Assembly: GCA_031402865.1 (NCBI GenBank) | Contig: JANNST010000052.1 | Span: 4,089-68,088 of the forward strand | DNA: 64,000 nucleotides | From: Chloracidobacterium sp. | GTDB taxonomy: Bacteria > Acidobacteriota > Blastocatellia > Pyrinomonadales > Pyrinomonadaceae | Direction: 5' to 3' | Shown here: positions 1 to 64,000 of the stretch, piece by piece | Layout: every line of letters starts with the position of its first letter | Position numbering within the stretch: position 1 is the stretch's first letter | The notes under the pieces: generated by a model | Told to the model about the DNA's origin: nothing | The model's input: the letters and a program-made list of their open reading frames with translations, nothing else | The model's database searches: none | Position numbers and translations under genes: made by a program

Positions 1-177
1 GTGTGGAAGAAAATCGAGGATGCACCGGGTCGAGGACGCTTAGGCACTAACGCCGATGTCAAAATAAATATTTCCGTACGTGTAAGATCGATCATAGTTT
101 TACCTCAAGTGCAGTCCTGTCCGCAGCTACCGTTTGAGTGTCCCTCAGAAGAAATTTTAGCTGTCGAATAGCTGTCA

Positions 178-855
178 TCACTTCTTCACCCTCATTATTT
201 TTTTGACGCGTGCATAGTTGTTATTTATTCGTGCCATAATCGCCTTTAGCAGCGCGGGCTTGTCCAATCGTGTTCCGGTCGACGAAGTCTCCAACAGCGG
301 CACACCATATCGCTTTGCAAGGTCGTTCAGTTGATTGCTGAAGCGAGCGTATTCTTCTGAACCTGCGTCGAGGACCGCCATGATTTCTACAACCGTCGTC
401 TCGTTCTGTTGTAGCAGCTTCGTGATCTCGCCGCTTTTGATGCCTTCGCCGCCGAACCTGCCGGTGCGTTGTACATCCGCAACATCCACAATGCCAACGA
501 TATGGTGTTCGAAGTACTTTCTAAATCCCGACGATGGTGCAATATCGACGTTGCTCCTCAACACGCGTAACAATTCCGCCTCCATAAACTCCGACTTCTC
601 AATGAGCACACTGAGGGTTTCGAAGATATGTTGATCCACGTACTCTACTTTCGTCACAGATTGCGAATTGACGGTCGAGGTCAATCCCGTATTCGCAAAA
701 ACCCCGTTACTCACGCCAAACTGATCGAGCATCGGGCGTCGCGCAGCGGGTTTCGGTGTCGGTGATGGCGAAGTTGAGGTCGTCGATTGTGCAATTAAGG
801 TGCTGCTCAGCACCATGATCGCGAGCGGTAAGAAAAAGAACTCTTTTCTAAACAT
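178..855 (-). CDS. hypothetical secreted protein
   Basis: 225-aa ORF starting 12 nt after the response-regulator stop. The N-terminus MFRKEFFFLPLAIMVLSSTLIAQS resembles a signal peptide and is followed by an S/T/P-rich linker. No family recognised by eye. Confidence 0.55.
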   Translation of the reverse strand: MFRKEFFFLPLAIMVLSSTLIAQSTTSTSPSPTPKPAARRPMLDQFGVSNGVFANTGLTSTVNSQSVTKVEYVDQHIFETLSVLIEKSEFMEAELLRVLRSNVDIAPSSGFRKYFEHHIVGIVDVADVQRTGRFGGEGIKSGEITKLLQQNETTVVEIMAVLDAGSEEYARFSNQLNDLAKRYGVPLLETSSTGTRLDKPALLKAIMARINNNYARVKKIMRVKK

Positions 856-867
856 GTAAATCCTCCT

Positions 868-2259
868 TTAGCGGATTTCTAGATCGTATTCGCGGAGTCT
901 GCGGTAAAGCGTCGATGGCGAAATGCCTAGAAGCTCAGCGGTCTTGCCCCTGTGCCATCCGGTCTTTTCCAAGGCGGTCAGGATCTGCTGACGCTCGGCG
1001 TCGCGAAGATTTGTCGGTGCCACATTGTGAAATGAAGAGGTGCCGTTTTGATGTGGTGCGTTGTAGCTGACAGAGATGTTTGCCTTCTCGATCCGGTATA
1101 CGACTTCCGGCGGAAGTTCCTTGATCGTGATCCTGTTATTGTCAGCGAGAAGCACGGCCCGCTCGAGACAGTTGCGAAGCTGACGCACATTTCCGGTCCA
1201 TGAGAAACCGTTCAATGCGTCGATTGCGGGCTGCGTAAGCTCCGGAGAGTTGTTTCCGGCAATCTTCTGCAACAGGTAGCGGGCAAGCGGCTCGATGTCT
1301 TCGAAACGCTCACGCAGCGGAGGCAGGTTGATCTCGAAACTGTTGATTCGGTATAGGAGATCGGCTCGAAAAACACCTTCTCCTACGGCCCGGTCGGTGT
1401 CACGGTTCGTGGCAGCGACAAGCCGTACATCTACTTCTACTTTTTTCACGCCGCCTACGCGAAAGAACGAACGCGTTTCAAGCGCTCGAAGCAATTTCGA
1501 CTGAAGCTGCGCAGGCATTTCCATTATCTCGTCCAGAAATAATGTTCCCCCGTGAGCCAGCTCGAAAAGTCCGAGTTTACGCGCCCTTGCACCCGAAAAA
1601 GCACCGGCCTCGTGGCCGAAAAGCTCCGATTCAAGCAGGCTGTCCTGCAACGCGGCACAGTTCAGATCGATGAATGTCTTGTCGGCCCGCGGACTTAACC
1701 GGTGGATCGCCTGTGCAATCAGCTCTTTACCTGTACCCGATTCCCCCGTTATCAAAACCGATGTGTCCGACGGAGCAACCCGGCGAACGAGGCGAAGAAC
1801 TTCCTTCATCTGCGGTGACTCGGCGACAATCTCCGGCAGATTTTTGTGAGTGCGTTCGATCTGGGCGCGAAGCCTTTGATTGTCGATCTTTAGCTGCTGT
1901 TTTTCGTCGGCTTGCGTGACCAGAGCGGCAAGCTCGTTAAGCCGATATGGCTTTGTAAGGTAATCGTAAGCGCCAAGCTTCATCGCCTCGATCGCTGTCT
2001 CAACCGTCGCCTGACCCGTAAGCATTATGACCTCCGGCGGCGTCTGGCTTTTCTCCCGCATACGCCGCAGCAGGCCGATGCCGTCCAATCTCGGCATATT
2101 TATATCGCAAAGGAGAACGTCAAAATCCTTGCCCTCGAGAGCTTCCCATGCCTCTTCGCCATCGGACGCAGTTTCAACCTCATGCCCCTGACGGCTGAGT
2201 TCTTTCTGCACAACAAGACGAAGGTTCTTTTCATCGTCAACAACAAGTAGTTTTGCCAT
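868..2259 (-). CDS. sigma-54-dependent response regulator (NtrC family: receiver + AAA+ + Fis-type HTH)
   Basis: Receiver N-terminus (LLVVDDE, DVLLCDINMP), Walker A GESGTGKE, GAFSGA loop (GAFTGA variant) and C-terminal HTH (KTAELLGISPSTLYRRL). Confidence 0.92.
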   Translation of the reverse strand: MAKLLVVDDEKNLRLVVQKELSRQGHEVETASDGEEAWEALEGKDFDVLLCDINMPRLDGIGLLRRMREKSQTPPEVIMLTGQATVETAIEAMKLGAYDYLTKPYRLNELAALVTQADEKQQLKIDNQRLRAQIERTHKNLPEIVAESPQMKEVLRLVRRVAPSDTSVLITGESGTGKELIAQAIHRLSPRADKTFIDLNCAALQDSLLESELFGHEAGAFSGARARKLGLFELAHGGTLFLDEIMEMPAQLQSKLLRALETRSFFRVGGVKKVEVDVRLVAATNRDTDRAVGEGVFRADLLYRINSFEINLPPLRERFEDIEPLARYLLQKIAGNNSPELTQPAIDALNGFSWTGNVRQLRNCLERAVLLADNNRITIKELPPEVVYRIEKANISVSYNAPHQNGTSSFHNVAPTNLRDAERQQILTALEKTGWHRGKTAELLGISPSTLYRRLREYDLEIR

Positions 2260-2271
2260 AATGGGTTTGGG

Positions 2272-2371
2272 GAAAGTCGAGAGTCGAGAGTCTAGTGTCG
2301 AGAGACGGATTTAAGAGCTTCGGAGATGTTCACTAGGTTCATCGACTTTTGACTCTTGACTCTCGACTTTC
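2272..2371. repeat. imperfect palindrome of GAGTCGAGAG-type units straddling the histidine-kinase stop codon
   Basis: Arms 2272-2301 and 2342-2371 are reverse complements (26/30 by my count). The right arm encodes the kinase tail [12 protein letters not shown]. The same unit recurs at 58504-58568 and as CTGACT tandems at 11985-12029. Confidence 0.8.
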
Positions 2372-4014
2372 TGACTAACGGGGAGAAGGATCGTGAATGT
2401 CGTACCTTTGCCTGGGTTCGAGCGAACGCTCAGACGGCCGCCGTGGTCGGTAATTATGCCGTAACAGACCGCCAGGCCGAGGCCTGTACCTTCGCCGACC
2501 TCTTTTGTCGTGAAGAAAGGCTCGAAGATCTTTGAAAGGTCTTCGGGCCGGATGCCGACCCCTGTATCTTCGACTTCGATCGCGACGCGGTTGAACTGCC
2601 CCGTGGCCCGGAATGTAAGCGTCCCGCCATCGGGCATGGCATCGATAGCATTTGTTCCGAGTGCAATAACCGCTTGCTGCAGTTGTCCGCCATCGGCATT
2701 GAGCAACGGAAGATCGTCTTCGGCTTCGATCTTTATCTGTATGTTTTCGCCGCGTTTTTGATGCGAGATAAGGTTTGCGGATGACTTCAATATTTCCGCA
2801 ACATCGAGCGGATGCCTGTCACCGGTACGGAGACGGCTGAAATCCAATAAGCCCGTTGTGATGGACTTACAGCGAAATGCCTCGCTCTTGATCAGGCCAA
2901 GATACTCGTTCAGGTCGTCCGAAGCCTCAGAGGCTTCAAATGCTCCCTCTTCGGCCCTTTTTTCTAGAGCTTCCGCACATGCGGCAATTGTCGCGAGCGG
3001 ATTGTTTATTTCATGTACAACGCCTGCAGCAAGCCTGCCGACGGCTGCCAGCTTTTCCGCCCGGCCGACCGCATGAATTGCTTCAACCCGAGCCGTGATG
3101 TCCTCGCCTACGGTAATAACATGGGTAACGTCGCCCGTCTCGTCATCCATCATCGGAACTTTGCTCACCATCCAGTGTTTCGTCGAACCGTCCTCGGCGG
3201 CAGTCTGTTGCTCGATCCTTTCAATTCTTCCGGTCCTAAAGGCACGCTCGAACTCTTCACGTACACGGCCCTCCGGATATCGAGCCAATACGTTAAAGAC
3301 ATTTCGGCCAAGTGCCGCATCGCGTGAGATGCCCTGCACACCTATTTCCCGATGCCTGTTCCAGGTTACGATCCGGAAATCGCGGTCCACCACATAAAGA
3401 GAAACGGGAAGAGCATCCAGGACGGCTTCCGTGAATCGGCGGTGTTCTTCCTTAGCACGATTGATTGAATTATTGATAGCTGCTTCATAGTGGGCGGATA
3501 AATTCACGCTCATTGCGGCCATCTGTGTAGCGGCCTCGATCATGCTGCCTTTGGCCTCGTTAAAATCGCGTTTTGCTGAAAATCCCACAACGATCGCCCC
3601 TTTTATCTCGCCATTGATATGGAGCGGGGCGACGTATTCGAGTTTGTGGCTGCTGCCATTCAATAGAAATGATTCTTCGTTCTCCTGCTTGTACCCGATC
3701 TGGGGAGGCAACAGTTCGAGCCATTTTTCAAACTTCGATTTGGAGAAGGACCGTGGGTCGATCTCGCCCCGGTCGTCGAATGCACAGCTCACGATCCCGA
3801 TATTTTCCAATTCGACAACAAATGCACACATCTCCGCCTCGACGCATTTCTGAATTGCACTGGCCACCCGGCTTGCGACTTTTTTGGGGTGAACAGTAAA
3901 AAGCAGGCTTCTTCCAAGGTCGGAAATGAATCTTAATTCTTGCGAAGAATCGGCCCTTTCAGTTATAGGCGAGAATATCCTGCTCTGTTTTTTTGCGGCA
4001 GACGGGAGTGGCAT
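2311..4014 (-). CDS. sensor histidine kinase with GAF-like and PAS domains (HisKA + HATPase_c)
   Basis: H-box [14 protein letters not shown] boxes ([24 protein letters not shown]) and a PAS-like segment ([18 protein letters not shown]). It lies directly upstream of the NtrC-type regulator. Confidence 0.88.
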
Positions 4015-4212
4015 CGTGGTTTGCGAGAAGCCGAATGGATTACTATTTTCAGTAGTGAACTACCGGTGAGATGGTTGAAATGGCGAACACTGGAACACGT
4101 GTGGGCTTCCTCAGTAATTAGAAACGTTTTTAAACATTTTGTCAACGGTTTTAACTGTCAGGAGATGGTTTGACTGTCTTGATGTTTCAAGCAAGAATGT
4201 GAGTTAACGGTT

Positions 4213-4911
4213 ATGTGGCGAAAAGGAACTTCAACTTTTGGAACTTTGACACGCGTTTGCGTGCTTGCAGGCCTTTTCATCGTTTCGCTGTCCAATATCG
4301 GGGCACAGACTGTCGTTGATAAGACCGTTGCGACCGTCAGTGACGGCACCAGGACCGAGTTGATAACCTACTCGGATCTGCGGTGGCAGTTGGCACTGCA
4401 GCCGAATGTCCAGCTTTCCCCGCCAAGCTCGGAAGACCTCAACAGCGCATTGCAATTGCTGATTAACCAGCGGATCTTTGCACTCGAAGCCGAACGGCTG
4501 CCGAGGTCCGCGCCGACAGATAAAGAGATCGAAGCGGAGATGCGTCGAGTTTTAGCTCAGTTTCCGTCAAACGCCGAATTTGAGAGAAGGCTGAGGATTG
4601 TAGGTTTTGAATCTGTTAAAGACAGTAATCTTGAACGGTTGATAACTCAACGAATCAGTATCGAAAAATACCTCGATTTTCGATTTCGATCCTTTATAGT
4701 CAATACTCCAGAGGATGAAGCAAAGTATTACAAAGAGACCTTCGTTCCTGACTTCCGCCGTCGATTTCCGGGCCTGCTGATGCCGACTCTTGATGAAAAA
4801 CGTGCTGAGATCGACGCCCTTCTTACCGAAACAAAAGTTGTTGTAAATATCGAGGCTTTTCTGGACGACGCAAAGAGAAGGGTCGAAATTGTGATCCTCA
4901 ACGCTGTCTAG
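4213..4911 (+). CDS. SurA N-terminal-domain-like periplasmic chaperone (no PPIase domain seen)
   Basis: 232-aa ORF with a signal-like N-terminus (VCVLAGLFIVSLSNIGAQT). DKTVATVSDG...ITYSDL and the helical remainder resemble SurA_N-type proteins. Assignment is by eye only. Confidence 0.5.
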   Translation: MWRKGTSTFGTLTRVCVLAGLFIVSLSNIGAQTVVDKTVATVSDGTRTELITYSDLRWQLALQPNVQLSPPSSEDLNSALQLLINQRIFALEAERLPRSAPTDKEIEAEMRRVLAQFPSNAEFERRLRIVGFESVKDSNLERLITQRISIEKYLDFRFRSFIVNTPEDEAKYYKETFVPDFRRRFPGLLMPTLDEKRAEIDALLTETKVVVNIEAFLDDAKRRVEIVILNAV

Positions 4912-5028
4912 CGTCCGCCACTCATAAACCCCGATGCGTTATTCAACGTATTAAGCCATAACTTCGCGAATCCGAAGGATTTCATAATATAAACTGAGGC
5001 GACTTAATTCAAGAGTCTGGAGAACTGA

Positions 5029-6699
5029 ATGACATTGTTTTTTAACACTACGGCTGCGCGGCGATGCGCGTTTGCATTTCTAATCATCGGGACCCTGGTT
5101 ATACAGCCCTTTGCGCAGGCTGCTGCACCCGCGGTTACGCCGCTTTCAACGCTAGAAGGCGAGATTTCGGCGAAAGTCACGGTCGGGACTATCAAAGAAA
5201 TCACCGCAGCCCTTTCGTCCGCGGAAATGCAGGGGCGGGGCACAATGCAGCCCGGCGGCGACAAAGCGGCAAAGTGGATAGCGGACCGATTCCAAAAACT
5301 AGGCCTCAAACCTCTGGGAGACAAGGGTTCGTACCTGCAAAAGATCGATTTCAAGGAAACCTTGTTTACGTCCGACACGATGTTCAAAGTGGGCGATGAA
5401 TCCTTGAAATTTGGCTCTGATTACGCGTTCATCCCGTATTCCAAAGATGATAAGAGTGCGAGCGGCGATCTCGTCTTTGTTGCTTACGGCATTCAGGCGC
5501 CTCAAATCAAGCGCGACGACCTACGAGGAGTATCCATCCGGGGAAAAGTAGTCGTGATGTTGGACGGCCCGCCCGCCAGTATATCCAAAGAGGCTTGGGA
5601 AAAGGGGAACGCCAAGTACGTCATACTAGGGAACATTTTTCGCGAAGGCGCGGCGGCCGTTGTAATAATCGGCCACGGTCGGGAGAAGGACCCGCCTGAG
5701 CTTATCGTCGATTATTTGAGTCGCAGGCAGATTTCCCTCGCGGGCGAAAGCGAACAGTCACAGCCGATACCGCCCATTATCATGGCCGGCAAGGCCGCGG
5801 CTGAAAAATTATTCTCTAAATCGGGCACGACACTTAAAGAAGCTCTTGCAGCCGCGGAGCAAGACAGTTTCAAGCCGATCGATCTGAAACAGACCGCGAA
5901 AATAGTTTCGAAAACAAAGTCTGTTAAGGGCACGGCGAGCAACGTTGTCGGATATATTGAAGGTTCCGATCCAAAACTGAAGGAAGAGGCGGTATTATTC
6001 TCGGCCCACTACGACGCATACGGCACTGAGAATGGCAAGGTTTATTTCGGGGCGGCCGACAATGCCCTTGGCACGGCCGAGATGATGTCGGTGGCGGAGG
6101 CTTACTCACAACTTTCCAGCAAGCCGAAGCGCTCGATGATATTTTTGGCTGTAACCGGAGAAGAATATGGCCTTTACGGTTCGAAGTACTGGGCGAAAAA
6201 TCCGACCTGGAACATCAAGAAGGTTGCCGCTAATCTGAACCTTGACGGCATTGGATCGGAAGTTTACGGGCCCGTAAAGACAATGGTCGGGTACGGGTCA
6301 GAGCATTCCACTATCGGCGTTTTGCTTGATGATCTTGCCAAAACGCTGGGGATAAATGTAATTCCGGATCCGGTGCCGGAAGAAAAAGTGTTTTATCGTT
6401 CGGACCACTATTCGTTTGTCGAACGCGGCGTGCCGGCTCTTATGATCCTCGGTGCTCCGGCCGGCGATAAGGAATTATGGCTTAAGCGTATCGAAGCTTG
6501 GGAAAAGACCGACTATCATCAACCGGGCGACGTCATCCAGCCGAATTGGGCATGGGAAGGTGCCGAAACCGTTGCCGAGACAATGGGCATTCTTGGATGG
6601 CGAATAGCGGACACGGAAACGATGCCGTCATGGCTCGCTGCATCGCGCTTCGCCAAGCTCGAACGCGGAAATACGAAGGAGTTGCCGGAAGAAAAGTAG
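5029..6699 (+). CDS. M28 family metallopeptidase with PA (protease-associated) domain
   Basis: Signal peptide, then a PA-like insert (GKVVVMLDG). M28 metal-ligand contexts are AHYDAYG, GAADNALGTAEMM, TGEEYGLYGS, NLDGIG and SDHYSF. Confidence 0.82.
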   Translation: MTLFFNTTAARRCAFAFLIIGTLVIQPFAQAAAPAVTPLSTLEGEISAKVTVGTIKEITAALSSAEMQGRGTMQPGGDKAAKWIADRFQKLGLKPLGDKGSYLQKIDFKETLFTSDTMFKVGDESLKFGSDYAFIPYSKDDKSASGDLVFVAYGIQAPQIKRDDLRGVSIRGKVVVMLDGPPASISKEAWEKGNAKYVILGNIFREGAAAVVIIGHGREKDPPELIVDYLSRRQISLAGESEQSQPIPPIIMAGKAAAEKLFSKSGTTLKEALAAAEQDSFKPIDLKQTAKIVSKTKSVKGTASNVVGYIEGSDPKLKEEAVLFSAHYDAYGTENGKVYFGAADNALGTAEMMSVAEAYSQLSSKPKRSMIFLAVTGEEYGLYGSKYWAKNPTWNIKKVAANLNLDGIGSEVYGPVKTMVGYGSEHSTIGVLLDDLAKTLGINVIPDPVPEEKVFYRSDHYSFVERGVPALMILGAPAGDKELWLKRIEAWEKTDYHQPGDVIQPNWAWEGAETVAETMGILGWRIADTETMPSWLAASRFAKLERGNTKELPEEK

Positions 6700-6843
6700 A
6701 TTTTTGCGGTTGATGAGATTTTAACGCTAAGATCGCAAAGTTTTCCGCAAAGGCCGCGAAGTGAAGAGCCGTGCCCGGTAACGCCTAATGAGAATCGGCG
6801 TTCTTGACCCGGCGGGGTACTCATCGTATCATTCTAAGTTCCC

Positions 6844-6931
6844 GCCGGAGTGGCGAAATTGGTATACGCACTAGACTCAAAATCTAGCGGGCTTAACGCC
6901 CATGTCGGTTCGATTCCGACCTCCGGCACCA
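6844..6931 (+). tRNA. tRNA-Leu (anticodon CAA), CCA encoded
   Basis: Manual cloverleaf: acceptor GCCGGAG/CTCCGGC, anticodon stem CTAGA/TCTAG with loop CTCAAAA, long variable arm GGGC-TTAAC-GCCC, T arm GTCGG-TTCGATT-CCGAC, discriminator A, then CCA. Confidence 0.93.
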
Positions 6932-6977
6932 TCTTTCTGCAATATTCTCAGTTAATATAAATAGTGAATAAAAAGAC

Positions 6978-7008
6978 TTGACTCACACGGGTAGCAGTGT
7001 GCAATACT
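6978..7008 (+). promoter_or_regulatory. candidate sigma-70-type promoter (TTGACT ... TGCAAT/AATACT)
   Basis: TTGACT at 6978-6983. TGCAAT lies 16 nt downstream (7000-7005), or AATACT at 7003-7008. It sits between the tRNA and a strong plus-strand terminator. Confidence 0.3.
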
Positions 7009-7029
7009 GAGTTCACTGGGGGTGATATT

Positions 7030-7065
7030 ATGATAAATAATAAAACTGGGGACAGTAAAATCTAA
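7030..7065 (+). other. candidate 11-codon sORF (MINNKTGDSKI) within a short terminator-bounded transcription unit
   Basis: ATG preceded by GGGGGTGATATT (SD-like). It is followed by a GGATC-GCAA-GATCC hairpin (7068-7081) and the 7094-7136 terminator. There is no evidence of translation. Confidence 0.2.
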
Positions 7066-7093
7066 GCGGATCGCAAGATCCAGACAATAAACA

Positions 7094-7136
7094 GAAACAG
7101 CGTACCCTTTTGCGGATACGCGGTTTCTTTTTTTTT
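7094..7136 (+). terminator. rho-independent terminator (plus strand; may also serve the convergent minus-strand gene)
   Basis: Stem GAAACAGCGTACC / GGATACGCGGTTTC (about 12 bp with 2 mismatches, loop TTTTGC), followed by a run of 9 T. Confidence 0.75.
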
Positions 7137-7156
7137 ACTGAAGAAAAAAAGGTCTG

Positions 7157-8185
7157 CTAATTTCGGCGATAGTTTGTCGTTTGTCCTGTATTACGGTTGT
7201 AGGTCCTAATACCGTTACCGTTCCGGCTGACAGTCGAAGTATCGTTGTTCAGCACGATGGATCCCTGATAATAGTTACCATAAAAAGTTTGACCCCCGAC
7301 GTTAGCGGTTACCGAGCCGTTTGCGTTGATCGTCAATTGAATATCGGATCCATTCGTTGCGTAGAATGTGCCGCGTGCCCAGTCCGGAGGCCTGCTGGAA
7401 TTGCCGCCGCCGCCCGAACCACCGTCGTTGTTACGTGAATAATTCGTTGTCTGTCCCGTATTCCGGTTGTAGGTCCTTATTCCGTTGCCGTTCCTGCTAA
7501 CGGTCGAAACGTCATTATTGAGCGCAATCTCGTTTCGAAAATACGTTCCGTAATATGTCTGGCCATCAACGTTCGCCGACACAGTTCCGTTCTGGTTTAT
7601 CGTCAACGTCGTATCCGAACCACTAGTCGAATAAAATGTGCCGCGTGCCCAGTTCGGCGGAGTACTTGTATTGCCGCCGCCGCCTCCACCGCCTCCGCCG
7701 CCATTCCAGCCGCCGCCGTTTAAGCCGGGCAGGTCATATGTATCGGCTAAAGTGTTGACGTTGGTGCGTAAGCCATTCCATTGACGTTCAAGGTTGCGGC
7801 GGAATGGAAGGGTCGTCATCATTGTGTTGACTGGTCGGGAATCCCGCACCATACTTTCAACTTGATTGCGGCTTTCCCACCATGAATCTCCGCTATCGAA
7901 CTGGCTACGAAGCCGGTCGACCGAATTTTCAAAATCTCTGACGATGTTGTTGAACCGGTCTTCAGCCTGTGAACCGTTCAGATTACTGCGATCCATTTGG
8001 CGGTCGAAATCGCGGCGAAAGGTGTCGCTGCTTTGCTCTAGTCGTGAAATGATGTTGCTCACATCGCTTTTCGAATATCGCGCCGCATAGCGGCCCTGCC
8101 CATTTGCTCCAACCGTCGCAAAAAGCGTCACCATAGCAACGCAAAATACGAATCCCGCAGTGGAAAATCGATAAATGTTTTTCAT
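7157..8185 (-). CDS. secreted protein with a helical N-domain, poly-Gly linkers and two 77-aa tandem repeats
   Basis: Start moved to the internal ATG at 8185 (SD AAGGGAGAG upstream; signal-like MKNIYRFSTAGFVFCVAMVTLFATVGANG). Two near-identical modules PP(N/D)WARGTFY...GIRTYNRNTGQTTNY are separated by Gly-rich linkers. Confidence 0.7.
   Translation of the reverse strand: MKNIYRFSTAGFVFCVAMVTLFATVGANGQGRYAARYSKSDVSNIISRLEQSSDTFRRDFDRQMDRSNLNGSQAEDRFNNIVRDFENSVDRLRSQFDSGDSWWESRNQVESMVRDSRPVNTMMTTLPFRRNLERQWNGLRTNVNTLADTYDLPGLNGGGWNGGGGGGGGGGNTSTPPNWARGTFYSTSGSDTTLTINQNGTVSANVDGQTYYGTYFRNEIALNNDVSTVSRNGNGIRTYNRNTGQTTNYSRNNDGGSGGGGNSSRPPDWARGTFYATNGSDIQLTINANGSVTANVGGQTFYGNYYQGSIVLNNDTSTVSRNGNGIRTYNRNTGQTTNYRRN
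7160..7660 (-). repeat. intragenic tandem duplication (2 x 231 nt separated by a 39-nt Gly-rich linker)
   Basis: Repeat 1 is 7430-7660 and repeat 2 is 7160-7390. Boundaries were set from the PPNW/PPDW codons and the C-terminus. Confidence 0.85.
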
Positions 8186-8261
8186 ATGCTCTCCCTTGTC
8201 AAATTTAAGTATGGTTCCCAACGATTGTTGTAAGGTCCAAAACCATCCGTGGTAAAGATAA

Positions 8262-8276
8262 ACAAAAACCGTGCCA
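8262..8276 (-). promoter_or_regulatory. sigma-54-like -24/-12 element (TGGCACGGTTTTTGT)
   Basis: The reverse complement reads TGGCACG-GTTT-TTGT with correct GG-N10 spacing, but GT replaces the conserved GC at -12. It lies about 75 nt upstream of the 8185 start. Confidence 0.3.
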
Positions 8277-8389
8277 GTAATTAGAAAATCCGCTTAAGCA
8301 AAATGCTAAAAGTGAATATAATGTGGGTTACAACTCTGCAATAATAAAAAATTATAGTCGAAACGTTTTCTGCATACAATACTGTTCTT

Positions 8390-9421
8390 ATGTTTATTTC
8401 CGACTTCCATTTTGACTTCCCGGAACAATTAATTGCTCAGGAACCCCTTTTAAATCGCGACGATTCACGTATGTTAGTAGTCAGCCGGGGACCAGCAACA
8501 GTCGCGGATGAACAATTTGCACACTTTCCACGGTTTTTAAGGAAAACGGACGTGATCGTGTTAAATAACACGAAGGTATTTCCGGCCCGGCTTCTGGGGA
8601 AATCAGAGACGGGTGCCGCAATTGAATTGTTTCTCATTGAGGAAATAGAAGACGGCATTTGGGCGACTCTGGCACGCCCGGCAAGGAGGCTTAAACCGGG
8701 CAAGAAAATTATTTTCGGCGATCTGCTTACGATGGAAGTTTTGGAGAAAAACGTAGGTGGAAAGGTGATCGTGCAATGCAAAACCGAAGGTAAGTTCGAC
8801 GATATCGTGCAGAAAATTGGTCAGACACCGCTTCCGCCGTATATAAAGCGTAATCGAACCACAATCGACTCGGATCGCGATCGTTATCAGACAATTTATG
8901 CGAGTCAGCGCGGTGCGATTGCCGCACCAACCGCAGGACTGCACTTTACGCCAAAGGTTCTCGACGCGATCAAGAATCTTGGGGCAACGGTGGCCGAGAT
9001 CACGCTGCACGTGGGGTATGGGACGTTCGAACCTGTCCGTGTCAACGATTTGTCACAGCACAAAGTATCATCCGAACGATACGAGATTGGTGAAGAAAAC
9101 GCCGAGATCCTCAACAGAGCAAAATCCGACGGAAACCGGATCATCGCAATCGGAACAACCACGACCCGGACGCTGGAGACGGCGTTGGCAAAGCACGACA
9201 AGTTCCTGGCCGAGAAAGGCTCGGCAACGCTGACGATCACGCCGGGATTCAGTTTTCGGGCGATCGATGCCTTACTGACAAATTTTCATTTGCCGCAAAG
9301 CTCTTTGCTGGTTTTGGTTTCAGCTTTTGCAGGCCTCGAACCTATAATGGAAGCATACCGTCACGCTGTAGCTTCAAAATACCGGTTCTACAGCTATGGC
9401 GACTGCATGCTGATAATCTAG
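8390..9421 (+). CDS. queA: S-adenosylmethionine:tRNA ribosyltransferase-isomerase
   Basis: Full-length match by eye to QueA: FDFPEQLIAQEP, GTFEPV, IAIGTTTTRTLE, LLTNFHLPQSSLL. Confidence 0.95.
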   Translation: MFISDFHFDFPEQLIAQEPLLNRDDSRMLVVSRGPATVADEQFAHFPRFLRKTDVIVLNNTKVFPARLLGKSETGAAIELFLIEEIEDGIWATLARPARRLKPGKKIIFGDLLTMEVLEKNVGGKVIVQCKTEGKFDDIVQKIGQTPLPPYIKRNRTTIDSDRDRYQTIYASQRGAIAAPTAGLHFTPKVLDAIKNLGATVAEITLHVGYGTFEPVRVNDLSQHKVSSERYEIGEENAEILNRAKSDGNRIIAIGTTTTRTLETALAKHDKFLAEKGSATLTITPGFSFRAIDALLTNFHLPQSSLLVLVSAFAGLEPIMEAYRHAVASKYRFYSYGDCMLII

Positions 9422-9425
9422 TCTT

Positions 9426-9959
9426 ATGGCTGTGTTTCAGACGATTCGAAATTTGCTGCTACCTTTCGCTGAGCCTGAGGAAGATATTGTTGTGCCTGCA
9501 CCGCCGACAACCTACGTTGTTCACCCTCTCTTAGACAAAAACTTAGATGAGGTTCTTCGTCTGAATATGAGGTGCTTTAAGAATGGCGAAAACTACACTA
9601 AACACACTTTTGCATATTTGTTGAATGAACCGAATGCTCTCAGCTACAAGATAATTACAGCCGAAAATCAGATGGCCGGATTCGTTTGTGTTCTTGTCGG
9701 AGAGGACGGAGCCGCTCACATAACGACGATTGGGGTTGCGCCCGAGCATCGGCGGCGGGGACTTGCCGAGCAATTGCTGGCTCACCTCGAACAGTCGCTA
9801 AAGGCAAAGAAGATCGGGGCAATTGTGCTTGAGGTGAGGGTCGGAAACACCACCGCCCAAAACCTGTATAAGCGATGCGGTTTTTCGGTCACCCAGCAAA
9901 TCTCGCGATACTACAACAACGGCGAGGATGGATTCCTGATGATGAAATCACTCATCTGA
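9426..9959 (+). CDS. rimI: GNAT family N-acetyltransferase (RimI-like)
   Basis: Acetyl-CoA motif A is IGVAPEHRRRGLAEQLL, followed by LEVRVGNTTAQNLYKRCGF. The symbol is tentative. Confidence 0.65.
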   Translation: MAVFQTIRNLLLPFAEPEEDIVVPAPPTTYVVHPLLDKNLDEVLRLNMRCFKNGENYTKHTFAYLLNEPNALSYKIITAENQMAGFVCVLVGEDGAAHITTIGVAPEHRRRGLAEQLLAHLEQSLKAKKIGAIVLEVRVGNTTAQNLYKRCGFSVTQQISRYYNNGEDGFLMMKSLI

Positions 9960-9986
9960 GCGGTCGTTATCTACTTCATAAGACGC

Positions 9987-10607
9987 GTGAGATTTGAACT
10001 CCCGAAAATATATCCCATCACCGACGCACGCATCTCCGGGATCTCGATTCCAGAGCAAGTCAGGCGGCTGATTGCGGGCGGCTCAACATTCATCCAACTG
10101 CGGGACAAGCACGCGTCATCCCGAGCCTTTTTTGCGTCGGCCGCCGAGGCGATCTCGATTGCCCGGCCTCACGGGGTTCGAATAATCATCAACGATCGAG
10201 TAGACATCGCCCTCGCACTGAACGCGGATGGCGTTCACCTTGGTCAAGACGACCTGCCATGTATCCACGCACGTCGTGTTTTGGGCGACGAAGCGATTAT
10301 CGGACTCTCAACCCACTCCCCGGAACAAGCAATTGCGGCACTAACTTTGCCCATAGACTACATTGCTATCGGCCCGATATTTTCGACAAAAACCAAGGAC
10401 GATTCGGACCCGCCGGTCGGGCTAAACGGCCTGACTCAAATACGACGCATTATTGCTGATTTCCCACTCGTAGCGATCGGCGGAATCACGTGTGCCAACA
10501 TGCAGGACGTAATCGAAGCGGGTGCGGATTCGGCGGCGATAATAAGCGATCTGGTTTCCGATGCCGATCAAATTAGCCTAAAGCTGCGAACGACGTTGAC
10601 GCAATGA
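9987..10607 (+). CDS. thiE: thiamine-phosphate synthase
   Basis: GTG start. ThiE-like motifs: IQLRDK, INDRVDIALA..ADGVHLGQDDL, IAIGPIFST.TK, VAIGGI. Confidence 0.85.
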   Translation: MRFELPKIYPITDARISGISIPEQVRRLIAGGSTFIQLRDKHASSRAFFASAAEAISIARPHGVRIIINDRVDIALALNADGVHLGQDDLPCIHARRVLGDEAIIGLSTHSPEQAIAALTLPIDYIAIGPIFSTKTKDDSDPPVGLNGLTQIRRIIADFPLVAIGGITCANMQDVIEAGADSAAIISDLVSDADQISLKLRTTLTQ

Positions 10608-10650
10608 TCCGACACAAAGCTCAACAAGATTAAGCATTGTTAAAAAATGC

Positions 10651-10680
10651 TTGCATTACCGTTAGCCGATGGTTCATAAT
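10651..10680 (+). promoter_or_regulatory. candidate sigma-70 promoter upstream of pilT (TTGCAT-18-CATAAT)
   Basis: Hexamers read directly from the sequence. About 90 nt upstream of the pilT ATG. Confidence 0.3.
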
Positions 10681-10772
10681 ACCGGTAGCGAAACGGCTGG
10701 ACTTCAGCTGCTTTCAACAGCTCAAATCCTTTCCCGCCCTTCTTTCTAAATTTTCAGGAGTTTCACCACCCA

Positions 10773-11978
10773 ATGAGTTTGCTTGATGTAGCACCCATTA
10801 TTGAGCAGATGCTGCTCACGTCCGACAATGTAAGTGACCTCAACTTTTCTTGCGGGCAAAAACCACAGGTCGAGATCAACGGCACGCTTTATTCGGCCAC
10901 TCCCCTCGGACTGGGCCGGTTAACTTCGTTCCAAACGGAAATGATCGCGATGTCGATACTTCGGGATAATCCGGAAGCGGCGGCACAGTTAGCTAAATAT
11001 CGCACATCCGACCTGAGTTATGCGTTGCCCGGCAAATGCAGGTTTCGTGTCAATATCTTTCAACAACGAAATTCGTTCTCGATCGTCATGCGTGTTATTC
11101 CGCATGAGGTTCCAAGCTTTGAATCATTGGGCGTTCCGCCGCAGCTTGCCGACATTTGCGAGATTAGAAACGGCGTTGTATTGCTTACCGGGCCGACCGG
11201 TTCGGGTAAGAGTTCGACACTGGCGGCCATTATAGACCGGATCAACGAAACGAAAAGCTATCACATTGTAACGATCGAGGACCCGATCGAATTCCTGCAC
11301 AACCATAAGAAAAGCACCATAAACCAGCGCGAGGTCGGTGCCGATACAAAAGATTTTGCTTCTGCTCTCAGGGCTGCCCTTCGACAGGCTCCTAAAGTCA
11401 TCTTAGTAGGCGAGATGCGTGATCTGGAGACCGCTGAGATCGCGTTGGAAGCCGCAGAAACAGGCCACCTCGTTTTGTCGACGCTGCACACGATCGACGC
11501 GTCGAAAACCATCGATCGCATCATCGGCCTTTATCCGAAGAACGAAGAGCGAATAATCCGCACCCGGCTTGCACAGACATTTCGCTACATAGTTTCACAA
11601 CGGCTTATTCCGAAGGCCGACGGGACCGGGCGCGTTGCCGCCGTGGAGATCCTGCGGTCGAATCCGCGAACGCGCGAGTATATCGAGAAGGGTGAAAGCG
11701 AGGGCAAGACGCTGCTTGACGCGATCCGCGATGGCGAGATTGACGGAATGCAGGACTTTGACGGGGTGATCCGCAAAATGATCGAGTCAAAACAAATTTC
11801 GCTGGAAGATGGCCTTTCCTATGCCACCAACCAAAACAATTTGCTGCTCCAGCTTAAGGGTCTTTCTTCGACCGAGGACTATGCCACGCCGCAGAAGACT
11901 CCTCGAATGCCAGTGCCTATGACGCCGCCGCCGCCGGTACCAGCGACCACGACCTCAGTCCTGGATATGATGGAGTAA
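10773..11978 (+). CDS. pilT: type IV pilus retraction (twitching motility) ATPase
   Basis: Walker A GPTGSGKSS, Asp/His boxes, Walker B ILVGEMRD and TGHLVLSTLHT, typical of the PilT/PilU family. It has a Pro-rich C-terminal tail. Confidence 0.9.
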   Translation: MSLLDVAPIIEQMLLTSDNVSDLNFSCGQKPQVEINGTLYSATPLGLGRLTSFQTEMIAMSILRDNPEAAAQLAKYRTSDLSYALPGKCRFRVNIFQQRNSFSIVMRVIPHEVPSFESLGVPPQLADICEIRNGVVLLTGPTGSGKSSTLAAIIDRINETKSYHIVTIEDPIEFLHNHKKSTINQREVGADTKDFASALRAALRQAPKVILVGEMRDLETAEIALEAAETGHLVLSTLHTIDASKTIDRIIGLYPKNEERIIRTRLAQTFRYIVSQRLIPKADGTGRVAAVEILRSNPRTREYIEKGESEGKTLLDAIRDGEIDGMQDFDGVIRKMIESKQISLEDGLSYATNQNNLLLQLKGLSSTEDYATPQKTPRMPVPMTPPPPVPATTTSVLDMME

Positions 11979-11984
11979 GACAAA

Positions 11985-12029
11985 GCTGACTATTGCTACT
12001 GACTACTGACTTCTGACCTCTGACTACCG
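11985..12029. repeat. tandem CTGACT(A/T)-type units
   Basis: gctgactattgctactgactactgacttctgacctctgactacc lies between pilT and the next gene. It is the complement of the GAGTC/AGTCAG units seen at 2272-2371. Confidence 0.7.
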
Positions 12030-12032
12030 ATT

Positions 12033-12764
12033 ATGATTATACGCTGTGATAATTGCTCTGTTTCCTTACAGTTAGACGAATCGAAGATCCCCAGTGGAAA
12101 CTTCACGGTGCGCTGTCCGCGGTGCCAGAATATGCTTCGCGCAAATAAGGAGCACTCGGGTCGCGGTTCGGCAACTGCGCATCAGCTTGAGGAGAATAAG
12201 CCGGCACCCGCGGCCGACTCGGATTCGGGCGCGTTTACAGAGAAGGAGTCGGAATTTCAGATCAACAACGCCCTCAGGTCACTGCTTTCGGCACTGCAAT
12301 CCGGCACGACGGCACTTGATGCGAACGATGAGAAAGGCGAAAAACCGCGTAGAGTTCTGCTATGTCTCGGCGATAGAAAGGACGAGGTAGCAAAGCTCCT
12401 TACCGGCAGCGGTTACAAGGTTTACCTTGCCCAAACGCCGGCACAGGCTAACGAACGCCTGCGCGAAGGAAAAACCGAGCTGGTTATTTTTTCGCCGGAT
12501 TTTGCGGCCGAGTTTGGCGGTGCCGCAATCTTGCAGCAAAAGGCCAATGCGATGTACACGTCGGAAAGACGTCGACTTTTCCTGGTCTCGCTGGAAGATG
12601 GCGGAACAACTATGAACGCCCACGACGCATTCCTGCGAAACTTGAATCTGATCGTAAATACCAACGATATTCCGCAGCTTCCGCTTATTCTTAATCGTGC
12701 GGTTCTTGATTTTAACGATCTTTATCACTATCTGAACAAAGGCTTGGGCGTCGAACCGATCTAG
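12033..12764 (+). CDS. zinc-ribbon (MJ0042-type) protein with a C-terminal receiver-like domain
   Basis: N-terminus MIIRCDNCSVSLQLDE...VRCPRCQNML (CxxC...CxxC). The C-terminal half has a beta-alpha pattern resembling a response-regulator receiver (RVLLCLGD, ELVIFSPDF), but canonical residues are not all evident. Confidence 0.6.
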   Translation: MIIRCDNCSVSLQLDESKIPSGNFTVRCPRCQNMLRANKEHSGRGSATAHQLEENKPAPAADSDSGAFTEKESEFQINNALRSLLSALQSGTTALDANDEKGEKPRRVLLCLGDRKDEVAKLLTGSGYKVYLAQTPAQANERLREGKTELVIFSPDFAAEFGGAAILQQKANAMYTSERRRLFLVSLEDGGTTMNAHDAFLRNLNLIVNTNDIPQLPLILNRAVLDFNDLYHYLNKGLGVEPI

Positions 12765-12809
12765 CCCAAACATTTCAAAATATGGCAGGCCGATCGCTTG
12801 CCGCAAACT

Positions 12810-12890
12810 TTGTAGGGGCAGGGCCGTCCCCGCCGATCTGCCTTTCCCAGGTACTAGATCAACGGGCAGCCAAGTATGCTGCCCCTACAA
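12810..12890. repeat. palindromic element with TTGTAGGGGCAG termini
   Basis: ttgtaggggcag (12810-12821) and its exact reverse complement ctgcccctacaa (12879-12890) lie between convergent genes. Confidence 0.75.
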
Positions 12891-12911
12891 TCTCAAATCC
12901 ATCACCCGCTA

Positions 12912-13973
12912 TTACTTGCCAGGCCCGCCCATCAAAGTAAGTTCGCAGACGAGCATTTCGAGCTGTAGTCGTGAACCAACCGGGCCGCTGCCGCCGACTG
13001 AGGTTTTGATGGCGAGGTCGGTTTTTGCGATGCGGTTGATGGCAGCGATGAGTTTAGCCGTTTCGACGCGTCGGGCGAGCGAGAGGAATGCGTCCTGGCC
13101 TGAGCCGTAAGCTTTGGAAACTGAAATCACGTCGCTGCGGGAAGAGCCATTGGTGAACATCTCCTTTGCGATCAGCAAGCGGCGATAATTTGACGCGATG
13201 AGTCCGAGCAATGCGAGCGGTTCGGCTCCGTCGTCAAGGACTTTTTGCAGAACGCGGATCGCTTCGGCGTTTCGCCCGGCGACGAGATTGTCGGTCAAGC
13301 CGAAATTCGAGATCTCGCGCGAATTCGGCACCAGCGAATCTATAAGCTCTTTGGTAATTAGTTTTCCGGGTAGGGCGGCGGCCGAAAGTTTTTCGATCTC
13401 GTTGGTCAATCGCCGAACGTCGTCGCCGGTCATATTGAGCAAATAGCGGACAGTTTGGTCGTCCGCCTCCGAACCGGCGTCGCGAATGTGACCACGCGCC
13501 CAATCGAAGAGATCCGCGTTCTCCAATCTTTTGAACTCGACGGCGACGGAGTTGGCTGTCAGCAATTTAGTAAGCCTGCGGGTGCCGTTCAGCTCGTCGG
13601 CGACGAAAATTACAACCGTGCTCGGCGAAGGATTTTTCAGATAGTCGGCAACGATCTGCTCAGCATCTTCCTTTAGCGTGTCCTTCATCGCCGAGGTCGA
13701 AACGCGGACATCGGTTATGCGGACGACCCGCCTAGCGGCCATCATCGGAAGCTGCTCGGCGGCGGAAAGGGCTGATTTTATGTTGTCCGAAACATCAAGG
13801 CTGAACTCCGTCTCATTAAAATCGCGCATCTCGCCATCGGTAAAACACAGGTCGGCGATGTATTTGGCTGCCTTGTCGCGAAGATAGGTTTCCGCTCCGA
13901 AGAGCACATAAACCGGTGCTATTTTGCGTCTTTGGAGTTGTTCGCGTAAACCTTGCCGGGTTAGAGTCGCCAT
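12912..13973 (-). CDS. holA: DNA polymerase III subunit delta
   Basis: About 353 aa. The N-terminus has IAPVYVLFGAETYLRD and the C-terminal helical domain is HolA-like. Adjacency to an lptE-like gene matches the classical lptE-holA arrangement. The start could instead be 14000. Confidence 0.8.
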   Translation of the reverse strand: MATLTRQGLREQLQRRKIAPVYVLFGAETYLRDKAAKYIADLCFTDGEMRDFNETEFSLDVSDNIKSALSAAEQLPMMAARRVVRITDVRVSTSAMKDTLKEDAEQIVADYLKNPSPSTVVIFVADELNGTRRLTKLLTANSVAVEFKRLENADLFDWARGHIRDAGSEADDQTVRYLLNMTGDDVRRLTNEIEKLSAAALPGKLITKELIDSLVPNSREISNFGLTDNLVAGRNAEAIRVLQKVLDDGAEPLALLGLIASNYRRLLIAKEMFTNGSSRSDVISVSKAYGSGQDAFLSLARRVETAKLIAAINRIAKTDLAIKTSVGGSGPVGSRLQLEMLVCELTLMGGPGK

Positions 13974-14053
13974 AAGAAAGTTGGCCGCAAGAAGGCACAA
14001 AAGGTTCGAAAAAAGAAGAAAAAGTTTGTTCGGATTATTAAATTCACTTGTCT

Positions 14054-14476
14054 TTATTTATCAGTACTGCTCAGTGCAAACTTTTTGATCTCGAACCTTT
14101 GGCTTCCGAAGTTTATCAGAAGGCCGTGTTCAATTCGCGACGACCGCAGATAGCCTAGAAGCTGTGCCGTATGTTCACTGATCAGCGTATTACACGCTTT
14201 CACCTCGATAATAAGACAATTCTCAACGAACAGATCGGCGTAGTAATCTCCGAGAACCGTGCCATCCTCGTCTAAAACCTTTAATGGATATTGCTGCTCA
14301 ACACGTACTCCAAGCTTACGCAACCGGTGTGTAAGAGCGTTTTCGTAAACCTTCTCCAAGTGTCCGTAACGGTGGAATTTGTGAATCGCGAACCCCGTTT
14401 CCCGGATAATATCGCACACTTTGAAGATCTGGTCCTTTTCCCCGCCGTCATCCGAAAATAAGCCTTCTAAACTCAT
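14054..14476 (-). CDS. GxxExxY family protein (PD-(D/E)XK-like)
   Basis: Contains the family signature GHLEKVYENAL (G-x-x-E-x-x-Y) and the C-terminal GLLINFG motif. Confidence 0.85.
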   Translation of the reverse strand: MSLEGLFSDDGGEKDQIFKVCDIIRETGFAIHKFHRYGHLEKVYENALTHRLRKLGVRVEQQYPLKVLDEDGTVLGDYYADLFVENCLIIEVKACNTLISEHTAQLLGYLRSSRIEHGLLINFGSQRFEIKKFALSSTDK

Positions 14477-14490
14477 TCAAATCTTCCCGA

Positions 14491-14520
14491 CTTTTTGTGC
14501 TTTTTGTGCCTCTTTGCGGC
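14491..14520. repeat. half-copy of the TTTGTGC/TTTGCGGC repeat family
   Basis: ctttttgtgctttttgtgcctctttgcggc is the same unit as at 19471-19502 and 40857-40884. Confidence 0.7.
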
Positions 14521-14522
14521 CC

Positions 14523-15074
14523 TCACTTCTTCTCTTCCTTCACGCCCAATCCGTTGACGACGGTTGAGACTACGGATTCGGCGAAAGTACGTGCAATGCG
14601 TTCGACGGCAGGGTCTTCTTCGTTAAAGAACGAGCGCGGATCGGACGAGAATTCAAATGAATCGCGGAAGATAAAATTCTGATTGTCGTAAAGTATCTTG
14701 TTTTCTTTTAGATCGCGGATGGTCACGGCCGAGACAATGGTCACTTCATAAACGCGGGCCCGACCGTCGCGGTCGAGCAGCACCCCTGTGAAGCTGAAAT
14801 CGCGGACCGTTCCTTCAATAACGGCATCGGCACCGGTCGGCGTTCCCTGGACCTTCAGCCCGTTACCGCGCCGAATGATCTCCTTCGACACAGCCTCAGT
14901 AAACCGCGAGCTAACGCGATATCGAAGCGCCCGTGCTTCAAACTGAAACGCCGGCACGGCAACTATCTTGATGTGCCTCGGCAGGCCCGAATTAGTCACG
15001 GGTTTATAGCATTCGGTAAAGCCCGATACGAAAAGGAGAGTTGCGATAATTGGTAAAACTCTGAGGTATTTCAT
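14523..15074 (-). CDS. lptE: LptE-like outer-membrane lipoprotein
   Basis: Start moved to MKYLRVLPIIATLLFVSGFTEC (lipoprotein-like signal). Size and position upstream of holA fit LptE. Sequence-level support is weak. Confidence 0.45.
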   Translation of the reverse strand: MKYLRVLPIIATLLFVSGFTECYKPVTNSGLPRHIKIVAVPAFQFEARALRYRVSSRFTEAVSKEIIRRGNGLKVQGTPTGADAVIEGTVRDFSFTGVLLDRDGRARVYEVTIVSAVTIRDLKENKILYDNQNFIFRDSFEFSSDPRSFFNEEDPAVERIARTFAESVVSTVVNGLGVKEEKK

Positions 15075-15125
15075 TTTATCTGCCCAACGTATTATCCTTC
15101 GTCCGGTCAACCGTCGATCCGCTTT

Positions 15126-15974
15126 CTACACCTTCTGACCCATAATTCCTTTCGTCACTTTGATCACTTCGACCGTTTCTTTGACATCATGAACCCGAAC
15201 GACCTTTGCACCGTTCCAGACGGCGATGGCGACGCTGGCTAGCGATCCGCTGAGACGTTCAATCGCCGGTGCTCCGTCGAGGATCTTGCCGATGAACGAT
15301 TTTCGCGATGTGCCGACGAGGATCGGATACTGGTCGAATTCAATAACAAGCTTATCAAGTTTTGCGATCAGCTCTAAATTCTGGTCGAGAGTTTTGCCAA
15401 AGCCGATGCCTATATCCAATACGATGCATTCGGACGGGACACCGGATGCTCCGGCCGCTGTGATCGCACGGCGGAAATCGGACGCTACGTCGGACATAAT
15501 GTCGTCGACCGGCGGTTGCGAATGCATCGTTTCGAACTCGCCCCGTGAGTGCATTAGAACGAGACCGGCCTTGTGATTTGCCGCTATCACTGCAATATGG
15601 CGATCAAACCGGAGGCCGGATATGTCGTTAATGATCTCGGCGCCGGCTTCAACGGCCGCTTTCGCGACTTCGGACTTTGTTGTGTCGATAGAAAGAGGTG
15701 TATCAAAACGGCTGGTAATTGCTTCGATCACGGATACGACCCGGGCGATCTCCTCTTCAACGGAAACACGTTGGCTGCCGGGCCGCGTCGATTCGCCGCC
15801 GATGTCGAGGATATCGGCACCTTCTGCGATCAATTTTTCAGCCTGTTTTAAGGCCGAATCAAGATCAGCAAATTTCCCGCCGTCGGAGAAGCTGTCGGGC
15901 GTTACGTTCAGGATCGCCATGACGATCGGTATTTTAAGCGGTAATTTGCGTTTGGATGTTTGCAAGTAGCTCAT
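15126..15974 (-). CDS. folP: dihydropteroate synthase
   Basis: Motifs ILNVTPDSFSDGG, DIGGESTRPG, INDISG, DIGIGFGK and GTSRKSF. Classical ftsH-folP linkage. Confidence 0.93.
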   Translation of the reverse strand: MSYLQTSKRKLPLKIPIVMAILNVTPDSFSDGGKFADLDSALKQAEKLIAEGADILDIGGESTRPGSQRVSVEEEIARVVSVIEAITSRFDTPLSIDTTKSEVAKAAVEAGAEIINDISGLRFDRHIAVIAANHKAGLVLMHSRGEFETMHSQPPVDDIMSDVASDFRRAITAAGASGVPSECIVLDIGIGFGKTLDQNLELIAKLDKLVIEFDQYPILVGTSRKSFIGKILDGAPAIERLSGSLASVAIAVWNGAKVVRVHDVKETVEVIKVTKGIMGQKV

Positions 15975-15980
15975 TGTTTA

Positions 15981-16119
15981 AGAAGCGGGGGCAAGCCGCC
16001 CTTCCGAACCTGAAATCTGTGCAAGGTCGATTGATATATTTTACCTTGAAATCAACTTAAATATCTCGAAGTAAGTCTGGATAATTACAGGTTGGGAAGG
16101 GCGGCTTTGCCCCCGCTCT
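15981..16119. repeat. long-loop inverted repeat (AGAAGCGGGGGCAAGCCGCCCTTCC arms, about 90-nt loop)
   Basis: Arms 15981-16005 and 16096-16119 are reverse complements with 2 mismatches. The arm start AGAAGCGGG resembles the perfect palindrome at 42024-42086. Confidence 0.75.
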
Positions 16120-16124
16120 TTCGC

Positions 16125-16157
16125 AAAAAAAGGGATGAAAGCTCTGGCCTTCATCCC
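16125..16157 (-). terminator. rho-independent terminator of ftsH
   Basis: On the minus strand: GGGATGAA-loop(10)-TTCATCCC followed by 7 U, 26 nt after the ftsH stop. Confidence 0.75.
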
Positions 16158-16182
16158 TCATCATTCATCTCTCGTTCGCCGG

Positions 16183-18153
<1,971 letters not shown>

Positions 18154-18266
18154 AAAGCAAAAGTTTTACCATTGCCATTTGATGAGAATTTCGAACTTCT
18201 CGTTGTTCTCAAAGCGGTGGCCGACCGCGTACCGAACGCCAACGTATAATTGTAGTTCGCGCCCTT

Positions 18267-19388
18267 TCATTTATCAACCATTATATTACCAAAGGCTAAA
18301 CGGCCGCCGTGCTTGCGAACAAACCCTCCACCCGGCAGTTCGACCAACCGGCCGCTTTTCGGGCTTAGAATCAAACGCTCGATCGATTCGATATGTTTTA
18401 GGCTGATAGAGCGGAGATCGCCGCGGTTTGTGCGTAACCAGGATCGGAGCGTCCGGTACAGCTGGGGTTCTGCGAGTAATTTCAGGTCTTTTATCATCAG
18501 ATCTTTTTGGCTGCCATCCGAGATTCCGCTTTCCGCCTTTCGCGTTACGTCTTCGAGGAGACCGGTCGCCACTGCTCCCGGTTCTGACTGGCGCATCAGA
18601 TCGGCTGTTCGAGCAAGCGTTTCTATTATCTTGGGGTTGAGGTCCGTCAGTACCGGTAACAGTATCTTGCGGACGCGGACACGTTTGAATGACAAATCCT
18701 CATTCATGGTGTCGTAACGGTATTCGACGCCGCATTCACGGCAGAAATTCTCCGTGTCCTTACGTCGCGCCCAGGTGAGGAGCGGGCGGATCAGTAGTTG
18801 AGGAGTGGAGGAGAAGGGGAGAAAGGGAGACGGGGAGATGGGGAGACGCGGAGACACGGAGTCATTGTCTTGTCTGATCTCCGCGTTCCCGTGTCTCCGC
18901 GTCTCCGTGTCACGCATTTCTCGCACCGGCCACATTCCGCTCAGCCCGTCGATGCCGCTGCCGCGAATTAGGTTAAGCAAGAAGGTTTCCGCCTGGTCAT
19001 TCATTGTATGAGCGGTCACAACGCCGTATGCTTTTAGGTTTTCGGCCGTGCGGGTAAGGAAATCGTACCTTGCATCACGGGCGTTCTGTTCGAGATTTCC
19101 TTCAGCCGGGATCGGGCCATGTCCGATCGCGAGTTCGAAGCCCCTTTCGGCCGTCAGATGCTTTATAAACTCCTCGTCGGCATCGCTCTCGTGTCCGCGA
19201 AGCTTGTGATTAAAGTGGGCGGCGACCAGCCGGAGTTTTAATTTATCGCGTTTGCGCAGATCGTCGAGAGCGAGCAAAAGGCTTGAGGAATCGGCACCGC
19301 CGGAGACCGCGACGATCAGTGTTTCGTCGGTAAACGGAAGCCCGAGCTTTCGCCACTCGGTGATCAGATCTCGGACAAACTTGTGCAT
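18267..19388 (-). CDS. tilS: tRNA(Ile)-lysidine synthetase, carrying in-frame repeat insertions
   Basis: PP-loop VAVSGGADSS, NHKLRG, HTMNDQAETFLLNLIRGSG, LIRPLL. The ORF stays intact across the repeats at 18555-18590 and 18798-18915. Confidence 0.9.
   Translation of the reverse strand: MHKFVRDLITEWRKLGLPFTDETLIVAVSGGADSSSLLLALDDLRKRDKLKLRLVAAHFNHKLRGHESDADEEFIKHLTAERGFELAIGHGPIPAEGNLEQNARDARYDFLTRTAENLKAYGVVTAHTMNDQAETFLLNLIRGSGIDGLSGMWPVREMRDTETRRHGNAEIRQDNDSVSPRLPISPSPFLPFSSTPQLLIRPLLTWARRKDTENFCRECGVEYRYDTMNEDLSFKRVRVRKILLPVLTDLNPKIIETLARTADLMRQSEPGAVATGLLEDVTRKAESGISDGSQKDLMIKDLKLLAEPQLYRTLRSWLRTNRGDLRSISLKHIESIERLILSPKSGRLVELPGGGFVRKHGGRLAFGNIMVDK
18555..18590. repeat. copy of the CCGGTCGC(C/T)ACTGCTCCCGGTTCTGACTG element inside tilS
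   Basis: 29 nt match 56598-56626 with one mismatch (my count). Translated in tilS as QSEPGAVATG. Confidence 0.8.
18798..18915. repeat. palindromic GGAGAC(G/A)C-octamer element inserted in frame in tilS
   Basis: Arms 18842-18861 and 18879-18911 include a 17-nt exact reverse complement (cgtgtctccgcgtctcc). The flanking GAGGAGTGGAGGAG also occurs at 63031-63044. Translated as MRDTETRRHGNAEIRQDNDSVSPRLPISPSPFLPFSSTPQ. Confidence 0.8.
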
Positions 19389-19420
19389 TTAAGAGATTAT
19401 AGCCGCAAGCCTGAATTAAT

Positions 19421-19502
19421 AGCCGCAAAAAGGCTCAAAAATCCCAAAAAAGATATTGAGTATATTTCTTACTTTTTGCGCTTTCTGTGCCTTTTTGCGG
19501 CT
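19421..19502. repeat. hairpin of the AGCCGCAAAAAGGC.CA.AAA family
   Basis: The left arm agccgcaaaaaggctcaaaaatcccaaaaaag pairs with the right arm actttttgcgctttctgtgcctttttgcggct. The last 2 nt overlap the argH stop codon. Confidence 0.8.
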
Positions 19503-20883
19503 ATTCCATTTTTTTCTTTGCAGCCAAAAGAGCTTCAGCAACGCGTTTGGGTGATGTTCCGCCGGTTTGGGATTTGCTGGCAAGGGTTTGTTCGAGGCTC
19601 AATGCGTTGAAAACATCAGCTTCGACTTGATCCGAGACCTTCGCTAGATCTTCGAGGCTCATTTGGTGCAGTTCTTTATTCTGTTCGATGGCAGAGAGCA
19701 CAATTCGGCCGACGGTGTCATGCGCGGTGCGGAACGGGACGCCTTTTTTTACGAGGTAATCGGCAAGCTCGGTAGCGTTAAGATAGCCGTTGACGGCGGC
19801 TTCTCGAGTTCTCGCTTCGTTTACGGTCAAATTGTTCAGCACAACAGCCGCGACATTCAGGCACATTCGCACCGTGTCTACCGTGTCGAAAACCGCTTCT
19901 TTGTCCTCCTGCGTGTCCTTGTTGTACGCCAGCGGCAGCCCTTTAAGTATTGCAAGCAAAGCGGTTTGATGGCCGAAGATGCGGCCGGCCTTGCCTCGCA
20001 AAAGCTCAAGCGCGTCTGGATTTTTCTTCTGCGGCATGAGGCTCGAACCGGTAGACACGGCGTCGCTGAGAGTAATAAAGCCGAACTCTGTCGTCGCGTA
20101 AATAATCAGGTCTTCGGCAAGCCGCGAAAGGTGTACCATTATGAGCGAACACGCCCCGACGAATTCGACGGCGAAATCTCGGTCCGAAACGGCGTCGAGA
20201 CTGTTTGCCGAAACGGCATCGAATCCGAGTTCGGCCGCAACGGCTTCGCGGTCGATATTGAAACTAGTTCCGGCAAGCGCGGCCGAGCCGAGCGGCAGAA
20301 TATTCATACGTCGCGCGGCGTCTGACAGTCGTTCGAGATCACGGGACAGCATTTCAAAGTACGCCAGACACCAATGGGTCCAAAGCACGGGCTGTGCACG
20401 CTGAAGGTGTGTGTAGCCGGGCAGGACTGCTTCCTTGTGGCGTTCGGCAGCGGCGATCAGTGCAGCCTGCATACCTTTCGCATCATTTCGAATGTGCTCA
20501 ATCTCGTCACGAAGCCAAAGGCGAAACGCCGTCGCAACCTGATCGTTGCGGCTGCGGCCCGTATGGACTTTTTTTCCGGTGTCGCCGATGAGCTCGACAA
20601 GTCTCGATTCGATAAACGAATGCACATCTTCCGCATCGGAATCCATATAGGCGGGATCGCCAGCGGCTAGTTCGAGTATTGTCCGCAACGCTCCTGTTAG
20701 GCCGGCGTTTTCGTCCTCAGTCAATATTCCCGCCCGCAAGAGTCCATTGGCATGAGCAATACTCGCGCGGACATCGGCGGTTAACAGCCGTTTATCAAAA
20801 CGAAAGGAATTGTTGAATTCTGCGAAGGTTTCATCCGGCTTCCCCGTGAATCTGCCGCCCCAAAGCTGATCGGATTTGTCCAT
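19501..20883 (-). CDS. argH: argininosuccinate lyase
   Basis: Fumarate-lyase signature GSSLMPQKKNPD, with full-length ArgH-like sequence (LWGGRF, TGRSRNDQVAT). Confidence 0.97.
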   Translation of the reverse strand: MDKSDQLWGGRFTGKPDETFAEFNNSFRFDKRLLTADVRASIAHANGLLRAGILTEDENAGLTGALRTILELAAGDPAYMDSDAEDVHSFIESRLVELIGDTGKKVHTGRSRNDQVATAFRLWLRDEIEHIRNDAKGMQAALIAAAERHKEAVLPGYTHLQRAQPVLWTHWCLAYFEMLSRDLERLSDAARRMNILPLGSAALAGTSFNIDREAVAAELGFDAVSANSLDAVSDRDFAVEFVGACSLIMVHLSRLAEDLIIYATTEFGFITLSDAVSTGSSLMPQKKNPDALELLRGKAGRIFGHQTALLAILKGLPLAYNKDTQEDKEAVFDTVDTVRMCLNVAAVVLNNLTVNEARTREAAVNGYLNATELADYLVKKGVPFRTAHDTVGRIVLSAIEQNKELHQMSLEDLAKVSDQVEADVFNALSLEQTLASKSQTGGTSPKRVAEALLAAKKKME

Positions 20884-20935
20884 TTGCGTTAATTGTAGAT
20901 TCGAAGCGGCGTCGTTGCCAACTTGTGTTTTTCTT

Positions 20936-20996
20936 CTTTGCTACTTTGCGTCTCTGCGGGAGAAGATTTTTCCCGCAAAGACGCAAAGCTGCAAAG
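20936..20996. repeat. hairpin of CTTTGC/GCAAAG-type units in the argH-argG divergent intergenic region
   Basis: ctttgctactttgcgtctctgcggga (20936-20961) is the near reverse complement of tcccgcaaagacgcaaagctgcaaag (20971-20996). Confidence 0.8.
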
Positions 20997-21059
20997 CAGA
21001 AGAGGCCGTTTGTCGAACAACTTGATTGATCGGGGAATTGCATTTAACCTATTTCGAGA

Positions 21060-22259
21060 ATGAGTAAGAAGATAAATAAAGTCGTGCTTGCCTATTCGGG
21101 CGGGCTTGATACATCGGCGATGCTACTTTGGCTTAAGGAGACTTACGAGTGCGAGGTCATTTGTTACTGCGCCGACGTCGGCCAGGGCGAGGAACTGAGC
21201 GGGCTTGAGGAAAAAGCTTTGGCGACCGGTGCTTCGAAGCTGTATGTAGAGGATCTGCGCGAGGAGTTCGTCAAGGATTTTGTCTGGACGGCAGTCAAGG
21301 CAAATGCCCTGTACGAAGGTGTTTACTTGCTCGGCACGTCACTGGCTCGCCCGGTGATAGCTAAAAAGCAGATCGAGATCGCCCAACGCGAAGGTGCTGA
21401 CGCCGTTGCCCACGGCGCTACTGGTAAGGGTAACGATCAGGTGCGTTTTGAGCTGACGTATTATGCGTTGCAGCCGGATATAAAAGTGATCGCACCGTGG
21501 CGTTCGTGGGAATTTAAGGGACGCGCCGACCTCATCGCGTATTGCTCGAAGCACGGAATTCCCGTGGCGGCAACGGCCGCGAAACCTTATTCGATGGATC
21601 GCAACCTGATGCATTGCTCGTACGAAGGCGGCATTCTCGAAGACCCGTGGGCCGCTCCGCCGGATGATATTTTCCTGCTTTCTAAATCACCCGAGAAAGC
21701 CGCCGACAAGGCCGAGGAGATCGTTTTGACCTTCAAAAAAGGCGAGCCGGTCGCCATTAACGGCGAGAAATACGGGGCCGTCGATCTGCTGACAAAGCTA
21801 AATTTTATCGGCGGCGGACACGGAATAGGCCGCGTCGATCTGGTCGAAAATCGATTTGTCGGAATGAAGTCGCGTGGAATTTATGAGACGCCCGGTGTAA
21901 CTATCTTGCAGACCGCACACCGCGCCGTCGAATCGATAACGATTGATCGCGAAGTGATGCGCCTTCGTGACACCCTCGGCGTAAAGTTTGCAGAATCGGT
22001 GTATAACGGCTTTTGGTTCGCACCGGAATTCGAAATTTTGCGCTCGATGGTCGATCAAACGCAGGAAAACGTTTCGGGTGACGTCCGGCTAAAACTATAC
22101 AAAGGCAACGTCATCGTCACCGGCCGCAAATCGCCGTATTCGCTGTATAAACAGCGCATCGTCACGTTCGAAGACGACGCAGGAGCCTACGACCAGCACG
22201 ACGCCGAAGGGTTTATTAAATTGCAGGCGTTGAGGTTGCGTCTCCGAAACATGGAATGA
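21060..22259 (+). CDS. argG: argininosuccinate synthase
   Basis: [24 protein letters not shown] and [17 protein letters not shown] match ArgG over its full length. Confidence 0.97.
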
Positions 22260-22267
22260 TTTTTCTC

Positions 22268-22295
22268 TTGATTATTCATTTATTTTCATTATAAT
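22268..22295 (+). promoter_or_regulatory. candidate promoter TTGATT-16-TATAAT overlapping three TTCATT direct repeats
   Basis: The -10 ends 8 nt before the antitoxin ATG (22304), so the mRNA would be leaderless or nearly so. TTCATT occurs at 22275, 22285 and 22295 (about 10-nt phasing) and is a plausible operator. Confidence 0.45.
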
Positions 22296-22303
22296 TCATT
22301 ATT

Positions 22304-22522
22304 ATGTCTGAAACGGCCACACTTTCAACGATTATCGATGCCCGAGTAAAAGATGCTCTGGTTAACTTTTGCAAGAGACGAGGTATCAAGATGCGTTACT
22401 TGATCGAACAAGCTCTGGTCGAACAACTTGAAGACGAGATCGATATCGAGGCATATCATGCCCGACGTAATGAAGAGACCGTCTCTTTAGAACAAGTTTT
22501 GGCGGGTGTTAAGCACAAGTAA
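22304..22522 (+). CDS. type II antitoxin (ribbon-helix-helix / RelB-DinJ-like)
   Basis: 72 aa and acidic in the C-terminal half. It lies 6 nt upstream of a RelE/ParE-type toxin gene. The N-terminal beta-strand plus helices (TLSTIIDARVKDALVNFCKRRG) fit an RHH fold. Confidence 0.7.
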   Translation: MSETATLSTIIDARVKDALVNFCKRRGIKMRYLIEQALVEQLEDEIDIEAYHARRNEETVSLEQVLAGVKHK

Positions 22523-22528
22523 GCACTG

Positions 22529-22798
22529 ATGGAGACTTATAAGGTTGAGTTCGTCAAAAGCGCCCAAAAAGAGTTTGACGGGTTGCCCGCTAAGATGCAA
22601 ATCAAAACGGCCGAAGCCTCGCGGTTGCTTGCTCAAAACCCATTTTCGGAGTTGATAAAGGTCAAGAAGCTCAAAGGAGCGGACAAGCTATACCGGATCA
22701 GATTGGGCGATTATCGCGTGGTCTATGAGATACGAAACGAGCAACTGATCGTCTTAGAAATTAAGATCGGGCATAGGCGCGAGATTTACAAGCGTTGA
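22529..22798 (+). CDS. type II toxin, RelE/ParE superfamily
   Basis: 89 aa. YKVEFVKSAQKEFDGLP...KKLKG...YRIRLGDYRVVYEI....LIVLEIKIGHRREIY is a typical RelE/StbE pattern. Confidence 0.8.
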   Translation: METYKVEFVKSAQKEFDGLPAKMQIKTAEASRLLAQNPFSELIKVKKLKGADKLYRIRLGDYRVVYEIRNEQLIVLEIKIGHRREIYKR

Positions 22799-22801
22799 TA
22801 G

Positions 22802-23290
22802 TTGGAACCCAAATGCGTAGGCCGAAGGTTACTTAAAATTGCAGACGTTGACATTGAGGGAGATGGAGTCGTTGTGGGAAAGTTCATTCACATCAAATCA
22901 CATAAGTTTCCAATACTTCAGGGCGAGGATGACGAGATTGTAAACAATGGAATGTATGGAAAAGCACTGGCGGAATATCTGAAGGCAGAACTGACGAAAC
23001 AAAGATATCGGGTTCCGTTCGTTTGTGCCGAAGATTGGGGATGGTGGGTAGAACTCTCAGTAGATCAGATGCGAGCAGGTATTTGTGTCTATGCAGTTCC
23101 GGAAACTAGCGAACCGATCGAATACGTATGCACGGACGGATTTAAGAGCGACAGAAAATGGAACTGGTCAAAATTTCGATTCATTGACACACGCTTAATA
23201 GCGGCCGGGTTGCACGATGCGGTTTTGAGCGTATTTCAGAATGACCGAGAGATCGAGATAATCGCGGTCACGGACGAATTCCCCTGCTGA
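22802..23290 (+). CDS. hypothetical protein (no recognised family); start uncertain
   Basis: Open frame begins 3 nt after the toxin stop. There is no ATG near the 5' end; the track uses TTG 22802, and an in-frame GTG at 22874 has GGAG 5 nt upstream. Trp-rich core AEDWGWWVEL. Confidence 0.4.
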   Translation: MEPKCVGRRLLKIADVDIEGDGVVVGKFIHIKSHKFPILQGEDDEIVNNGMYGKALAEYLKAELTKQRYRVPFVCAEDWGWWVELSVDQMRAGICVYAVPETSEPIEYVCTDGFKSDRKWNWSKFRFIDTRLIAAGLHDAVLSVFQNDREIEIIAVTDEFPC

Positions 23291-23369
23291 TTTGTGGGGT
23301 GTTTCGCCTCGAATGCCGGAAAGAACTTGGTCTTTATATTGGTGTTGGAGATTTTTTTGATTTTCGAAG

Positions 23370-23759
23370 ATGACATCAGAAGTTATTGAGAAATGGCACA
23401 GCATTGTCCGAAAGCGGGATCAGAGCGGCCTGAATGAGTTGTTAGATGACGATGTAGTGTTCTACTCGCCTGTCGTTCACACGCCACAGCATGGCAAGGC
23501 GGTCACGACGGCGTATCTGACGGCGGCCCTCCATGTGTTTGGCAACGGGAGTTTCAGGTATGTTCGCGAAGTTGTGGGTGAGAGTGATGCGGTGCTTGAG
23601 TTCGAGACCGAGATCGACGGCATCACCGTCAACGGAGTCGATATGATCAAGTGGAACGACGAAGGCAGGATCGTTGAATTCAAGGTGATGATCCGTCCGC
23701 TAAAGGCGATCAACCTAATCCATCAAAAGACGGCGACAATGCTGTCGGCAAGTCAATAA
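23370..23759 (+). CDS. SnoaL-like / NTF2-fold protein
   Basis: 129 aa. The pattern DDDVVFYSPVVHTP..G...........F.Y......GESDAVLEF.......VNGVDMIKWNDEGRIVEFKVMIRP fits the NTF2-like fold. Confidence 0.6.
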   Translation: MTSEVIEKWHSIVRKRDQSGLNELLDDDVVFYSPVVHTPQHGKAVTTAYLTAALHVFGNGSFRYVREVVGESDAVLEFETEIDGITVNGVDMIKWNDEGRIVEFKVMIRPLKAINLIHQKTATMLSASQ

Positions 23760-23766
23760 ATACAGT

Positions 23767-24462
23767 TCACCCCGAGCAAAGCACAACTCGATAAGGGGCG
23801 AACCGAGTTACGGCAAACTCTGATAAACCGGCTTTTTCGCCAAGGGTTTGAAGATCGGGAATCCGAAATCCTTTCCTTATCGACAGCGAACCGTCCTGCC
23901 TAACCAGTGGGCTAATACGATACACGACGCAAAATAGCTGATAGAGAAACCATGCTTTTACGCTTCGTTCAAGGTCGATGACGACGATGCCGCGGCTGGC
24001 AACGCGGGACATTTCCTTCAATACTACCGGAATTTGCTTGTCGGTCAGGTGATGGGTGAAAAGGGAGCAGATGGCGTAGTCGAACGAATTGTCGGCGAAA
24101 GGCAGATTCAAGGCGTCGCCCTGAACCGGAGATATCTCATCGTATTTGAGAGATTCAGCACCGATCTCTTTAACCGACAAAGCGTTTAGATCTAGTCCGA
24201 CAAGACGCGTTTTTCTCGTTCTGGCCCGGGAAAATTCAGCAATAACCCCCAGCAATTCGCCCGTTCCCGCCCCCACATCGAGCACGCTAAATTCTTTCAA
24301 ATTAAGGCGGGTAACTTCTGCAAGCAGAGTCTTTTCAAGCGCCGCACGGTCGCCAAGCCGTTGATTGATGAAGCGGATTTCACGAAGGAAAGTGGCGTAT
24401 TCTTCGGGCGTGTAATCGCCGGTATCGATGCGTTCGAGTTTGAGGCTGCGGGTTTTGAACAC
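23767..24462 (-). CDS. class I SAM-dependent methyltransferase
   Basis: Motif I VLDVGAGTGEL. The start was trimmed to an in-frame GTG (24462) because the upstream part of the track ORF (to 24774) runs through the palindromic repeat 24492-24657. The exact start is uncertain. Confidence 0.72.
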   Translation of the reverse strand: MFKTRSLKLERIDTGDYTPEEYATFLREIRFINQRLGDRAALEKTLLAEVTRLNLKEFSVLDVGAGTGELLGVIAEFSRARTRKTRLVGLDLNALSVKEIGAESLKYDEISPVQGDALNLPFADNSFDYAICSLFTHHLTDKQIPVVLKEMSRVASRGIVVIDLERSVKAWFLYQLFCVVYRISPLVRQDGSLSIRKGFRIPDLQTLGEKAGLSEFAVTRFAPYRVVLCSG

Positions 24463-24491
24463 TCGTTGAGCATAGCAGAAGGGAAATTTTA

Positions 24492-24657
24492 ACGCAGAGA
24501 CGCAGAGACGCAGAGACGCTGAGGAAGGAAGGATTAGCCACGGATGAACACAGATGGACACAGATGAATCTCGATATTTTCTGGTTTTCCTATCCGTGTT
24601 CATCCGTGTAAATCTGTGGATGAAATTCTTTTCTCTCTGCGTCTCCGCGTCTCGGCG
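24492..24657. repeat. nested palindrome: outer GCAGAGAC octamers, inner CACGGATGAACACAGATG arms
   Basis: The outer arm acgcagagacgcagagacgcagagacgctgag pairs with ctctctgcgtctccgcgtctcggcg. The inner arm ccacggatgaacacagatggacacagatg pairs with tatccgtgttcatccgtgtaaatctgtgg. Confidence 0.85.
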
Positions 24658-24667
24658 GTGAAAAATC

Positions 24668-25927
24668 CTATCCAAGATAACCGCGGAAGTTCGCCGGGAT
24701 CGCCGTGTACTTCGGAAAAAGCTTTGCAAGATCTTTTGTACCGAGGTGTTTGCTGGCAGCTTCGGCAAAGACATCTCGGAAGTCTGTTGTCAATGCCAGG
24801 TCGCGGCCTTCGTTTAGCTGGTCGGGTTTTAGGCCTTTCCAGTCGCCGTAGACCTTGCCGCCCTTTACGGAATTGCCTAGCACGAACATCGCGTTGGCGT
24901 GGCCGTGATCTGTGCCGCGTGATCCATTTTCGCGGGCCGTGCGGCCGAACTCTGACATTGTCAGCAGAACCACGTCGTCCATTCGCTGGCCAAGATCGGT
25001 TGCGAATGCGGCGATAGCGGCGCCGAAATCGCGAAGCAGGTTCGCAAGCTGGCCGCGGGCTCCGCCTTGGTTAACGTGCGTATCCCAGCCGCCAGCTTCG
25101 GCGAATGCTACTTCTAATCCCACACCCGCTTTTATCAACTGCGCGATCTGCATAAGCGAGCGGCCAAGCGGCGTTGTTGGATAGATCGCACCGTTCTCAG
25201 GCTTGTATTTTGCGGGGTTTGCCTGCTTCAAAAAATTGACCGCTTCGAACGTTTCCTTGCCCGTTTCACCCAGGCTGTCCTTTGTTGCCTGGCCGTAAAC
25301 GCCCTCGAAACCGCCCTGCACATTCTTTGTATAAACGCCGGCTTTGATGGCAAAATCGGCGAGGTTCGTCATCGCGATTGACGGTGAACGTCCGTATAGC
25401 GCTCGGGGCAGTTGCTGTGTCATGGCGACGGCGCGAAACGGCGAATCGTCTTTGCCGGACGTCGCCTGCATTGCCCGATTTAACCAGCCGTCACGTGTAC
25501 CCTTGAATCCTGGCGTGCCGGACTCCATATAATCCTGAGCGTCAAAATGCGAACGCGTGTTGTCGGGCGAACCGGCTGAATGAATAACGGCAAGCTGTTT
25601 CGCGGCCCAGAATTTTTCCAGCGGTTTGAGCGACGGATGCAGGCCGAAAAAGCCATCCAGATTCACGGCACCGTCAGTCTTATTGGGTGCGGGAATAGCA
25701 ATCGTGCGGCGGATATTGTAATACTCGCTGTCACCATGCGGAACAACCATATTCAGGCCATCGACCGCTCCGCGCTGGAATATCGTGACCAAAACCTTCT
25801 TTCTACCGTAACCGTTTTTAGTATCGGCCGCGTTTGCAAACTGGTGTAGAAAGTCCGGTGCGGCGGCCATCATGCCGAAACTTGCCAGTCCGATACCGCT
25901 CGTCTTTAGAAAAAATCTTCTGTCCAT
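24668..25927 (-). CDS. DUF1501 domain protein (sulfatase-like fold, Tat signal)
   Basis: Twin-arginine-type N-terminus MDRRFFLKTSGIGLASFG. SEFGRT..ENGS.GTDHGHAN is characteristic of DUF1501. Confidence 0.85.
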   Translation of the reverse strand: MDRRFFLKTSGIGLASFGMMAAAPDFLHQFANAADTKNGYGRKKVLVTIFQRGAVDGLNMVVPHGDSEYYNIRRTIAIPAPNKTDGAVNLDGFFGLHPSLKPLEKFWAAKQLAVIHSAGSPDNTRSHFDAQDYMESGTPGFKGTRDGWLNRAMQATSGKDDSPFRAVAMTQQLPRALYGRSPSIAMTNLADFAIKAGVYTKNVQGGFEGVYGQATKDSLGETGKETFEAVNFLKQANPAKYKPENGAIYPTTPLGRSLMQIAQLIKAGVGLEVAFAEAGGWDTHVNQGGARGQLANLLRDFGAAIAAFATDLGQRMDDVVLLTMSEFGRTARENGSRGTDHGHANAMFVLGNSVKGGKVYGDWKGLKPDQLNEGRDLALTTDFRDVFAEAASKHLGTKDLAKLFPKYTAIPANFRGYLG

Positions 25928-26055
25928 TATTGCTTACCTCTTGTCTTTATTACCGCCCGCGTTCGATCACCCACATTATCTTAGACGTCCAGGAAAGTGG
26001 AATGGTCATTTTTTATTTTTTGCTTTTGCCTTGTGTTCATTATAGATTAGTAAAA

Positions 26056-26871
26056 ATGCGTGAAGAACTAGTAAAACTTATCGTCGAACGTCTGGGGCGT
26101 GATGCGGAAGCCATCAGCCGCGATTTTGCGTCGGAAAGAGAGATTCCAACCCGATTCTGCGCTATCGACGATCTTCTTCCCGAAGAGATCGCCCTTAAAT
26201 TTGACGCGTCGTTTCCCGCATCGAGCGAAATGCGGCTGCTTGACACCTTTCGAGAGAAGAAGTTCACCTCGAAATCACTTGATAAGTTCGACCCGCTGAT
26301 CGCCGATATAACTTTCGCATTTCAGGACGAACGGGTAATCGAAAAGGTTGCTGAGGTGACGGGAATCAAGGACGCAGTCGGTGATCCGCATCTGTACGCC
26401 GGTGGCATAAGCGCAATGGAACGGGGGCATTTTCTTAATCCGCATATAGACAATTCGCACGACGGTGAACAGAAAAACTACCGGGTGTTGAACCTTCTTT
26501 ATTACATTACACCTGATTGGAAAGCCGAAAACGGCGGGAATCTCGAGCTTTGGGATGAGAAGGTAAAGCGGCCGGTCGAGATACCCAGCCTTTTTAACCG
26601 CCTTGTGTTGATGTCAACAAACGACAAGGCGTGGCATTCAGTTAACGAGGTCAAAACCGACGGCACACGCCGCTGTATCTCGAATTACTACTTCTCACCG
26701 CACTCGCCAAACGGATATGAGACGACCCACGTCACATACTTCATGGCCCGCCCCGAACAGAAACTCCGCCGCCTTGTAACAAAAGCCGACAGCGACCTCC
26801 GAACCGTTTTGCGCAAGATAAAGAAAAGCGGTTTTGCGAAGAAGGATGTGTTCGAGGGCAAGGCGAAGTAA
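26056..26871 (+). CDS. 2OG-Fe(II) oxygenase superfamily protein
   Basis: Start trimmed to MREELVKL (26056). The HxD...H context is FLNPHIDNSHD ... KAWHSV, with NGGNLELWD, typical of prolyl-hydroxylase-like dioxygenases. Confidence 0.7.
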   Translation: MREELVKLIVERLGRDAEAISRDFASEREIPTRFCAIDDLLPEEIALKFDASFPASSEMRLLDTFREKKFTSKSLDKFDPLIADITFAFQDERVIEKVAEVTGIKDAVGDPHLYAGGISAMERGHFLNPHIDNSHDGEQKNYRVLNLLYYITPDWKAENGGNLELWDEKVKRPVEIPSLFNRLVLMSTNDKAWHSVNEVKTDGTRRCISNYYFSPHSPNGYETTHVTYFMARPEQKLRRLVTKADSDLRTVLRKIKKSGFAKKDVFEGKAK

Positions 26872-26873
26872 CT

Positions 26874-27515
26874 TGCGAAAGCCCGCACGAAGTAAGGGCG
26901 ATACACTCAACGAACCCAATCATCCGTTTCAAACGGCACATCGTCCTGACAATAGAGAACGTAGTTCACAGCCGCCTCGACGTGGGGCGGCTTCCACAAA
27001 TAGCGCCGACTCCGGCCCCGGGACCAAACTCGCTCCGTAGCTCCGACTAGTCCGAGTTCCCTCAACCGTTTCGTCGCAAATGCTTTCATCGCATCAGCAA
27101 TCCTTTCGGGCTTCGCAGCAGCGGATGCTACTGCATGAACATGATTCGTGCGCACGTTCAGCGCATGGAGCCCATAATTTCTTTGGCCGCACAGCATCTC
27201 AATAGCGTCCGTAACGGCTCGTCGCTGGTCGGTTTTTAGTATTACAGGAGACTGCGCCATTTTTTCCTGCATACGTTCTTGAAGCGGCAGATTCGGATCA
27301 AGTTTTACTGTGCCCGGTACATCACGGTTGCTTCGGTTGATCGAAGATCGGTCATCGCCGTGCAGCCACGTTCCGAATGTCCGAAAGGTCATCAGGTATG
27401 CAAGGGGAAACTCGTTTTCTCCGTAGATATCAAATCCGTAGTCGTCGAGCATTTTGAGTTTGAGCGTGCCTCCTTCACTTGAGCATATCGCCCTTACTTC
27501 GTGCGGGCTTTCGCA
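26874..27515 (-). mobile_element. RAYT-like unit: Y1 (HUH) transposase gene bracketed by inverted 35-nt REP-like repeats
   Basis: TGCGAAAGCCCGCACGAAGTAAGGGCGATACACTC at 26874-26908 has its reverse complement at 27481-27515 (33/35 identical). Confidence 0.7.
26907..27452 (-). CDS. IS200/IS605-family Y1 transposase-like protein (REP-associated tyrosine transposase candidate)
   Basis: HUH motif NHVHAV and a C-terminal Tyr region NYVLYCQ. About 181 aa from the internal ATG 27452. The longer track ORF (to 27611) runs through the flanking repeat and the GH92 3' end. Confidence 0.72.
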   Translation of the reverse strand: MLDDYGFDIYGENEFPLAYLMTFRTFGTWLHGDDRSSINRSNRDVPGTVKLDPNLPLQERMQEKMAQSPVILKTDQRRAVTDAIEMLCGQRNYGLHALNVRTNHVHAVASAAAKPERIADAMKAFATKRLRELGLVGATERVWSRGRSRRYLWKPPHVEAAVNYVLYCQDDVPFETDDWVR

Positions 27516-27522
27516 TAAAAAG

Positions 27523-30500
27523 TCACCTGATAATAATCTCATCCACAAAGATCCACGGATCGCCGCCCGCTCCCGGATGCCATGATGGGATCTTGCCGAA
27601 ATTGTAAGCACGGATGCGAACGTAACGGGCCTTTGCCGGTGAGATCGTTTGAGTGAATTCTTTGATCTTAGGCGTCATCTCGCGTCGCGGAAAGCTGGGT
27701 TTGATCTCGGCGGCCTTAGTGAAATTCGTGCCGTCGCTCGAGGTTTCAAATTCGATCCGGTCCGGCATCCATATCCACGGCCCGGCGACCTGTAAAAAGC
27801 TGCCGCCGAGTTCCTTTATCTCCGTTTCCCGCTTTAGATCGATGATCGCGTCATAAGGTTTGCCCTGCACACCCTGCCATTCGCCGCTGGCGAAATTCAC
27901 CGTGCCGCGAATGCCGTCGATGATCGCGTTATCGCCGCCGCCGGTGTACTGAGTGCTGTAGCCGGAGACGACTTTAACGGTCCAGTCGTTCGGACGTTTC
28001 GCAAAAACTGCGTCGACAATCGGGCTTTCATTTCCTGGAGAAAAGTAAGTAAATGCCTTTACTGTGGCCGCAGCTCGGAGGACAACTGGTTCGAAGTATG
28101 TCTTTGATGACCGCGTTGGAGTGCTGCCGTCGGTCGTATAGAAGATCATCGCGTCTGGATTTGTCTTTCGCATCGTCACGATCGTTTTGTCGTTGAACAG
28201 ACGCTCGCCATCAATCACCGGAACCGCCGTCGCAACTCCGTGTATGCTCGAAAGCGGAAATTCAGTGAATGCGGTTTCAACTGGCTGGTCGATCATCGCA
28301 AATTCAAGTACGCCGCCGCGCATAAGTTCTTCATGGGTGATGAAGGCTTTTTTGTAAGGAGAGCCGTTCAGCTTTGCGTTGAGAATATAGATATTCTTCG
28401 GCGACACATGCTTCGCACGGATGGTAAACGTCTTGCCGTTCTCCAACCGGTATGTCATTTCGGGAAACAACGGTGTGCCGAGTGCATAGACGGGCGAGCC
28501 GGGAGCAACGGGATAGAAGCCACCCGCACTTAATATGTACCACGCGGACATCTGGCCGCAGTCCTCGTTGCCGATCAGGCCGTCGGGCGCGTTCTTGTAG
28601 AACTCGTCCATTATCTTTCGGACGTATTTCTGTGTTTTCCATGGCTCGCCGGCGTAGTTGTAAAGATAGGTGATGTGGTGCGACGGCTCGTTGCCATGGG
28701 CGTATTGGCCGATCAGCCCCGTCAGGTCGGCCTGCTCGCGACCGGCGAGTTTCTGGTCGGTGGTAAAGAGTTCGTCGAGCTTTGCGACAAATTTCTCACG
28801 CCCTCCCATCAGCTCCATCAAACGCGTTACGTCATGCGGGACAAAGAAGGAGTATTGCCACGAGTTGCCCTCGGTAAAGCCGAAGGTCACTTCGTTAGGT
28901 GCAAAAGGCTCGACAAAAACGCCATTCTTTTTCGGACGGAAGAAGCCGGTTTTTGTGTCGAAGAGGTTTTCGAAATGGCGAGCTCTATAACGAAAATCCC
29001 CATCTTTGAATGCCGGTGGCAGTTGTTCAATATTTCGATCTCCGCTCCGCGTTAAGCTCGCTTGCATTTGGGCAATGCACCAATCGTTATATGCATACTC
29101 GAGCGTCCGCGATACCGATTCGTTCTCGTCCTCCATTGAGATGTAGCCGCGTTTTTTGTAGGCGGCGAGGCCGAAGTGGTCGAGTTCGGCGGAGTGTTTG
29201 GCGGCCGCATAGGCTTTTTCGTAGTCGAAGCCTTTGATAGATTTAGCCATCGCGTCGGCGATGACCGAGGCGGCGTGGTAGCCGATCATGGTGTCGGTCT
29301 CTTCGCCCCACAGTTCCCAAACCGGCAGCCGCCCGCCCTGTTCGTAGATGCGGATGAACGTGTTTATAAAATCGACCGTGCGTTTCTGGTCGATGATAGT
29401 GTAAAGCGGATGCGCCGCTCGGAAGGTGTCCCATAGGGAAAAAACGGTGTAGTGGTTCTGAAGCTCCCCTCCTGTCTTAGGAGGGGTGGCCGCGTTTCGC
29501 GGACGGGGTGGTGATCCATGTTGAGCAGTAAGCAACGGTGAGCCCTTCCTCACGGTCGGGCTACTTACACGTGCGGCCTTCTGCATTTCGTAGCCCGGCA
29601 AAGAATGAACCTTTCCGTCGTGCCCTTTGTACCGTCCATCTACATCGTTGAAAACGTTCGGCTGGATTATCGTGTGATACAGCGCCGTGTAAAAATTGGT
29701 CGTCTGATCGTTCGTTCCGCCGGAGACCTCTATTTTGGTTAACTCTTTGTTCCAAGCCGCCTTTGCGTCGGCACGAACCTTGTCGAAATCCCAATGCGGC
29801 AACTCGGCAGCTAGGTTCTTGCGTGCGCCTTCGATAGAGACGTAAGAGATTGCGACCTTGAGCAAAAGGGGTTCTTCCGGCACGGTTTGGAATTGAAGCG
29901 ACAATAACCCGCCGTTGCTGGTTGCTTGAGCCGAGGGACCCATTAAACCAGTTGACTCAAGTCCGTTCCCGATCTGACCGCCTGTAAAAAGCTGCGAGAA
30001 TTCTGCCACGAAATACACCGTTTGGTTTTTCGCCCACGAAGTCGAGCGCCTTACACCTTCGATCCGGCGCTGTGCACCGTTAACTGACACGTCTGTTTGA
30101 AGCCATTTGTCACGCCATCTCAGGTCAAGTATCAAATTGGCGTGATCGGTTCTCGGGAATGTATATCTGTGCAATCCAACTCTTTTTGTAGAGGTCAACT
30201 CGGCAAGAATTCCATCGTCATCCAGCTTCACCGAATAGTATCCGGGCTCAGCTTTCTCATTGGCGTGAGAAAATTTAGACGCATAGCCATTAACCGACTT
30301 GTCGCCTTCTTTCGCGAAGAATTGCGGTTCGCCGACAGTCGGCATAAACAAGATATCGCACCCGTCCGGAATGCCGGTGCCGCTAAGGTGGGTGTGCGAA
30401 AAGCCGTAGATGATGTCGTCGGAGTAGTGATAGCCGCTTGAGCCGTCCCAGTTGTCGATGCGCGTGTCGGGCGAGAGTTGGACCATCCCGAACGGCATCG

Positions 30501-30648
30501 TCGCACCGGGAAAAGTGTGGCCATGGCCGCCGGTGCCGATGAACGGGTTGACGTGGCGGGTGTAGTCACGGGTTTGTCCCGCGACAGCAGGCGCTAGGCA
30601 TAGAAGAACTAAAACGCAGAGACGCTGAGACGCTGAGAGAACTTTCAT
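27523..30648 (-). CDS. GH92 family alpha-mannosidase with C-terminal F5/8 type C (discoidin) domain; in-frame repeat insertion
   Basis: NPFIGTGGHGHTFPGA, GFSHTHLSGTG, FSLWDTFRAAHPL and GNEPSHH are GH92 hallmarks. The C-terminal about 150 aa are discoidin-like. Confidence 0.9.
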   Translation of the reverse strand: MKVLSASQRLCVLVLLCLAPAVAGQTRDYTRHVNPFIGTGGHGHTFPGATMPFGMVQLSPDTRIDNWDGSSGYHYSDDIIYGFSHTHLSGTGIPDGCDILFMPTVGEPQFFAKEGDKSVNGYASKFSHANEKAEPGYYSVKLDDDGILAELTSTKRVGLHRYTFPRTDHANLILDLRWRDKWLQTDVSVNGAQRRIEGVRRSTSWAKNQTVYFVAEFSQLFTGGQIGNGLESTGLMGPSAQATSNGGLLSLQFQTVPEEPLLLKVAISYVSIEGARKNLAAELPHWDFDKVRADAKAAWNKELTKIEVSGGTNDQTTNFYTALYHTIIQPNVFNDVDGRYKGHDGKVHSLPGYEMQKAARVSSPTVRKGSPLLTAQHGSPPRPRNAATPPKTGGELQNHYTVFSLWDTFRAAHPLYTIIDQKRTVDFINTFIRIYEQGGRLPVWELWGEETDTMIGYHAASVIADAMAKSIKGFDYEKAYAAAKHSAELDHFGLAAYKKRGYISMEDENESVSRTLEYAYNDWCIAQMQASLTRSGDRNIEQLPPAFKDGDFRYRARHFENLFDTKTGFFRPKKNGVFVEPFAPNEVTFGFTEGNSWQYSFFVPHDVTRLMELMGGREKFVAKLDELFTTDQKLAGREQADLTGLIGQYAHGNEPSHHITYLYNYAGEPWKTQKYVRKIMDEFYKNAPDGLIGNEDCGQMSAWYILSAGGFYPVAPGSPVYALGTPLFPEMTYRLENGKTFTIRAKHVSPKNIYILNAKLNGSPYKKAFITHEELMRGGVLEFAMIDQPVETAFTEFPLSSIHGVATAVPVIDGERLFNDKTIVTMRKTNPDAMIFYTTDGSTPTRSSKTYFEPVVLRAAATVKAFTYFSPGNESPIVDAVFAKRPNDWTVKVVSGYSTQYTGGGDNAIIDGIRGTVNFASGEWQGVQGKPYDAIIDLKRETEIKELGGSFLQVAGPWIWMPDRIEFETSSDGTNFTKAAEIKPSFPRREMTPKIKEFTQTISPAKARYVRIRAYNFGKIPSWHPGAGGDPWIFVDEIIIR
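29458..29585. repeat. composite palindromic element in frame within the GH92 gene
   Basis: Contains perfect small hairpins cccctcc-tgtctta-ggagggg and ccgcg-ttt-cgcgg. The core matches 57091-57136 in reverse orientation. 29558-29584 is a degenerate look-alike of the RAYT-flanking REP. Confidence 0.7.
30614..30640. repeat. GCAGAGAC/GCTGAGAC octamer repeat inside the GH92 signal-peptide codons
   Basis: acgcagagacgctgagacgctgagaga is translated on the minus strand as LSASQRLCV within MKVLSASQRLCVLVLLCLAPAVAG. Confidence 0.75.
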
Positions 30649-30665
30649 AGCTTTTTAAGGAAGAT

Positions 30666-30750
30666 TTTTGCCCGCGAATAACACGAATTGCCGCGAATAT
30701 CTCTTAAGAGATTTCTTATTCGTGTTTATTCGCGTAATTCGCGGGCAAAA
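30666..30750. repeat. hairpin of the TTTTGCCCGCGAATAA family
   Basis: ttttgcccgcgaataacacgaattgccgcgaata (30666-30699) pairs with tattcgtgtttattcgcgtaattcgcgggcaaaa (30717-30750), between the GH92 start and the GH20 stop. Confidence 0.8.
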
Positions 30751-30753
30751 TTC

Positions 30754-33048
30754 CTAATGCACAAACTCGCCGCCGTAAGCCTGTCGTAAACCTTGGCCCT
30801 TAATGCCCCAGCGGAAGCGAAACGCCGCGTCGCCGCCGCGATGGTTGTAACGCAACGTCATCTTATGCAGCCCGGCCTTTAGCGGAACTATAGCGGAACG
30901 CACTTTTCGGTCTTTTGTACCTGAATCACCTATAATATCCCCGCCGCCGAGAGTGACCGCGGCATCCCAAGTCGAATCAACCTGAAACTCGTAAACTCCG
31001 TCGGTAGGAACACTAAAATAGCCGTCAAACGACACCGCAAACGGCCGCTTGAGAACATCCGGGGTCCGCGAAGCGAACTGCTGCAGACCAATGCTCTTTG
31101 TCTCGCCGCCTCGTATCGGCATCGAGCCGTCATCGGGCGGCATTGCAAAGGCGAATGTTACGCCGGGACGCTTCTCGCTTAATTGCATCGGTTCAAACAT
31201 TTTGCCGCGGACTATCGAAGCGGCGTAGACGGCACTTTTGCGGCCAGCCGGATTCACTACGACTGTTTTGAGCGTCTTTATGTCGAGAACACGGTCTGAA
31301 GCGCCTGTGCCGTTCAACGCGATTTCGATCGGTTTTGTATAGCTCTCCGACCTTTCATCGGGCGTAGATCCGTCGGTCGTGTAGTGGACGCGAGTTCCGG
31401 GAGCCGGCCGCAGTTCGACGGAAATCTTATCGCCCTCGGTAACCTTGTTTTGCAAGCCTCCGGGCTCCGGAATCCGATAATTTACATTCTGCTTATCCAG
31501 ACGCGGAAACTGAGTAGCGAGCCGGTTTGAAAAATCCTCGAAAGTACTGGCTCCCGCACGCGACCACAGAACTTCGGCCAAGGCGATCATACGCGGGAAC
31601 GACATGTATTCGACGTGCGAAGGCGTTTTTATATATTCGGTCCAGATGTTGGCCTGGCCGCCGATAACGTATTTGGCTTCGTCCGCTGTGAGTTCGGGTG
31701 GGACAGGATCGAAGCTGTAAACCTTTTCAAGCGGGACGTAACTGCCGATGTTGAGCGGTTCGTAGGCAGGGTCGCCTTGGCCATAGTCGAGATAGACGTA
31801 ATCGGTCGGCGTCATTATCACGTCATGTTTGGACTTCGCTGCTTCGATGCCGCCTTTCATCCCTCGCCATGACATTACCGTAGCGTTCGGAGCAAGGCCG
31901 CCTTCGAGAATTTCATCCCATCCGATAATCTTTTTGCCTTTCGAATTGATGTACTTTTCGATGCGGCGGACAAAATAGCTCTGCACCTCATGCTCGTCCT
32001 TTAGGTTCTCTTTCTTTTTGAGTTCCTGCACAAAGGCCGATTCCTTCCAATGATCCTTCAGTACTTCATCGCCGCCGATGTGGATGTAGGGCGAATCGGG
32101 GAACAAGGCTATCGTTTCGTCGAGCACGTCTTCGAGAAATTTAAAGGTCGCCTCTGTCGGGCAATAGACCTCCTTGAAAATTCCCCATGTCGTCTGCACC
32201 TTGTATTGATAATCCGCTTTGCAGCCAAATTGCGGGTATGCAGCCAAAGCGGCTGAGGCGTGGCCAGGCAATTCGATCTCCGGAATCACGGTGATAAACC
32301 TTGCCTTTGCGTATTTGACGACATCCTTTATCTCGTCCTGCGTGTAAAAACCGCCGTGCGGGATGCCGTCGCCGATGTATGGGGTTAGGTTACGCTCCTT
32401 AACCGACTCGGGGCGTTTTGAGCCGATTTCGGTCAGCTTCGGATATTTTTTGATCTCGATCCGCCAGCCCTGATCTTCGGTCAAATGCCAGTGAAACGTG
32501 TTGAATTTGTACTGCGACATGAGGTCGATGAACTTTTTGACGAATGAGACGGGCATGAAATGCCGTGCTACATCGAGATGCATGCCACGATATTTGAATC
32601 GCGGTAAATCGCTGATAGCGGTGTACGGAAGCTCGATGCGGCCTGAATATTTGACGGAAATTATCTGAATAAACGATTGAAGGCCGTAGAACAAACCACG
32701 CTGATTGCCCGAGATTCGGATCGCATTCGCGTCTATCTGTATCTCATAGTCTTCAGCGTCCGCAGATTTGCCGACAACCGTGTCGAAAACTATTGCGTCC
32801 TTCGCCGGACGTTTTTTTACGACCGCCAGTTTGAACCCGTAATTTTTCGACAGGAAATCGTTTAAGATCGCTGCCGTTTCTCGGCTAGCTGTATCGGTTG
32901 CCGCGATCTTTGTCTTATCGCTAAAAATAAAACTCCCGCGTCCGTATTCGATCGAAACCGGTTTCGGAATGATATTGATCTCAACGGGCTGGGCGAAGGC
33001 AAAACCGGAGAATGCTAGCACAAGAATGAAGGATGTATATGTTTTCAT
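30754..33048 (-). CDS. GH20 beta-N-acetylhexosaminidase with C-terminal PA14-like domain
   Basis: GMHLDVARHF, FHWHLTEDQGWR and HIGGDE (catalytic D-E) are present. The start was trimmed to MKTYTSFILVLAFSGFAFA because the first 7 track codons lie in the repeat at 33059. Confidence 0.9.
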   Translation of the reverse strand: MKTYTSFILVLAFSGFAFAQPVEINIIPKPVSIEYGRGSFIFSDKTKIAATDTASRETAAILNDFLSKNYGFKLAVVKKRPAKDAIVFDTVVGKSADAEDYEIQIDANAIRISGNQRGLFYGLQSFIQIISVKYSGRIELPYTAISDLPRFKYRGMHLDVARHFMPVSFVKKFIDLMSQYKFNTFHWHLTEDQGWRIEIKKYPKLTEIGSKRPESVKERNLTPYIGDGIPHGGFYTQDEIKDVVKYAKARFITVIPEIELPGHASAALAAYPQFGCKADYQYKVQTTWGIFKEVYCPTEATFKFLEDVLDETIALFPDSPYIHIGGDEVLKDHWKESAFVQELKKKENLKDEHEVQSYFVRRIEKYINSKGKKIIGWDEILEGGLAPNATVMSWRGMKGGIEAAKSKHDVIMTPTDYVYLDYGQGDPAYEPLNIGSYVPLEKVYSFDPVPPELTADEAKYVIGGQANIWTEYIKTPSHVEYMSFPRMIALAEVLWSRAGASTFEDFSNRLATQFPRLDKQNVNYRIPEPGGLQNKVTEGDKISVELRPAPGTRVHYTTDGSTPDERSESYTKPIEIALNGTGASDRVLDIKTLKTVVVNPAGRKSAVYAASIVRGKMFEPMQLSEKRPGVTFAFAMPPDDGSMPIRGGETKSIGLQQFASRTPDVLKRPFAVSFDGYFSVPTDGVYEFQVDSTWDAAVTLGGGDIIGDSGTKDRKVRSAIVPLKAGLHKMTLRYNHRGGDAAFRFRWGIKGQGLRQAYGGEFVH

Positions 33049-33058
33049 AGTAGCGAAA

Positions 33059-33201
33059 GGCGGAAACACGACTGGTAGGGAGTGTGTTCTTCAAGATTCG
33101 ACGAAAGAGGCCCAGTCGCTACGAATTCCGGCTACGACACGGAAATCCTTTCCCGCTCGCTGACGCCGGGAAACACACTTCCTACCGGTCGTGTTTCCGC
33201 C
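33059..33201. repeat. GGCGGAAACAC hairpin element, copy 1 (long loop)
   Basis: The left arm is 33059-88. The right arm 33174-33201 reads CACACTTCCTACCGGTCGTGTTTCCGCC. The 83-nt interior contains agtcgctacgaattccggctacgac. Confidence 0.85.
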
Positions 33202-33211
33202 TGTGCGTTCT

Positions 33212-34312
33212 CTACAAACCGATTATATCCAAAAACCGTTTTAGTTCATCCGGCAGCGGCAGGACAAACGCTAATTGCTCTTTTGTAACGGGATGTGTGA
33301 ACGAAAGCTTTTCTGCATGCAGGAAAAAACGGCCCATTATTCGGATCGCATTCTTTACGTCTATGTTCGCGACCGTGTTGTCACGGCCTTCGTTATAGGT
33401 TTCGTCACCCACTACGGGGTGATTGATCGACGCAAGATGGACACGAATCTGGTGCGTGCGGCCGGTTTTTATCTCGACCTCGACAAGTGCGAATTTATCG
33501 AACCGCTTGCGGACCTTCCACAATGAAAGGGCGTTTCGGCCATTTGCGGCGACTGTCATTTTGGTGCGGTGCCAGCGGTCGCGGGCCATCGGCCGGTCGA
33601 TGATGCCCGTGTTGTCACGCGGACTTCCGTGAACGAGGGCGAGGTAGCTCTTATAAACCTCGCGCGTACGGAACAGCTCGGACATCGCTTCGTGTATCTC
33701 CTCGCTTTTGGCGACAACGATGAGGCCGGAGGTTTGTTTATCTAAACGGTGGACGATGCCGACGCGACTTGTATTGGTTGCAGAAGCCTGCACGTTAGTA
33801 AGGGCGATATGCTCAACGTTGGCGGTATCGCCCTTACTTCGTGCGGGCTTCTGCGGCAGAACCTCGTCACCTGCTGACGCAGTTGTTTCTGACCTTACAG
33901 GCTGCATCCCGCTAACGCCGAAATGGTAGGCGATTGCGTTTGCCAATGTGCCCGAACTAACGCCGGCACCCGGATGAACGACCAATCCGGCCGGTTTGTT
34001 GATAACGGCAAGATATTCGTCTTCAAAAACAATTTCGAGCGGGATATTTTCGGGCTCGAACCGGGCGGGCGGGGCTTCGGCAAGGTCTACGTCGATGTCA
34101 TCATTTTCGCGCAGTTTATACGATGGTTTTGCCGTCGCCTGGTTAACCAGAACGTCGCCGTCTTCAATCAAACGCTGAAGACGAGACCGCGACCAGCCTT
34201 CGATGTTCTCCGCTAGAAAGGCATCAAGGCGCTTTCCTACTTCAGAACCGGTAATTGCGAAATTTAGTATCGGATTTTCGTCAGGCGATGGCGGTGTGTT
34301 AGCTGGGTTCAA
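33212..34312 (-). CDS. rluD: 23S rRNA pseudouridine synthase (RluD/RluA family), carrying an in-frame REPIN-like insertion
   Basis: S4-like N-terminus (RLDAFL...SRSRLQRLI), catalytic GIVHRLDKQTSGL, and HQIRVH. Confidence 0.9.
   Translation of the reverse strand: MNPANTPPSPDENPILNFAITGSEVGKRLDAFLAENIEGWSRSRLQRLIEDGDVLVNQATAKPSYKLRENDDIDVDLAEAPPARFEPENIPLEIVFEDEYLAVINKPAGLVVHPGAGVSSGTLANAIAYHFGVSGMQPVRSETTASAGDEVLPQKPARSKGDTANVEHIALTNVQASATNTSRVGIVHRLDKQTSGLIVVAKSEEIHEAMSELFRTREVYKSYLALVHGSPRDNTGIIDRPMARDRWHRTKMTVAANGRNALSLWKVRKRFDKFALVEVEIKTGRTHQIRVHLASINHPVVGDETYNEGRDNTVANIDVKNAIRIMGRFFLHAEKLSFTHPVTKEQLAFVLPLPDELKRFLDIIGL
33780..33854. repeat. 75-nt REPIN-like inverted doublet of the RAYT-associated REP, inside rluD
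   Basis: The reverse complement of the right half contains AAGCCCGCACGAAGTAAGGGCGATA, 25/25 identical to the repeat at 26879-26903. The left half is a diverged direct copy. Confidence 0.85.
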
Positions 34313-35111
34313 TTATTTCCTTTCTACCGGCGGTTCTGATTCGCATAATCATAAATACGATCGTGCTTGCCGCGACAACGAGGCTGACGAGCTGCGAGGT
34401 TGAGAGGCCGGTCATCGTTGTCAATCCGAATAAGTCTCCGCGCGGGTCGTCGCGGATAAATTCAATTGAGAAACGAAAGATCGAGTAAATAATTCCGTAG
34501 GCGATCAGGATCTGGCCGTCAAATTTCTTGCGGCGGTGCAGCCATACCAGCAGGCCGAAAACGGCGAGCATTGTGAACGATTCGATGAGCTGTGTCGGGT
34601 GCAGAAAGAGATCACTGCCGCCGGGTCCGTACATCGGAACGCCGGTGTATTCGTTGCCTTTCTCGGTAAAATGCACGCCCCACCAGAGATCGGTCGGCTT
34701 TCCCCAACAGCATCCGGCCGCGAAACAGCCCTGGCGGCCAAACGCCTGTCCAAGAGCGAGGCCGGGAGCGAAAGCATCGGCTACCTTCCAGAACGGGAGC
34801 TTGTAAAAATAGACAAGCACCGCGACGGCAAGAAATCCACCGATCAATCCGCCGTAATAAACTCCGCCCGAACGTAGAAAATCGAGCGAGAAGATCTGAA
34901 CATTGTCTTCAACAAACAACATCAGTATCTTCGATCCAAGCAGCCCGCCTAGAAGCGCCCACAGGCCAAGATCGTAAATACGTTCGCGCGGCAACCCGTC
35001 ACGCGCCGCCAGCCTTGATGCGACGAAGAGAGCAAGCAACATCCCAACGGCAAGGAAAATGCCGTAGGTGGTTATTGGGAAATTGCCGATGCGGAATAGC
35101 TCTGGATACAT
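34299..35111 (-). CDS. lgt: prolipoprotein diacylglyceryl transferase
   Basis: The start was trimmed to MYPELFRIGNFPITTYG because the track start lies in the repeat. Lgt motifs YGGLIGG, GR.GCF..GCC.G and HPTQL are present. Confidence 0.9.
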   Translation of the reverse strand: MYPELFRIGNFPITTYGIFLAVGMLLALFVASRLAARDGLPRERIYDLGLWALLGGLLGSKILMLFVEDNVQIFSLDFLRSGGVYYGGLIGGFLAVAVLVYFYKLPFWKVADAFAPGLALGQAFGRQGCFAAGCCWGKPTDLWWGVHFTEKGNEYTGVPMYGPGGSDLFLHPTQLIESFTMLAVFGLLVWLHRRKKFDGQILIAYGIIYSIFRFSIEFIRDDPRGDLFGLTTMTGLSTSQLVSLVVAASTIVFMIMRIRTAGRKEIIEPS

Positions 35112-35130
35112 GGTTTCGATAAGCAATGAA

Positions 35131-35219
35131 GGCGGAAACACGAGCCGTAGCGAGTGTGTTCTTCGTCAGGCCGGGTTATTCGTCATTCAGACACACTCCC
35201 TACCGGTCGTGTTTCCGCC
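35131..35219. repeat. GGCGGAAACAC hairpin element, copy 2
   Basis: The left arm is 35131-35160. The right arm 35192-35219 reads CACACTCCCTACCGGTCGTGTTTCCGCC. The loop is 30 nt and contains the lspA stop codon. Confidence 0.85.
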
Positions 35220-35707
35220 TGCTTTTGTTTGCTCAGGAACATATCTATTATCATTAATCCGGCACCCATAACAATCGCCATGTCGGCGACATTGAATGTC
35301 GGGTAGTGCCATGAGCCGAACTGAACATCGATAAAATCGACGACATACCCGAGCCTGATCCGGTCCGTAACGTTCCCGGCGATTCCAGCAAGGAGCAATG
35401 CGAGCGCACCCAAAATACGATCATCGCTGCGCGGAGTTCTCCAAAAGAAATAGAGTACGAGCGCACCGGCGATAAACGCAACTACCGATAATCCCCAGCG
35501 GCCCGCGTCGCCGTGGTCGTCTAACATGCTGAACGCCACGCCCGTATTTTGAGCGTAGGCAAAATTCAAAAAACCTGAAATGAGAGGTATGTCTTCGCCA
35601 AAACGCAGCCGACGCACCGCCCACGCCTTGCTCGCCTGATCGATCATAAAAACCCCGCCGGCAATGGCGAGGTATGCTATTTTCCAAAGAATATCTTTTT
35701 TATTCAC
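35183..35707 (-). CDS. lspA: lipoprotein signal peptidase II
   Basis: LspA motifs N.G.AF and VVDFIDV....PTFNVAD. The last 11 codons ([11 protein letters not shown]) are encoded by the repeat arm. Confidence 0.9.
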   Translation of the reverse strand: MNKKDILWKIAYLAIAGGVFMIDQASKAWAVRRLRFGEDIPLISGFLNFAYAQNTGVAFSMLDDHGDAGRWGLSVVAFIAGALVLYFFWRTPRSDDRILGALALLLAGIAGNVTDRIRLGYVVDFIDVQFGSWHYPTFNVADMAIVMGAGLMIIDMFLSKQKQAETRPVGSVSE

Positions 35708-36147
35708 TGTGCCTTTTTCGGTTCGGCGTAGAATGATTTATTTACTATCTTCCACTCACCGTTTATCTTCAGCAGCGTCATATAATCTACGAATTTCACG
35801 CTGGGATAATCAAGGACGATCCTCGCAACCGCCGCGTTCCCCGTGATGTCGACTGCCTCGATCCGCCTGTGATCCTTACGCTTCTCCTCGTCCGCCGCCG
35901 GTTTACCGGTAAATGCCCGCTTGATAAAGGCATCGAGATTATCCATCGCGAACTTGCCGTCGCGAATCCAGATCATATTGCCCTCGGTGTGAAACGCCTT
36001 CCTGGCAAATTCCGGATCTCCCGTCGCATGGGCTTTGATGTAATTTTCGAGCGGAACTTTGACCGCTTCTTTATCGGGTATCTGAGCTTTGGAAGCAACG
36101 GCGAATGTGCAAAGAACGAATGCGAATAATGTGTATACTTTTCTCAT
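35704..36147 (-). CDS. NTF2-fold (putative lumazine-binding-like) secreted protein
   Basis: Start at MRKVYTLFAFVLCTFAVASKAQ (signal-like, GGAGG upstream). The C-terminus VDYMTLLKINGEWKIVNK is typical of the NTF2-like family. Its stop overlaps the lspA start by 4 nt. Confidence 0.55.
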   Translation of the reverse strand: MRKVYTLFAFVLCTFAVASKAQIPDKEAVKVPLENYIKAHATGDPEFARKAFHTEGNMIWIRDGKFAMDNLDAFIKRAFTGKPAADEEKRKDHRRIEAVDITGNAAVARIVLDYPSVKFVDYMTLLKINGEWKIVNKSFYAEPKKAQ

Positions 36148-36224
36148 TTCAGAAAATTCCTCCATTCCTCAAAATTCACTATAAGAATACGCCGCAATCC
36201 GACTACCGGTTTCGCCTAAAAGTC

Positions 36225-36857
36225 CTACTCTTCGTTTCTTTCGGCCGCCGAAACGACCGAGAGCCAAAGTTCGACGTATTTTCCCCGTACAAAGGGATCA
36301 AGACGGTCGGCGAAGTCTTCGCCCAGATTCTTTATCTTGATCAATTCCTGCACATCCGCAAGATCTTTCAGCCGGTCGCCGGCGGTCATCCCCGACGTTA
36401 GTTTCAGCTCGACCAGCTTGTCAAGCGTTACGGTTTTTACTCCATCGATAAGGACTGAGAAATCTGAAGGATCGGGAAATTGGACCGGTTTGGGCAAGCC
36501 GTCACCAGGAAATTCGCCCGATGTGATAATTTCGACGGGTATATTTTCGTCAGTAGTTCGAAACTTTTTCTTTGCTCCTTCAAAGGCTGGTCGGTAGCCC
36601 AAACCGACAAGCTTTTCGCGAAAATCTTCCAGCCCCTGTTTGGAAAGAAGCAGGTCGATGTCTTCCGTAAAACGCCTGTAACCGTGACGATTTAAGGCAA
36701 TAGCGCCGATAGCCGCGTAATCGATCCCTTCCCGGTCAAGATCGGCGGCTATTTTGCGCAAGGCTTTGTTAAGCATTCCTTTTCCTTTAAAGAATCTGCG
36801 CCCTTCGTCATAGGTCGCGTCGGGCGAGGACAGTATTGTTTGGAAATCGACTGCCAT
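36225..36857 (-). CDS. nucleotidyltransferase-fold protein (tentative)
   Basis: Start trimmed to MAVDFQT. G..AL..HGY.R.T.DIDLL resembles the minimal nucleotidyltransferase GS-x-D-x-D region. Low certainty. Confidence 0.4.
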   Translation of the reverse strand: MAVDFQTILSSPDATYDEGRRFFKGKGMLNKALRKIAADLDREGIDYAAIGAIALNRHGYRRFTEDIDLLLSKQGLEDFREKLVGLGYRPAFEGAKKKFRTTDENIPVEIITSGEFPGDGLPKPVQFPDPSDFSVLIDGVKTVTLDKLVELKLTSGMTAGDRLKDLADVQELIKIKNLGEDFADRLDPFVRGKYVELWLSVVSAAERNEE

Positions 36858-36859
36858 AA

Positions 36860-37294
36860 CTATTCGGCATACGGGAAAATTGCCTTCGGCGCCTTGTGCG
36901 TCCGCCACCAATCGGCGTAGCAAACATCTGTGCAGCCGATTGCTTTTATGACAACCCGCCATCTACTACCCGTTTTTCGCAGCAATGCGAAAAAGTTGTT
37001 GTCGAACGCGTCGGATTTGAACGCGTCCCAATACACCGTATTGCGGTAATCGGGCCGACCGCCGACGGGATTCTGCGGGGTGCCGCTAACAAATACCCAT
37101 GTTCCCTGCACCTTAAAATTATCGGTCACGAACACGATCCTCTGCTTCAGCTCTTTTTCAACCGGAACGCGTAACGCGTCGAGTATCGCCTTGCGTTCGG
37201 GCGAGCCTTTCTCCGGGGTGTGGGCCGATTGAGCCGACACCATAATAGCCGCCGCGATGATTATCGTTGAACCAACAATGAGCTTACTCAGCAT
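36860..37294 (-). CDS. hypothetical secreted protein
   Basis: Signal-like MLSKLIVGSTIIIAAAIMVSAQS. No family recognised. Confidence 0.5.
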   Translation of the reverse strand: MLSKLIVGSTIIIAAAIMVSAQSAHTPEKGSPERKAILDALRVPVEKELKQRIVFVTDNFKVQGTWVFVSGTPQNPVGGRPDYRNTVYWDAFKSDAFDNNFFALLRKTGSRWRVVIKAIGCTDVCYADWWRTHKAPKAIFPYAE

Positions 37295-37343
37295 ACATTC
37301 TAAGTACATCTTCTTTGTGATTATTGCGTCATAACTTTGGGCT

Positions 37344-37406
37344 CTTTGTGTTGAAAGAAAAGGCTTTCAACACAAAGGACACCAAGCTGGCACAAAGGAC
37401 GCAAAT
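37344..37406. repeat. CTTTGTG/CACAAAG-type hairpin plus trailing units
   Basis: ctctttgtgttgaaag pairs with ctttcaacacaaagga, and is followed by caccaagctggcacaaaggacgcaaa. Confidence 0.75.
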
Positions 37407-37451
37407 GAAGAATTGAGTTCACAGGCTCATCAAGCGCACGCCAGGTTCGAA

Positions 37452-40319
37452 TCACGCGGCCGTCGCCGTCTCTATCTCAGTTAGTGCTTCAATACACCTT
37501 TCGCAGACGGTCGGGTACTGTGCGAACTCTCCAACACGTGTCGAATAGTTCCAGCACCGCTCGCATTTGGTGCCATCGGCCTTCTCGATCGTGACATTCA
37601 TTGCATCGCCTTCGTGAACCTCGACCTGCGAAACGATAAAGATGTAACGCAAATCCTCATAATAGTTTAGGAGAAACATCGTCGTGCCTTTATCAGCTGT
37701 CAGTATCACTTTTGCCTCAAGCGAAGAGCCGATCTGCTTCGCGTTCCGGGCTTCTTCAAGCGCCTTAAGCACCTCATCCCGGATCGCGAAAACACGTTCC
37801 CAATCGCTCAACAACGCACCGTTCACATTTTCGACCGCCTTCGGAAACTCGGCCAAATGAACCGAGGCGACCATTTGCCCGGGTAGATTCTCCCATGCTT
37901 CGTCAGACGTAAACGCGAGGATCGGAGCCAGCAAGCGGCAAAGCGTTTCCGTTATTTGATACAGCGCCGTCTGGGCCGAACGCCGCTCGATCGACCTTGG
38001 TGCGTAAATATAGAGGCGGTCTTTGATGATGTCAAAATAACGTGCCGAAAGCGTGACCGTACAGAAATGATAGATCGCGTGATAGGCCGCTTGAAAATCG
38101 AAATCCTCATAGCCCTTCTGCACTTTTGCGGAAACCTCGTCCAAATTTGCCAGCGCCCAGCGGTCGGTCTCAAGCATTTCGCCGTCGGCGACGGAATCGG
38201 TTTCGACGTTGAACCCATCCAGATTGCCGAGAGCGTAACGCAGGGTATTTCGGAATTTGCGGTAAGCATCGACAATTCGGGAAAGGATCTCATCCGAGCA
38301 GCGTACATCCTCGGTATAATCGACCGCCGCCGCCCAAAGCCGCAAAACTTCGGCACCCGATTTGTCGATGATCTCCTGCGGAGCGGTAACGTTTCCGACC
38401 GATTTGCTTTGTTTCTTGCCGTCACCGTCAACGACCCAACCATGCGTAACCACTTGCCTGTACGGAGCCGTGTCGTGCGCCGCCATTCCGCACATCAAAC
38501 TTGAATTGAACCAGCCGCGATACTGGTCGCCGCCTTCAAGATAAACGTCGGCTGGAAACCGGAGCGTGTCGCCGCGGGTTTCCAGAACCGCCACGCAGCT
38601 TGAACCGGAATCGAACCAAACGTCCAGAATATCGGTCTCCTTTCGGAAATCTGCGCCGTTGCATTTTGAACAAACGTATCCTTCAGGCAGCAGCTCGCTT
38701 TCCGGCCGGTTGTACCAGGCATCCGCCGTTTCGAAAGCGAAAATGTCGGCAACATGATCGACCACTTTCGGATCGGCAACCGGTTCGTCGCAGGCCTGAC
38801 AATAAAAAACAGGTATCGGCACGCCCCACGAACGCTGCCGCGAAACGCACCAGTCAGGCCGGCCTCTGAACATATTCCGCATCCGGTCACGGCCCCATGC
38901 CGGGTGCCATTTGACCTTATCGATATGATTGAAGGCATTGTCGCGGAGCGATATTTCTTCGCCGGTCTTAGCCGCTGCATCCATTGAGATAAACCACTGC
39001 GGAGTTGCACGATAAATTACCGGATTCTTGCACCGCCAGCAATGCGGATAGCGATGGTTGTAATTTTCGACATGCAGCAGAGCGCCTTTTTCGCGAAGCA
39101 ATTCGACGATCTTCGGATTCGCCGTAAAGATGTTCTCGCCGGCGAAATGCTCGACTTCCGAGGTAAACCGCCCTGCATTATCAACCGGGCAATAAATTTC
39201 CAAGCCGTACTCTTTCCCGATTAAAAAGTCGTCCGTGCCGTGGCCGGGAGCGGTGTGAACGCAGCCCGTACCCGATTTTCCGGCGGCCTTGTTTTCGTGC
39301 CGGGCATCAAGTTCGACCTCGGCGTCCGCTTCGCCAAATGTTACGTGCTCGCCGTTCATTATCAGCGAGACGCGGTCTATCCAGGCATGCTGGGCTTCGA
39401 GGCGGTCGAGCTTTGAGCCCTTAAAACGGGCAAGCTCCTTTGTCTCACCAAGATCGCACGTTTCAGCGAAAGCAGCGGCCAGTTCCGACGCGACGATATA
39501 GACGTTTTCGCCGGCTTCAACCGCTGAGTAATCAAAATCCGGGTGAATCGAAATACCGAGGTTTGCCGGCAATGTCCAAGGCGTCGTCGTCCATATAACG
39601 ACGGAAACCATCTTTCCCTCGAGCGCCGGGTCGATCAGAGCGGGATCGGACCGCAGGGGAAATTTGACGTAAACAGAAGGCGATGTGTGTTCCTTGTACT
39701 CAACCTCAGCCTCTGCAAGCGCGGTTTGATCGTGGATGCACCAATAAACGGGGCGCAGGCCCTTATAAACATACCCGCGTTCGAGAAATCTACCGAACAG
39801 GCGTGCCGTCGATGATTCGTATTCCGCCGACATCGTCAGGTATGGCGTGTCCCATTCGCCCAAAACGCCAAGTCGCGAAAAGTCGCGCGTTTGCCCGTCC
39901 ATTGCCTTGGATGCGTGCTCGCGGCAGATGCGACGAAACGTCGAAACGGGAATATCAGCCTTGTTCTTGCCTTTTTCGGCCAGTTTTTTCTCGACGTGCG
40001 TTTCAATCGGCAAGCCGTGACAGTCGTAGCCGGGCACATACGGCGCATCAAAGCCCATCATCGAACGCGATTTGACGACGAAATCTTTTAGAATTTTATT
40101 GAGAGCTGTTCCGATGTGTATATCCGCATTCGCATACGGCGGCCCGTCGTGGAGGATAAACTTGTCGCGGCCCTTTCGCGTCTCCGCGATCTTGTTGTAA
40201 AGATCGATGTCCTTCCACTTCTTCAGCCGCGCGGGTTCGCTCTGACCAAGATTCGCCTTTTGCGCAAAATCGGTCTTGGGTAAATTAATAGTCTTCTTCA
40301 GGTCCAAAGGTTCGGTCAT
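37452..40319 (-). CDS. ileS: isoleucine--tRNA ligase
   Basis: HIGH-type motif [16 protein letters not shown]-type KQSKSVGN, and a C-terminal zinc-binding CERCW...CERC. The start was trimmed to [18 protein letters not shown] because the track start lies in the repeat. Confidence 0.97.
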
Positions 40320-40338
40320 AAAGTTGATGGCATTAAAA

Positions 40339-40408
40339 GGCGGAAACCCGCACGGTAGCAAGGGTGTGATCTTAAAGAGGCACACTCCCTACCGGTCGTG
40401 TTTCCGCC
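40339..40408. repeat. GGCGGAAACAC hairpin element, copy 3 (short loop)
   Basis: The right arm 40381-40408 is identical (28/28) to 35192-35219. The left arm 40339-40368 is more diverged. Confidence 0.85.
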
Positions 40409-40468
40409 TTCGGAGCCAAGGTCCGTGTCAAACTCTAAATTTTATCATCTATCGGAGGAAAAATCCCG

Positions 40469-40786
40469 TTACTCTTCTTCGACTGTACACAGCAGCGGAT
40501 ATTCGCGGGCTTTTGCGAGATTCATCGCCTTTTCGGATTTCATATTAGCTATCTCATAGGGATACACCCCGGCGAGGCCGAGGCCTTCGTTGTGGACCTT
40601 GAGCATTATTGAAAAGGCTTCGGGGGCTGAACGCATGAAGACGTATTCCAGGACGAAAACGACGAATTCCATGGTGGTGAAATCGTCGTTGTGCAGCAGC
40701 ACTTTGAAAAGCTTTGGTTTTTCGAGCTTTGTCTCGCGTTCGGTCAGAACGTCGCCGCCGCGTTCAATGTCGGGAAATTCGGGCAT
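40469..40786 (-). CDS. clpS: ATP-dependent Clp protease adaptor
   Basis: 105 aa. YKVLLHNDDFTTMEFVV.VL is the ClpS core. Confidence 0.9.
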   Translation of the reverse strand: MPEFPDIERGGDVLTERETKLEKPKLFKVLLHNDDFTTMEFVVFVLEYVFMRSAPEAFSIMLKVHNEGLGLAGVYPYEIANMKSEKAMNLAKAREYPLLCTVEEE

Positions 40787-40815
40787 AGGAGAAATTTAAC
40801 ACAATAGGAGTAGTA

Positions 40816-40884
40816 AGCCGCAGAGATGCGCAAAAAGCACAAATATGAAGAGAAATTTTGTGCCTTTTGTGCCTTTTTGCGGCT
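40816..40884. repeat. hairpin of the AGCCGCA.A.A.GC.CAAAA family
   Basis: agccgcagagatgcgcaaaaagcacaaa pairs with tttgtgccttttgtgcctttttgcggct. Same family as 19421-19502 and 14491-14520. Confidence 0.8.
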
Positions 40885-42007
40885 ATATCTTATTGACTTC
40901 GAAGTAGGTCTTAATTGCCTTGTATTTCGCGGAGTCGTTCAGGATATCAAATGCCTTAGCGTAATTCTCCAATCCGTCGATCTTGTGCGTCATCATCTGG
41001 CCGAGCCAGCCAAGGTGCATTGCTTCGCATAGGGCCAGATCTTTAACGCCCATTTCGAAATGCTCGCGGCCGGCGTTCACCGTGCCGACCATCGCGCGGT
41101 TGCCGAGCACGAACATCTGATTGATCTTGTCAGACGGGACCTGATCGGTTTTCCGTTCACCGCCCGTGACGGAGGCGAGGATCAGAATACCGTTTTCGTT
41201 CAATGTCTGCATCGCGTCAAAGATGATCGGCGAATAGCCTGTGCATTCAAACACGAGGTCGTACTGATCGTATTTTTTTATCGATTCGGTAATCGGAAGG
41301 TCATCCGTCGAGTCGTACGTCGCGCCTATCGCTAAACACAATTCGGCGTTCAGATAGCCGTCGCCGCTCTGCTTTCCAAAGCTGTGCACTTCGTAACCGC
41401 GCATCCTCAACGCCATTACCGTCAGCAATCCGACGTTTCCCGTTCCCAACACCGCAGCCGTTTTTGGGTGCCAAATCTTGAGGCGTTCCTGAATATCGCT
41501 CGCTTGTTTGAGCCCTTTCTCGATTATCGAAAGCGGTTCAAGCAGAACCCCTATCTCCGCAATCGGCGCCGGTATCCCTACCAAAAAATCGGCGTCTTCG
41601 ACGTAGAAGTCGGCCATGTAGCCATGCAGGCGTGAGATGCCGCGCTCGAAATACTTATCGTCAGTCGTAAAATCCTGCTCGCCGATCTTGTCATAAATGC
41701 TTGAACCGCGCGGGCGCCGCACCGTAGCTACAACGTAATTACCTGCCTCAAATTCCTTAACATTTTCACCCGTCTCAACAACGCGACCAAAATTTTCGTG
41801 GCCAAGTACAAGATAATCAAAGCCCTTTGGCGCGACGCCGTATTCGCCATTGTTGATCTCGCGGTCGGTGCCGCACGCTCCCACGCGAAGCACTTCGACC
41901 AATACGCCGCGTCCGTTTTTTATTTCACTCAATTCCGGTTTTTTCATCTCGATGAGATGAACACTGTTCATTTTTTCTGGAATTACCGCAATCGCCTTCA
42001 TGTTCAT
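40883..42007 (-). CDS. zinc-dependent medium-chain dehydrogenase, glucose 1-dehydrogenase-like
   Basis: VGACGTDREI, LGHENFG and the Rossmann motif VLGTGNVGL. The overall layout resembles archaeal-type glucose dehydrogenases. The substrate is not established. Confidence 0.7.
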   Translation of the reverse strand: MNMKAIAVIPEKMNSVHLIEMKKPELSEIKNGRGVLVEVLRVGACGTDREINNGEYGVAPKGFDYLVLGHENFGRVVETGENVKEFEAGNYVVATVRRPRGSSIYDKIGEQDFTTDDKYFERGISRLHGYMADFYVEDADFLVGIPAPIAEIGVLLEPLSIIEKGLKQASDIQERLKIWHPKTAAVLGTGNVGLLTVMALRMRGYEVHSFGKQSGDGYLNAELCLAIGATYDSTDDLPITESIKKYDQYDLVFECTGYSPIIFDAMQTLNENGILILASVTGGERKTDQVPSDKINQMFVLGNRAMVGTVNAGREHFEMGVKDLALCEAMHLGWLGQMMTHKIDGLENYAKAFDILNDSAKYKAIKTYFEVNKI

Positions 42008-42023
42008 AATAATAAATTTACCT

Positions 42024-42086
42024 CGTTTAGAAGCGGGCTTGCCCGCTGTAAGATAATTGACGCCCGGGCAAGCCCGCTTCTAAACG
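42024..42086. repeat. perfect 22-bp inverted repeat CGTTTAGAAGCGGGCTTGCCCG
   Basis: 42024-42045 and 42065-42086 are exact reverse complements. It lies between the GH63-like stop and the dehydrogenase start. Confidence 0.85.
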
Positions 42087-42119
42087 GCGGATCTTTTTTT
42101 CAAAGGTTTCTCAAAAATG

Positions 42120-44780
42120 TCAGTCCGCGTATTCACCAACCTGTTTTAATAATTTTGCGATCAAGCCTGTCCAGCCTGTTTGATGACTGGCACCAAGGCC
42201 ACGGCCCGTATCGCCGTCAAAATATTCGTGGAATAGAAGATTATCGCGCCAATGATCGTTTCCTTGTAGAGCCGGAACGTCACCAAACACCGGCCGCGAT
42301 CCGCTCTGATCGCGCAGAAAGATGTTGATCAATCGTTTTTCCAGCTCCTGCGACACCTGCCACAGCGTCATCATTTTGCCCGAACCGGTTGGGAATTCTA
42401 CCTTCAGATCGTCGCCATAATAATGGTCGAATTTTTGCAAAGCCTCGATCAGCAAATAATTTACAGGGAACCAAACAGGGCCACGCCAATTCGAATTCCC
42501 GCCAAACATTCCGCTCCGCGATTCAGCCGGTTCGTATTCTACGCGGTACTCTACGTTGTCCATTTCGAGAAAATACGGGCAATCCTTGTGAAACCGCGAC
42601 AGTGACCGAACGCCGAAGTCGGAGAGAAATTCGTCTTCATCAAGCATCGTTTGCAGCACACGTTGGAGCCGCTCTTTGTTCACCAAAGCTAACAGATGGC
42701 GGCCATCGCGGCCCGGCCGCTGCATGCACGCAATGTCCGCGACCAGGTCTTTACGATTTTCGATTAGCCACTGTGTACGGCGGCGGAAGTCCGGTAATTT
42801 ATCCAGCCATTCGTTTTCGATCGTTTCAACCGCAAAGAGTGGGATGAGCCCGACCATTGATCGCAGCTTTATTGGAAACTGGTGCCCGCTCAGATGCAGA
42901 ACGTCGTAATAGAAGCCGTCATGCTCGTCCCACAGCTCAGTCTCCTCGTTACCAAGATTGTTCATTGCGTCAGAGATAAAGACAAAATGCTCGAAGAACT
43001 TGCTCGCAACATCTTCGTAAGCTTTGTCTTCCAACGCGAGCTCCAAAGCAATTGCCAACATGTTCAGACAATACATTGCCATCCAGCTTGTGCCGTCGGA
43101 CTGTTCGAGAAAACCGCCGCCAGGCAGGGGCTTGCTGCGGTCGAAAACACCGACATTGTCGAGGCCGAGGAATCCGCCTTCGAACACGTTGTTTCCTTCG
43201 GCATCTTTGCGATTAACCCACCACGTAAAATTGAGCAGAAGTTTGTGAAAGACCTTCTCAAGAAAGGCGCGGTCGCCAACACCTTTTTTCTTTTCCTCGA
43301 TCTGGTAAACGCGCAATGCTGCCCAGGCATGCACCGGCGGATTTACATCACTGAAAGCCCATTCGTAGGCCGGGATTTGCCCGTTCGGATGCATATACCA
43401 TTCTCGCAGCAGTAAAATCAGCTGTCGTTTTGCAAATCCGGGATCGACAAGCGCTAGCGGGATACAGTGAAACGCCAGGTCCCATGCCGCGTACCAAGGA
43501 TACTCCCATTTATCGGGCATCGAAATAATGTCGTCATTGTATAGGTGCTTCCATTCGGTATTACGCCCAGAAAGACGCTGGTTCGGCGGCGGCGGACTCG
43601 CGGGATCGCCGTCGAGCCACTCTTTAACAACGTAATGATAAAACTGTTTCGACCAGAGCAAGCCTGCAAGCGACTGACGCATCACGCTTTTTGCGTCGTC
43701 GGATAGATTGGCGGGAACAATGTCGGCATAAAACTCATCGGCGTCGGCCTTACGTTGTTCAAAGACGGCTTTGCAGCCATCGCTGAAATCGCCCGGCGGC
43801 ATTCCAGACGCGGTAAACCGAAGATACACCTCCTGCGATTCACCTGAACCGATATCGAAACGATAAAGAGCGGCGGCCTTTGTACCAGTTCGTTTCGGAT
43901 TTACGGCAGCGGTATTTCGGTTAACTATATAGTCGCCAATCCCGTCTTTTGTGTATGCCGACTTATTTTCCGCACTAAAAAGCTTGCTGTTGTTTGTTTC
44001 ATTTTCACAGAACAAAGTCGGGGGCGAACCTTCGCAATAAAGCGTGTAATTACTTTGTAATTCCTTTTCCAGCTTTATTGCGGTGACACCGTTTTCTATG
44101 GTTTCTGATGCCTGGGGTTTTGCCGCATCTACTGACCACGACCACGTATTTCGAAACCAGACAGTCGGCAAAACATGCAATGGAGCTGAGTCGGGTCCCC
44201 GGTTCACGGCGGTTATCCTTATACAGATGTCTTCCGGACCCGCTTTGGCATATTCGATAAAAATATCGAAATACCTGTTATCGTCAAACACGCCGGTGTC
44301 GACAAGTTCATACTCGCGCTCGGATTTGTCGCGGCTGGCATTCCTTTCGTAGAGATCCGCGTACGGGAATGGCGCCTGCGGATATTTGTAAAGATACTTC
44401 ATCGAACAGTGCGCGGGTGTATTGTCGAGATAGTAGTAATACTCCTTCACATCCTCGCCGTGGTTCCCTTTTGGACCGGCCAAGCCAAACAACCTCTCTT
44501 TCAAGATCGGGTCATTTTCGTTCCAAAGCGAAACGGCGAAACATATGTTTTGTTTGCGGTCGCAAATCCCGGCAATTCCGTCTTCATTCCACCGGTAGGC
44601 CCGCAGATGAGAATGCTCAAACGGAAAATAGTCCCACGCGGCACCGTCCGGCGAATAATCTTCGCGGACGGTTCCCCACGCGCGTTCGCTTACATACGGC
44701 CCCCATAGCTTCCAGTCGGCGGTATTGCCGGCGGCCTGTTCGAGCCGTTTTTCTACAGCGCTGAGTTTGTTTTCGGGCAT
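42120..44780 (-). CDS. GH63-like (MGH1/YgjK-type) glycoside hydrolase
   Basis: 886 aa. [14 protein letters not shown] and the (alpha/alpha)6-type C-terminal half with [11 protein letters not shown] are typical of GH63-related glucosidases. Confidence 0.78.
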
Positions 44781-44989
44781 AGATCGCTAAAAGAATGTCA
44801 TAAAATCGGCGGGCTAGTCCAACACTTTGCGGTCCGGGTGAAAGAAAATTATGGACGCGGGTATTTTTTTTTGATAGATTTCCTATGCACTGTTTACTAA
44901 GTATTCAATTTGAGAGGCAATTGTGCCGGACTTGTTTTTGAAACAAGGCGGTGATTGATCGTTTTTCCCGCGTATTCTTTGAGGTAAAG

Positions 44990-47900
44990 ATGAATTCGCT
45001 TTCGAACAGGTCAAATTCGAAGTCCGCAAAGGTTCGCGCGTCGGCGGCTGGTAAAGACGCGCGTTTGACTCCGCCGCGAAACATCGGCAATGACAAGCTC
45101 AGCGACATTTTTTTAAGTGTCGGCCGCAAGCTGCGCGAAGGCCTGTCTAACGAAGCGGAAAAAATATTGATAAAGACGATCGAAGGCTACAGCCATTCGG
45201 CCGACAATTTTGCAAACCTCAAGCGGCTGCTGTCTTTCACCCTTGAAACCGTCGGACGGTACAAAGAATCGCTCGAAGTTGTAAAGCCCTTCGAGGACGA
45301 AGATGTGCTGAAACGTCTTGGTCAGGAAACACAGATCAGGGTGACGACACAGCTCGCGATCGCGTACAACAACCTGACCGATCAGCCAAAGGCCGTTACG
45401 CTTCTAAAAGAAACACTTAAACAGGCGCAGGAAAACAACCTCGGCCACCTATCGGGAATCATTGACAGCGCTCTGGCCCGCGTATATCGCAAACTGAATG
45501 AGTTTCCGATCGCCCGCGATTATGCCGAAAAATCCTTAACGTATTTTCGCGAGACGGGTAATTGGCTCGGCATGGCCGAGGCATATCGAGAGCTCGCAAT
45601 TAGCTATCACCAGGAAGGCGGGAGCGAGAAAGCGTTGGAGTATTTCGATCTTGGCATCCAGATCATCGGCGAACGCTCGGCTCCGTTCATGCTAGGCAAG
45701 CTATACACAGACATGTCGGGGGCATACGTATTCCTGCGAAGGCCGCAGGAGGGCATTGCCTGTCTTGAGAAATCGATCGCGTTCTTTGACCGTACCGAGC
45801 ATGTCCTGAATACCGTAATCGCTTATAACAATCTCGGCCTGAATCTTTTGCTTATCGGCGATTGGACCAAGGCTGAAGAAATGATAAAGCGGGCGCTCGA
45901 TCTCGCTTCTAAAAATAATCATGCACATGTCGCAGGAATTCTAGATTCGCTCGGTGAACTAAAGATATTGCGTGGCGAACTTGACGAAGCCGAGGAGCTG
46001 CTTGAAAAAGCGGTTTCGCTTGCTAAAGAGAGGAAGAATGGCTGGTACACGGTACAAGCTATGCGAAATCTGGCTCGCTGCCGACTCGCCCAGGGAAAGC
46101 ACGGCAGAGCGGCGGCGACTGCTCGTGCAGCCATCGAATTATCACGTGAGATAGACGATAAGCACTATGCGAATATGGCCGGCCTCGTACTCGCGGAGAG
46201 CTATTTGCACGTTGGTACGATTGCCGAGTGTGAAAATTACCTTAAAGTTATAGAGGAAACGGACGCCACTTCTGACTTTTTCGTGCTTGGAAGTATCCAG
46301 CACATACGCGGCCTGGCGGCCCTTAAAGATAGCGACAAGCAGCTAGCCGTTCATCATTTTAACCGTAGTTTGACTATCTTCGAAGCTGCGGAAGACCTTT
46401 ATCATTCAGCGTTGGCACATTTTCTGATCGGCGGAAATCTGGACGGGTCGCAATCATCGCGCGCGATCAAACATCTAACGACGGCGGGCGAGATATTCAA
46501 AAAACTCAGTATTCCATCGTATGTTGCCGCGGTGGCTGAAAAGATCCACGAACTAAAGGACCCGAAGCTTGCGAAAAGGCCTGCCGGAGAAAATTTACGT
46601 CAGAATTCGGTGGTTTCGCAACTGTTGATGGTACGCCTTGCTGAGGCTACGGCGTCTCGCGAACTGCTGTTCCGTGAACTTGTTGCAGTGCTCCAGCAGG
46701 AGAGTCAGGCCAAAAAGATCATCATCGCCGAGCCGCACGAGAACAAGAAATTGCGGCCGTTTATTACACACGGCTATTCGCCCGAAGAAAGCGTCGAGCT
46801 GGTTGCAAAGTTTGACGCCGCGCAACAGAAGGGAGACGAAAAGGCGTTTGTGAAGCTAAAGAATCTGGCGGTTTTTCCGCTGCGTGCGTCAAGCGCGACA
46901 CCGGCGTTTCTATTAATCCAGCCGCAGTCGGGTGCGGTGTTGAATGACGACAGCTCACTGCAACCACTGCTTCGAGTGGTCGAATTGGGAATGGACGTCG
47001 TCTCGCTCCGGGCACGTGACAAATCGACGCCGATCGAGCAGGAATCAAGCCCTTACACGTCGAACAGCTTGATGCCGGGATTTATTCATTCGTCGCCGGC
47101 GATGACATCGCTTGTCGAAGAAGTTTATAAGATACGGTCGTCGGACGTAACGGTGCTGGTAACGGGTGAATCTGGAACGGGTAAGGAACTTGTGTCGCGT
47201 GCGATCCATGCGATCTCAAACCGCAAGGACAAGATATTCGTTCCATTCAACTGCACGGCCGTACCCAAGGAGCTTGCCGAAGGGCATCTGTTCGGATACC
47301 GCAAGGGAGCCTTTACCGGTGCTGTCACGGATTCGCCGGGTATGATCCGCGCGGCCGATGGCGGCACCCTGTTTTTGGATGAGATCGGCGACCTACCTAT
47401 AGAAGTTCAGCCAAAGATCCTCCGGTTTCTGCAGGAAGGCGAGGTGCAGCCGATCGGTGAGAAGCGGCCAATGAAGGTCGATGTGCGCGTCATCGCCGCC
47501 ACGAACATGCCGCTTGAAGACAAGGTCGCGGACGGCAGTTTCCGTGAGGATCTCTATTACCGCCTTAATGTAATAAGGCTGCGCGTGCCGCCGCTGCGGG
47601 AGCGCCGTTCGGAGATACCGCCGATAATCAACTACTACATCAATCACTATTCGTCACGGTTCGACAAGCATGACATCACCTTTACGCCGCAGACAGTCGA
47701 TCTGTTGATGGTTTGCGATTGGGAAGGCAACGTACGGCAATTGTGCAACGAGGTGCAGCGGATAATTGCCCGTGCCGTCGATAACGAGGTCGTCACGCCC
47801 GATCACCTTTCGCCGGAACTAAAGCGAAGCGCCAAGCCGTTAACTACTTTCGGCGAGAATTCAAACGTAACGCCGATCGCTTCCTACGACAGCTTATTTT

Positions 47901-48085
47901 CATTCAATACTGGTACCACCGGCGGAACCCTCGAAGAGGCGGTCAGCGAACTGGAAATGCAGATGATAAAAGGCTCTCTCGCCCGCCACAACTGGAACAT
48001 CTCGCGTGTCGCGAATGAGCTAGGTCTCACACGGCGCGGGCTTTACTTGAAGTTGTCGCGGTATAGAATTGAGAAAGCGGCTTAG
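44990..48085 (+). CDS. sigma-54-dependent transcriptional activator with a long N-terminal TPR/sensor region
   Basis: Start at MNSLSNR (GAGG 5 nt upstream). About 690 aa of TPR-like repeats, then the AAA+ module (GESGTGKE, GAFTGA, Walker B LFLDEIGD) and a C-terminal HTH (ISRVANELGLTRRGLYLKL). Confidence 0.88.
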   Translation: MNSLSNRSNSKSAKVRASAAGKDARLTPPRNIGNDKLSDIFLSVGRKLREGLSNEAEKILIKTIEGYSHSADNFANLKRLLSFTLETVGRYKESLEVVKPFEDEDVLKRLGQETQIRVTTQLAIAYNNLTDQPKAVTLLKETLKQAQENNLGHLSGIIDSALARVYRKLNEFPIARDYAEKSLTYFRETGNWLGMAEAYRELAISYHQEGGSEKALEYFDLGIQIIGERSAPFMLGKLYTDMSGAYVFLRRPQEGIACLEKSIAFFDRTEHVLNTVIAYNNLGLNLLLIGDWTKAEEMIKRALDLASKNNHAHVAGILDSLGELKILRGELDEAEELLEKAVSLAKERKNGWYTVQAMRNLARCRLAQGKHGRAAATARAAIELSREIDDKHYANMAGLVLAESYLHVGTIAECENYLKVIEETDATSDFFVLGSIQHIRGLAALKDSDKQLAVHHFNRSLTIFEAAEDLYHSALAHFLIGGNLDGSQSSRAIKHLTTAGEIFKKLSIPSYVAAVAEKIHELKDPKLAKRPAGENLRQNSVVSQLLMVRLAEATASRELLFRELVAVLQQESQAKKIIIAEPHENKKLRPFITHGYSPEESVELVAKFDAAQQKGDEKAFVKLKNLAVFPLRASSATPAFLLIQPQSGAVLNDDSSLQPLLRVVELGMDVVSLRARDKSTPIEQESSPYTSNSLMPGFIHSSPAMTSLVEEVYKIRSSDVTVLVTGESGTGKELVSRAIHAISNRKDKIFVPFNCTAVPKELAEGHLFGYRKGAFTGAVTDSPGMIRAADGGTLFLDEIGDLPIEVQPKILRFLQEGEVQPIGEKRPMKVDVRVIAATNMPLEDKVADGSFREDLYYRLNVIRLRVPPLRERRSEIPPIINYYINHYSSRFDKHDITFTPQTVDLLMVCDWEGNVRQLCNEVQRIIARAVDNEVVTPDHLSPELKRSAKPLTTFGENSNVTPIASYDSLFSFNTGTTGGTLEEAVSELEMQMIKGSLARHNWNISRVANELGLTRRGLYLKLSRYRIEKAA

Positions 48086-48387
48086 TTTGAAAAGTCCTCG
48101 TCGAATATGGTTTCGATGTCGCGGGCGGAGTGAAGAACCCGCATTATCTGAACTCCGTTGGGATCGGGATAGTAGAAAATACAATACTCATTCCTAGGAA
48201 ACATGCGGAGATTTTCTCGTACGTCGGAACGATTCCTTCCCGCCATTGGATTTTGGGCCAACATCCAGAACGCTTCCAGAAGGTCGAGCGAAAATCTGGT
48301 CGCGTTTTTCGTGTCATATTGGGCGAAGTAATTCCATATTGAGTCCAGATCCTCTTCGGCTAGAGGAGAGAGAATAAAAGTTGCCAT
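48082..48387 (-). CDS. parE: type II toxin ParE
   Basis: 101 aa. LSPLAEEDLDSIWNYF ... R....EYCIFY......VQIMRVLHSARD is a ParE/RelE-fold pattern. The stop overlaps the convergent activator gene by 4 nt. Confidence 0.8.
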   Translation of the reverse strand: MATFILSPLAEEDLDSIWNYFAQYDTKNATRFSLDLLEAFWMLAQNPMAGRNRSDVRENLRMFPRNEYCIFYYPDPNGVQIMRVLHSARDIETIFDEDFSN

Positions 48388-48390
48388 ACT

Positions 48391-48684
48391 TTATTCTGCC
48401 TTATGTATTGCCGCAAGCCGTTCATGTCCCTGACGAACTAGACTCTCTCCAAACTCTCGCATCTCCATCTCCGACCTTATTTCCCGAAATTGTCCGCTCT
48501 TAATTTGCTCCTCGGCTTTAATTATCTCCTTCCTAAGTTCTTCGAGCCGTATTTCTTTAATCCGATCTTGTTCTTCCAAAAGCCGAAGGGCCTCGCGGAC
48601 AACTTCGCTGGCTGAATTATAGAGTCCAGTCTTGACCTTATTGTTGACGAGGGATTTTAATTCGGGTGTTAGTGAGATATTCAT
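48391..48684 (-). CDS. parD: type II antitoxin ParD (CC2985-type)
   Basis: Start trimmed to MNISLTPELKSLV (GGAG 5 nt upstream). G.Y.SASEVVREALRLLEE is the ParD signature. Confidence 0.8.
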   Translation of the reverse strand: MNISLTPELKSLVNNKVKTGLYNSASEVVREALRLLEEQDRIKEIRLEELRKEIIKAEEQIKSGQFREIRSEMEMREFGESLVRQGHERLAAIHKAE

Positions 48685-48708
48685 AATAACTCCATTCCTC
48701 CACACCTT

Positions 48709-48737
48709 AGAATAAGTCGGATAACAGTCTTTGTCAA
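48709..48737 (-). promoter_or_regulatory. candidate sigma-70 promoter of parDE (TTGACA-17-TATTCT)
   Basis: Read on the minus strand: TTGACA (48732-48737), a 17-nt spacer, then TATTCT (48709-48714), about 25 nt upstream of the parD ATG. Confidence 0.45.
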
Positions 48738-48743
48738 TCTTTG

Positions 48744-49907
48744 CTATTGGCCGTTTTGTTTCTTTCCTGCCATTGCACGAATGTCTTCTACGATCTTTGG
48801 CAGTTTATCCAAGACAAAATAAACGTTATTTTCAGTATTGTAACGGCCGAGTGAGAATCTAATTGCTCCCATTGCTTGGTAATACGGGATGTTCATTGCC
48901 TGTAGAACCGGCGAGGCCGTGTGATCTTTAGAGTTACATGCCGAACCGGTCGAGACGTAAACCTTGAGGTCGTCCAGGCGGACGAGGATGTTTTCGCCGT
49001 TGGTGTTTTCGAAGGAAATGTTCGACGTGTTTGGGAGCCGCTTTTGGGGATCGGGCGTGCCGTTCAACCGAGAATTTGGAATTCTGTCCAATATTTCGCT
49101 TTCGAGTCGGTCGCGAAGTAATCTGACGCGGGCAGTCGCCGACAAATCTTTTACTAAATTTGCCGCCGCTCCGAGCCCGACGGTCTGATGGACTGCTTCG
49201 GTTCCCGGTCGCCTGCCGCCTTCCTGTCCGCCGCCGGTAAATAATGGCGGTAGAGTCACGCCTTCGCAAACATATAAGGCCCCGATACCTTTTGGTCCGT
49301 GAAATTTATGCCCGGAGATCGAATATAAATCTACGGCAGTGCTTTTTAGATCGACCGGCAGCTTGCCCGCAGCATTTACTCCATCGACGTGAAACACGGC
49401 ATTTGAGCGGCTTTTCACCACTTCGGCGATCTTTTCAATCGGAAAAACGACGCCCGTTTCGTTATTTGCATGCATGACGGAAACAACCGCCGTTTGGTCA
49501 CTCAAAGCGCCTTTTAATTGGTCGAGGTCGAGTTCGCCATTTTCATCGACATCAAGCCAAGTGACGCTGTATCCTATCGTCTCAAGCTTTTGGCACAGTT
49601 TGCGGACGGCTTCGTGCTCAACACGAGTGGTGATTATATGATTGCGTTCTGGATTTGCTTCGAGCGTGCCGAGAATCGCCCAGTTGTTGCCTTCCGTGCC
49701 GCCGGATGTGAATACGATCTCGCTCACATTACCAGCACCGATCAATTCTGCGACAGATTCGCGGGCATTGGCGATTGCTGTCGAATTTTGTCTTCCCAGC
49801 GAATAGGCTGACGACGGATTGCCGTACGAGGCTCCGAGAAACGGCAGCATCGCGTCTAATACTTCCGGTGCGACCTCGGTCGTAGCATTGTTATCGAAGT
49901 AAATCAT
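48744..49907 (-). CDS. cysteine desulfurase (NifS/IscS family)
   Basis: PLP-lysine context SISGHKFHGPKG and active-site loop GSACNS. Confidence 0.9.
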   Translation of the reverse strand: MIYFDNNATTEVAPEVLDAMLPFLGASYGNPSSAYSLGRQNSTAIANARESVAELIGAGNVSEIVFTSGGTEGNNWAILGTLEANPERNHIITTRVEHEAVRKLCQKLETIGYSVTWLDVDENGELDLDQLKGALSDQTAVVSVMHANNETGVVFPIEKIAEVVKSRSNAVFHVDGVNAAGKLPVDLKSTAVDLYSISGHKFHGPKGIGALYVCEGVTLPPLFTGGGQEGGRRPGTEAVHQTVGLGAAANLVKDLSATARVRLLRDRLESEILDRIPNSRLNGTPDPQKRLPNTSNISFENTNGENILVRLDDLKVYVSTGSACNSKDHTASPVLQAMNIPYYQAMGAIRFSLGRYNTENNVYFVLDKLPKIVEDIRAMAGKKQNGQ

Positions 49908-49936
49908 AGGATGTTACGAAATGACGGTGTCCTCAA

Positions 49937-49962
49937 TTTACCATTTACCGTTTACCCATTAC
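49937..49962. repeat. TTTACC(A/G/C)-type tandem units
   Basis: tttaccatttaccgtttacccattac lies in the divergent intergenic region. Confidence 0.6.
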
Positions 49963-49975
49963 AATTAGCCTAACT

Positions 49976-51706
49976 GTGAGTGCATTGTTACAAATAACCG
50001 AACCGAACGGTCGGATCTGGGAGACCGATCTTGTTCCCGGCGCCGCCTATTCCATTGGCCGCGCAAAGGAAAACGATATCGTTCTGAACGACCGCCGCGT
50101 TTCGCGCAAGCACGCTCGGGTTACGAGCGACGGCGACAGATTCATGATCGTGGACGGTTATTTAGAGAACGGCAACCTCGTCCGCAGCGTCAATCATGTA
50201 TTCGTAAACGGCGCGCCGATGCTTGAAAAGCACTTGGAGGCGGGTGATGCGATCATCATCGGTGAAAGCAAACTCGAATACAAGGTCACGCAACCCGTAG
50301 AGCTGACGCCGGACACGCTGCCGCCCGATGTTTTAAGCCGTCCGATTTCGGGCGGCACCTATGATACCAAGACGTCTGACGTCATCACCGAAGGCGTAAA
50401 TTATGACGACAAACCGCTTGGCCACACGCAGGTGCAGCTTTCGGCGAACGAAATAATCGGGCGGCAAACGCATCTTTCGATTGAATCTTCTATCGCGACG
50501 CCCGAAGAGGTGAAGGATCTGAGGCGTAAGGCGAAGATGCTCGAACTGCTTTACGAAATGAGCAAATCGATTGGCACGGTGTTTGACTTAAAAGAAATCT
50601 TTGAAAAAGCGACCGGACTGATCTTTCGCGGCACTCCGGCCGATCGGGTTGTTGCTTTGATCGCCGACGAAACGATCGACGGCAAGATACTTGATTACAG
50701 CCTGATTCCAATCGCGGTAAAAACACGCGACGAAACGACTGACATGCTGACGGACAAGTTGACGATCAGTCGCACGATCACGCAAAAGGTAATGCGCGAG
50801 AAAGTCGCTTTGTTGTCGCAAGACGCCAAGACCGATGCTCAGTTTTCGGGTGCGGACTCGATAGTTTCGCAGGGCGTAAGGTCAACGATATGCGCGCCGC
50901 TGATAACCGAATCGAATGTCCATGGTGTGCTGTATGCCGACAGGCTCGATCCGTTCGCTTCGTTTACGCCGGACCACCTTGAGATGATCAGCGCGGTTGC
51001 GGCGCAGACGGCGGTCACGGTGGAAACGGTGAAAGCCCATAAACGACTCGCCCGCGAAGAGGTTGCAAGAGCAAATTACAGTCGTTTCATGCCGGAATAC
51101 GTGGTGAAGCAGCTGCTTGAGAATCCCGATTCATTCCGTCTCGGCGGCGTAAACCAGGTTATCACCGTGCTGTTTGCTGATATTCGCGGATTCACCGCTT
51201 TTTCCGAAAAAGAGAAGCCGGAGAAAGTGGTTGGCCTGCTGAACCGCTATTTTTCGGTGATGACCGACATCATTTTTGAGCATGGCGGAACGCTGGACAA
51301 ATATATTGGAGACGGGCTGATGGCAATTTTCGGTGCCCCGACAGCGACCGAAGAAGATGCTCTGAATGCCGTAAAGGCGGCGGTGACAATGCAAAAGCGG
51401 CTGGCGCAGTTGAATACAGAGCTGACTTCGGAAGGCTACGGACAGATCTCGGTTGGCATTGGCCTGCATACGGGCGAGGCGACGATCGGATACATCGGGT
51501 CGAACAAGCGGTCGGAGTACACGGCCATCGGCGACACCGTTAATCTGGCTTCGAGGCTCGAATCGAACGCGGTCGGCGGTCAGATTCTGATGAGCGAGGC
51601 GACAGCGGCGGCCAGTGGCAACCTCGTACCGGTAAATACGCTTGAGCCGTTGACCGTAAAAAACCGCGTGCAGCCGGTAAATGTGCTCGAAGTAAGGTGG
51701 GGTTAG
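49976..51706 (+). CDS. FHA domain - GAF domain - class III adenylate/guanylate cyclase
   Basis: GTG start. FHA: YSIGRAKENDIVLNDRRVSRKHARV. A central GAF-like region follows. Cyclase: VLFADIRGFT, GDGLMAIFGAP, GLHTGEATIGYIGS, YTAIGDTVNLASRLE. Confidence 0.87.
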   Translation: MSALLQITEPNGRIWETDLVPGAAYSIGRAKENDIVLNDRRVSRKHARVTSDGDRFMIVDGYLENGNLVRSVNHVFVNGAPMLEKHLEAGDAIIIGESKLEYKVTQPVELTPDTLPPDVLSRPISGGTYDTKTSDVITEGVNYDDKPLGHTQVQLSANEIIGRQTHLSIESSIATPEEVKDLRRKAKMLELLYEMSKSIGTVFDLKEIFEKATGLIFRGTPADRVVALIADETIDGKILDYSLIPIAVKTRDETTDMLTDKLTISRTITQKVMREKVALLSQDAKTDAQFSGADSIVSQGVRSTICAPLITESNVHGVLYADRLDPFASFTPDHLEMISAVAAQTAVTVETVKAHKRLAREEVARANYSRFMPEYVVKQLLENPDSFRLGGVNQVITVLFADIRGFTAFSEKEKPEKVVGLLNRYFSVMTDIIFEHGGTLDKYIGDGLMAIFGAPTATEEDALNAVKAAVTMQKRLAQLNTELTSEGYGQISVGIGLHTGEATIGYIGSNKRSEYTAIGDTVNLASRLESNAVGGQILMSEATAAASGNLVPVNTLEPLTVKNRVQPVNVLEVRWG

Positions 51707-51733
51707 CGGCCCAAAACACGGCGAGAATATTTG

Positions 51734-51763
51734 TTGTCAGACGTTGTTCAAAAGGAATATAAT
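51734..51763 (+). promoter_or_regulatory. candidate sigma-70 promoter (TTGTCA-18-TATAAT)
   Basis: The -10 ends 15 nt before the ATG at 51779 and no SD is visible. Confidence 0.35.
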
Positions 51764-51778
51764 TGAACTGCCACCAAT

Positions 51779-52852
51779 ATGCTTAGGATCTCTTCTCTCA
51801 AAAAACTGGTTACCGATTCGATGGCTATCGATCTGGGAACGGCCAGTACGATCATCGCGGTCAAAGGCCGCGGCGTCGTATTGGACGAGCCCTCGCTGGT
51901 TGCGATCAACGAGATGACGGAAGAGATCGTCGCGTTCGGCCAGGAAGCGGGGGACATGACGGGCCGCGAAGGCCGGGATATCGTTGTCCGCGCACCGCTG
52001 ATCGGCGGCGTCGTAGGCGATTTTGAGCGGACCAAAAAGATGCTTGCGCACTTCGTTAAGAAGGCCAAGACGGGCGGTTCGCAGGTTTCGCTTCAGGCCG
52101 TAATGAGCATGGTCTCGGACGTAACCCACGTCGAGCAGCGCGCCCTTTTGAATGCCGCCGAAGAGTCGCATATCGGCAAGGTTTTCATGATGGAAGAAGG
52201 CCTTGCAGCGGCTTTTGGAGCTGGAGTACTACCCACTGACAAACGTGCTTCGGCAATAATCGATATCGGCGCCGCGACGACAAATATTGCCATTGTCGCG
52301 AAAGGCACGATCGTCCATTCGATGTCGGAACGCTACGGCAGCAGCTCGATAAACGAAGTGCTTGCGACACATCTGCGGCGGCACCGCGGCTTGCAGGTCG
52401 GTGAAGAAACGACCGAATTTCTCAAGACTACATTTGCGTCCGCGTATTTACCCGAAGACATTTCAAAATCGATAGTCGTTCGCGGCCGCGATGTCCAGAC
52501 CGGCAGCCCGGCGGCGGTCGATATTACGACCGGCGAACTCTACCCGATCGTCGAAGCAATCGTCCGCAAGATCGCGGAAACCGTCCGCGACACGCTGACC
52601 GAGCTTCGCCCCGAAGTCGCCGCCGATATCTACGACCGCGGCGTGATCCTGACCGGCGGCGGAGCGCTGCTCGATGGAATCGATAAGTACCTCAGAAATT
52701 TCATTAATCTGCCTGTAGTCGTCTCCGAAGAACCCCGCTACGCGACCGTCAACGGCCTCGTAAAAATGTTCGACGACCCAAAACTCCTGGAACGCGTCTC
52801 CCGCAACGAACTAAGCGTCCTCCAAAACGCCGAGATACCATTCGAGGCCTAA
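51779..52852 (+). CDS. divergent MreB-like actin-family ATPase
   Basis: Collinear by eye with MreB (AIDLGTASTII..KG.GVVLDEPSLVAI, EEGLAAAFGAG, LTGGGALL), but with altered phosphate-2 motif DIGAATTN. No mreC/mreD/rodA neighbours. Confidence 0.75.
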   Translation: MLRISSLKKLVTDSMAIDLGTASTIIAVKGRGVVLDEPSLVAINEMTEEIVAFGQEAGDMTGREGRDIVVRAPLIGGVVGDFERTKKMLAHFVKKAKTGGSQVSLQAVMSMVSDVTHVEQRALLNAAEESHIGKVFMMEEGLAAAFGAGVLPTDKRASAIIDIGAATTNIAIVAKGTIVHSMSERYGSSSINEVLATHLRRHRGLQVGEETTEFLKTTFASAYLPEDISKSIVVRGRDVQTGSPAAVDITTGELYPIVEAIVRKIAETVRDTLTELRPEVAADIYDRGVILTGGGALLDGIDKYLRNFINLPVVVSEEPRYATVNGLVKMFDDPKLLERVSRNELSVLQNAEIPFEA

Positions 52853-52967
52853 CAAAATTCCTTCGAGATCTGCAATATTATAGTCGAGATCAGTCCGCTG
52901 TCGTAAGGGTTAGAACAGGCTTTAACGGGAAGACCTTTTATTTTGTTATCTTGACTCGTTTTTCAAC

Positions 52968-53033
52968 GTGTTCCGTTCCCCGACGCATAGAACAACTGGA
53001 ACGGCTGGAACAGACTGGAACAAGCCGGAACGC
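52968..53033. repeat. CTGGAAC-type units with an inverted partner
   Basis: gtgttccgttcc is followed by ctggaacggctggaacagactggaacaagccggaacgc. Confidence 0.65.
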
Positions 53034-53083
53034 AGGCCAGCACGATATGATCGTTCTGCAAGTAATAGTCCAACTAGAATCCT

Positions 53084-53695
53084 ATGAGCATATTTTCAAA
53101 ACTATTCGGTAAAGAATCGCCAAAGCGGCCGTTTGAGATGGAGCCAACAGCGGTGATGATGGACGAGGACACGTATTGGGAGTTGATCGATGCCTCGCTC
53201 GCCGCGACCAACGGTGAACAGGAAACTCAGGAAGACTACTTAATAACCGCGCTCGAAAAGCTGCCGCCGCCGGAGATCGTTGGATTTCGGCTTCGGACGG
53301 ACAAGCTGCTTTACGACACCTATAACTCCGAAATGTGGTGTGCGGGTTATATCATGAACGGCGGCTGCTCCGACGACGCCTTCGAATACTTCCGCCTCTG
53401 GGTCATCGCTCAAGGCCGCGAAGTCTACGAAAACGCCAAAGCGAACCCCGATTCTCTCGTGACCGGAATCGACGACACCGCCGAATTCTACGACTTCGAA
53501 AGCCTCTGGTACGTCGCCCTCAAAGCCTTCGAAAACAAAACCGGCAAACAGCTTTACGATTACATCGATTACGACAACTTTAAGACCAGTGAAGGAAAAT
53601 ACCCGCAGTTCGATTTCAATTGGCAAGAAGACGATCCCGATTCAATGAAGAAAATATGCCCGAATCTTTTCGAGCGGTTCGAAGATGTGAGATGA
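53084..53695 (+). CDS. DUF4240 domain protein
   Basis: MDEDTYWELIDASL ... FRLWVIAQGREVYE resembles DUF4240 as I remember it. Confidence 0.6.
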   Translation: MSIFSKLFGKESPKRPFEMEPTAVMMDEDTYWELIDASLAATNGEQETQEDYLITALEKLPPPEIVGFRLRTDKLLYDTYNSEMWCAGYIMNGGCSDDAFEYFRLWVIAQGREVYENAKANPDSLVTGIDDTAEFYDFESLWYVALKAFENKTGKQLYDYIDYDNFKTSEGKYPQFDFNWQEDDPDSMKKICPNLFERFEDVR

Positions 53696-53750
53696 TTTGA
53701 CAAATTAGGCCGTCAGTTCGTTACTGAAGGTTTTTTGGAATCGCGAATCC

Positions 53751-54905
53751 TTGAAAATGGAAAAACTTGAGTCCATCAATATTGATCGAATCCTTTGGTG
53801 CTGTGAGGACCGCGGAATCACTGTGCCAGAACTTGCGGTCGCTATCAAGATTGAGCCGGAGAAATTAAGCTCGATCTTAGATCTACAGGATGAACTTTCC
53901 ATCGGGCAACTAAAGAAAATTGCTAAATTCTTCAATAGGGGTCTGCTTTTTTTTCTAGAACGTGAGCCGGTTGACGAGAATCGTTTACGGACGACAGGAT
54001 TCCGTACCCTTGCGAACGAGTATCCCGATTTGAGTCCTAAGCTGAAGACTCTAATCGAAAGAGTGGAACGACAACGACAGGTTTTTCTTAGTTTGAGGGA
54101 AGACGTTGACGAAGACGCCATTCAGAAATTTGACCCGCCAACTGTTCGAGGGTTAGATGTCCGCGACGCAGCACGTACAGTTCGTGATTGGCTTGGGATG
54201 AATGGCAACCTTAGTTTCAATGGATACCGCGATGCAATCGAGAAGTGCGGGGTTCTGGTCTTTCGAAGTAATGGCTACGCGGGTGCTTGGCAGATTCCGT
54301 CCGATAGTCCTGTGTGCGGTTTCTCTATCATCCACCGGGAATTCCCGATAATCTTTGTTCGAAAGCAAGACTCTGAGAACCGGCAACTATTCACATTGAT
54401 TCACGAGTTGGGACATTTGATAGTTCACGTGAGTGGTTTTGTGGATAACCTGGATGACCTGTTCTCGTATTCGGGCAAAGAGCGGGAGGCCAATGCATTC
54501 GCGGGCAATCTCCTCGTTCCCGACAGTTTCCTTAACGAGATCAACGACGATAATAATCCGCACAAACCCAATGAATTTGACGCTTGGCTCAAACCTTACA
54601 GTTTTCGATGGGGAGTCAGTCCGGAAGTCATCCTTCGTCGATTGCTTGATTCGCAACGATTATCGAAAATCGATTATAAAGCCTATCGCGAATGGAAGAG
54701 TACGGAAGTGTTTGCAAATACGTCTAGCGGCTCGCGTGCTTATCGTTTTCGTGAACCCAAGCATCTTTTCGGCGATAGGTTTGTCAAAACGGTATTAGAC
54801 GCACTGCACTCGAAGCAGATTAATATTACTCGAGCTAGTACCTATCTCGACAATCTAAAAATAGCTGACATTCACAAGCTGGAGCGTGTTTATAATGCAT
54901 TTTGA
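53751..54905 (+). CDS. Xre-type HTH fused to an ImmA/IrrE (COG2856) zinc metallopeptidase domain
   Basis: N-terminal HTH-like region (ITVPELAVAIKIEPEKLSSIL). HEXXH motif in FTLIHELGHLIVH with a downstream E (EREANAFAGNLLVP). Confidence 0.85.
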   Translation: MKMEKLESINIDRILWCCEDRGITVPELAVAIKIEPEKLSSILDLQDELSIGQLKKIAKFFNRGLLFFLEREPVDENRLRTTGFRTLANEYPDLSPKLKTLIERVERQRQVFLSLREDVDEDAIQKFDPPTVRGLDVRDAARTVRDWLGMNGNLSFNGYRDAIEKCGVLVFRSNGYAGAWQIPSDSPVCGFSIIHREFPIIFVRKQDSENRQLFTLIHELGHLIVHVSGFVDNLDDLFSYSGKEREANAFAGNLLVPDSFLNEINDDNNPHKPNEFDAWLKPYSFRWGVSPEVILRRLLDSQRLSKIDYKAYREWKSTEVFANTSSGSRAYRFREPKHLFGDRFVKTVLDALHSKQINITRASTYLDNLKIADIHKLERVYNAF

Positions 54906-55374
54906 CGCTTCAGGAATTATTCACGCCTGGGATAACTATCCTATCGGGAACTTCCCGGCTTTTTGGGACTGGATCGATGCGGAGATTCGGAAGGAGAATT
55001 TCGCCATTAGCGAAGTTGCCTTTGACGAAGTGAAGAATAAGTCCCCCGAGTGTTCCGAATGGCTAAAGAATAAGGGTATTAGGAAAATAAATCTTTCGGA
55101 AAAGGTTCTGCTTCGAGCGAATGAGATAAAGGATCTTTTGGGCATAGTCGCCGAAGCCTATAACCCAAAAGGCGTTGGAGAAAATGACCTATTAATAATT
55201 GCAACAGCGCAAATCGAGATTGCGATACTGATAACTGAAGAAAGTCGCCAACCCTCGCTCCCGCAACAAAGAAGTAGATTCAAGATACCTGCGGTGTGTG
55301 AACTGGCCGCGATTGGAGTGACTTGCAAAAACATACGCGAGCTGATTGGAACATCGGGAGTTGTATTTAAGTGA
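54895..55374 (+). CDS. DUF4411 (PIN-like) protein, putative nuclease partner of ImmA/IrrE
   Basis: HFDASGIIHAWDNYPIGNFPAFWDWI matches the DUF4411 N-terminal signature as I remember it. The ATG overlaps the upstream gene by 11 nt. Confidence 0.68.
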   Translation: MHFDASGIIHAWDNYPIGNFPAFWDWIDAEIRKENFAISEVAFDEVKNKSPECSEWLKNKGIRKINLSEKVLLRANEIKDLLGIVAEAYNPKGVGENDLLIIATAQIEIAILITEESRQPSLPQQRSRFKIPAVCELAAIGVTCKNIRELIGTSGVVFK

Positions 55375-55495
55375 ATTCCGGCATATAGCGGATGCACGAG
55401 CAGATATAAGAGATTAAGGTTAGCCAAAATGTTTTGAGTCGTCTGAGATTATTCGAAGCCAACCAATGACGCGGTGGCCGTGGATGATAGGGCCG

Positions 55496-56425
55496 CTAAA
55501 GTTGAGAAGATATTAGGTCATCGGCTGCGGCCTTTTTCTTTTCTCCTATGCGTTCGTAGGCACGGGCACGCCAGAAATATGTATCGGCATCTTTTGGATC
55601 GAGCTTGATCGCACGGGTGAGGTCTCGGATCGCCCGTTTGTCGTTTCCCATCTTGTAGTAGGTGTTCCCCCGGTTGTAGTAAATAATAGAGTCGGACGGA
55701 CCTAGCCTGATAGATCTTGTATAGTCGGCGACCGCCTTTTCGAATTCGCCAAGGCTGTCGAATGAGTTTCCGCGATTGCAGTAGGCGTCCGCATCGCCAG
55801 GCGTTAGCCTGATCGCGTTTGTGTAATCGCTGATCGCGGCGGCGTAATTGCCGTTGTTGTCCTGAATAAGCGCTCGGTTGAAATAAGAATCGGCATCATT
55901 CGGATCAAGCTCAAGGGCTTTTGAATAGTCGGCAACGGCAAGTGCGGTCGAGCCCATTTCGCCGTAATTATGAGCTCGGTCGTAGTAGATGGCAGCGTCC
56001 GACGGGGCAAGTTCTATCGCTGCATTAAAATCTTCGACCGCGCCGCTCCGGTCGCCGAGTTCGATGCGGCTATCAGTACGGTTATGGAAGTATTGGGCGT
56101 TTGCCGGTTCCAGCTCTATCGCCCGGGTAAAGTCTTCGACAGCAAGCTTGTATTCCTTTAGCTCGGCGTATTCCAACCCGCGGTTGGCGAAGATAGCCGC
56201 GTTCTGAGGGTCGAGATCGATGTACCGCGTGTACTCGCGCACGGCCTCTTGATGCCGGCCGCTTTCTCCGTATGCGTACGCAAGACGAAATATGGAGTCG
56301 GTGTCGTCCGCATCTTTGTAGGCGGAGATCTGGCAGGCATAATCGCTGTCCTCACAATCTTGTCCGAATGCGCTCGGTATAGATATCAGACAAAACAATA
56401 TAGCGAGATATTTCATTTGAAACAT
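55496..56425 (-). CDS. secreted tetratricopeptide-repeat protein
   Basis: Signal-like N-terminus (KYLAILFCLISIPSAFG), then about 7 consecutive 34-aa TPR units (A..Y.NRG..Y...G....A..D...AI.L.P). Confidence 0.8.
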   Translation of the reverse strand: MFQMKYLAILFCLISIPSAFGQDCEDSDYACQISAYKDADDTDSIFRLAYAYGESGRHQEAVREYTRYIDLDPQNAAIFANRGLEYAELKEYKLAVEDFTRAIELEPANAQYFHNRTDSRIELGDRSGAVEDFNAAIELAPSDAAIYYDRAHNYGEMGSTALAVADYSKALELDPNDADSYFNRALIQDNNGNYAAAISDYTNAIRLTPGDADAYCNRGNSFDSLGEFEKAVADYTRSIRLGPSDSIIYYNRGNTYYKMGNDKRAIRDLTRAIKLDPKDADTYFWRARAYERIGEKKKAAADDLISSQL

Positions 56426-56591
56426 TCTAACAGACTATGCAAGAGCGGCGGCGGAGCCGCGAGAATCACTAGGCCGCTGAACGGAAAAGCATAGCCCTTC
56501 CGCAGATAGACGGGCGTAACCCGAAGAACAGTCGCCTCCCACCACACGTACGCGAAGCGTTACTACCCATCCTCAGGCAGGAGGGTGTTTT

Positions 56592-56626
56592 AGGAGGCCG
56601 GTCGCTACTGCTCCCGGTTCTGACTG
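56592..56626. repeat. CCGGTCGCTACTGCTCCCGGTTCTGACTG element at the 3' end of the DUF3010-like gene
   Basis: Matches 18555-18590. It provides the last codons LLSQNREQ and the stop of the 56605-57033 ORF. Confidence 0.8.
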
Positions 56627-57033
56627 AGGAGGCAGTAGGCGGCTCCGTAGGCTTCGTGCTGGAATTTGGCGATCGGCAGTTCCGTGAATTCGATATTGGC
56701 GGCTGACACGGCCTTGCGGATGGTCGCGGGCGGGATTAGGATGACGTCTTGACGGCAGGTTTGAATAAGCCCTTCGAGTTTGAAGGTGATCGTGCCGCCT
56801 TTCATTCGGCCCTTCGAAAGACGCTCGCGTATGCCGACTTGCTCAATGCCGTTGTCGTCGAAGAACGCCTGGATGGCTGCCTGATATTCCCGAACTTCGC
56901 TCTGGCTTTTGGGATCGGCAAGAACTAGCCGCAGGACGCCGGTCGGGATCACCTCAAACCTCCCGGCGTGCCCATCCAGTACAACGAAACGGGCTTCGTT
57001 CTTATCGAGGTCGATTCCGCAAATTCTTGACAT
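56605..57033 (-). CDS. DUF3010-like protein (tentative)
   Basis: 142 aa. The N-terminus MSRICGIDLDKNEARFVVLDG resembles DUF3010 as I remember it. No catalytic motifs identified. Confidence 0.45.
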   Translation of the reverse strand: MSRICGIDLDKNEARFVVLDGHAGRFEVIPTGVLRLVLADPKSQSEVREYQAAIQAFFDDNGIEQVGIRERLSKGRMKGGTITFKLEGLIQTCRQDVILIPPATIRKAVSAANIEFTELPIAKFQHEAYGAAYCLLSQNREQ

Positions 57034-57090
57034 AGGTCGAGCGGCGGCAAGTAGTCGGTAAATTCAATACAGAAGTATATTACAGACCTA

Positions 57091-57177
57091 CCTCCCCATC
57101 CGCGAAACGCGGCCTCGCCTCCTTACCACGAGGGAGTTTTTTTTCAAACCCCGTCCCTACCGCTAGCGGTTCTGACT
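57091..57177. repeat. two adjacent repeat units: the CCGCGAAACGCGG-core element and a CCCTACCGCTAGCGGTTCTGAC unit
   Basis: 57091-57136 (cctccccatccgcgaaacgcggcctcgcctccttaccacgagggag) matches the reverse complement of 29465-29513. 57151-57177 resembles the GGTTCTGACT element. Confidence 0.7.
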
Positions 57178-57210
57178 TGTGATAATCTGAGTGCATTTAG
57201 CGAGAGTTAC

Positions 57211-58296
57211 ATGGCGGAGTTGGAATTTTACAAGCGGCAGATGGTTTTGGGGCGTGTTTTGGGGATACCGGTGCGTGCGGATGTGCGTTGGTTTTTGGTG
57301 CTGTTTTTGATGACCGGGATCACGGCGGCGAGTATCGAGCCGCTGGTCAAGAATCTGGCCGGGAGCGTCGTTCTCGGGTTTTTGACGACGATCGGTTTCT
57401 TTGTTTCGATATTTTTGCATGAGCTTGCTCACGCGGTTTTGGCGCGGATGGAAGGGCTGACGGTGGTCGAGATAGTATTGCACCCGTTTGGCGGGCTGAC
57501 GCGGTTTTCGACCGAGCCCAAGACGCCGCGGGCGGAGTTTCGTGTCGCCATTGCAGGGCCGGCGGCGAGTTTTGTGCTGGCGGTTTTGTTCGCTCTTTTG
57601 ATGACCGCGGCCAGTTCGGCGGGAATGGACATTTTGTGGATGCTCCTGTTCCTGCTCGCTCTCGCCAATTTTCTGCTCGCGGTCTTTAACCTGTTTCCCG
57701 GCTACCCGCTGGACGGCGGCCGCGTTCTGCGGGCCTACTTGTGGCGAAACGGCAAGGACCTGAACGAAGCGACGATATTGACGGGTCGCAGCGGACAAGC
57801 GATCGCTATCGGGCTGGTAGTATTGGGAGCTTTTTTCGTTCTCGCACGCGGGCAGTTTTTCACAGGATTTTGGGCGATACTGACCGGCGTTTTTTTGTTC
57901 GATTCGGCACGGAGCATAATTAGCGAGGTACGTGCCTCGGAAAAGCGGCAGGTTGGGGACGTGATGCAGCTTCCCGTTTCGATCGCCCCCGACGCATTTA
58001 TCCAGCACGTCGTCGACAACATCCTGCCGATGCACCGGCAAACCGCCTTTCCCGTCGCGAATCAGCGGCAGCTTTACGGCATACTATTGCTTGAGGATTT
58101 GAAGGAAGTGCCGAAGGACGACTGGCGAAAGGTAATGGTACGGGATGTGATGCGGCCGATCACGGCGGAACATTTTGTCGAACCTGACGCGTCGCTTATC
58201 GACGCGCGTGAGTTGATGCGCACAAACGGCGTCGGTGCTCTTGGCGTGATCGACGAGGCGGGGAATCTGGTCGGGTTTCTGGCTGGGAAAGGCTGA
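57211..58296 (+). CDS. site-2 protease family (M50) metalloprotease with tandem CBS domains
   Basis: HELAHA zinc motif in TM helices, NLFPGYPLDGG, and a C-terminal CBS pair (VMQLPVSI..., GVGALGVIDEAGNLVGFL). Confidence 0.85.
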   Translation: MAELEFYKRQMVLGRVLGIPVRADVRWFLVLFLMTGITAASIEPLVKNLAGSVVLGFLTTIGFFVSIFLHELAHAVLARMEGLTVVEIVLHPFGGLTRFSTEPKTPRAEFRVAIAGPAASFVLAVLFALLMTAASSAGMDILWMLLFLLALANFLLAVFNLFPGYPLDGGRVLRAYLWRNGKDLNEATILTGRSGQAIAIGLVVLGAFFVLARGQFFTGFWAILTGVFLFDSARSIISEVRASEKRQVGDVMQLPVSIAPDAFIQHVVDNILPMHRQTAFPVANQRQLYGILLLEDLKEVPKDDWRKVMVRDVMRPITAEHFVEPDASLIDARELMRTNGVGALGVIDEAGNLVGFLAGKG

Positions 58297-58303
58297 GAAT
58301 TAC

Positions 58304-58327
58304 CTGCAAAGACGCGAAGACGCAAAG
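58304..58327. repeat. GCAAAGAC/GCGAAGAC octamer units
   Basis: ctgcaaagacgcgaagacgcaaag lies just after the M50 stop. Related to 20971-20996. Confidence 0.65.
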
Positions 58328-58503
58328 GTATTACTATGCACATGGCGCCGTAGCAAATTTTGCAAATGCGCACGTCAATTTGAGGGAAGAACTTACGAGC
58401 AGCGCGATCGTACAAACGATTGCGGAAATAGAGGAAAAGATCAACCAGGCCGAGCCAAAGGTCGATATGATATTCTTAGAAGCGGCAAGCGTTACGGCGA
58501 AGA

Positions 58504-58568
58504 AGTCGAGAGTGGAGAGTCAAGAGTCTTGAGTCGGACGTTCTGCCCAAGACTCACGACTCTCGACT
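58504..58568. repeat. GAGTCGAGAG-family palindrome upstream of cdaA
   Basis: agtcgagagtggagagtcaagagtcttgagtc pairs with gactcacgactctcgact. Confidence 0.75.
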
Positions 58569-58576
58569 CAACAAAA

Positions 58577-59416
58577 ATGCAGTTAACCGACTACATACCA
58601 GCGATAAATAGCGTGCGAAACGTCGTGGACATTGCGTTCGTGTTTATCATTGTGTACGTCGTCCTGCGCCTGCTTCGCGGGACGCGGGCGGTGCCGACGA
58701 TCATCGGGCTGGTGCTGTTGTTTTTGCTTTACTGGCTGGCGATTTCGCAGGAGCTTTCGACGCTTGAATTCGTGCTGCGGTACGCGGTCGTCTATGTCGG
58801 TTTCGCGATCATCGTGCTGTTTCAATCCGAGATACGCCAGGCGTTGATTTACTTTGCGAATCGGCTGCGGTTTCCGATATTGCGTCGGCAGCGGGGGCAA
58901 TTCGGCGGCAGCGTTTATGACGAGATCGTATTGGCGGTGACGACCTTGTCGTCTGAAAAAATCGGAGCGTTGATCGTCATTGAAAGAAACGTCGGCCTGA
59001 GGAATTTTATCGATGCCGGTGTGCAGCTTGACGCGGCCATCGGGTACGATCTGCTTGTGACGATTTTTAATCCATCCACACCGCTTCATGACGGGGCTGT
59101 AATTATTCAAAATGAGAGGCTTGCAGCCGCGTCTGTATTCCTGCCGCTGACCAAAAACCCGAGCATTTCGCGCGAAATGGGAACTCGGCATCGTGCGGCC
59201 ATCGGCATTACTGAGGGAACGGACGCGATATCGCTTGTCGTTTCCGAAGAAACGGGTCTGATCACATATGTCGAGGCCGGCGAGGTAAAACGAAATATCG
59301 ATACGACCGTGCTCCGCAAATTGCTGCTGGAAGCGATGGAGATACCCGTGATCCAGAAAAAGCGCGAGCCGACCAAAACGATGAAAGAATCTGAGAGCGA
59401 AATCACCGTGGGTTAG
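58577..59416 (+). CDS. cdaA: diadenylate cyclase (membrane-anchored DAC domain)
   Basis: Start trimmed to MQLTDYIP. Three N-terminal TM helices, and DAC motifs PLHDGAVII and GTRHRAA. Confidence 0.9.
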   Translation: MQLTDYIPAINSVRNVVDIAFVFIIVYVVLRLLRGTRAVPTIIGLVLLFLLYWLAISQELSTLEFVLRYAVVYVGFAIIVLFQSEIRQALIYFANRLRFPILRRQRGQFGGSVYDEIVLAVTTLSSEKIGALIVIERNVGLRNFIDAGVQLDAAIGYDLLVTIFNPSTPLHDGAVIIQNERLAAASVFLPLTKNPSISREMGTRHRAAIGITEGTDAISLVVSEETGLITYVEAGEVKRNIDTTVLRKLLLEAMEIPVIQKKREPTKTMKESESEITVG

Positions 59417-59423
59417 TTCTTTT

Positions 59424-60356
59424 ATGCCGCCTGCTGCTGACAACTATGTCGAAAGACAGCAATACAAGCTGTATTTCAAAAACATCCTACGCAAGGTCTT
59501 TCTCGAAGACTGGCTGATGAAGGTTGTTGCGCTAGTTATTACTTTAGCTCTATGGATTGGCGTTACGGGGCTTAGCGAGCCGGGCACGCGGCAAATAAAT
59601 GGCGTCGCGCTTACGCTGGATTATTCGACCAATACGATCCTGACAAACGAGCCTATTGAAAAGCTAGACATCGTGGTCAGCGGCGACAAAAGAAAACTGA
59701 AAGACATTGTGGAAAGCACGCTGGTCATTACGGTCGATATGACGGACGTTGCTCCCGGCTCGCGCGTCGTCACGCTGACCCGCGACAACGTTTCCATTGA
59801 CCTGCCGGCCGGCGTTAAATGGGACGAGATTCGACCAAACAAGGTAGCCGTTAGGCTGGAGGCGGTAGAGGAAAAAGATATAGCAGTTCAGGTAGAAACA
59901 GCGGGCCAGGTTCCCGACGGAATGGAGATTTACAGCCAGACGATCACGCCGCCGAAGATTCCCGTCCGCGGTCCGGCCAGCTTTATAAAAGCTCTTACTT
60001 CAGTGACGACCGATAAGATCGACCTTACGAATAAGGGTGCCGACTTCACGACAAAACAAGTGTCAGTTAATGTTTCGAATCCAAAGGCGACGCTTCTCGA
60101 AACGGTCGTGGACGTGTCGTTTCGAATTGGGGAAAAGCGCACCGAAAAAACTTTCGTCGTGCAGTCCAAAGGCGATCCGAAACGAAAGGTGACGGTCGTA
60201 CTTTTCGGCGGAAGATCACTTTTCGAGGGTGTGAAGGCAGACGATCTGCAAGTGGAGTTCGTCAAAAACTCCGCCGGCGAAGACTCGCCGCAGGTCACAC
60301 TGCCCGCCTCATTGCAGGATAAGGTCGAGGTCAGAAAGCCGAAGCCGGCCAACTAA
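59424..60356 (+). CDS. cdaR: YbbR-domain protein (CdaR-like regulator of CdaA)
   Basis: N-terminal TM helix followed by repeated YbbR-like beta modules. Conserved cdaA-cdaR gene order. Confidence 0.72.
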   Translation: MPPAADNYVERQQYKLYFKNILRKVFLEDWLMKVVALVITLALWIGVTGLSEPGTRQINGVALTLDYSTNTILTNEPIEKLDIVVSGDKRKLKDIVESTLVITVDMTDVAPGSRVVTLTRDNVSIDLPAGVKWDEIRPNKVAVRLEAVEEKDIAVQVETAGQVPDGMEIYSQTITPPKIPVRGPASFIKALTSVTTDKIDLTNKGADFTTKQVSVNVSNPKATLLETVVDVSFRIGEKRTEKTFVVQSKGDPKRKVTVVLFGGRSLFEGVKADDLQVEFVKNSAGEDSPQVTLPASLQDKVEVRKPKPAN

Positions 60357-61357
60357 TAGATATTAAAGCCGTATTCCAGGGTCATGACGGTCGAAACACG
60401 TTTACCGTCCTTCATTTTTGGCTGAAAAACGATTTGCTTTGCCGCGTTATAAGCAAGCTCGTCCAGACCGTATCCCAAACCCGACAGCACTAATACATGT
60501 TCGACCTTGCCGCTTGCGCCGAACAGAGCCGCGACGCGTATTTTGCCCTGCACACCAGCTTGGCGAGCGCTCTCGGTGTAGGTCGCGGGTTTTTTTGAGA
60601 GGATTTTAACCGGAGTCACGCCCGGTTCCGGGAGCTGAGGCGTTGCGGGAGCTCCAGTGCGGTCCTTGCTAAAATACGCGTTGAACGCAGCGATGCCCTC
60701 AAGTTTCTGTTCGAGCGTCCGACGCATCTCACGAGTCTCAGAGTTCCTGATCCCTTCCTCTAAAATCGAAACCGATTGTCGCAGGAGATCGATTTCTTTT
60801 TTCATTGTCGAACCGGCCGCCACCTTCTTTCCGAAAACGGCGAGCAGCACGTCCGACTTTAGCGAATAACCCTGCGAATTTTGGGGATCGAGCGTCAACA
60901 TTCTATCCGCGGTTTCCAGAGCGCTCTCAGTCTTGCCTTCCCAAAGATCGGCGGTACCAAAAACGAAATGAGCGCCCACGTTTGCAGGGTCGATCTCAAG
61001 CGCCTTTTTTGCCTGGGTTTGGGACTTGTCCAACTGGCGGGCCAAAAGATATGTGAACGCGAGATTTGCCCGATACGCTGCTTTGCCCGCATCCAGTTTC
61101 ACGGCCTTCTCGAACATTTTACGAGCCTTTTTGGAGTCGAGAACGTTCTGATATGCCAGTCCGAGGAAGTTAATGGCCTCAGCGTCCGACGCATACTGTT
61201 TTTGCTTAATTATAGCTTCGAGCGCCAGTATGGCTTCGATATCGTTTCCGTCAATATAATGTTTTATGGCTCGGTCACGGTCGCTTTCCTGTGCGGCCGA
61301 AGACAATGCTGAGAGTAAGATAAACGTAGTGGTGAAAATTATGCGGAGATACTTCAT
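60353..61357 (-). CDS. TPR protein with C-terminal TonB-type domain
   Basis: Signal peptide and TPR units. The C-terminus PATYTESARQAGVQGKIRVAALFGASGKVEHV.VLSGLGYGLDE.A..A fits TonB_C. Confidence 0.72.
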   Translation of the reverse strand: MKYLRIIFTTTFILLSALSSAAQESDRDRAIKHYIDGNDIEAILALEAIIKQKQYASDAEAINFLGLAYQNVLDSKKARKMFEKAVKLDAGKAAYRANLAFTYLLARQLDKSQTQAKKALEIDPANVGAHFVFGTADLWEGKTESALETADRMLTLDPQNSQGYSLKSDVLLAVFGKKVAAGSTMKKEIDLLRQSVSILEEGIRNSETREMRRTLEQKLEGIAAFNAYFSKDRTGAPATPQLPEPGVTPVKILSKKPATYTESARQAGVQGKIRVAALFGASGKVEHVLVLSGLGYGLDELAYNAAKQIVFQPKMKDGKRVSTVMTLEYGFNIY

Positions 61358-61395
61358 ATAATAACGTTAAGGCAATCTAAATAATAGACGACGAC

Positions 61396-62076
61396 CTATA
61401 GCGCCGCCAAGAAGTTTTTAGTGTCGGCACGCATTTCGTCTGTTATTTCATGTTTCGCCGTGTATTGCTTTGAACGGAAATTGGGCAGGCGGTCACGCAG
61501 TTTTTGCTCGAAGGCGGTAAACTTTTCCTGGGTGTAAAACTCGTCGTCATCACCGTATAAATAGAACGTGTTGGCATCAAACGGTTTGTAGATCGGGTTT
61601 GTTTCCAGATCGCCCGGGATGCCGCCGCAGATGCCGACGATGCCGCGCATTGTGTCGGGGTTTGTGAATGCGAAGCGGAAATTTAGTGCGCAGGCCTGAG
61701 AGAAACCGTAGAGATAGACCTGCTCGCGGTCGACTATACCGTCGGTTGATAGTTTTTCTATAACATCAAGCAAAAATTTGTGGTGCAGGGCTACGGACTC
61801 TTCAGGTTTGTGGTCGGTTAGCCATCCAAAACCGATGCGGTATCCAGCGTCGAGCTTGCTGAAATGCTGGTGCGGCGCTTGTACGGATGCGATCACCCAA
61901 CCTTCGGGTGCAACGGCCCGAGCTTCACGCATCATGTAGCGTTTGTGTGCTCCGTAACCGTGGACCGCGATCAGAAGCGGCGCATTTGTCCGAGCATTTT
62001 CGGGTGTATAGAGATCGTAATATAGTTTGATCTCTGCGGTTAAGCTAAGATCGGTTTGTAAGGTTTTGTCGGGCAT
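61396..62076 (-). CDS. alpha/beta hydrolase (carboxylesterase/phospholipase-like)
   Basis: Start trimmed to MPDKTLQT because the upstream 44 track codons lie in the repeat. Nucleophile elbow GFSQA, and HG near the N-terminus. Confidence 0.7.
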   Translation of the reverse strand: MPDKTLQTDLSLTAEIKLYYDLYTPENARTNAPLLIAVHGYGAHKRYMMREARAVAPEGWVIASVQAPHQHFSKLDAGYRIGFGWLTDHKPEESVALHHKFLLDVIEKLSTDGIVDREQVYLYGFSQACALNFRFAFTNPDTMRGIVGICGGIPGDLETNPIYKPFDANTFYLYGDDDEFYTQEKFTAFEQKLRDRLPNFRSKQYTAKHEITDEMRADTKNFLAAL

Positions 62077-62083
62077 ACAGGGA

Positions 62084-62180
62084 TTCTTTGTGTTCGTTGC
62101 GAAAAACTTAGTGAACTTTGTGTTGAAAAAAATCATATACACAAAGAACACAGTGGAAGACACGGAACAGCACAAAGTTT
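62084..62180. repeat. cluster of CTTTGTG / CACAAAG units
   Basis: ttctttgtgttcg...gaactttgtgttg is followed by cacaaagaacacag...cagcacaaagttt. Arranged A-B / rcA-rcB rather than as a simple hairpin. Confidence 0.65.
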
Positions 62181-62195
62181 CGTGGCGTAACTGGT

Positions 62196-63791
62196 ATGAT
62201 AATCGCATTTATGGAGAAATTTTTCGACCGGTTGGACGCACTTGCGGGAATTGAATCGGTGAACCCGATAGTTAAATGGCTTGAGCGCATTGCGTTTGTA
62301 TTTCTCACGTTGATGCTCGTTTCGGCGCCGCATTCCATCGCGGCTACGCAGACGGCCTGGATTACGGGAATGTTTGTCTGGATCGTCAGGCTGTTTTTCA
62401 AGCCGCGAGTGAGTTTTAAGTTCGGGGCTCTGGACGCTGCACTTTGGGGATTATTCGGGTGGTCGGTGATATCCTCACTCGTTTCTTACGACCCTGCGAC
62501 CTCGATCGATAAGCTTCGCGGCGTTGCTCTTTTTCTGATCGTCTATTTCGTAATCTACAACCTGAGAAATCTTCGGGCGGTGTATTTCGCGGCGTTCATT
62601 CTGATATTTTCGTGCATGGTAAATGTCGTTTGGACGCCGGTACAGCGTTTGATCGGCCGCGGTGTCGAGATTCACGGTCTGAGGACCGACAGCCCGCTCG
62701 CAAAAGCCCTGCTACGGGAAGCCGACGCTCTGCTGGCAGCCGACGGAATAAAGCTGCACACACCCGAAGATGTCGCGGCTCATATTGAAGAACACGAAGT
62801 CACAAAGATCAAATTCTACCGGCCTGATTACGAGTTTTCAGTCGATGTAAAAAAGGCAGATATTTTGCCCGGAGCATCCGCGATGGAAAAACTCGGAATC
62901 GAAAGCTGGAAAAAGAGCCGCAACTGGCGGTCAAGCGGTTTTTACGGCCATTACGTAACCTATGCCGAGGTGTTGCAGCTTATCGCGTCGCTTGCTTTTG
63001 GGTTGCTGATCGCGGGCTTATTGCGGAGTCGAGGAGTGGAGGAGGAAAGGAGTGGAGGCGTCCAGAACCTTTCGAATCGTTCCTCTTTATCCCTCCACTC
63101 CTTCACTCCTTTACTCGTCATAGTTGTCCTCGCTATGGCCTTTGCCCTTCTGCTAACTGTCACACGGGCGCCGCAACTTGCCTTTGTGATCTCGGCCGCT
63201 GTGATCGTGATTATTGGGCTCGGGAGAAAATGGGTCTTTCGAGCAGCGGTTATCGGACTGCCGGTCGTGATCATCGGCCTGCTGTTTTTGCAGCAAAGCC
63301 GTCAGGTCGGCTTTTTTGATACCAACGACGATTCAATACGCTGGCGCCAGACCGTCTGGCGCGAGGGGTTTGAGCTTTGGACGAAAGAGCCGCGCCATTT
63401 CGTGTTCGGAGTCGGCATGGATTCGATCAAGAAATACGCGAAGGAATGGCATCTGTTCGACGACGGGCGATTGAACATGGGCCATTTTCATTCGACGCCG
63501 CTGCAGCTTTTAGTTGAAAGAGGTTTGCCGGCTTTGCTCATCTGGCTGATAGTTTTGGGAATTTACGCACGAACGTTGTGGAAAGGGCTGAAGGTTAGCG
63601 GCGATTGGCGTTCACGCGGCATTCTACTCGGCTGTCTCGGCGGCACGATCGGTTTTTTTGCGAGCAGCTTGGTTCACTACAACCTGGGCGACCAGGAGGT
63701 TGCGATGGTATTTTTTATACTCATGGGCTTTGGCCTCAAAGTCAGCGAAATGGGCAAGAACGAAGATGGTGAGAAGTTATCAGCTATCTGA
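62196..63791 (+). CDS. O-antigen ligase (Wzy_C) family membrane protein with a soluble insert and an in-frame repeat insertion
   Basis: Multiple TM helices. The Wzy_C-like region is WRQTVWREGFELW...GVGMDS...HFHSTPLQLLVERGLPALL. An alternative ATG lies at 62211. Confidence 0.72.
   Translation: MIIAFMEKFFDRLDALAGIESVNPIVKWLERIAFVFLTLMLVSAPHSIAATQTAWITGMFVWIVRLFFKPRVSFKFGALDAALWGLFGWSVISSLVSYDPATSIDKLRGVALFLIVYFVIYNLRNLRAVYFAAFILIFSCMVNVVWTPVQRLIGRGVEIHGLRTDSPLAKALLREADALLAADGIKLHTPEDVAAHIEEHEVTKIKFYRPDYEFSVDVKKADILPGASAMEKLGIESWKKSRNWRSSGFYGHYVTYAEVLQLIASLAFGLLIAGLLRSRGVEEERSGGVQNLSNRSSLSLHSFTPLLVIVVLAMAFALLLTVTRAPQLAFVISAAVIVIIGLGRKWVFRAAVIGLPVVIIGLLFLQQSRQVGFFDTNDDSIRWRQTVWREGFELWTKEPRHFVFGVGMDSIKKYAKEWHLFDDGRLNMGHFHSTPLQLLVERGLPALLIWLIVLGIYARTLWKGLKVSGDWRSRGILLGCLGGTIGFFASSLVHYNLGDQEVAMVFFILMGFGLKVSEMGKNEDGEKLSAI
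63031..63110. repeat. GGAGTGGAGG-type palindrome in frame within the O-antigen-ligase-like gene
   Basis: gaggagtggaggaggaaaggagtggagg (63031-63058) pairs with cctctttatccctccactccttcactcct (63082-63110). Translated as RGVEEERSGGVQNLSNRSSLSLHSFTP. Confidence 0.75.
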
Positions 63792-64000
63792 ACCTTCAAC
63801 TTCGACCGGCTTTTCTGGGAAATTTACCCTCCGATAGATCTCGTCGAGGTTTGTGGTCAATCCTACCGATTGAAATTCGATATCCACATCCAAGTCGTTA
63901 TCGTTATAAAAATAAGTAATCCAGTTGCCGTTCGGCTGGCGGCGGTGGAGCTCAATATGCAGTTTGTCCTGTTCGATAACGGCATATTCTAAAACGTCTG
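63780..64000 (-). CDS. partial CDS (C-terminal 72 aa), Uma2/DUF820-like endonuclease
   Basis: My own translation of the minus strand gives DVLEYAVIEQDKLHIELHRRQPNGNWITYFYNDNDLDVDIEFQSVGLTTNLDEIYRRVNFPEKPVEVEGSDS, then a stop at 63780-63782. The EY.V(I/V).......EL(Y/H)R pattern resembles Uma2-family C-termini. It runs off the window. Confidence 0.4.
   Translation of the reverse strand, partial: DVLEYAVIEQDKLHIELHRRQPNGNWITYFYNDNDLDVDIEFQSVGLTTNLDEIYRRVNFPEKPVEVEGSDS

What the first reader, a model, noticed from the sequence alone, without database searches (positions are those of the whole stretch)
2272..63110. Exceptionally dense, multi-family palindromic repeat landscape at gene junctions
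Short GC-rich palindromes or tandem-octamer repeats occupy almost every intergenic gap longer than about 40 nt. Families seen by eye:

- GAGTCGAGAG / CTGACT: 2272-2371, 11985-12029, 58504-58568
- TTTGTGC...TTTGCGGCT: 14491-14520, 19421-19502, 40816-40884
- GCAAAGAC / GCAGAGAC / GGAGACGC octamers: 6734-6762, 18798-18915, 20936-20996, 24492-24657, 30614-30640, 58304-58327
- CTTTGTG / CACAAAG: 37344-37406, 62084-62180
- TTGTAGGGGCAG: 12810-12890
- AGAAGCGGG...: 15981-16119, 42024-42086
- TTTTGCCCGCGAATA: 30666-30750
- CACGGATGAACACAGATG: inner part of 24492-24657
- GGTTCTGACT: 18555-18590, 56592-56626, 57151-57177
- CCGCGAAACGCGG core: 29465-29513, 57091-57136
- TTTACC units: 49937-49962
- CTGGAAC units: 52968-53033
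- GGAGTGGAGG: 63031-63110

They inflate many six-frame ORFs with spurious N-terminal extensions. Their diversity, with only one candidate mobilising enzyme in view, raises two questions: how are they propagated, and do they act as terminators, insulators or protein-binding sites?
Basis: seen in the sequence. Interest (0 to 1): 0.6.

Follow-up and report, generated by a model that had tools for sequence, protein, structure and literature searches.

The report
Nuclease-linked hairpin repeats crowd gene junctions
The short palindromes that fill the gaps between genes in this soil and sediment acidobacterium are real and are a mixture of hairpin repeat families. Two families are gene-less copies of small cassettes whose full forms carry a nuclease or transposase gene, and the nuclease partner (GxxExxY) has no known function and is, as far as I could find, not described in print.

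Summary
**Observation.** Confirmed, but overstated. The window (a Pyrinomonadaceae MAG, Acidobacteriota) has 13 strong hairpins against 0.13 expected, and 25 tandem arrays of 7-11 nt units against 8. About half to two thirds of gaps of 40 nt or more are occupied, not almost all. Five listed stretches lie in frame inside genes, not between them.

**What it is.** A composite of four classes:
- **A:** hairpins whose arms are 3-5 tandem 8-10-nt units (CRCR plus purines, RCC cap).
- **B:** REP/REPIN-like palindromes.
- **C:** heptamer or octamer hairpins (AGTCGAG, GGAGNNNN) with no partner found.
- **D:** plain GC stem-loops.

**Partner genes.**
- Class A arms bracket every GxxExxY (PF13366, Cas4-like fold) gene examined: 8 of 8 here and in relatives, and 51 of 64 in metagenomes (control 3 of 64).
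- Arm sequence tracks the protein (Mantel r 0.66).
- Class B arms bracket a gene with the Y1 (RAYT-like) transposase fold.

**Dynamics.**
- One junction (lptE|holA) is empty, hairpin-filled or cassette-filled in different relatives, needing at least 8 changes on the tree.
- One gene-less copy keeps remnants of the gene.
- Hairpins start a median 8 nt after stop codons and show terminator-like polarity.

**Limits.** Mobility and nuclease action are inferred.

The parts
13983..14521 (-). Class A full cassette. Arms are 13983-14012 and 14492-14521 (units TTTTGTGCC, cap GGCC). They enclose the GxxExxY (PF13366/TIGR04256) nuclease gene at 14054-14476. The cassette sits in the lptE|holA spacer.
   Evidence: Inverted repeat I23. 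Pfam E 6e-29 and TIGR04256 E 8e-33. Bracketing shown. The junction is empty in about 26 relatives. The fold is Cas4-like.
19418..19505 (.). Class A gene-less hairpin (AATAGCCGCAAAAAGG... / ...TTTTTGCGGCTATT) between argH and tilS. The argH stop codon lies in the GGCTA cap.
   Evidence: An orthologous hairpin is present in at least 14 relatives, with units evolving in concert.
40816..40884 (.). Class A gene-less hairpin of the same family as 14492 and 19473, sharing the exact 17-mer TGTGCCTTTTTGCGGCT. The stop codon of the upstream dehydrogenase gene lies in the cap.
   Evidence: It holds 37 9-mers shared with metagenomic GxxExxY arms.
24487..24663 (.). Class A nested double hairpin. The outer arms are ACGCAGAG x4 and the inner arms are CACAGATGAA x3 (about 24535-24625).
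   Evidence: It holds 46 9-mers shared with GxxExxY arms. Other copies with different loops occur in the source metagenome.
20929..21003 (.). Class A-type palindrome (CTTTGCGT units) with a 3-nt loop and reversed (pyrimidine-first) polarity. It lies in the divergent argH<>argG promoter region and is conserved in sequence in at least 8 relatives, so it may be an operator.
30605..30750 (.). A solo ACGCTGAG array (30605-30640) followed by a hairpin at 30666-30750 with CGCGAATAA / CACGAATTG units.
37344..37406 (.). Class A-type CACAAAGGA units downstream of ileS.
62084..62180 (.). Class A-type CACAAAG palindrome with pyrimidine-first polarity, at a divergent junction.
   Evidence: It holds 15 shared 9-mers.
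6734..6762 (.). A solo CGCAAAG array upstream of the tRNA gene at 6844-6928.
58304..58327 (.). A solo GCAAAGAC array.
26874..27515 (-). Class B full element. REP-like 37-nt inverted repeats (95% complementary) enclose a gene with the Y1 HUH transposase fold at 26907-27452. It resembles the RAYT/TIRYT genes.
   Evidence: Inverted repeat I2. Y1_Tnp E 0.0026 and REP_Tyr_transpos E 2e-4, both below the curated cut-offs. The top 30 PDB fold matches are all IS200/IS605 TnpA or RAYT 4er8. Six homologues in relatives are bracketed the same way.
33780..33854 (.). Class B doublet of the same REP, read through in frame inside rluD.
   Evidence: Exact 25-mer shared with 27486-27510 (D12). About 45 extra residues in the PseudoU_synth_2 domain.
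33058..33202 (.). Class B REPIN-like hairpin (AGGCGGAAACACGA..GGTAGGGAGTGTGT). Further copies lie at 35130-35220 and 40338-40410.
   Evidence: I1, I5, I11, I12. The same family brackets a Y1-transposase paralogue in L010. It replaces the local hairpin at other junctions in L011, L021 and L057.
12810..12890 (.). A GTAG-tagged palindrome (TTGTAGGGGCAG...CTGCCCCTACAA) at a convergent junction.
2272..2371 (.). Class C heptamer hairpin (AGTCGAG x4 / CTCGACT). The histidine-kinase ORF ends inside it. A related copy lies at 58504-58568, and there is a solo CTGACTA array at 11985-12029.
   Evidence: No 9-mers are shared with GxxExxY arms.
18798..18915 (-). A GGAGNNNN octamer palindrome translated in frame inside tilS, between GM.VRE and LIRPLL. 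Its inner units are CRCGGAGA.
   Evidence: The same TilS site carries inserts of other units in most relatives and none in others.
63031..63116 (+). A GGAGTGGA octamer palindrome translated in frame in a Wzy_C (O-antigen-ligase-like) membrane protein.
15981..16119 (.). Class D GC-rich stem-loop with a 67-nt loop downstream of ftsH. A similar one lies at 42024-42086.
   Evidence: The same junction carries other hairpin families in 23 relatives.
56585..57178 (-). The DUF3010 gene (56605-57033) flanked by direct repeats of about 42 nt (56585-56626 and 57137-57178), plus the palindrome at 57090-57136. The direct repeat also lies in frame in tilS (18549-18590), and the palindrome core lies in the GH92 gene (29465-29513).
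   Evidence: D6, I7.

Best explanation
**What it is.** The landscape is a composite of small hairpin-ended repeat elements that accumulate just downstream of stop codons. It is not one phenomenon.

**Class A**
- Anatomy: an outer RCC cap, then 3-5 tandem 8-10-nt units of the form CRCR plus purines, a loop, and the mirror image.
- I read it as the gene-less form of a cassette whose full form carries a GxxExxY gene in the loop. GxxExxY is a minimal Cas4/RecB-like PD-(D/E)XK nuclease.

**Class B**
- REP/REPIN-like palindromes that bracket a RAYT/TIRYT-like Y1 transposase gene.

**Diversity**
- Each genome holds several paralogues of each gene, each with its own arms. This would generate the many families seen.

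**Shown**
- the gene-arm association;
- co-variation of arms with the protein;
- repeated gain, loss or replacement at one junction;
- decay of a full cassette to a gene-less hairpin;
- turnover much faster than the flanking genes;
- in-frame copies inside genes;
- anchoring at stop codons, with purine-first polarity.

**Inferred**
- The nuclease binds the iterated units, which are spaced about one helical turn apart, on single-stranded or extruded hairpin DNA, and cuts there.
- The cut drives copying into new sites or conversion of old ones.
- The host tolerates or exploits the hairpins as 3'-end structures (terminators or stabilisers).
For: **The gene-arm link**
- All 8 GxxExxY genes in the window and the 80 related loci lie between inverted tandem-unit arms.
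- Of 24 long-loop inverted repeats in 1.3 Mb, 8 enclose the Y1-transposase-like gene, 7 enclose GxxExxY and 1 encloses a 23S_rRNA_IVP gene. Shuffles gave 0 in 0.38 Mb.
- In 64 metagenomic GxxExxY genes with at least 200 nt on both flanks, 51 are bracketed, against 3 of 64 with shuffled flanks. Of 48 left arms, 35 carry the RCCRC cap.
- A Bacteroides finegoldii copy has CACAGAGGA-unit arms.
- Arm 6-mer similarity rises with protein identity: Mantel r 0.66, reached by 0 of 2000 permutations.
- 9-mers from the metagenomic arms cluster exactly on the window's class A hairpins.

**Dynamics at the lptE|holA junction**
- It is empty (gap 2-23 nt) in about 26 relatives, holds gene-less hairpins of several unit families in about 13, and holds the full cassette in 5.
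- At least 8 state changes are needed on a 47-taxon tree.
- The 141-nt loop of L063 keeps the first ~10 and last ~22 codons of the gene.
- L041, L042 and L049 have flanks 93-97% identical but different hairpin content.

**Enzymes**
- The nuclease model has pLDDT 90. Its best fold match is Cas4 SSO0001. E41, E91 and K93 are invariant and D81 is at least 90% conserved.
- The Y1 fold of the second gene is supported.

**Position and polarity**
-.
Against: - No transposition, cleavage or excision was observed.
- No direct target-site duplication was found. Instead, filled alleles carry an inverted copy of the flank, which a plain cut-and-paste model does not predict.
- Arm-protein co-variation is confounded by host phylogeny.
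- The two source samples that hold this strain show no polymorphism at the hairpins.
- Class C (AGTCGAG, CTGACTA, GGAGNNNN) and several minor families have no partner gene in view.
- The Y1 gene scores below Pfam and NCBIfam cut-offs.
- A later check recorded in this scan's notes found no movement among near-identical strains. It also found the same arm end across phyla for only 1 gene in 28.
Confidence: 0.55

Rival explanations
1. The hairpins are chiefly host-selected 3'-end structures: intrinsic-terminator substitutes or mRNA stabilisers. They arise and grow in place by replication slippage (gain and loss of units) and quasi-palindrome template switching (arm-to-arm copying). The small nuclease and transposase genes are secondary lodgers that insert into hairpin loops.
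For: - Hairpins begin a median of 8 nt after the upstream stop codon, and 59 of 107 lie within -30 to +10 nt of it.
- The 5' arm is purine-rich and the 3' arm pyrimidine- or T-rich in 39 of 43 independent gene-downstream junction groups, p 3e-8. This is the polarity expected if the second arm must give a weak rU:dA hybrid.
- Both flanks are A/T-rich.
- At the folP|ftsH junction there is a continuum from 15-nt to 42-nt arms built of AAAAGTG-type units.
- Units evolve in concert within a hairpin: identity 0.87 within against 0.73 between orthologous hairpins, reached by 0 of 2000 permutations.
- Filled alleles mirror the host flank, as outward growth of a palindrome would.
- Canonical terminators are not enriched, so something else may do the job.
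Against: - This does not explain why one arm superfamily is tied to one protein family across phyla, or why arms co-vary with the protein.
- It does not explain exact 17-mers shared by copies at unrelated junctions.
- It does not explain copies translated in frame inside tilS, rluD, GH92 and the Wzy gene, where a terminator would be harmful.
- Many relatives do without any hairpin at the same junction.
- G.U against A.C mismatches on the sense strand are 87 against 75, so there is no sign of RNA-level selection in one direction.
Confidence: 0.25
2. This is a domesticated nuclease-repeat partnership of the Ssn/NTS kind. The GxxExxY nuclease cuts single-stranded DNA at its dispersed hairpins to modulate recombination, transformation or repair. 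The repeats then spread by recombination rather than by transposition.
For: - The architecture (repeat - small single-domain nuclease gene - repeat, plus many gene-less copies) matches what is in print for the Ssn GIY-YIG nucleases and their NTS/SRM repeats (PMC11893778).
- The closest folds are ssDNA or end-processing nucleases: Cas4, lambda exonuclease, RecE and the AddAB nuclease domain.
- The catalytic residues are conserved across 51 homologues, which argues for a maintained activity.
Against: - One full cassette is a pseudogene (L051) and one is an internal deletion (L063), as expected of decaying selfish copies.
- The cassette is present at one junction in only 5 of 47 relatives.
- There is no functional evidence at all.
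Confidence: 0.12
3. Some of the palindromes are operators for DNA-binding regulators, with the tandem units serving as phased binding sites.
For: - The argH<>argG palindrome (20929-21003) has a 3-nt loop.
- It lies in a divergent promoter region.
- It has the reverse polarity.
- It is nearly invariant in sequence in at least 8 relatives, while other hairpins turn over.
Against: - With 240 distinct units in 1.3 Mb, this cannot hold generally.
- The same junction carries an unrelated GC-rich palindrome in L014 and L020.
- No regulator was identified.
Confidence: 0.05

Closest known systems
REP / REPIN elements with their RAYT gene (REPtron), and the TIR-flanked TIRYT variant described in Acidobacteria (Bertels and Rainey 2011, PMC3116915; Di Nocera et al. 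2013, PMC3733652)
   Same: - Class B: dispersed palindromes of 30-37 nt, singly and as hairpin-forming doublets.
- The same repeat brackets a single-copy gene with the HUH Y1 transposase fold.
- Copies also lie inside genes.
- Class A shares the overall logic: a gene bracketed by the repeat that is otherwise dispersed without the gene.
   Different: - The class B protein is below the curated RAYT and IS200 HMM cut-offs.
- The GTAG tag is internal (GGTAGGGAG, GAAGTAAGGG), not terminal.
- The class A partner is a PD-(D/E)XK nuclease, not an HUH enzyme.
- Class A arms are internally periodic tandem units rather than a fixed palindrome.
Ssn GIY-YIG single-strand nucleases and their NTS/SRM hairpin repeats (Chenal et al. 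2025, PMC11893778)
   Same: - A small single-domain nuclease gene flanked on both sides by the hairpin repeat.
- The repeat is dispersed in many gene-less copies.
- There are many enzyme-repeat pairs that appear to co-evolve.
   Different: - A different nuclease superfamily: PD-(D/E)XK with a Cas4-like fold, against GIY-YIG.
- The arms are built of iterated 8-10-nt units.
- No biochemical or genetic data exist for GxxExxY.
Cyanobacterial STRR (short tandemly repeated repetitive) heptamer hairpins (mentioned in PMC2670836; original description by Mazel et al. 1990, recalled from my own knowledge)
   Same: - Intergenic hairpins whose arms are tandem repeats of about 7 bp.
- Their function is unknown. 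They have been proposed to stabilise transcripts or to couple translation between genes.
- The class C units (RGTCRRN) resemble the STRR heptamers in kind.
   Different: - A different phylum.
- Here the periods range from 7 to 11.
- One subclass is tied to a nuclease gene, and I found no such link reported for STRR.
Rickettsia palindromic elements (RPE; Ogata et al. 2000, from my own knowledge; discussed in PMC3733652)
   Same: Palindromic repeats inserted in frame in housekeeping genes and translated as extra surface segments. Here this applies to tilS, rluD, the GH92 gene and the Wzy_C gene.
   Different: - The sequences are unrelated.
- Most copies here are intergenic.
- Candidate partner enzymes are in view here.
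23S rRNA intervening sequences that carry an ORF (the 23S_rRNA_IVP / Avd-like four-helix-bundle family, PF05635; PMC10053308)
   Same: A long stem with a small ORF in the loop. One relative (L010 1291-1807) has a PF05635 gene between inverted GATGAAG-unit arrays.
   Different: - It is not in rRNA here.
- There is only one example in the data.

Membership tests
REP/REPIN-RAYT (REPtron) | Short imperfect palindromes dispersed many times in extragenic space, often as inverted doublets. | tested here: met
   Class B has copies at 26874, 27479, 33780-33854, 33058-33202, 35130-35220 and 40338-40410. The same families occur in relatives at other junctions.
REP/REPIN-RAYT (REPtron) | A RAYT gene (HUH motif plus catalytic Tyr, IS200/IS605 fold) flanked by the REPs. 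| tested here: met
   HVH (HUH motif, window residues 104-106) and a C-terminal Tyr segment (NYVLY). All top 30 PDB fold matches are IS200/IS605 TnpA or RAYT 4er8. Bracketing is seen in 6 of the 7 loci examined (window plus 5 relatives; the L029 copy is truncated and unbracketed).
REP/REPIN-RAYT (REPtron) | The protein reaches the curated RAYT or IS200 family thresholds. | tested here: not met
   NF047646 scores 21.2 bits against a cut-off of 80. NF033573 scores 20.6 against 55. PF01797 scores 18.3 against 23. There was no PDB sequence hit, even with a profile. I therefore file it as RAYT/TIRYT-like, not as a member.
REP/REPIN-RAYT (REPtron) | A conserved GTAG tetranucleotide at one end of the REP. 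| tested here: inconclusive
   GTAG or GTAA is present but internal (CGGTAGGGAG, GAAGTAAGGG). Only 12810-12890 starts with TTGTAGGGG.
[quoted passage not shown] | Terminal inverted repeats plus a direct target-site duplication, matching the ends of an autonomous transposon. | tested here: inconclusive
   The arms match those of the gene-bearing cassette, and one gene-less copy is an internal deletion of it. No direct duplication was seen at the lptE|holA junction. Instead there is an inverted copy of the flank.
Ssn/NTS nuclease-repeat pairs | A single-domain GIY-YIG nuclease. | tested here: not met
   The protein is PF13366/TIGR04256 with a Cas4-like PD-(D/E)XK fold. It works like an Ssn/NTS pair in its architecture but is not a member.
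Ssn/NTS nuclease-repeat pairs | The nuclease gene is flanked on both sides by the hairpin repeat, which is dispersed without the gene. | tested here: met
   8 of 8 and 51 of 64 genes are bracketed. The window holds about 10 gene-less class A copies for 1 gene.
Ssn/NTS nuclease-repeat pairs | The enzyme binds and cuts its own repeat in single-stranded DNA. | not testable with these tools
   This needs purified protein and oligonucleotides.
Rho-independent (intrinsic) terminators | A GC-rich stem with a short loop, followed at once by a T-run, at gene 3' ends. | tested here: not met
   The consensus scan of 12001-32000 found 27 sites against 27.7 +/- 5.4 in shuffles. Only 16159-16130 looks canonical. 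The hairpins have 25-40-nt A/T-rich arms and loops of up to 140 nt.
Rho-independent (intrinsic) terminators | Transcripts end at the element. | not testable with these tools
   No RNA run holds this organism. Position and polarity are compatible.
Cyanobacterial STRR hairpins | Tandem repeats of about 7 bp arranged so that they form intergenic hairpins. | tested here: met
   2272-2371 and 58504-58568 (AGTCGAG), and many heptamer hairpins in relatives. This is a resemblance of form only. The phylum differs and no sequence relation was tested.
Known Rfam RNA families | A match at the gathering threshold. | tested here: not met
   Only a tRNA at 6844-6928 matched.

The most novel reading that the evidence does not exclude
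GxxExxY (PF13366) nucleases, a very large family listed as 'function unknown', together with their iteron-like tandem-unit hairpin arms, form a phylum-spanning class of nuclease-repeat elements distinct from REP/RAYT and Ssn/NTS. Each paralogue recognises its own 8-10-nt unit. The element spreads or converts sites through a hairpin or fold-back intermediate that mirrors the host flank. Its decayed copies supply most of the multi-family intergenic palindromes in Pyrinomonadaceae, and possibly the long-unexplained STRR-type hairpins elsewhere.
Probability: 0.3. Interest if true: 0.85.

Novelty: new variant of a known kind. Interest (0 to 1): 0.62.

Why it matters
- **A testable role for a large protein family.** The multi-family palindromes of this group would gain a concrete origin, and a protein family with no assigned function (PF13366/TIGR04256; listed as 'Unknown' in the 2012 PD-(D/E)XK survey, PMC3424549) would gain a hypothesis: a small nuclease paired with a repeat it recognises.
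- **Possible tools.** Such pairs have proved useful as sequence-specific ssDNA nucleases in the Ssn case.
- **Genome evolution.** The elements insert next to, and even inside, essential genes (tilS, rluD, between lptE and holA; between fabD and fabG in a Sphingomonas record). They turn over much faster than the flanking genes.
- **Annotation and assembly.** They affect gene-start calling and operon structure, and the source metagenome's contigs break at several of them in MAG assembly.
- **An unreported property.** The purine-first polarity rule is a simple feature of these hairpins that I found described nowhere. It bears on how transcription ends in a phylum where canonical terminators are not enriched.

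Tried and rejected
- **Sliding-window folding energy.** MFE in 100-nt windows did not separate intergenic from coding sequence because of GC content. I dropped it in favour of a single-helix finder.
- **RNA evidence.** No RNA run holds the organism.
- **Strain polymorphism.** Laying the source metagenome's contigs was noisy. It showed other copies of the arms with different loops, but no polymorphism between the two samples that hold this strain.
- **RNA-level selection.** G.U against A.C mismatches on the sense strand gave 87 against 75, which is not significant.
- **Polarity reversal at divergent junctions.** After collapsing orthologous junctions only 2 against 2 groups remain (Fisher p 0.07), so this is only suggestive.
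- **Partner gene for class C.** A search for inverted heptamer or octamer arrays 200-1600 nt apart found only the L010 IVP gene, the Sphingomonas GxxExxY gene and an unrelated acetyltransferase.
- **More PF05635 examples.** A viral-contig scan with the IVP protein found nothing, and there were none in the loci held.
- **Sequence searches of PDB.** These gave nothing for either enzyme. Fold searches were needed.
- **Literature.** Searches for acidobacterial palindromes, STRR and GxxExxY found no description of the class A association. Elhai et al. 2008 is not held.
- **Rejected readings.**
  - CRISPR-like arrays: there are no spacers.
  - Riboswitches or other known RNAs: no Rfam match.
  - Chance composition: excluded by the shuffles.

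Full report
**Source and setting.** The window is a chromosome stretch of a Pyrinomonadaceae bacterium (Blastocatellia, Acidobacteriota), with about 52% G+C.
- Its ArgG is 93% identical to that of MAGs labelled Chloracidobacterium or Pyrinomonadaceae.
- It was assembled from a freshwater-sediment metagenome, and no RNA run holds it.
- It carries ordinary housekeeping genes: tilS, argH, argG, ftsH, folP, lptE, holA, ileS, lspA, lgt, rluD and clpS, plus glycoside hydrolases and sigma-54 regulators.
  - 80 loci (1.23 Mb) around argG from related genomes;
  - 80 metagenome loci around GxxExxY genes.

- All listed stretches read as stated.
- A single-helix finder gives 13 hairpins of score 16 or more, against 0.13 in dinucleotide shuffles.
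- TRF gives 25 arrays of period 6-11, against 8.0 +/- 2.6.
- The related loci hold 144 such hairpins and 330 arrays with 240 distinct canonical units. Periods run from 7 to 11, with 7 and 9 commonest. About half of the hairpins (76 of 157) have a TRF-detectable array in an arm. The trait is therefore family-wide, and the window (2.0 hairpins per 10 kb) is above the family mean but not exceptional.
- Two claims need trimming:
  - Only 18 of 35 gaps of 40 nt or more hold a hairpin or array by strict detection.
  - Five listed stretches are read through in frame inside genes rather than lying between them.

**Anatomy: four classes.**
- *Class A.* It has an outer cap (GCC, AGCC, TTAGCC or AACC), then three to five tandem units of 8-10 nt that begin CRCR and continue purine-rich (CGCAAAAAGG, CACAAAAGG, CGCAGAGA, CACAGATGAA, CGCAAAGA, CACAAAGGA), then a loop of 3-140 nt and the mirror image.
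- *Class B.* These are fixed REP/REPIN-like palindromes (GCCCGCACGAAGTAAGGGCGATA and AGGCGGAAACACGA..GGTAGGGAGTGTGT).
- *Class C.* Heptamer or octamer units without the CRCR start (AGTCGAG, CTGACTA, GGAGTGGA).
- *Class D.* Plain GC-rich stem-loops (15981-16119, 42024-42086).
- No hairpin matches an Rfam family.

**The partner genes.** This is the main result.
- All seven homologues in the related loci are bracketed in the same way. Three of them sit at other genomic sites and have other units: CGCAGATRRA, CACAGATRRA and CACAGAGNN.
- An unbiased list of long-loop inverted repeats (loop 250-1600 nt) in 1.3 Mb has 24 entries. Eight enclose the Y1-transposase-like gene, seven enclose GxxExxY, and one encloses a PF05635 (23S rRNA IVS protein) gene in GATGAAG-unit arms. 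Shuffles gave none.
- I then fetched 80 metagenome loci with a GxxExxY alignment. Of 64 genes with at least 200 nt on both sides, 51 are bracketed, against 3 of 64 when the flanks are shuffled. Nearly all arms are of the class A design, and 35 of 48 left arms show the RCCRC cap.
- In named organisms:
  - a Bacteroides finegoldii copy between radA and an FAD protein has CACAGAGGA-unit inverted arms;
  - a Sphingomonas copy is wedged between fabD and fabG, with CGCGAAGG units;
  - the Prevotella and Fusobacteria copies are flanked by direct repeats instead.
- 9-mers taken only from the metagenomic arms cluster in the window at 6661-6761, 13981-14004, 14491-14557, 19399-19521, 20922-20987, 24491-24671, 37311-37398, 40818-40977 and 62084-62186. 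They do not cluster on classes B, C or D.
- Arm similarity rises steadily with protein identity: 6-mer Jaccard goes from 0.002 at 20-40% identity to 0.39 above 85%. Mantel r is 0.66, reached by 0 of 2000 permutations. Host phylogeny is a confounder here.

**What the proteins are.**
- *GxxExxY.* The model (51-sequence alignment, pLDDT 90, pTM 0.83) is a compact PD-(D/E)XK core.
  - Its best solved relatives by fold are Cas4 SSO0001, then lambda exonuclease, RecE and the AddAB/AdnAB nuclease domains. These enzymes work on single strands or ends.
  - G38, E41, Y44, E91 and K93 are invariant, and D81 is at least 90% conserved, so the active site looks intact.
  - No solved structure is related by sequence.
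- *ORF 26907-27452.*
  - It has an HVH (HUH) motif and a C-terminal Tyr segment.
  - It hits Y1_Tnp, REP_Tyr_transpos and transpos_IS200 only below their cut-offs.
  - Its model's top 30 fold matches are all IS200/IS605 TnpA proteins or the E. coli RAYT.
  - Homologues in six loci are bracketed by REP-like repeats. In L010 a paralogue is bracketed by the very family that forms the window's hairpins at 33058, 35130 and 40338.
  - This fits the TIR-flanked 'TIRYT' genes reported from Acidobacteria (PMC3733652).

**Evidence of gain, loss and decay at the lptE|holA junction.**
- It is a 2-23-nt spacer in about 26 relatives.
- It holds gene-less hairpins of at least six unit families in about 13 relatives, a class B REP in two, and the full GxxExxY cassette in five: the window, L040, L060, L072, and L051 as a pseudogene.
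- On a 47-taxon tree from five flanking proteins, filled against empty needs at least 8 changes.
- L063 has the cassette's arms around a 141-nt loop that still encodes the first ~10 and last ~22 residues of the nuclease (tblastn E 9e-10). A gene-less hairpin can therefore arise by internal deletion of a full cassette.
- L041, L042 and L049 have flanking genes 93-97% identical, yet carry CACAGAT units, a truncated remnant and CGCAGAT units respectively. The change is present in every unit of both arms, and the loops are unrelated.
- At the argH|tilS junction, units are more alike within a hairpin (0.87) than between orthologous hairpins (0.73), reached by 0 of 2000 permutations. Either units are homogenised in place, or whole hairpins are replaced from a genome-wide pool.
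- At the folP|ftsH junction, 24 genomes carry a hairpin, but of at least five families, including class B.

**An oddity at the ends.** In filled alleles the bases next to the holA start codon (CAT AAGAAA... on the plus strand) are an inverted copy of the end of lptE (...TTTCTT). Empty alleles lack this.
- I saw no direct target-site duplication.
- An inverted flank copy is what a fold-back or template-switch intermediate would leave. It is also what outward growth of a palindrome would leave.
- I cannot tell the two apart.

**Position and polarity.**
- In same-direction junctions the hairpin begins a median of 8 nt after the upstream stop codon (quartiles 2 and 23), while the distance to the next start is loose.
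- Several caps contain the stop codon itself (argH at 19501, the dehydrogenase at 40883).
- On both strands the 5' arm is purine- or A-rich and the 3' arm pyrimidine- or T-rich. After collapsing orthologous junctions this gives 39 groups against 4 downstream of genes (p 3e-8). At divergent junctions it is 2 against 2, and both divergent hairpins in the window are pyrimidine-first.
- This polarity is what a bidirectional terminator-like structure needs, but it is also simply the canonical orientation of the cassette.
- Sense-strand G.U against A.C mismatches (87 against 75) show no one-directional RNA selection.
- Canonical terminators are not enriched.

**In-frame copies.**
- TilS carries about 40 extra residues encoded by the 18798-18915 palindrome, plus a second insert from the 18549-18590 repeat.
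- The same TilS site holds inserts of other unit families in most relatives, and none in L043, L056, L070, L010 and others.
- RluD, the GH92 enzyme and the Wzy_C protein carry similar inserts.
- This mirrors the Rickettsia palindromic elements and argues against a purely terminator origin.

**Mechanism, with odds.**
- *Selfish or semi-domesticated hairpin-ended elements (0.55).* I judge it most likely that classes A and B are such elements, maintained by their own small enzymes, and that the host tolerates them at gene ends, where they may double as 3'-end structures.
  - The unit period of 8-10 nt, near one helical turn, suggests that several nuclease protomers bind phased sites on one face of a hairpin or cruciform. 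This step is inferred.
- *In-place evolution of host terminators, with the genes as lodgers (0.25).* This accounts for the position, the polarity, the size continuum and the mirrored flanks. It does not account for the cross-phylum gene-arm link or the in-frame copies.
- *An Ssn-like domesticated nuclease-repeat system (0.12).* This shares the architecture (PMC11893778).
- *Operator function (0.05).* This is plausible only for 20929-21003.

**Relation to earlier notes of this scan.**
- I found the GxxExxY link before consulting the notes. They report the same association in many other genomes.
- A later check recorded there found 62% of 2,274 PF13366 loci lying between inverted repeats. It also found no movement among near-identical strains, and named Ssn as the nearest work in print.
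- My data agree on the association.
- My data add:
  - the junction series;
  - the deletion derivative;
  - turnover between genomes 93-97% identical;
  - the polarity rule;
  - the concerted-unit statistic.
- These notes are leads, not independent support.

**Verdict.**
- The multi-family landscape resolves mostly into two enzyme-linked repeat systems: one known in kind (REP/RAYT-like), and one apparently undescribed in print (GxxExxY with tandem-unit arms).
- Class C remains unexplained.

Noticed in passing
L010:1291-1807: A PF05635 (23S rRNA intervening-sequence protein, Avd-like four-helix bundle; E 7e-16) gene lies between inverted arrays of GATGAAG units, with 11.6 copies on one side. 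It may be a second small-gene family that lives in tandem-unit hairpins. There is only one example in the data held.
   Followed up: partly
window 56585-57178, 18549-18590: The DUF3010 gene (56605-57033, minus strand) is flanked by direct repeats of about 42 nt (GG.CCGGTCGC.ACTGCTCCCGGTTCTGACTG). The same repeat is translated in frame in tilS (QSEPGAVATGLLE) and forms the C-terminus of the DUF3010 protein.
   Followed up: no
window 20929-21003: The palindrome in the divergent argH<>argG region is almost invariant in at least 8 relatives, while other hairpins turn over. It has the reverse polarity and a 3-nt loop, so it may be an arginine-regulon operator.
   Followed up: partly
L163 (Sphingomonas parapaucimobilis NZ_CP155749.1) 1453-1905: A GxxExxY gene is wedged between fabD and fabG in the fatty-acid synthesis operon, with CGCGAAGG units upstream and an inverted array inside its own 3' end.
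   Followed up: partly
window 7157-8221: A 354-aa ORF with no Pfam match contains an internal tandem duplication of 270 nt (7169-7423 against 7439-7693, 70-78% identical), plus GCC-rich repeats.
   Followed up: no
window 48082-48705 and 22529-22798: A ParD/ParE toxin-antitoxin pair sits directly after the sigma-54 activator gene. A second, solitary ParE-like gene lies downstream of argG.
   Followed up: no
window 53751-55374: A two-gene module of an IrrE/ImmA-type metallopeptidase (Peptidase_M78) and a DUF4411 (PIN-like) protein, with overlapping reading frames.
   Followed up: no
window 6844-6928: A tRNA gene (Rfam 61 bits) lies just downstream of the solo CGCAAAG array at 6734-6762.
   Followed up: no
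window 12001-32000 (source metagenome contigs): Logan contigs of the source run break at several of the repeats (24515/24637, 27482-27509). Word depth rises five- to eight-fold over the ACGCAGAG and CCGCGAAACGCGG elements. These repeats therefore fragment short-read assemblies of this group.
   Followed up: partly

Follow-up and report, generated by a model that had tools for sequence, protein, structure and literature searches.

Rickettsia is the best-known host of "selfish" palindromes that lie in frame in housekeeping genes. According to the review PMC10969869, the Rickettsia palindromic elements (RPEs) (Ogata et al. 2000, 2002) are dispersed hairpin repeats of ~100-150 bp, a large share of which resides in frame in unrelated housekeeping genes and is read through; the host protein is considered able to fold with the additional peptide, and a reference title given in the review calls the elements "unique but recurrent" in Rickettsia. 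Here, we describe a palindrome, probably translated, in tilS of free-living soil bacteria. The best reading of our data is that this palindrome would be tolerated, translated selfish or repeat DNA. We do not file it as an RPE; rather, based on its architecture and not on sequence homology, it appears to work like one. Similarly to RPEs, it is a dispersed, hairpin-forming palindrome of ~120 nt, and elements of its type appear to reside in frame in unrelated genes (those for TilS, Wzy_C, UvrA, Mfd, PriA, MutS2 and CobN). However, the arms of the tilS element are tandem octamers in variable number, while RPEs have a fixed consensus; elements of its type live in free-living bacteria of soil and water that belong to several phyla, while the RPE host is an alphaproteobacterium with an intracellular life; the copy in tilS is of ancient origin and has been remodelled; and, beyond the peptide dictated by the octamers, there is here no conserved element-encoded peptide family. 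What is new is the tandem-octamer architecture of the arms, common to distant phyla, in tilS, uvrA, mfd, priA and mutS2.

Other described systems share some of these features. Intragenic MITEs, such as the enterobacterial ERIC/RU elements (PMC2759123) and the Coxiella QMITEs (PMC5896051; reviews PMC2229807 and PMC3184786), are likewise small, non-autonomous inverted-repeat elements that are mostly intergenic and occasionally fused in frame to host ORFs; however, the arms of the tilS element are internally repetitive, and no target-site duplication is visible. The TAACTGA heptamers that are directly repeated in Beggiatoaceae, Cyanobacteria and Bacteroidetes (PMC4679880) are similar in that an identical short oligomer occurs in distant phyla with no known transfer mechanism, and in that coding potential sets the tolerated locations, but these direct repeats include stop codons and are kept out of genes, whereas the GGAGAC arrays are inverted, stop-free and often in genes. 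Literature searches with the octamer strings returned one unrelated archaeal paper only, and searches on the concept returned the RPE, MITE, REP and heptamer precedents and no description of a GGAGAC octamer family. In cyanobacteria, Vioque (1997) and Elhai (2008) reportedly described the short tandemly repeated repetitive (STRR) heptamers and small dispersed repeats. As in STRRs, the long hairpin of the tilS element is built from a short oligomer that is arrayed together with its complement; however, the period is 8 and not 7, the core sequence differs, tilS-type palindromes occur mainly in Chloroflexota, Planctomycetota and Acidobacteriota, and the tilS element lies within protein-coding sequence and is probably translated.

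The tRNA-modifying tilS gene is essential. Within the 64,000-nucleotide stretch of Chloracidobacterium sp. (Pyrinomonadaceae) DNA that was analysed (the window), this gene and the parts of its palindrome are located as follows:

18267-19388, minus strand: tilS, encoding tRNA(Ile)-lysidine synthetase; an intact ORF of 373 aa that hosts both repeats described here.
18798-18918, minus strand: composite octamer-repeat palindrome, corresponding to residues ~158-197 (MRDTETRRHGNAEIRQDNDSVSPRLPISPSPFLPFSSTPQ), based on inverted repeats, TRF and hairpin z-scores.
18878-18918, minus strand: N-side arm, reading GACACGGAGACGCGGAGACACGGGAACGCGGAGA in the coding sense and encoding RDTETRRHGNAE, based on inverted repeats and TRF.
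18862-18877, minus strand: spacer or loop that separates the two arms and is contained in GAGTCATTGTCTTGTCTGATCTC, based on inverted repeats and folding.
18800-18861, minus strand: C-side arm, encoding SVSPRLPISPSPFLPFSSTPQ, based on inverted repeats and TRF.
18842-18859, no strand: left copy of the perfect 18-nt inverted repeat GGAGACGCGGAGACACGG, with its partner at 18889-18906.
18889-18906, no strand: right copy of the perfect 18-nt inverted repeat, with its partner at 18842-18859.

Judged by its sequence and its predicted structure, the 373-aa product is most likely a genuine TilS with a PP-loop domain, a substrate-binding domain and the TilS fold. Pfam PF01171 (PP-loop) matches residues 24-241 with E 1.8e-40 and PF09179 (TilS substrate domain) matches with E 1.9e-07, and no other Pfam domain was found in the tilS product. 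The SGGxDS motif (S29-G-G-A-D-S34) is invariant in 40 orthologues, 90 invariant alignment columns are common to the window TilS and 39 orthologues, and phmmer matched the protein to 3a2k, 1wy5 and 1ni5. Using Foldseek, the top matches of the AF2 model were the TilS crystal structures 3a2k, 2e21, 1wy5 and 1ni5 (E 7e-19 to 1e-16). The gene order argH-tilS-ftsH-folP is maintained in relatives. Across orthologues, the tilS codons flanking the insert diverge by 0.09, 0.03-0.05 and 0.46-0.49 at positions 1, 2 and 3. Thus, tilS is intact and conserved, and the enzyme core was under strong purifying selection throughout the remodelling of the insert. An intein or self-splicing intron was rejected, as no further Pfam domain and no Rfam family at the gathering threshold was found.

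In the ORF list, the 373-aa translation includes LIRGSGIDGLSGMWPVREMRDTETRRHGNAEIRQDNDSVSPRLPISPSPFLPFSSTPQLLIRPLL. Residues 156-197 of the query span an aligned-block gap that holds 7 residues in Geobacillus 3a2k and 0 residues in both Aquifex 1wy5 and E. coli 1ni5. With 42 residues in the window TilS, compared with 0-7 in the solved structures and 8-10 in orthologues that lack the insert, the net insertion amounts to ~34-42 aa. The initial annotation, made from the letters alone, had proposed about 40 extra residues between two TilS motifs, encoded by a hairpin-forming element, and had given fewer than ten residues for E. coli; these claims hold. Insert 1 is located between the invariant residues R156 and L199/R201/P202. 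In the AlphaFold (AF2) model, pLDDT falls below 50 at residues 162-193 (insert 1) and 271-293 (second repeat) and nowhere else; both inserts are predicted to form disordered surface loops in an otherwise confident model, and their coincidence with its sole low-confidence loops agrees with the proposal of two translated repeats in an intact tilS. With the frame open, the palindrome would be read through as ~40 extra, mostly disordered residues.

The palindrome consists over ~120 nt of tandem octamers of the type GGAGNNNN with the core GGAGAC. On the plus strand, the C-side arm is an array of this octamer, in which GGAGTGGA/GGAGAAGG units grade into GGAGACGC, and TRF reports period 8 arrays at 18810-18861 and 18878-18911. 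An exact reverse complement of 17 nt had been noted in the arms; the inverted repeat is present, and its length is 18 nt. Imperfect arms extend over 41 nt with 73% complementarity (18814-18854 and 18878-18918). With up to 3 mismatches, the 18-mer GGAGACGCGGAGACACGG is found at 4 places in the window, where 0.10 would be expected. As noted initially, GAGGAGTGGAGGAG recurs at 63031, and it has exactly two occurrences in the window (18800 and 63031) against 0 expected; however, it is not a separate flank but the outer end of the octamer array, corresponding to SPFLPFSST. The mRNA strand folds with an MFE of -47.1 kcal/mol (z -4.80) and the DNA with -30 kcal/mol (z -5.74), and 0/200 shuffles were as low in either case. 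At the gathering threshold, Rfam reported only a tRNA and nothing on the element; sub-threshold matches of the element to eukaryotic miRNA hairpins were dismissed as noise. The arms lack stop codons in every frame and encode a hydrophilic (D/T/E/R/G) and Ser/Pro-rich peptide.

Among Pyrinomonadaceae orthologues, every insert-bearing TilS gene has an octamer palindrome at the identical site. All of these genes have a homologous C-side arm that can be aligned, while the N-side arm is of three non-homologous types; octamer number and flavour differ at this one site, and the inner ~30 residues are hypervariable in sequence and in length (18-44 aa). The insert is missing in three orthologues (P0105, P0111 and P0120) and in the solved TilS structures. 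A same-length segment with a conserved protein sequence in repeat-free relatives, which would argue against an insertion, was not found; rather, the segments of relatives, although similar in length, are also octamer palindromes, and some relatives lack the segment. Because the site and the homologous C-side arm are common to all copies while the N-side arms differ, we conclude that the insertion entered once, in the ancestor of most of the sampled Pyrinomonadaceae TilS genes. The insert is therefore old and was remodelled rather than newly acquired. Remodelling occurred at the DNA level by gain and loss of octamers and by replacement or partial deletion of one arm, and the insert was lost in some lineages. 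No target-site duplication is visible between the empty (L005) and filled tilS alleles, which are too diverged to define the ends, and no recent empty/filled pair exists among the compared orthologues; mobility of the tilS copy is, for these reasons, something that we infer.

The window holds a sister element:

63025-63119, plus strand: octamer palindrome of the GGAGTGGA type, in frame in a gene of the Wzy_C/O-antigen-ligase family (62196-63791).

This palindrome is present in WIN, P0122 and P0123 and absent from P0124 (80% identity) and from P0127-P0136; further Wzy_C orthologues carry different octamer palindromes at the same site. Comparing the empty Wzy_C allele of L131 with the filled ones of WIN, L132 and L133, no target-site duplication was visible, the alleles being too diverged to define the ends. 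The same architecture is also found in intergenic DNA of the window. Separately, the window has similar arrays that are made of many other 7-9-mers, and heptamer palindromes (AGTCGAG) are present elsewhere in it.

A scan of species-representative genomes gave at least 120 GGAGAC-octamer palindromes, a number that compares with well under one by chance. By a hand count from record titles, the matches listed comprise 48 from Chloroflexota, 35 from Planctomycetota, 27 from Acidobacteriota and 10 others. Long open frames contain 33 of 100 usable copies, and all ten in-frame copies checked with Pfam lie in real genes (10/10), namely those for UvrA (twice), Mfd, PriA, MutS2 (twice), a PBP/SpoIID protein, PSD1, CobN and BatA/VWA. 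A further candidate (L117) resembled a spurious frame due to high GC, and this check did not include it. Across the elements, 80% of the six frames are open compared with 71% for random same-length segments, a difference that lends little to the idea that the elements are pre-adapted to coding sequence by being stop-free. Only 6 viral contigs had the pattern, with no clear vector among them, and the 23-nt loop string of the tilS copy had 0 exact matches in the metagenome collection. Within one genome, copies at different loci have loop sequences in common, which implies that elements have been copied within these other genomes.

These observations bear on the possibility that the tilS palindrome grew in place, by replication slippage of a native motif together with intrastrand template switching (inverted duplication), and that its likeness to elements of other genomes is convergent. 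The variation in octamer number and flavour at a single site fits this scenario, as do the loop that is unique to tilS, the lack of a visible target-site duplication and the ease with which many 7-9-mers make similar arrays in the window. However, the same 14-mer and its complement occur in a different gene, the many same-loop copies at different loci in other genomes point to copying, and at least 120 places have the identical core GGAGAC against an expectation of well under one. Altogether, we consider growth in place unlikely, although it survives better than the alternatives discussed below.

Rather, we consider it probable that the tilS insert is a translated palindromic repeat element in a permissive loop of TilS that entered once, was remodelled and persists as harmless. 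According to this model, a palindromic repeat of a non-coding type, with arms of tandem 8-nt units and their complements around a short spacer, would have become lodged in frame in a permissive surface loop. Its persistence would reflect the harmless location, and only copies that lie in loops and have a length that is a multiple of three would survive selection. More tentatively, we speculate that the GGAGAC octamer palindromes could constitute an undescribed superfamily of self-propagating hairpin repeats in Chloroflexota, Planctomycetota, Acidobacteriota and at least 7 further lineages, which would routinely reside in frame in essential and DNA-repair genes as a free-living, cross-phylum counterpart of the "protein-coding palindromes" of Rickettsia and be partly domesticable, the SPFLPFSST stub in TilS looking like an example. 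Such a superfamily would be a large-scale source of disordered protein loops. If our reading is correct, annotation and protein-family alignments of these phyla hold many repeat-derived loops that could be mistaken for lineage-specific domains; the elements would also amount to a natural experiment in which random disordered insertions are tolerated by proteins and now and then recruited, and the question arises of how one and the same 6-8-nt core is spread among unrelated phyla.

The strong hairpin raises the question of whether it functions in cis, as part of the tilS mRNA or DNA, and is kept by selection on structure, with the peptide as a by-product; possible roles are processing by RNase III or otherwise, ribosome pausing, stability and a protein-binding site. 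Using half-shuffles that keep the purine/pyrimidine asymmetry as a control, the hairpin was better than the shuffles in five of seven cases (WIN, L002, L004, L008 and L009), in which the arms differ and are nevertheless complementary. Moreover, the arms diverge by 0.22-0.31 at all codon positions, which is about half of the divergence at flanking third positions. In contrast, the hairpins of L001 and L010 are no better than half-shuffles, and universal conservation of the hairpin was therefore rejected. The hairpin is also missing in three orthologues and in all solved TilS, it matches no Rfam family, and the fact that elements of this type are found in several phyla, both between genes and within unrelated ones, is easier to reconcile with a generic repeat than with a regulator specific to tilS. 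We regard a role as a cis-element as rather improbable.

The outer nine codons of the C-side arm, encoding SPFLPFSST, diverge in a coding-like manner (0.15, 0.06 and 0.26 at positions 1, 2 and 3), and the SP(F/L)LPFS motif is kept in orthologues down to ~57% identity; SPFLPFSST thus appears to be under protein-level constraint. The inner nine codons of the same arm diverge by 0.31, 0.25 and 0.26, with no codon-position bias, and are probably free of such constraint. Because arm divergence is about half of that at flanking third positions and SPFLPFSST is conserved clade-wide, the insert is not simply neutral. The conserved motif, its coding-like codons and the invariant residues on either side of the insert could suggest a lineage-specific functional loop, e.g., for binding of tRNA or a partner, in which palindromy is incidental or secondary. 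However, the remaining ~30 residues are hypervariable and predicted to be disordered, the octamers are shared with non-coding DNA and with a further gene, and orthologues without the insert exist, all of which makes this alternative improbable. Finally, an assembly or sequencing artefact, or a tilS pseudogene, is highly improbable: the source assembly is of the metagenome type, and palindromes and tandem repeats are prone to assembly errors, but a record of an identical protein exists for an NCBI contig of 105 kb, independent assemblies from ENA, JGI, NCBI and Logan contain homologous inserts, the frame is open with all catalytic motifs intact, and the flanks are under purifying selection.

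Besides the palindrome, tilS hosts a second repeat, which has another copy in the window:

18558-18591, minus strand: REP-like unit of ~30 nt with the consensus (g)AcCCGGTCGCTACCGCTCCCGGTTCTGAC, translated as QSEPGAVATG in the variable inter-domain linker.
56594-56627, plus strand: second copy of the REP-like unit, overlapping the 3' end of a DUF3010 gene (56605-57033, minus strand).

The two copies had been described as 18555-18590 and 56598-56626, matching at 28 of 29 positions; this is true for the inner 29 nt, while the full units have 3 mismatches in 34. The predicted translation as QSEPGAVATG reads as initially proposed in the tilS ORF. A partial inverted partner follows the copy at 56594-56627. 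In metagenomes, the unit has at least 139 copies in at least 120 stretches, with sharp boundaries; only 6 of 99 copies lie within long open frames compared with 39% of random positions, and several plus/minus pairs are spaced 45-80 nt apart. The repeat is thus short and high-copy, with an extragenic bias and inverted doublets, as are REP/REPIN elements (PMC3116915, PMC3733652, PMC3333891). It differs from these in that the only internal stem visible in the consensus is a weak one of 4 bp (CCGG/CCGG), GTAG lies inside the unit and not at its end, and the tilS copy is a lone unit within a coding region. Many orthologues either lack the unit in tilS or have several copies. We suggest that this unit, which is unrelated to the palindrome, would sit in the inter-domain linker in a similarly tolerated manner. 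The proposal that two unrelated repeat families lie in tilS with the frame preserved is in agreement with the dispersed copies of both in the window, in relatives and in at least 120 genome and at least 120 metagenome stretches. The REP-like unit is abundant in soil metagenomes.

We suggest that the palindrome within tilS is best explained as a tolerated repeat element that is translated with its host gene. The features concerned are the following:

18267..19388, minus strand: tilS, intact ORF of 373 aa (ORF list and Pfam)
18798-18918: octamer-built palindrome (the insert) within tilS
18842-18859 / 18889-18906: perfect inverted repeat within tilS
18558-18591: second, REP-like repeat within tilS
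63025-63119: in-frame palindrome in a Wzy_C-family gene (Pfam for the host gene)

Pfam places the PP-loop domain PF01171 at residues 24-241 of the tilS product (E 1.8e-40) and also assigns it the TilS substrate-binding domain PF09179. Its nearest relatives are labeled tRNA lysidine(34) synthetase and come from Pyrinomonadaceae (Acidobacteriota, class Blastocatellia); relatives share the gene order argH-tilS-ftsH-folP with the window. In alignments with solved structures, residues 156-197 fall in a gap; 7 residues separate the blocks on either side in Geobacillus TilS (3a2k), and none do so in the Aquifex (1wy5) and E. coli (1ni5) proteins, consistent with the figure of fewer than ten residues given earlier for this position in E. 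coli. Modeling with AlphaFold2 from 40 orthologues gave a mean pLDDT of 81.5, and the best structural matches of the model are TilS crystal structures; confidence is low over a long segment only at 162-193, which is the palindrome insert, and 271-293, which is the second repeat.

The plus strand of the element shows the octamers GGAGTGGA GGAGAAGG GGAGAAAG GGAGACGG GGAGATGG GGAGACGC GGAGACAC and GGAG, followed by a 16-nt spacer and a complementary run of TCTCCGCG-type units. The exact reverse complement described in the initial annotation is present in the arms, with a length of 18 nt rather than 17 nt; the imperfect arms extend up to 41 nt at 73% complementarity. Allowing up to three mismatches, the 18-mer occurs 4 times in the window versus 0.1 expected, and GAGGAGTGGAGGAG, proposed to be common to tilS and the Wzy_C insert, is indeed found at only two window sites (18800 and 63031). 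RNA of the coding strand folds at -47.1 kcal/mol (z -4.80) and the DNA plus strand at -30 kcal/mol (z -5.74), values reached by no shuffle. The element matched no family in Rfam. From the sequence itself, GGAGACNN arms are free of stop codons in all frames except where NN is TA; the encoded peptide is charged, Gly-rich and Ser/Pro-rich.

In the 40-sequence TilS alignment, three orthologues (P0105, P0111, and P0120) have 8-10 residues between the invariant R156 and L199, and every other has 18-44. In a neighbor-joining tree computed with variable regions excluded, the short forms group with the insert-bearing P0115, nested in a larger insert-bearing set. This nesting favors a single old gain followed by later loss, although the root of the tree is uncertain. 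DNA was obtained for 8 orthologues; all insert-bearing ones have, at this one site, an insert built from octamers that folds at -30 to -66 kcal/mol. The C-side arm (...TCTCCGCGTCTCC...CTCCCCTTCTCCTCCACTCC) is alignable in all of them. The N-side arm, by comparison, is of three unrelated types, GGAGTGRA (encoding RSEGVEEW), GGAGACRC (encoding RDTETRRHG; the type in the window), and GGGAGARC, which are interleaved among close relatives.

According to one alternative, the hairpin is a structural cis-element. Taken together, the C-side arm diverges less rapidly than third positions in the flanks, which leaves room for nucleotide-level constraint or concerted evolution and speaks for this alternative. 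When each half of the insert was shuffled separately, a stricter control, the hairpin was significant in the window copy and four orthologue stretches (L002, L004, L008, and L009), borderline in L007, and without significance in L001 and L010. This unevenness indicates that the palindrome is being reshaped and is decaying in places. A second alternative is that the insert is a functional protein loop. By codon position (1 / 2 / 3), the pairwise differences in a small sample of 7 sequences are as follows:

tilS flanks, 50 codons on each side: 0.09 / 0.03-0.05 / 0.46-0.49
conserved arm, inner nine codons (VSPRLPISP): 0.31 / 0.25 / 0.26
conserved arm, outer nine codons (SPFLPFSST): 0.15 / 0.06 / 0.26

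The flanks have the pattern typical of a protein under constraint, and the inner arm codons show no sign of amino-acid constraint in these 7 sequences. The SPFLPFSST codons look coding-like, and the motif SP(F/L)LPFS is still discernible at ~57% overall identity. The comparison of 7 sequences suggests a largely passenger insert whose stub adjoining strand 198-200 is now constrained.

Further copies of the repeat core, sought with the pattern GGAGACNNGGAGAC-N(10-40)-GTCTCCNNGTCTCC in one genome per species, speak against a third alternative, that the palindrome grew in place. The pattern was present in at least 120 genome stretches, versus well under 1 expected by chance as estimated from collection size; this sample is a lower bound and not random. 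By database labels, the matches listed comprise 48 Chloroflexota, 35 Planctomycetota, 27 Acidobacteriota, and 10 others (Verrucomicrobia, Gemmatimonadota, Parachlamydiaceae, Sumerlaeota, a cyanobacterium, Chitinispirillaceae, Binatia, and two Betaproteobacteria-labeled bins). Copies at different loci of one genome have loop sequences in common, implying copying; spread by copying is shown at the level of the superfamily only and not for the tilS copy. Among the listed matches, 100 copies had sufficient flanking sequence, and 33 of these are within long open frames (stop-free for ≥300 nt on both sides) versus 56% of random positions in the same loci. All ten in-frame copies examined with Pfam are in real genes, between or inside domains (UvrA twice, Mfd, PriA, MutS2 twice, a PBP/SpoIID protein, a PSD1 protein, CobN, and a BatA/VWA protein). 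On the repeat-element account, copies landing in loops with the frame kept survive in essential genes, and slippage and arm remodeling dominate thereafter. The remaining alternative, an artefact, fares worst, as a 105-kb NCBI contig has a recorded protein identical to the window TilS.

As a tolerated repeat, the tilS element is nearest in behavior to Rickettsia palindromic elements and intragenic MITEs and nearest in architecture to cyanobacterial STRR hairpins; TAACTGA repeats have a similar cross-phylum spread without explanation. No description of GGAGAC-octamer palindromes was found in the literature searched, whose coverage is incomplete. Six viral or proviral contigs from IMG/VR contain such palindromes, two of them with two copies each. 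Eleven stretches of the Chloroflexota MAG GL137 (L013, L027, L034, L053, L060, L063, L064, L091, L098, L108, and L113) have compound octamer palindromes; in these, one arm also carries a second conserved module (CCCCAGCGAGCGNAGCGAGCGAT...), and two or more loop families recur in both orientations. In L004 and L008 (ENA ERZ25039524), several housekeeping genes (argG, folP, argH, and PPK2) are called in 2-3 pieces on long contigs, suggesting assembly frameshift errors rather than biology.

The proposal of a second repeat family in tilS also held: 18558-18591 and 56594-56627 are identical at 31 of 34 positions, and the former is translated in frame as QSEPGAVATG. The unit is at the matching tilS position in L001, L002, and L007, and in L004 it follows ftsH in an intergenic region. 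Scanning metagenomes for GGTCGCYACYGCTCCCGGTTCTGAC gave at least 139 copies in at least 120 stretches. Among the matches listed, the consensus (g)AcCCGGTCGCTACCGCTCCCGGTTCTGAC is sharp-edged, a number of copies are arranged as inverted pairs with 45-80 nt between them, and long open frames hold 6 of 99 usable copies versus 39% of random positions. The repeat behaves like a REP/REPIN-type element, of which the tilS copy is a rare coding resident. Across orthologues, the TilS inter-domain linker (alignment columns 301-400) is 15 to 67 residues long and frequently contains several units in either orientation; in several of them, such as P0010, P0020, P0024, and P0089, it is filled by repeated translations of the unit read both ways (SEPRAVATG, PPASAGG, and AIAPGSD). 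The other window copy (56594-56640) provides the final codons and stop of a DUF3010 gene and is followed by a partial inverted partner, GGAGGCAGTAGGCG.

The two closest orthologues share the Wzy_C insert, which is missing from P0124 (80% identity) and ten others; further orthologues have different octamer palindromes in the same loop. Intergenic DNA of the window (51.7% G+C) contains many palindromes from tandem 7-9-mers. Arrays of GCAGAGAC, GCAAAGAC, and GCTGAGAC, one base off the tilS unit GCGGAGAC, are mostly palindromes between genes (24482-24668, 20931-21001, 30614-30638, and 58306-58327), the first of which also nests a palindrome of CACAGATGAA x3. From the tilS start (19388) to the argH end (19501), the spacer is taken up by a 33-nt palindrome of 88% complementarity (AATAGCCGCAAAAAGG...; 19418-19505), with related TTTTGTGCC/TTTTGCGGC arrays at 14491-14516 and 40856-40877. 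Palindromes with tandem-heptamer arms (AGTCGAG / GACTCTT) are located at 58504-58570 and at 2272-2371, the latter overlapping the final ~20 codons and stop of ORF 2311..4014. Gene boundaries also have three inverted pairs of a separate family (AAGGCGGAAACACGACCGGTAGGGAGTGTGT and its complement; 33041-33219, 35125-35225, and 40337-40410) with no relation to the octamer elements. Long GC-rich intergenic palindromes are found at 15980-16120 (GAAGCGGGGGCAAGCCGCCC...) and 42011-42099 (AGAAGCGGGCTTGCCCG...), the second followed by a T run and terminator-like in appearance. The heptamer CTGACTA has six direct copies at 11986-12027, between two ORFs of the same strand, and lacks an inverted partner there.

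Follow-up and report, generated by a model that had tools for sequence, protein, structure and literature searches.

A gene for a class-3-type Y1 HUH transposase-like protein (181 aa; 26907..27452, reverse strand) lies between two inverted copies of a short repeat, here called REP-A, in the 64-kb stretch of DNA that we analysed as a whole and refer to as the window. The gene was delimited by its open reading frame and translation, its conserved start, its invariant residues and its predicted fold. The repeat arms, 26874-26910 and 27479-27515, each span 37 nt with 568 nt between them, and 35 of their 37 positions are complementary (95%). A preliminary description of this DNA had placed the gene between inverted copies of a 35-mer with 33/35 identity; direct reading returns the same count for the 35-mer, and the inverted arrangement holds for the 37-nt arms.

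One REP-A unit adjoins the 3' end of the Y1 gene and overlaps its stop codon (26874..26912, forward strand). It was recognized as an inverted-repeat arm, by the logo of 196 copies and by a structure descriptor, which matches it at 26881. The unit comprises a foot, TGCGAAA (26874-26880), a hairpin, GCCC GC AC GAA GT AA GGGC (26881-26899), and a tail, GATACACTCAACG. The other unit (27479..27515, reverse strand), inverted and with its foot outward, is located upstream of the gene and was recognized as an inverted-repeat arm and by the descriptor. The stop codon of a GH92 gene falls 8 nt before it. The promoter scan found no sigma-70-like promoter upstream of the Y1 gene, and read-through from the co-directional GH92 gene is suggested as a plausible route to its transcription. 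No tnpB lies near the Y1 gene.

The 25-mer AAGCCCGCACGAAGTAAGGGCGATA occurs exactly three times in the window, at 26879(+), 27486(-) and 33826(-), and had no match in 100 shuffles. As the preliminary description had noticed, an inverted doublet of the repeat lies inside rluD: two REP-A units, 33779-33817 (forward strand) and 33817-33855 (reverse strand), form a REPIN-like head-to-head doublet (33779..33855) in frame inside a RluD-like ORF (33212-34312, reverse strand). The doublet occupies the loop preceding the RVGIVHRLD motif, and its folding energy is -33 kcal/mol (z = -9.6). The degenerate copy that had been reported inside the GH92 gene is present in part. Local alignment identified a REP-A half copy made of the foot and 5' half, TGCAGAAGGCCGCACGTGTAAGTA, at 29562..29585 (reverse strand) within an in-frame composite GH92 insert, but the most conspicuous repeat of that insert (29479-29512) belongs to an unrelated family and pairs with 57090-57123. 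After the half copy comes a second hairpin of the same plan, GCCC GA CC GTGA GG AA GGGC.

A structure descriptor for this plan detected 11 sites in the window (shuffles gave 0-1), and these sites represent three families. Family A accounts for four of them. Family B, GGCGGAA ACAC GA CC GGTA GG GA GTGT, is found at 33066, 33194, 35138, 35212 and 40401, and family C, GTCAGAA CCGG GA GC AGTR GC GA CCGG, at 18581 and 56617. The families were found by repetition alone, independently of the pairing descriptor. Rfam contains no family for these repeats, its sole match in the window being a tRNA. Since a tblastn search detected no other Y1-like gene in the 64-kb window, the cognate genes of families B and C would be located elsewhere.

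The Y1 gene and its protein

The mechanical ORF extends to a GTG at 27611, which would yield a protein of 234 aa. We rejected this reading because 40 aligned homologues begin at MLDDYGF, which puts the start at the ATG at 27452. The resulting 181-aa protein contains both motifs singled out in the preliminary description, the HUH-bearing RTNHVHAVAS and AAVNYVLYCQ with its C-terminal tyrosine. Judged by alignment, the HUH motif corresponds to N103-H104-V105-H106, and the putative catalytic tyrosine is Y164 within YVLYCQ (Y----Q), on a helix predicted at residues 155-167; the protein ends ~12 residues beyond this motif. Across 40 close homologues H106, Y164 and Q169 never vary and H104 hardly does; R replaces H104 in one relative, P0069. 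Down to ~30% identity, H104 (invariant or nearly so), H106, W143, Y164 and Q169 are retained, as is an N-terminal stretch, PLAYLITFRTYGTWLHGD, down to 30% identity. Y164 is nearly invariant in distant homologues as well. Family-wide the tyrosine motif reads YV[VLIM]xxQ, and distant members have YVVEGQ, YTINEQ or YVRDEQ.

The matches of the protein to the available profiles are weak and fall short of the cutoffs. Against Pfam Y1_Tnp (PF01797), the model proposed in the preliminary description, it scored 18.3 bits (E = 0.0026; gathering threshold 23), and 39 of 40 close relatives match this model at E <= 0.01, the best at 3.3e-10. A RAYT model, the other kind proposed there, also gave a low score: NCBIfam REP_Tyr_transpos (NF047646) gave 21.2 bits (cutoff 80), which is sub-threshold and about equal to the likewise sub-threshold 20.6 bits of the NCBIfam IS200 model (cutoff 55). 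Of the sequence searches against the PDB, that with the protein alone was uninformative and that with a profile was marginal (E ~0.8 to IS200 transposases).

The superfamily was settled by the fold search. With an AlphaFold (AF2) model of the 181-aa protein as query (pLDDT 81), Foldseek ranks 1-30 in the PDB were exclusively Y1 transposases of the IS200/IS605 family or REP type, with a best match to 2xma (E = 6.6e-5) and TM(target) values of 0.58-0.67. These top 30 include ISDra2, IS608 and the Sulfolobus IS200 enzyme, with E. coli TnpA_REP (4er8) at rank 15, and H104-V-H106 aligns with the HiH of 2f4f and 2ec2. Together, the fold matches and the conserved residues indicate that the protein is a Y1 HUH enzyme, and the modelled structure and profile scores suggest that it stands at roughly equal distance from IS200 TnpA and canonical RAYTs. 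The family is large: a word-indexed search returned >1,000 homologues, and a full HMMER scan gave 1,796 clusters at 50% identity (E <= 1e-10).

Structure and spread of REP-A

The REP-A unit is ~38 nt long and reads, in order, foot, GCCC, GC, AC, G(N1-2)A, GT, AA, GGGC and a tail, GATA..CTCAAC. In structural terms the foot TGC[A/G]NAA is followed by a 4-bp GC-rich stem, a 2x2 internal loop (GC/AA), a 2-bp stem (AC/GT) and a GNA or GNNA loop. The logo of 196 copies has a sharp 5' boundary at TGC[A/G]NAA, upstream of which the sequence is random. Many copies have CAGA or CGGA in the foot, the overall form being C[A/G]NA(A), and the gene-flanking copies read GCGAAA. We considered whether the variant foot TGCGAAA immobilises the gene and dropped the idea, as the same foot is found in 9 of the 196 dispersed copies, doublets included.

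Across 240 copies the loops vary freely (GAA 57, GTAA 52, GTTA 44 and GCA 18, with GTGA, GTCA and GGA also seen), and the stems are fixed except for the inner A-T pair, which is changed to G-C on both sides in 12 variants. When the families, two other lineages and published sequences are compared, both-side changes are seen at five of the six pairs. The covariation score is 0.74; shuffles reach 0.19, and sliding the partners leaves <= 0.09. The figure of 100% pairing is partly circular, because part of the covariation alignment was picked by a descriptor that requires pairing. Under standard DNA parameters the predicted folding of one REP-A unit on its own is no stronger than that of shuffles (z = -0.2); the single unit is thus not predicted to be stable, and support for the hairpin comes from covariation. 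In DNA, C(GNA)G mini-hairpins have an unusual stability, which the energy model may underestimate.

A scan for the REP-A pattern covered one genome per species, and its counts of 8-kb stretches are lower bounds. At least 118 stretches, drawn from ~30 or more assemblies, carry REP-A, and one MAG contributes at least 18 of them; the matches listed are all from Pyrinomonadaceae, 'Chloracidobacterium' or Blastocatellia MAGs. The repeat is abundant outside the window, and it has spread as inverted doublets, coding regions included, in the acidobacterial background that the preliminary description had thought probable. That background is Pyrinomonadaceae, and the RluD doublet is a coding-region example. 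Among the matches listed, close pairs were '+-' (head-to-head) in 58 cases, '-+' in 2 and direct in 20, and the '+-' pairs had a modal gap of 16 nt, 44 of the 58 falling at 13-20 nt. The head-to-head doublet is the dominant form of REP-A, which is the arrangement of a REPIN; this answers the question, posed in the preliminary description, of whether copies occur mainly as inverted doublets. Most units (174/196) are not deep inside long ORFs, and ~11% are.

Association of gene and repeat, and polymorphism of the inserts

Among the matches listed, only 2 of the 118 REP stretches carry the Y1 gene. Both of these (L025 and L101) represent the orthologous locus, beside the GH92 3' end, with inverted REP-A copies on either side of the gene, so that the flanking repeats looked for at orthologous loci in relatives by the preliminary description are present. 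More broadly, REPs of the same plan directly adjoin the gene in 6/6 of the other homologue loci for which the DNA extends past the gene at either end (L025, L101, L121, L123, L124 and L125). At L121, which encodes a 75%-identical homologue, the gene order is lspA, lgt, rluD, GH20, GH92, gene, 2OG oxygenase, DUF1501; from rluD to DUF1501 this is the neighbourhood seen in the window, and part of it is found at L025 and L101. Syntenic orthologues gave dN/dS values of 0.17, 0.08 and 0.10 at dS 0.48, 1.5 and 1.6. Synteny combined with low dN/dS at dS 1.5-1.6 indicates that the gene has been kept in place under purifying selection past synonymous saturation, and these sequence comparisons support vertical inheritance of the Y1 gene. 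The 25-mer is likewise identical across species whose synonymous sites are saturated.

At greater distance (~60% identity; L123, L124 and L125, on Mb-scale contigs), the gene sits amid irregular arrays of same-plan REPs. The outer stem reads ACAC/GTGT or ACCC/GGGT in L123 and L124, where the foot TGCAGAA and the internal loop are preserved. A metagenome scan with the family-B pattern located a class-3 gene flanked by family-B REPs (L148), and the metagenome scan also placed a family-B REP just past the 3' end of a class-3 gene (L184). From these two gene-repeat pairs, each repeat family apparently has its own gene, and there seems to be one class-3 gene per repeat family.

Presence and absence of the inserts could be followed at several sites. 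The RluD insert is missing from close orthologues that are 88-92% identical (P0122, P0128, P0133 and P0135). The P0136 RluD carries the same QKPARSKGDTA peptide, P0124 and P0130 carry related peptides, and further orthologues have different repeat-derived inserts in the same loop. The RluD loop is, on these alignments, a genic insertion hot spot, and its presence/absence polymorphism is a sign from which repeat mobility may be inferred. In an orthologous spacer (window 40320-40475), the family-B-type doublet seen here is replaced by a family-A doublet in L015. At the L029 site orthologous to the position after GH92 there is a REP(+), 77 nt and a REP(-), and the Y1 gene is absent. This REP pair suggests that the repeats persist, at least for a while, when they lack a local gene.

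We consider it likely that the locus is a REPtron-like unit, consisting of a vertically inherited gene for a class-3-type Y1 (HUH plus one Tyr) protein, a putative endonuclease/transposase of single-strand DNA, and two inverted cognate REP-A copies with their feet outward. The same features could instead describe an autonomous insertion sequence of IS200/IS605 type (~640 bp, gene plus ends), the doublets being internally deleted MITEs that were moved in trans. A doublet does amount to the two arms of the Y1 locus placed end to end with no gene between them, L029 has the two arms 77 nt apart and lacks the gene, and Y----Q is near the Y---Q motif of IS200. An insertion sequence of this kind is nevertheless unlikely, as the gene occupies one chromosomal slot across species at dS 1.5-1.6 with dN/dS near 0.1 and, among the matches listed, both of its occurrences are at the syntenic locus. 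In addition, the ends are inverted, whereas the hairpins of IS200/IS605 elements are both on the same strand; tnpB is lacking; and the distant loci have irregular REP arrays around the gene instead of two defined ends.

The window protein can also be compared with IS200/IS605 TnpA (IS608, ISDra2). These proteins are its best structural matches and share with it the HUH motif and a single tyrosine on a C-terminal helix; presumably they also have in common that they recognize small imperfect hairpins on single-stranded DNA, the foot providing a guide sequence. Their tyrosine motif is Y[IV]ENQ, compared with Y----Q in the window protein, which according to the model also has ~30 additional residues at the N-terminus and an insert of 30 residues predicted with low confidence (residues 32-52). 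The gene described here is not visibly multi-copy or mobile.

Relation to known Y1 and REP systems

RAYT, REP, REPIN and BIME systems have reportedly been treated by Nunvar in 2010, Bertels and Rainey in 2011 and Ton-Hoang in 2012. With the RAYT/TnpA_REP systems (E. coli YafM, PDB 4ER8; P. fluorescens SBW25), the present one shares an apparently vertically inherited Y1 gene, which seems to be one for each repeat family; inverted cognate flanking repeats; inverted doublets that form long hairpins; and several repeat families per genome, each apparently with its own gene. It differs in that the Y motif has no NP, GTAG is lacking and the unit hairpin is weak and has an internal loop.

Quentin et al. 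(2018, BMC Genomics 19:475; PMC6006769) divided Y1 proteins into three classes. Class 1 is IS200, with the motif Y---Q, and class 2 is TnpA_REP/RAYT, in which Y---NP is common to all members (PMC6006769). Class 3 proteins have a median length of 178 aa, NHVH, W[TA], YV[VI][AENY]EQ (Y----Q) and a 155-aa profile that reaches into the N-terminus, and occur in Planctomycetes, Acidobacteria and Proteobacteria at 1.2 copies per genome (PMC6006769). The class was described from 14-24 proteins, among them ABJ83664.1, ABJ83822.1, ADG69454.1 and ABQ56422.1 as reference proteins, and was flagged as possibly intermediate between IS200 transposases and domesticated RAYTs (PMC6006769). Its REP-like hairpins are atypical, with a 5' CnGA foot, and number ~600 copies in Solibacter usitatus; the structures were called weak (PMC6006769). 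One published class-3 REP is CAGAGCCGCGACCGTCAGGGAGCG, with the structure ((((..((....))..)))), and others are CCGAG CCGC GA CC GTAA GG GA GCGG from Legionella and CAGAG(C) CGC GA CC GTCA GG GA GCG from Solibacter (PMC6006769).

The preliminary description had identified the gene as a RAYT. A Y1 HUH gene with inverted flanking repeats is indeed present, but it is very unlikely that the gene belongs, with REPINs of its own, to the canonical RAYT clade (TnpA_REP; class 2, or groups 2/3 of Bertels). The flanking inverted repeats, the predominance of doublets, synteny and purifying selection would all suit a canonical RAYT; 4er8 is among the fold matches; and JGI names the homologues 'REP element-mobilizing transposase RayT'. 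That name, however, is the name of COG1943, a label that covers the entire Y1 superfamily, and 4er8 ranks behind the IS200/IS605 TnpAs. The tyrosine motif is YVLYCQ instead of the Y---NP universal in class 2, the REP_Tyr_transpos score is far from its cutoff and about that of the IS200 model, and a GT[AG]G foot is missing from the repeats, whose single units are not strong palindromes.

By published motifs, and by published REP sequences and architecture, the protein fits class 3 TnpA_Y1. The likeness extends to length (181 vs 178 aa), NHVH, a conserved W (VWSR), Y----Q (YVLYCQ), extended N-terminal conservation, the acidobacterial host and an apparently low gene copy number. REP-A likewise has the ((((..((....))..)))) plan, a weak hairpin, a short 5' foot and a high copy number. 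REP-A differs from the published class-3 REPs in its foot, TGC[A/G]NAA, whose free third position makes it fit CnGA only partly, in its internal loop, which is GC/AA and not GA/GA, and in its loops, which are often GNA triloops. To our knowledge, there has been no biochemistry on any class-3 protein, and no population analysis since the class was described.

The weak folding of the single REP-A unit matches the remark of Quentin et al. on weak class-3 structures (PMC6006769). Head-to-head doublets, deep synteny and in-frame genic inserts are not reported for class 3 in that paper and are all seen here, and its 14-24 proteins compare with ~1,800 clusters in the present scan (50% identity, E <= 1e-10) (PMC6006769). 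The preliminary description had regarded a RAYT/REPIN-like system outside Proteobacteria as new; that claim falls, as class 3, together with its REP-like hairpins, had already been recorded in Acidobacteria and Planctomycetes (PMC6006769; see also PMC3733652). Di Nocera et al. (2013; PMC3733652) described acidobacterial Y1 genes with flanking repeats (TIRYT/TIRtrons), as well as REPs inside genes. TIRYT/TIRtrons share with our locus the acidobacterial Y1 genes and the inverted flanking repeats that form moderately abundant families, but they are mostly class 2.1, with a C-terminal HTH and GGGGWSAS in long TIRs (PMC3733652). The HTH and GGGGWSAS are both lacking here; GGGGWSAS is absent from both gene-flanking arms.

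It is very improbable that the repeats serve the host in regulation or structure, as terminators, mRNA stabilisers or protein-binding sites, and are kept by selection or gene conversion, with a Y1 gene irrelevant to their spread. Most copies are extragenic, doublets form very stable hairpins, and identity of the 25-mer past synonymous saturation could reflect host-level selection. Same-plan repeats directly flank the gene at every homologue locus examined, however, and the stems of the repeats vary with the lineage of the gene. In addition, family B is arranged in the same manner around a class-3 gene of its own, and in-frame genic copies with presence/absence polymorphism behave as mobile elements.

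The mechanism that we propose for the REPtron-like unit is modelled on those of IS608 TnpA and E. coli TnpA_REP. The TnpA-like enzyme would bind the REP-A mini-hairpin on single-stranded DNA, for example the lagging-strand template, and may read the foot as a guide or cleavage signal. Y164 would cut, with an HUH-bound metal, and rejoining would follow. REP units would be copied or moved in this way, mostly as head-to-head doublets acting as REPIN-like non-autonomous elements, and the gene would stay put. We infer catalysis, the cleavage site, the active strand and repeat movement by this very protein from these better-known enzymes.

Class-3 Y1/REP systems are already known from Acidobacteria (PMC6006769, PMC3733652), and the current picture of REPs and RAYTs is unchanged. 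The predominance of doublets, deep synteny, multiple coexisting families and a genic hot spot are useful additions to it. Tentatively, and with slightly more reserve than conviction, we suggest that class-3 genes and footed mini-hairpins constitute a third, independently domesticated REPIN/RAYT-like partnership. This partnership would be widespread in Acidobacteriota and other phyla (~1,800 clusters), with a recognition code of its own, made up of the TGCRNAA foot and a hairpin interrupted by a 2x2 internal loop, several families per genome each with its own gene, and repeated in-frame insertion into surface loops of housekeeping proteins, for example RluD. If so, repeat-encoded peptides would have been added to housekeeping proteins such as RluD. 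With its sharp repeat boundaries, covariation-backed structure and single chromosomal position, the Pyrinomonadaceae system is a clean comparative example, and it offers a practical starting point for work on whether class-3 proteins cut and mobilise their repeats, how foot and hairpin may be read, and whether REPIN-like elements originated repeatedly.

Further repeat families on the class-3 plan

A second repeat family in the window, family B (GGCGGAA ACAC GA CC GGTA GG GA GTGT; 33057-33219, 35125-35225 and 40337-40410), has the same hairpin plan as REP-A, the family whose inverted copies flank the Y1 gene. A third family built on this class-3 plan, family C (GTCAGAA CCGG GA GC AGTR GC GA CCGG), lies on the minus strand at 18549-18590 and 56585-56626. 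Family-B units form intergenic head-to-head doublets in the spacers around rluD, lgt and lspA, and the corresponding spacers of L121, a locus with a homologue of the window's Y1 gene, also hold family-B units. In L148, a metagenome locus, family-B REPs flank a class-3 Y1 gene of their own, which is frameshifted; in a second metagenome locus (L184), one family-B REP lies immediately beyond the 3’ end of a class-3 Y1 gene.

One orthologous intergenic spacer carries different doublets in different genomes: a family-B-type doublet in the window (40320-40475), but a family-A doublet in L015, from a Blastocatellia MAG (5059-5317). The left unit of the window doublet (40337-40372) looks like an A/B hybrid, combining a B foot with a GC/AA internal loop. 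Another locus with a Y1 homologue (L123, 6964-14162) contains two REP subtypes, with outer stems ACAC/GTGT on one strand and ACCC/GGGT on the other. In the doublets one subtype supplies the left arm and the other the right, an arrangement that resembles the E. coli BIMEs with their Y and Z REP types.

Repeats outside the class-3 plan and the tRNA gene

Several further intergenic families consist of short periodic units, often of 8 nt (AGTCGAGAG.., ACGCAGAG.., GGAGTGGA.., GCCGCAAAAAGGCACAAAA), frequently arranged as inverted pairs, and are unrelated to the class-3 plan. Such intergenic repeats were found at 2272-2371 and 58503-58568; 24482-24524, 24634-24668 and 30605-30638; 18796-18829 and 63019-63052; and 13984-14011, 14494-14523, 19418-19505 and 40817-40886. 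A coding region contains a 270-nt tandem duplication (7169-7693; repeat families D1 and D4; 70-78% identity). The sole Rfam match in the window was a tRNA gene (6844-6928).

Repeats within and beside coding sequences

The GH92 gene (27523-30648, minus strand) carries an in-frame composite insert (29460-29590, including ..SSPTVRKGSPLLTAQHGSPPRPRNAATPPKTGGELQ..), made up of an unrelated palindromic repeat, a REP-A half copy and another hairpin of the class-3 plan. The palindromic repeat (29479-29512) occurs a second time at 57090-57123. Directly after GH92 in L029, from MAG SE1515_concoct.bin.35, two inverted REP-A units separated by 77 nt stand without a Y1 gene (about 1440-1600), reflecting either gene deletion or an 'empty', doublet-like state.

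In the RluD-like ORF (33212-34312), the loop preceding the RVGIVHRLD motif (about 33760-33900) is an insertion hot spot, in the window and among orthologues P0122-P0168. Some close orthologues have no insert at this position; others have the identical REP-A peptide or a related REP peptide, and in others again the peptide is unrelated but likewise repeat-derived (for example EPPASAGG or PPYDGGVAG..ADGVV).
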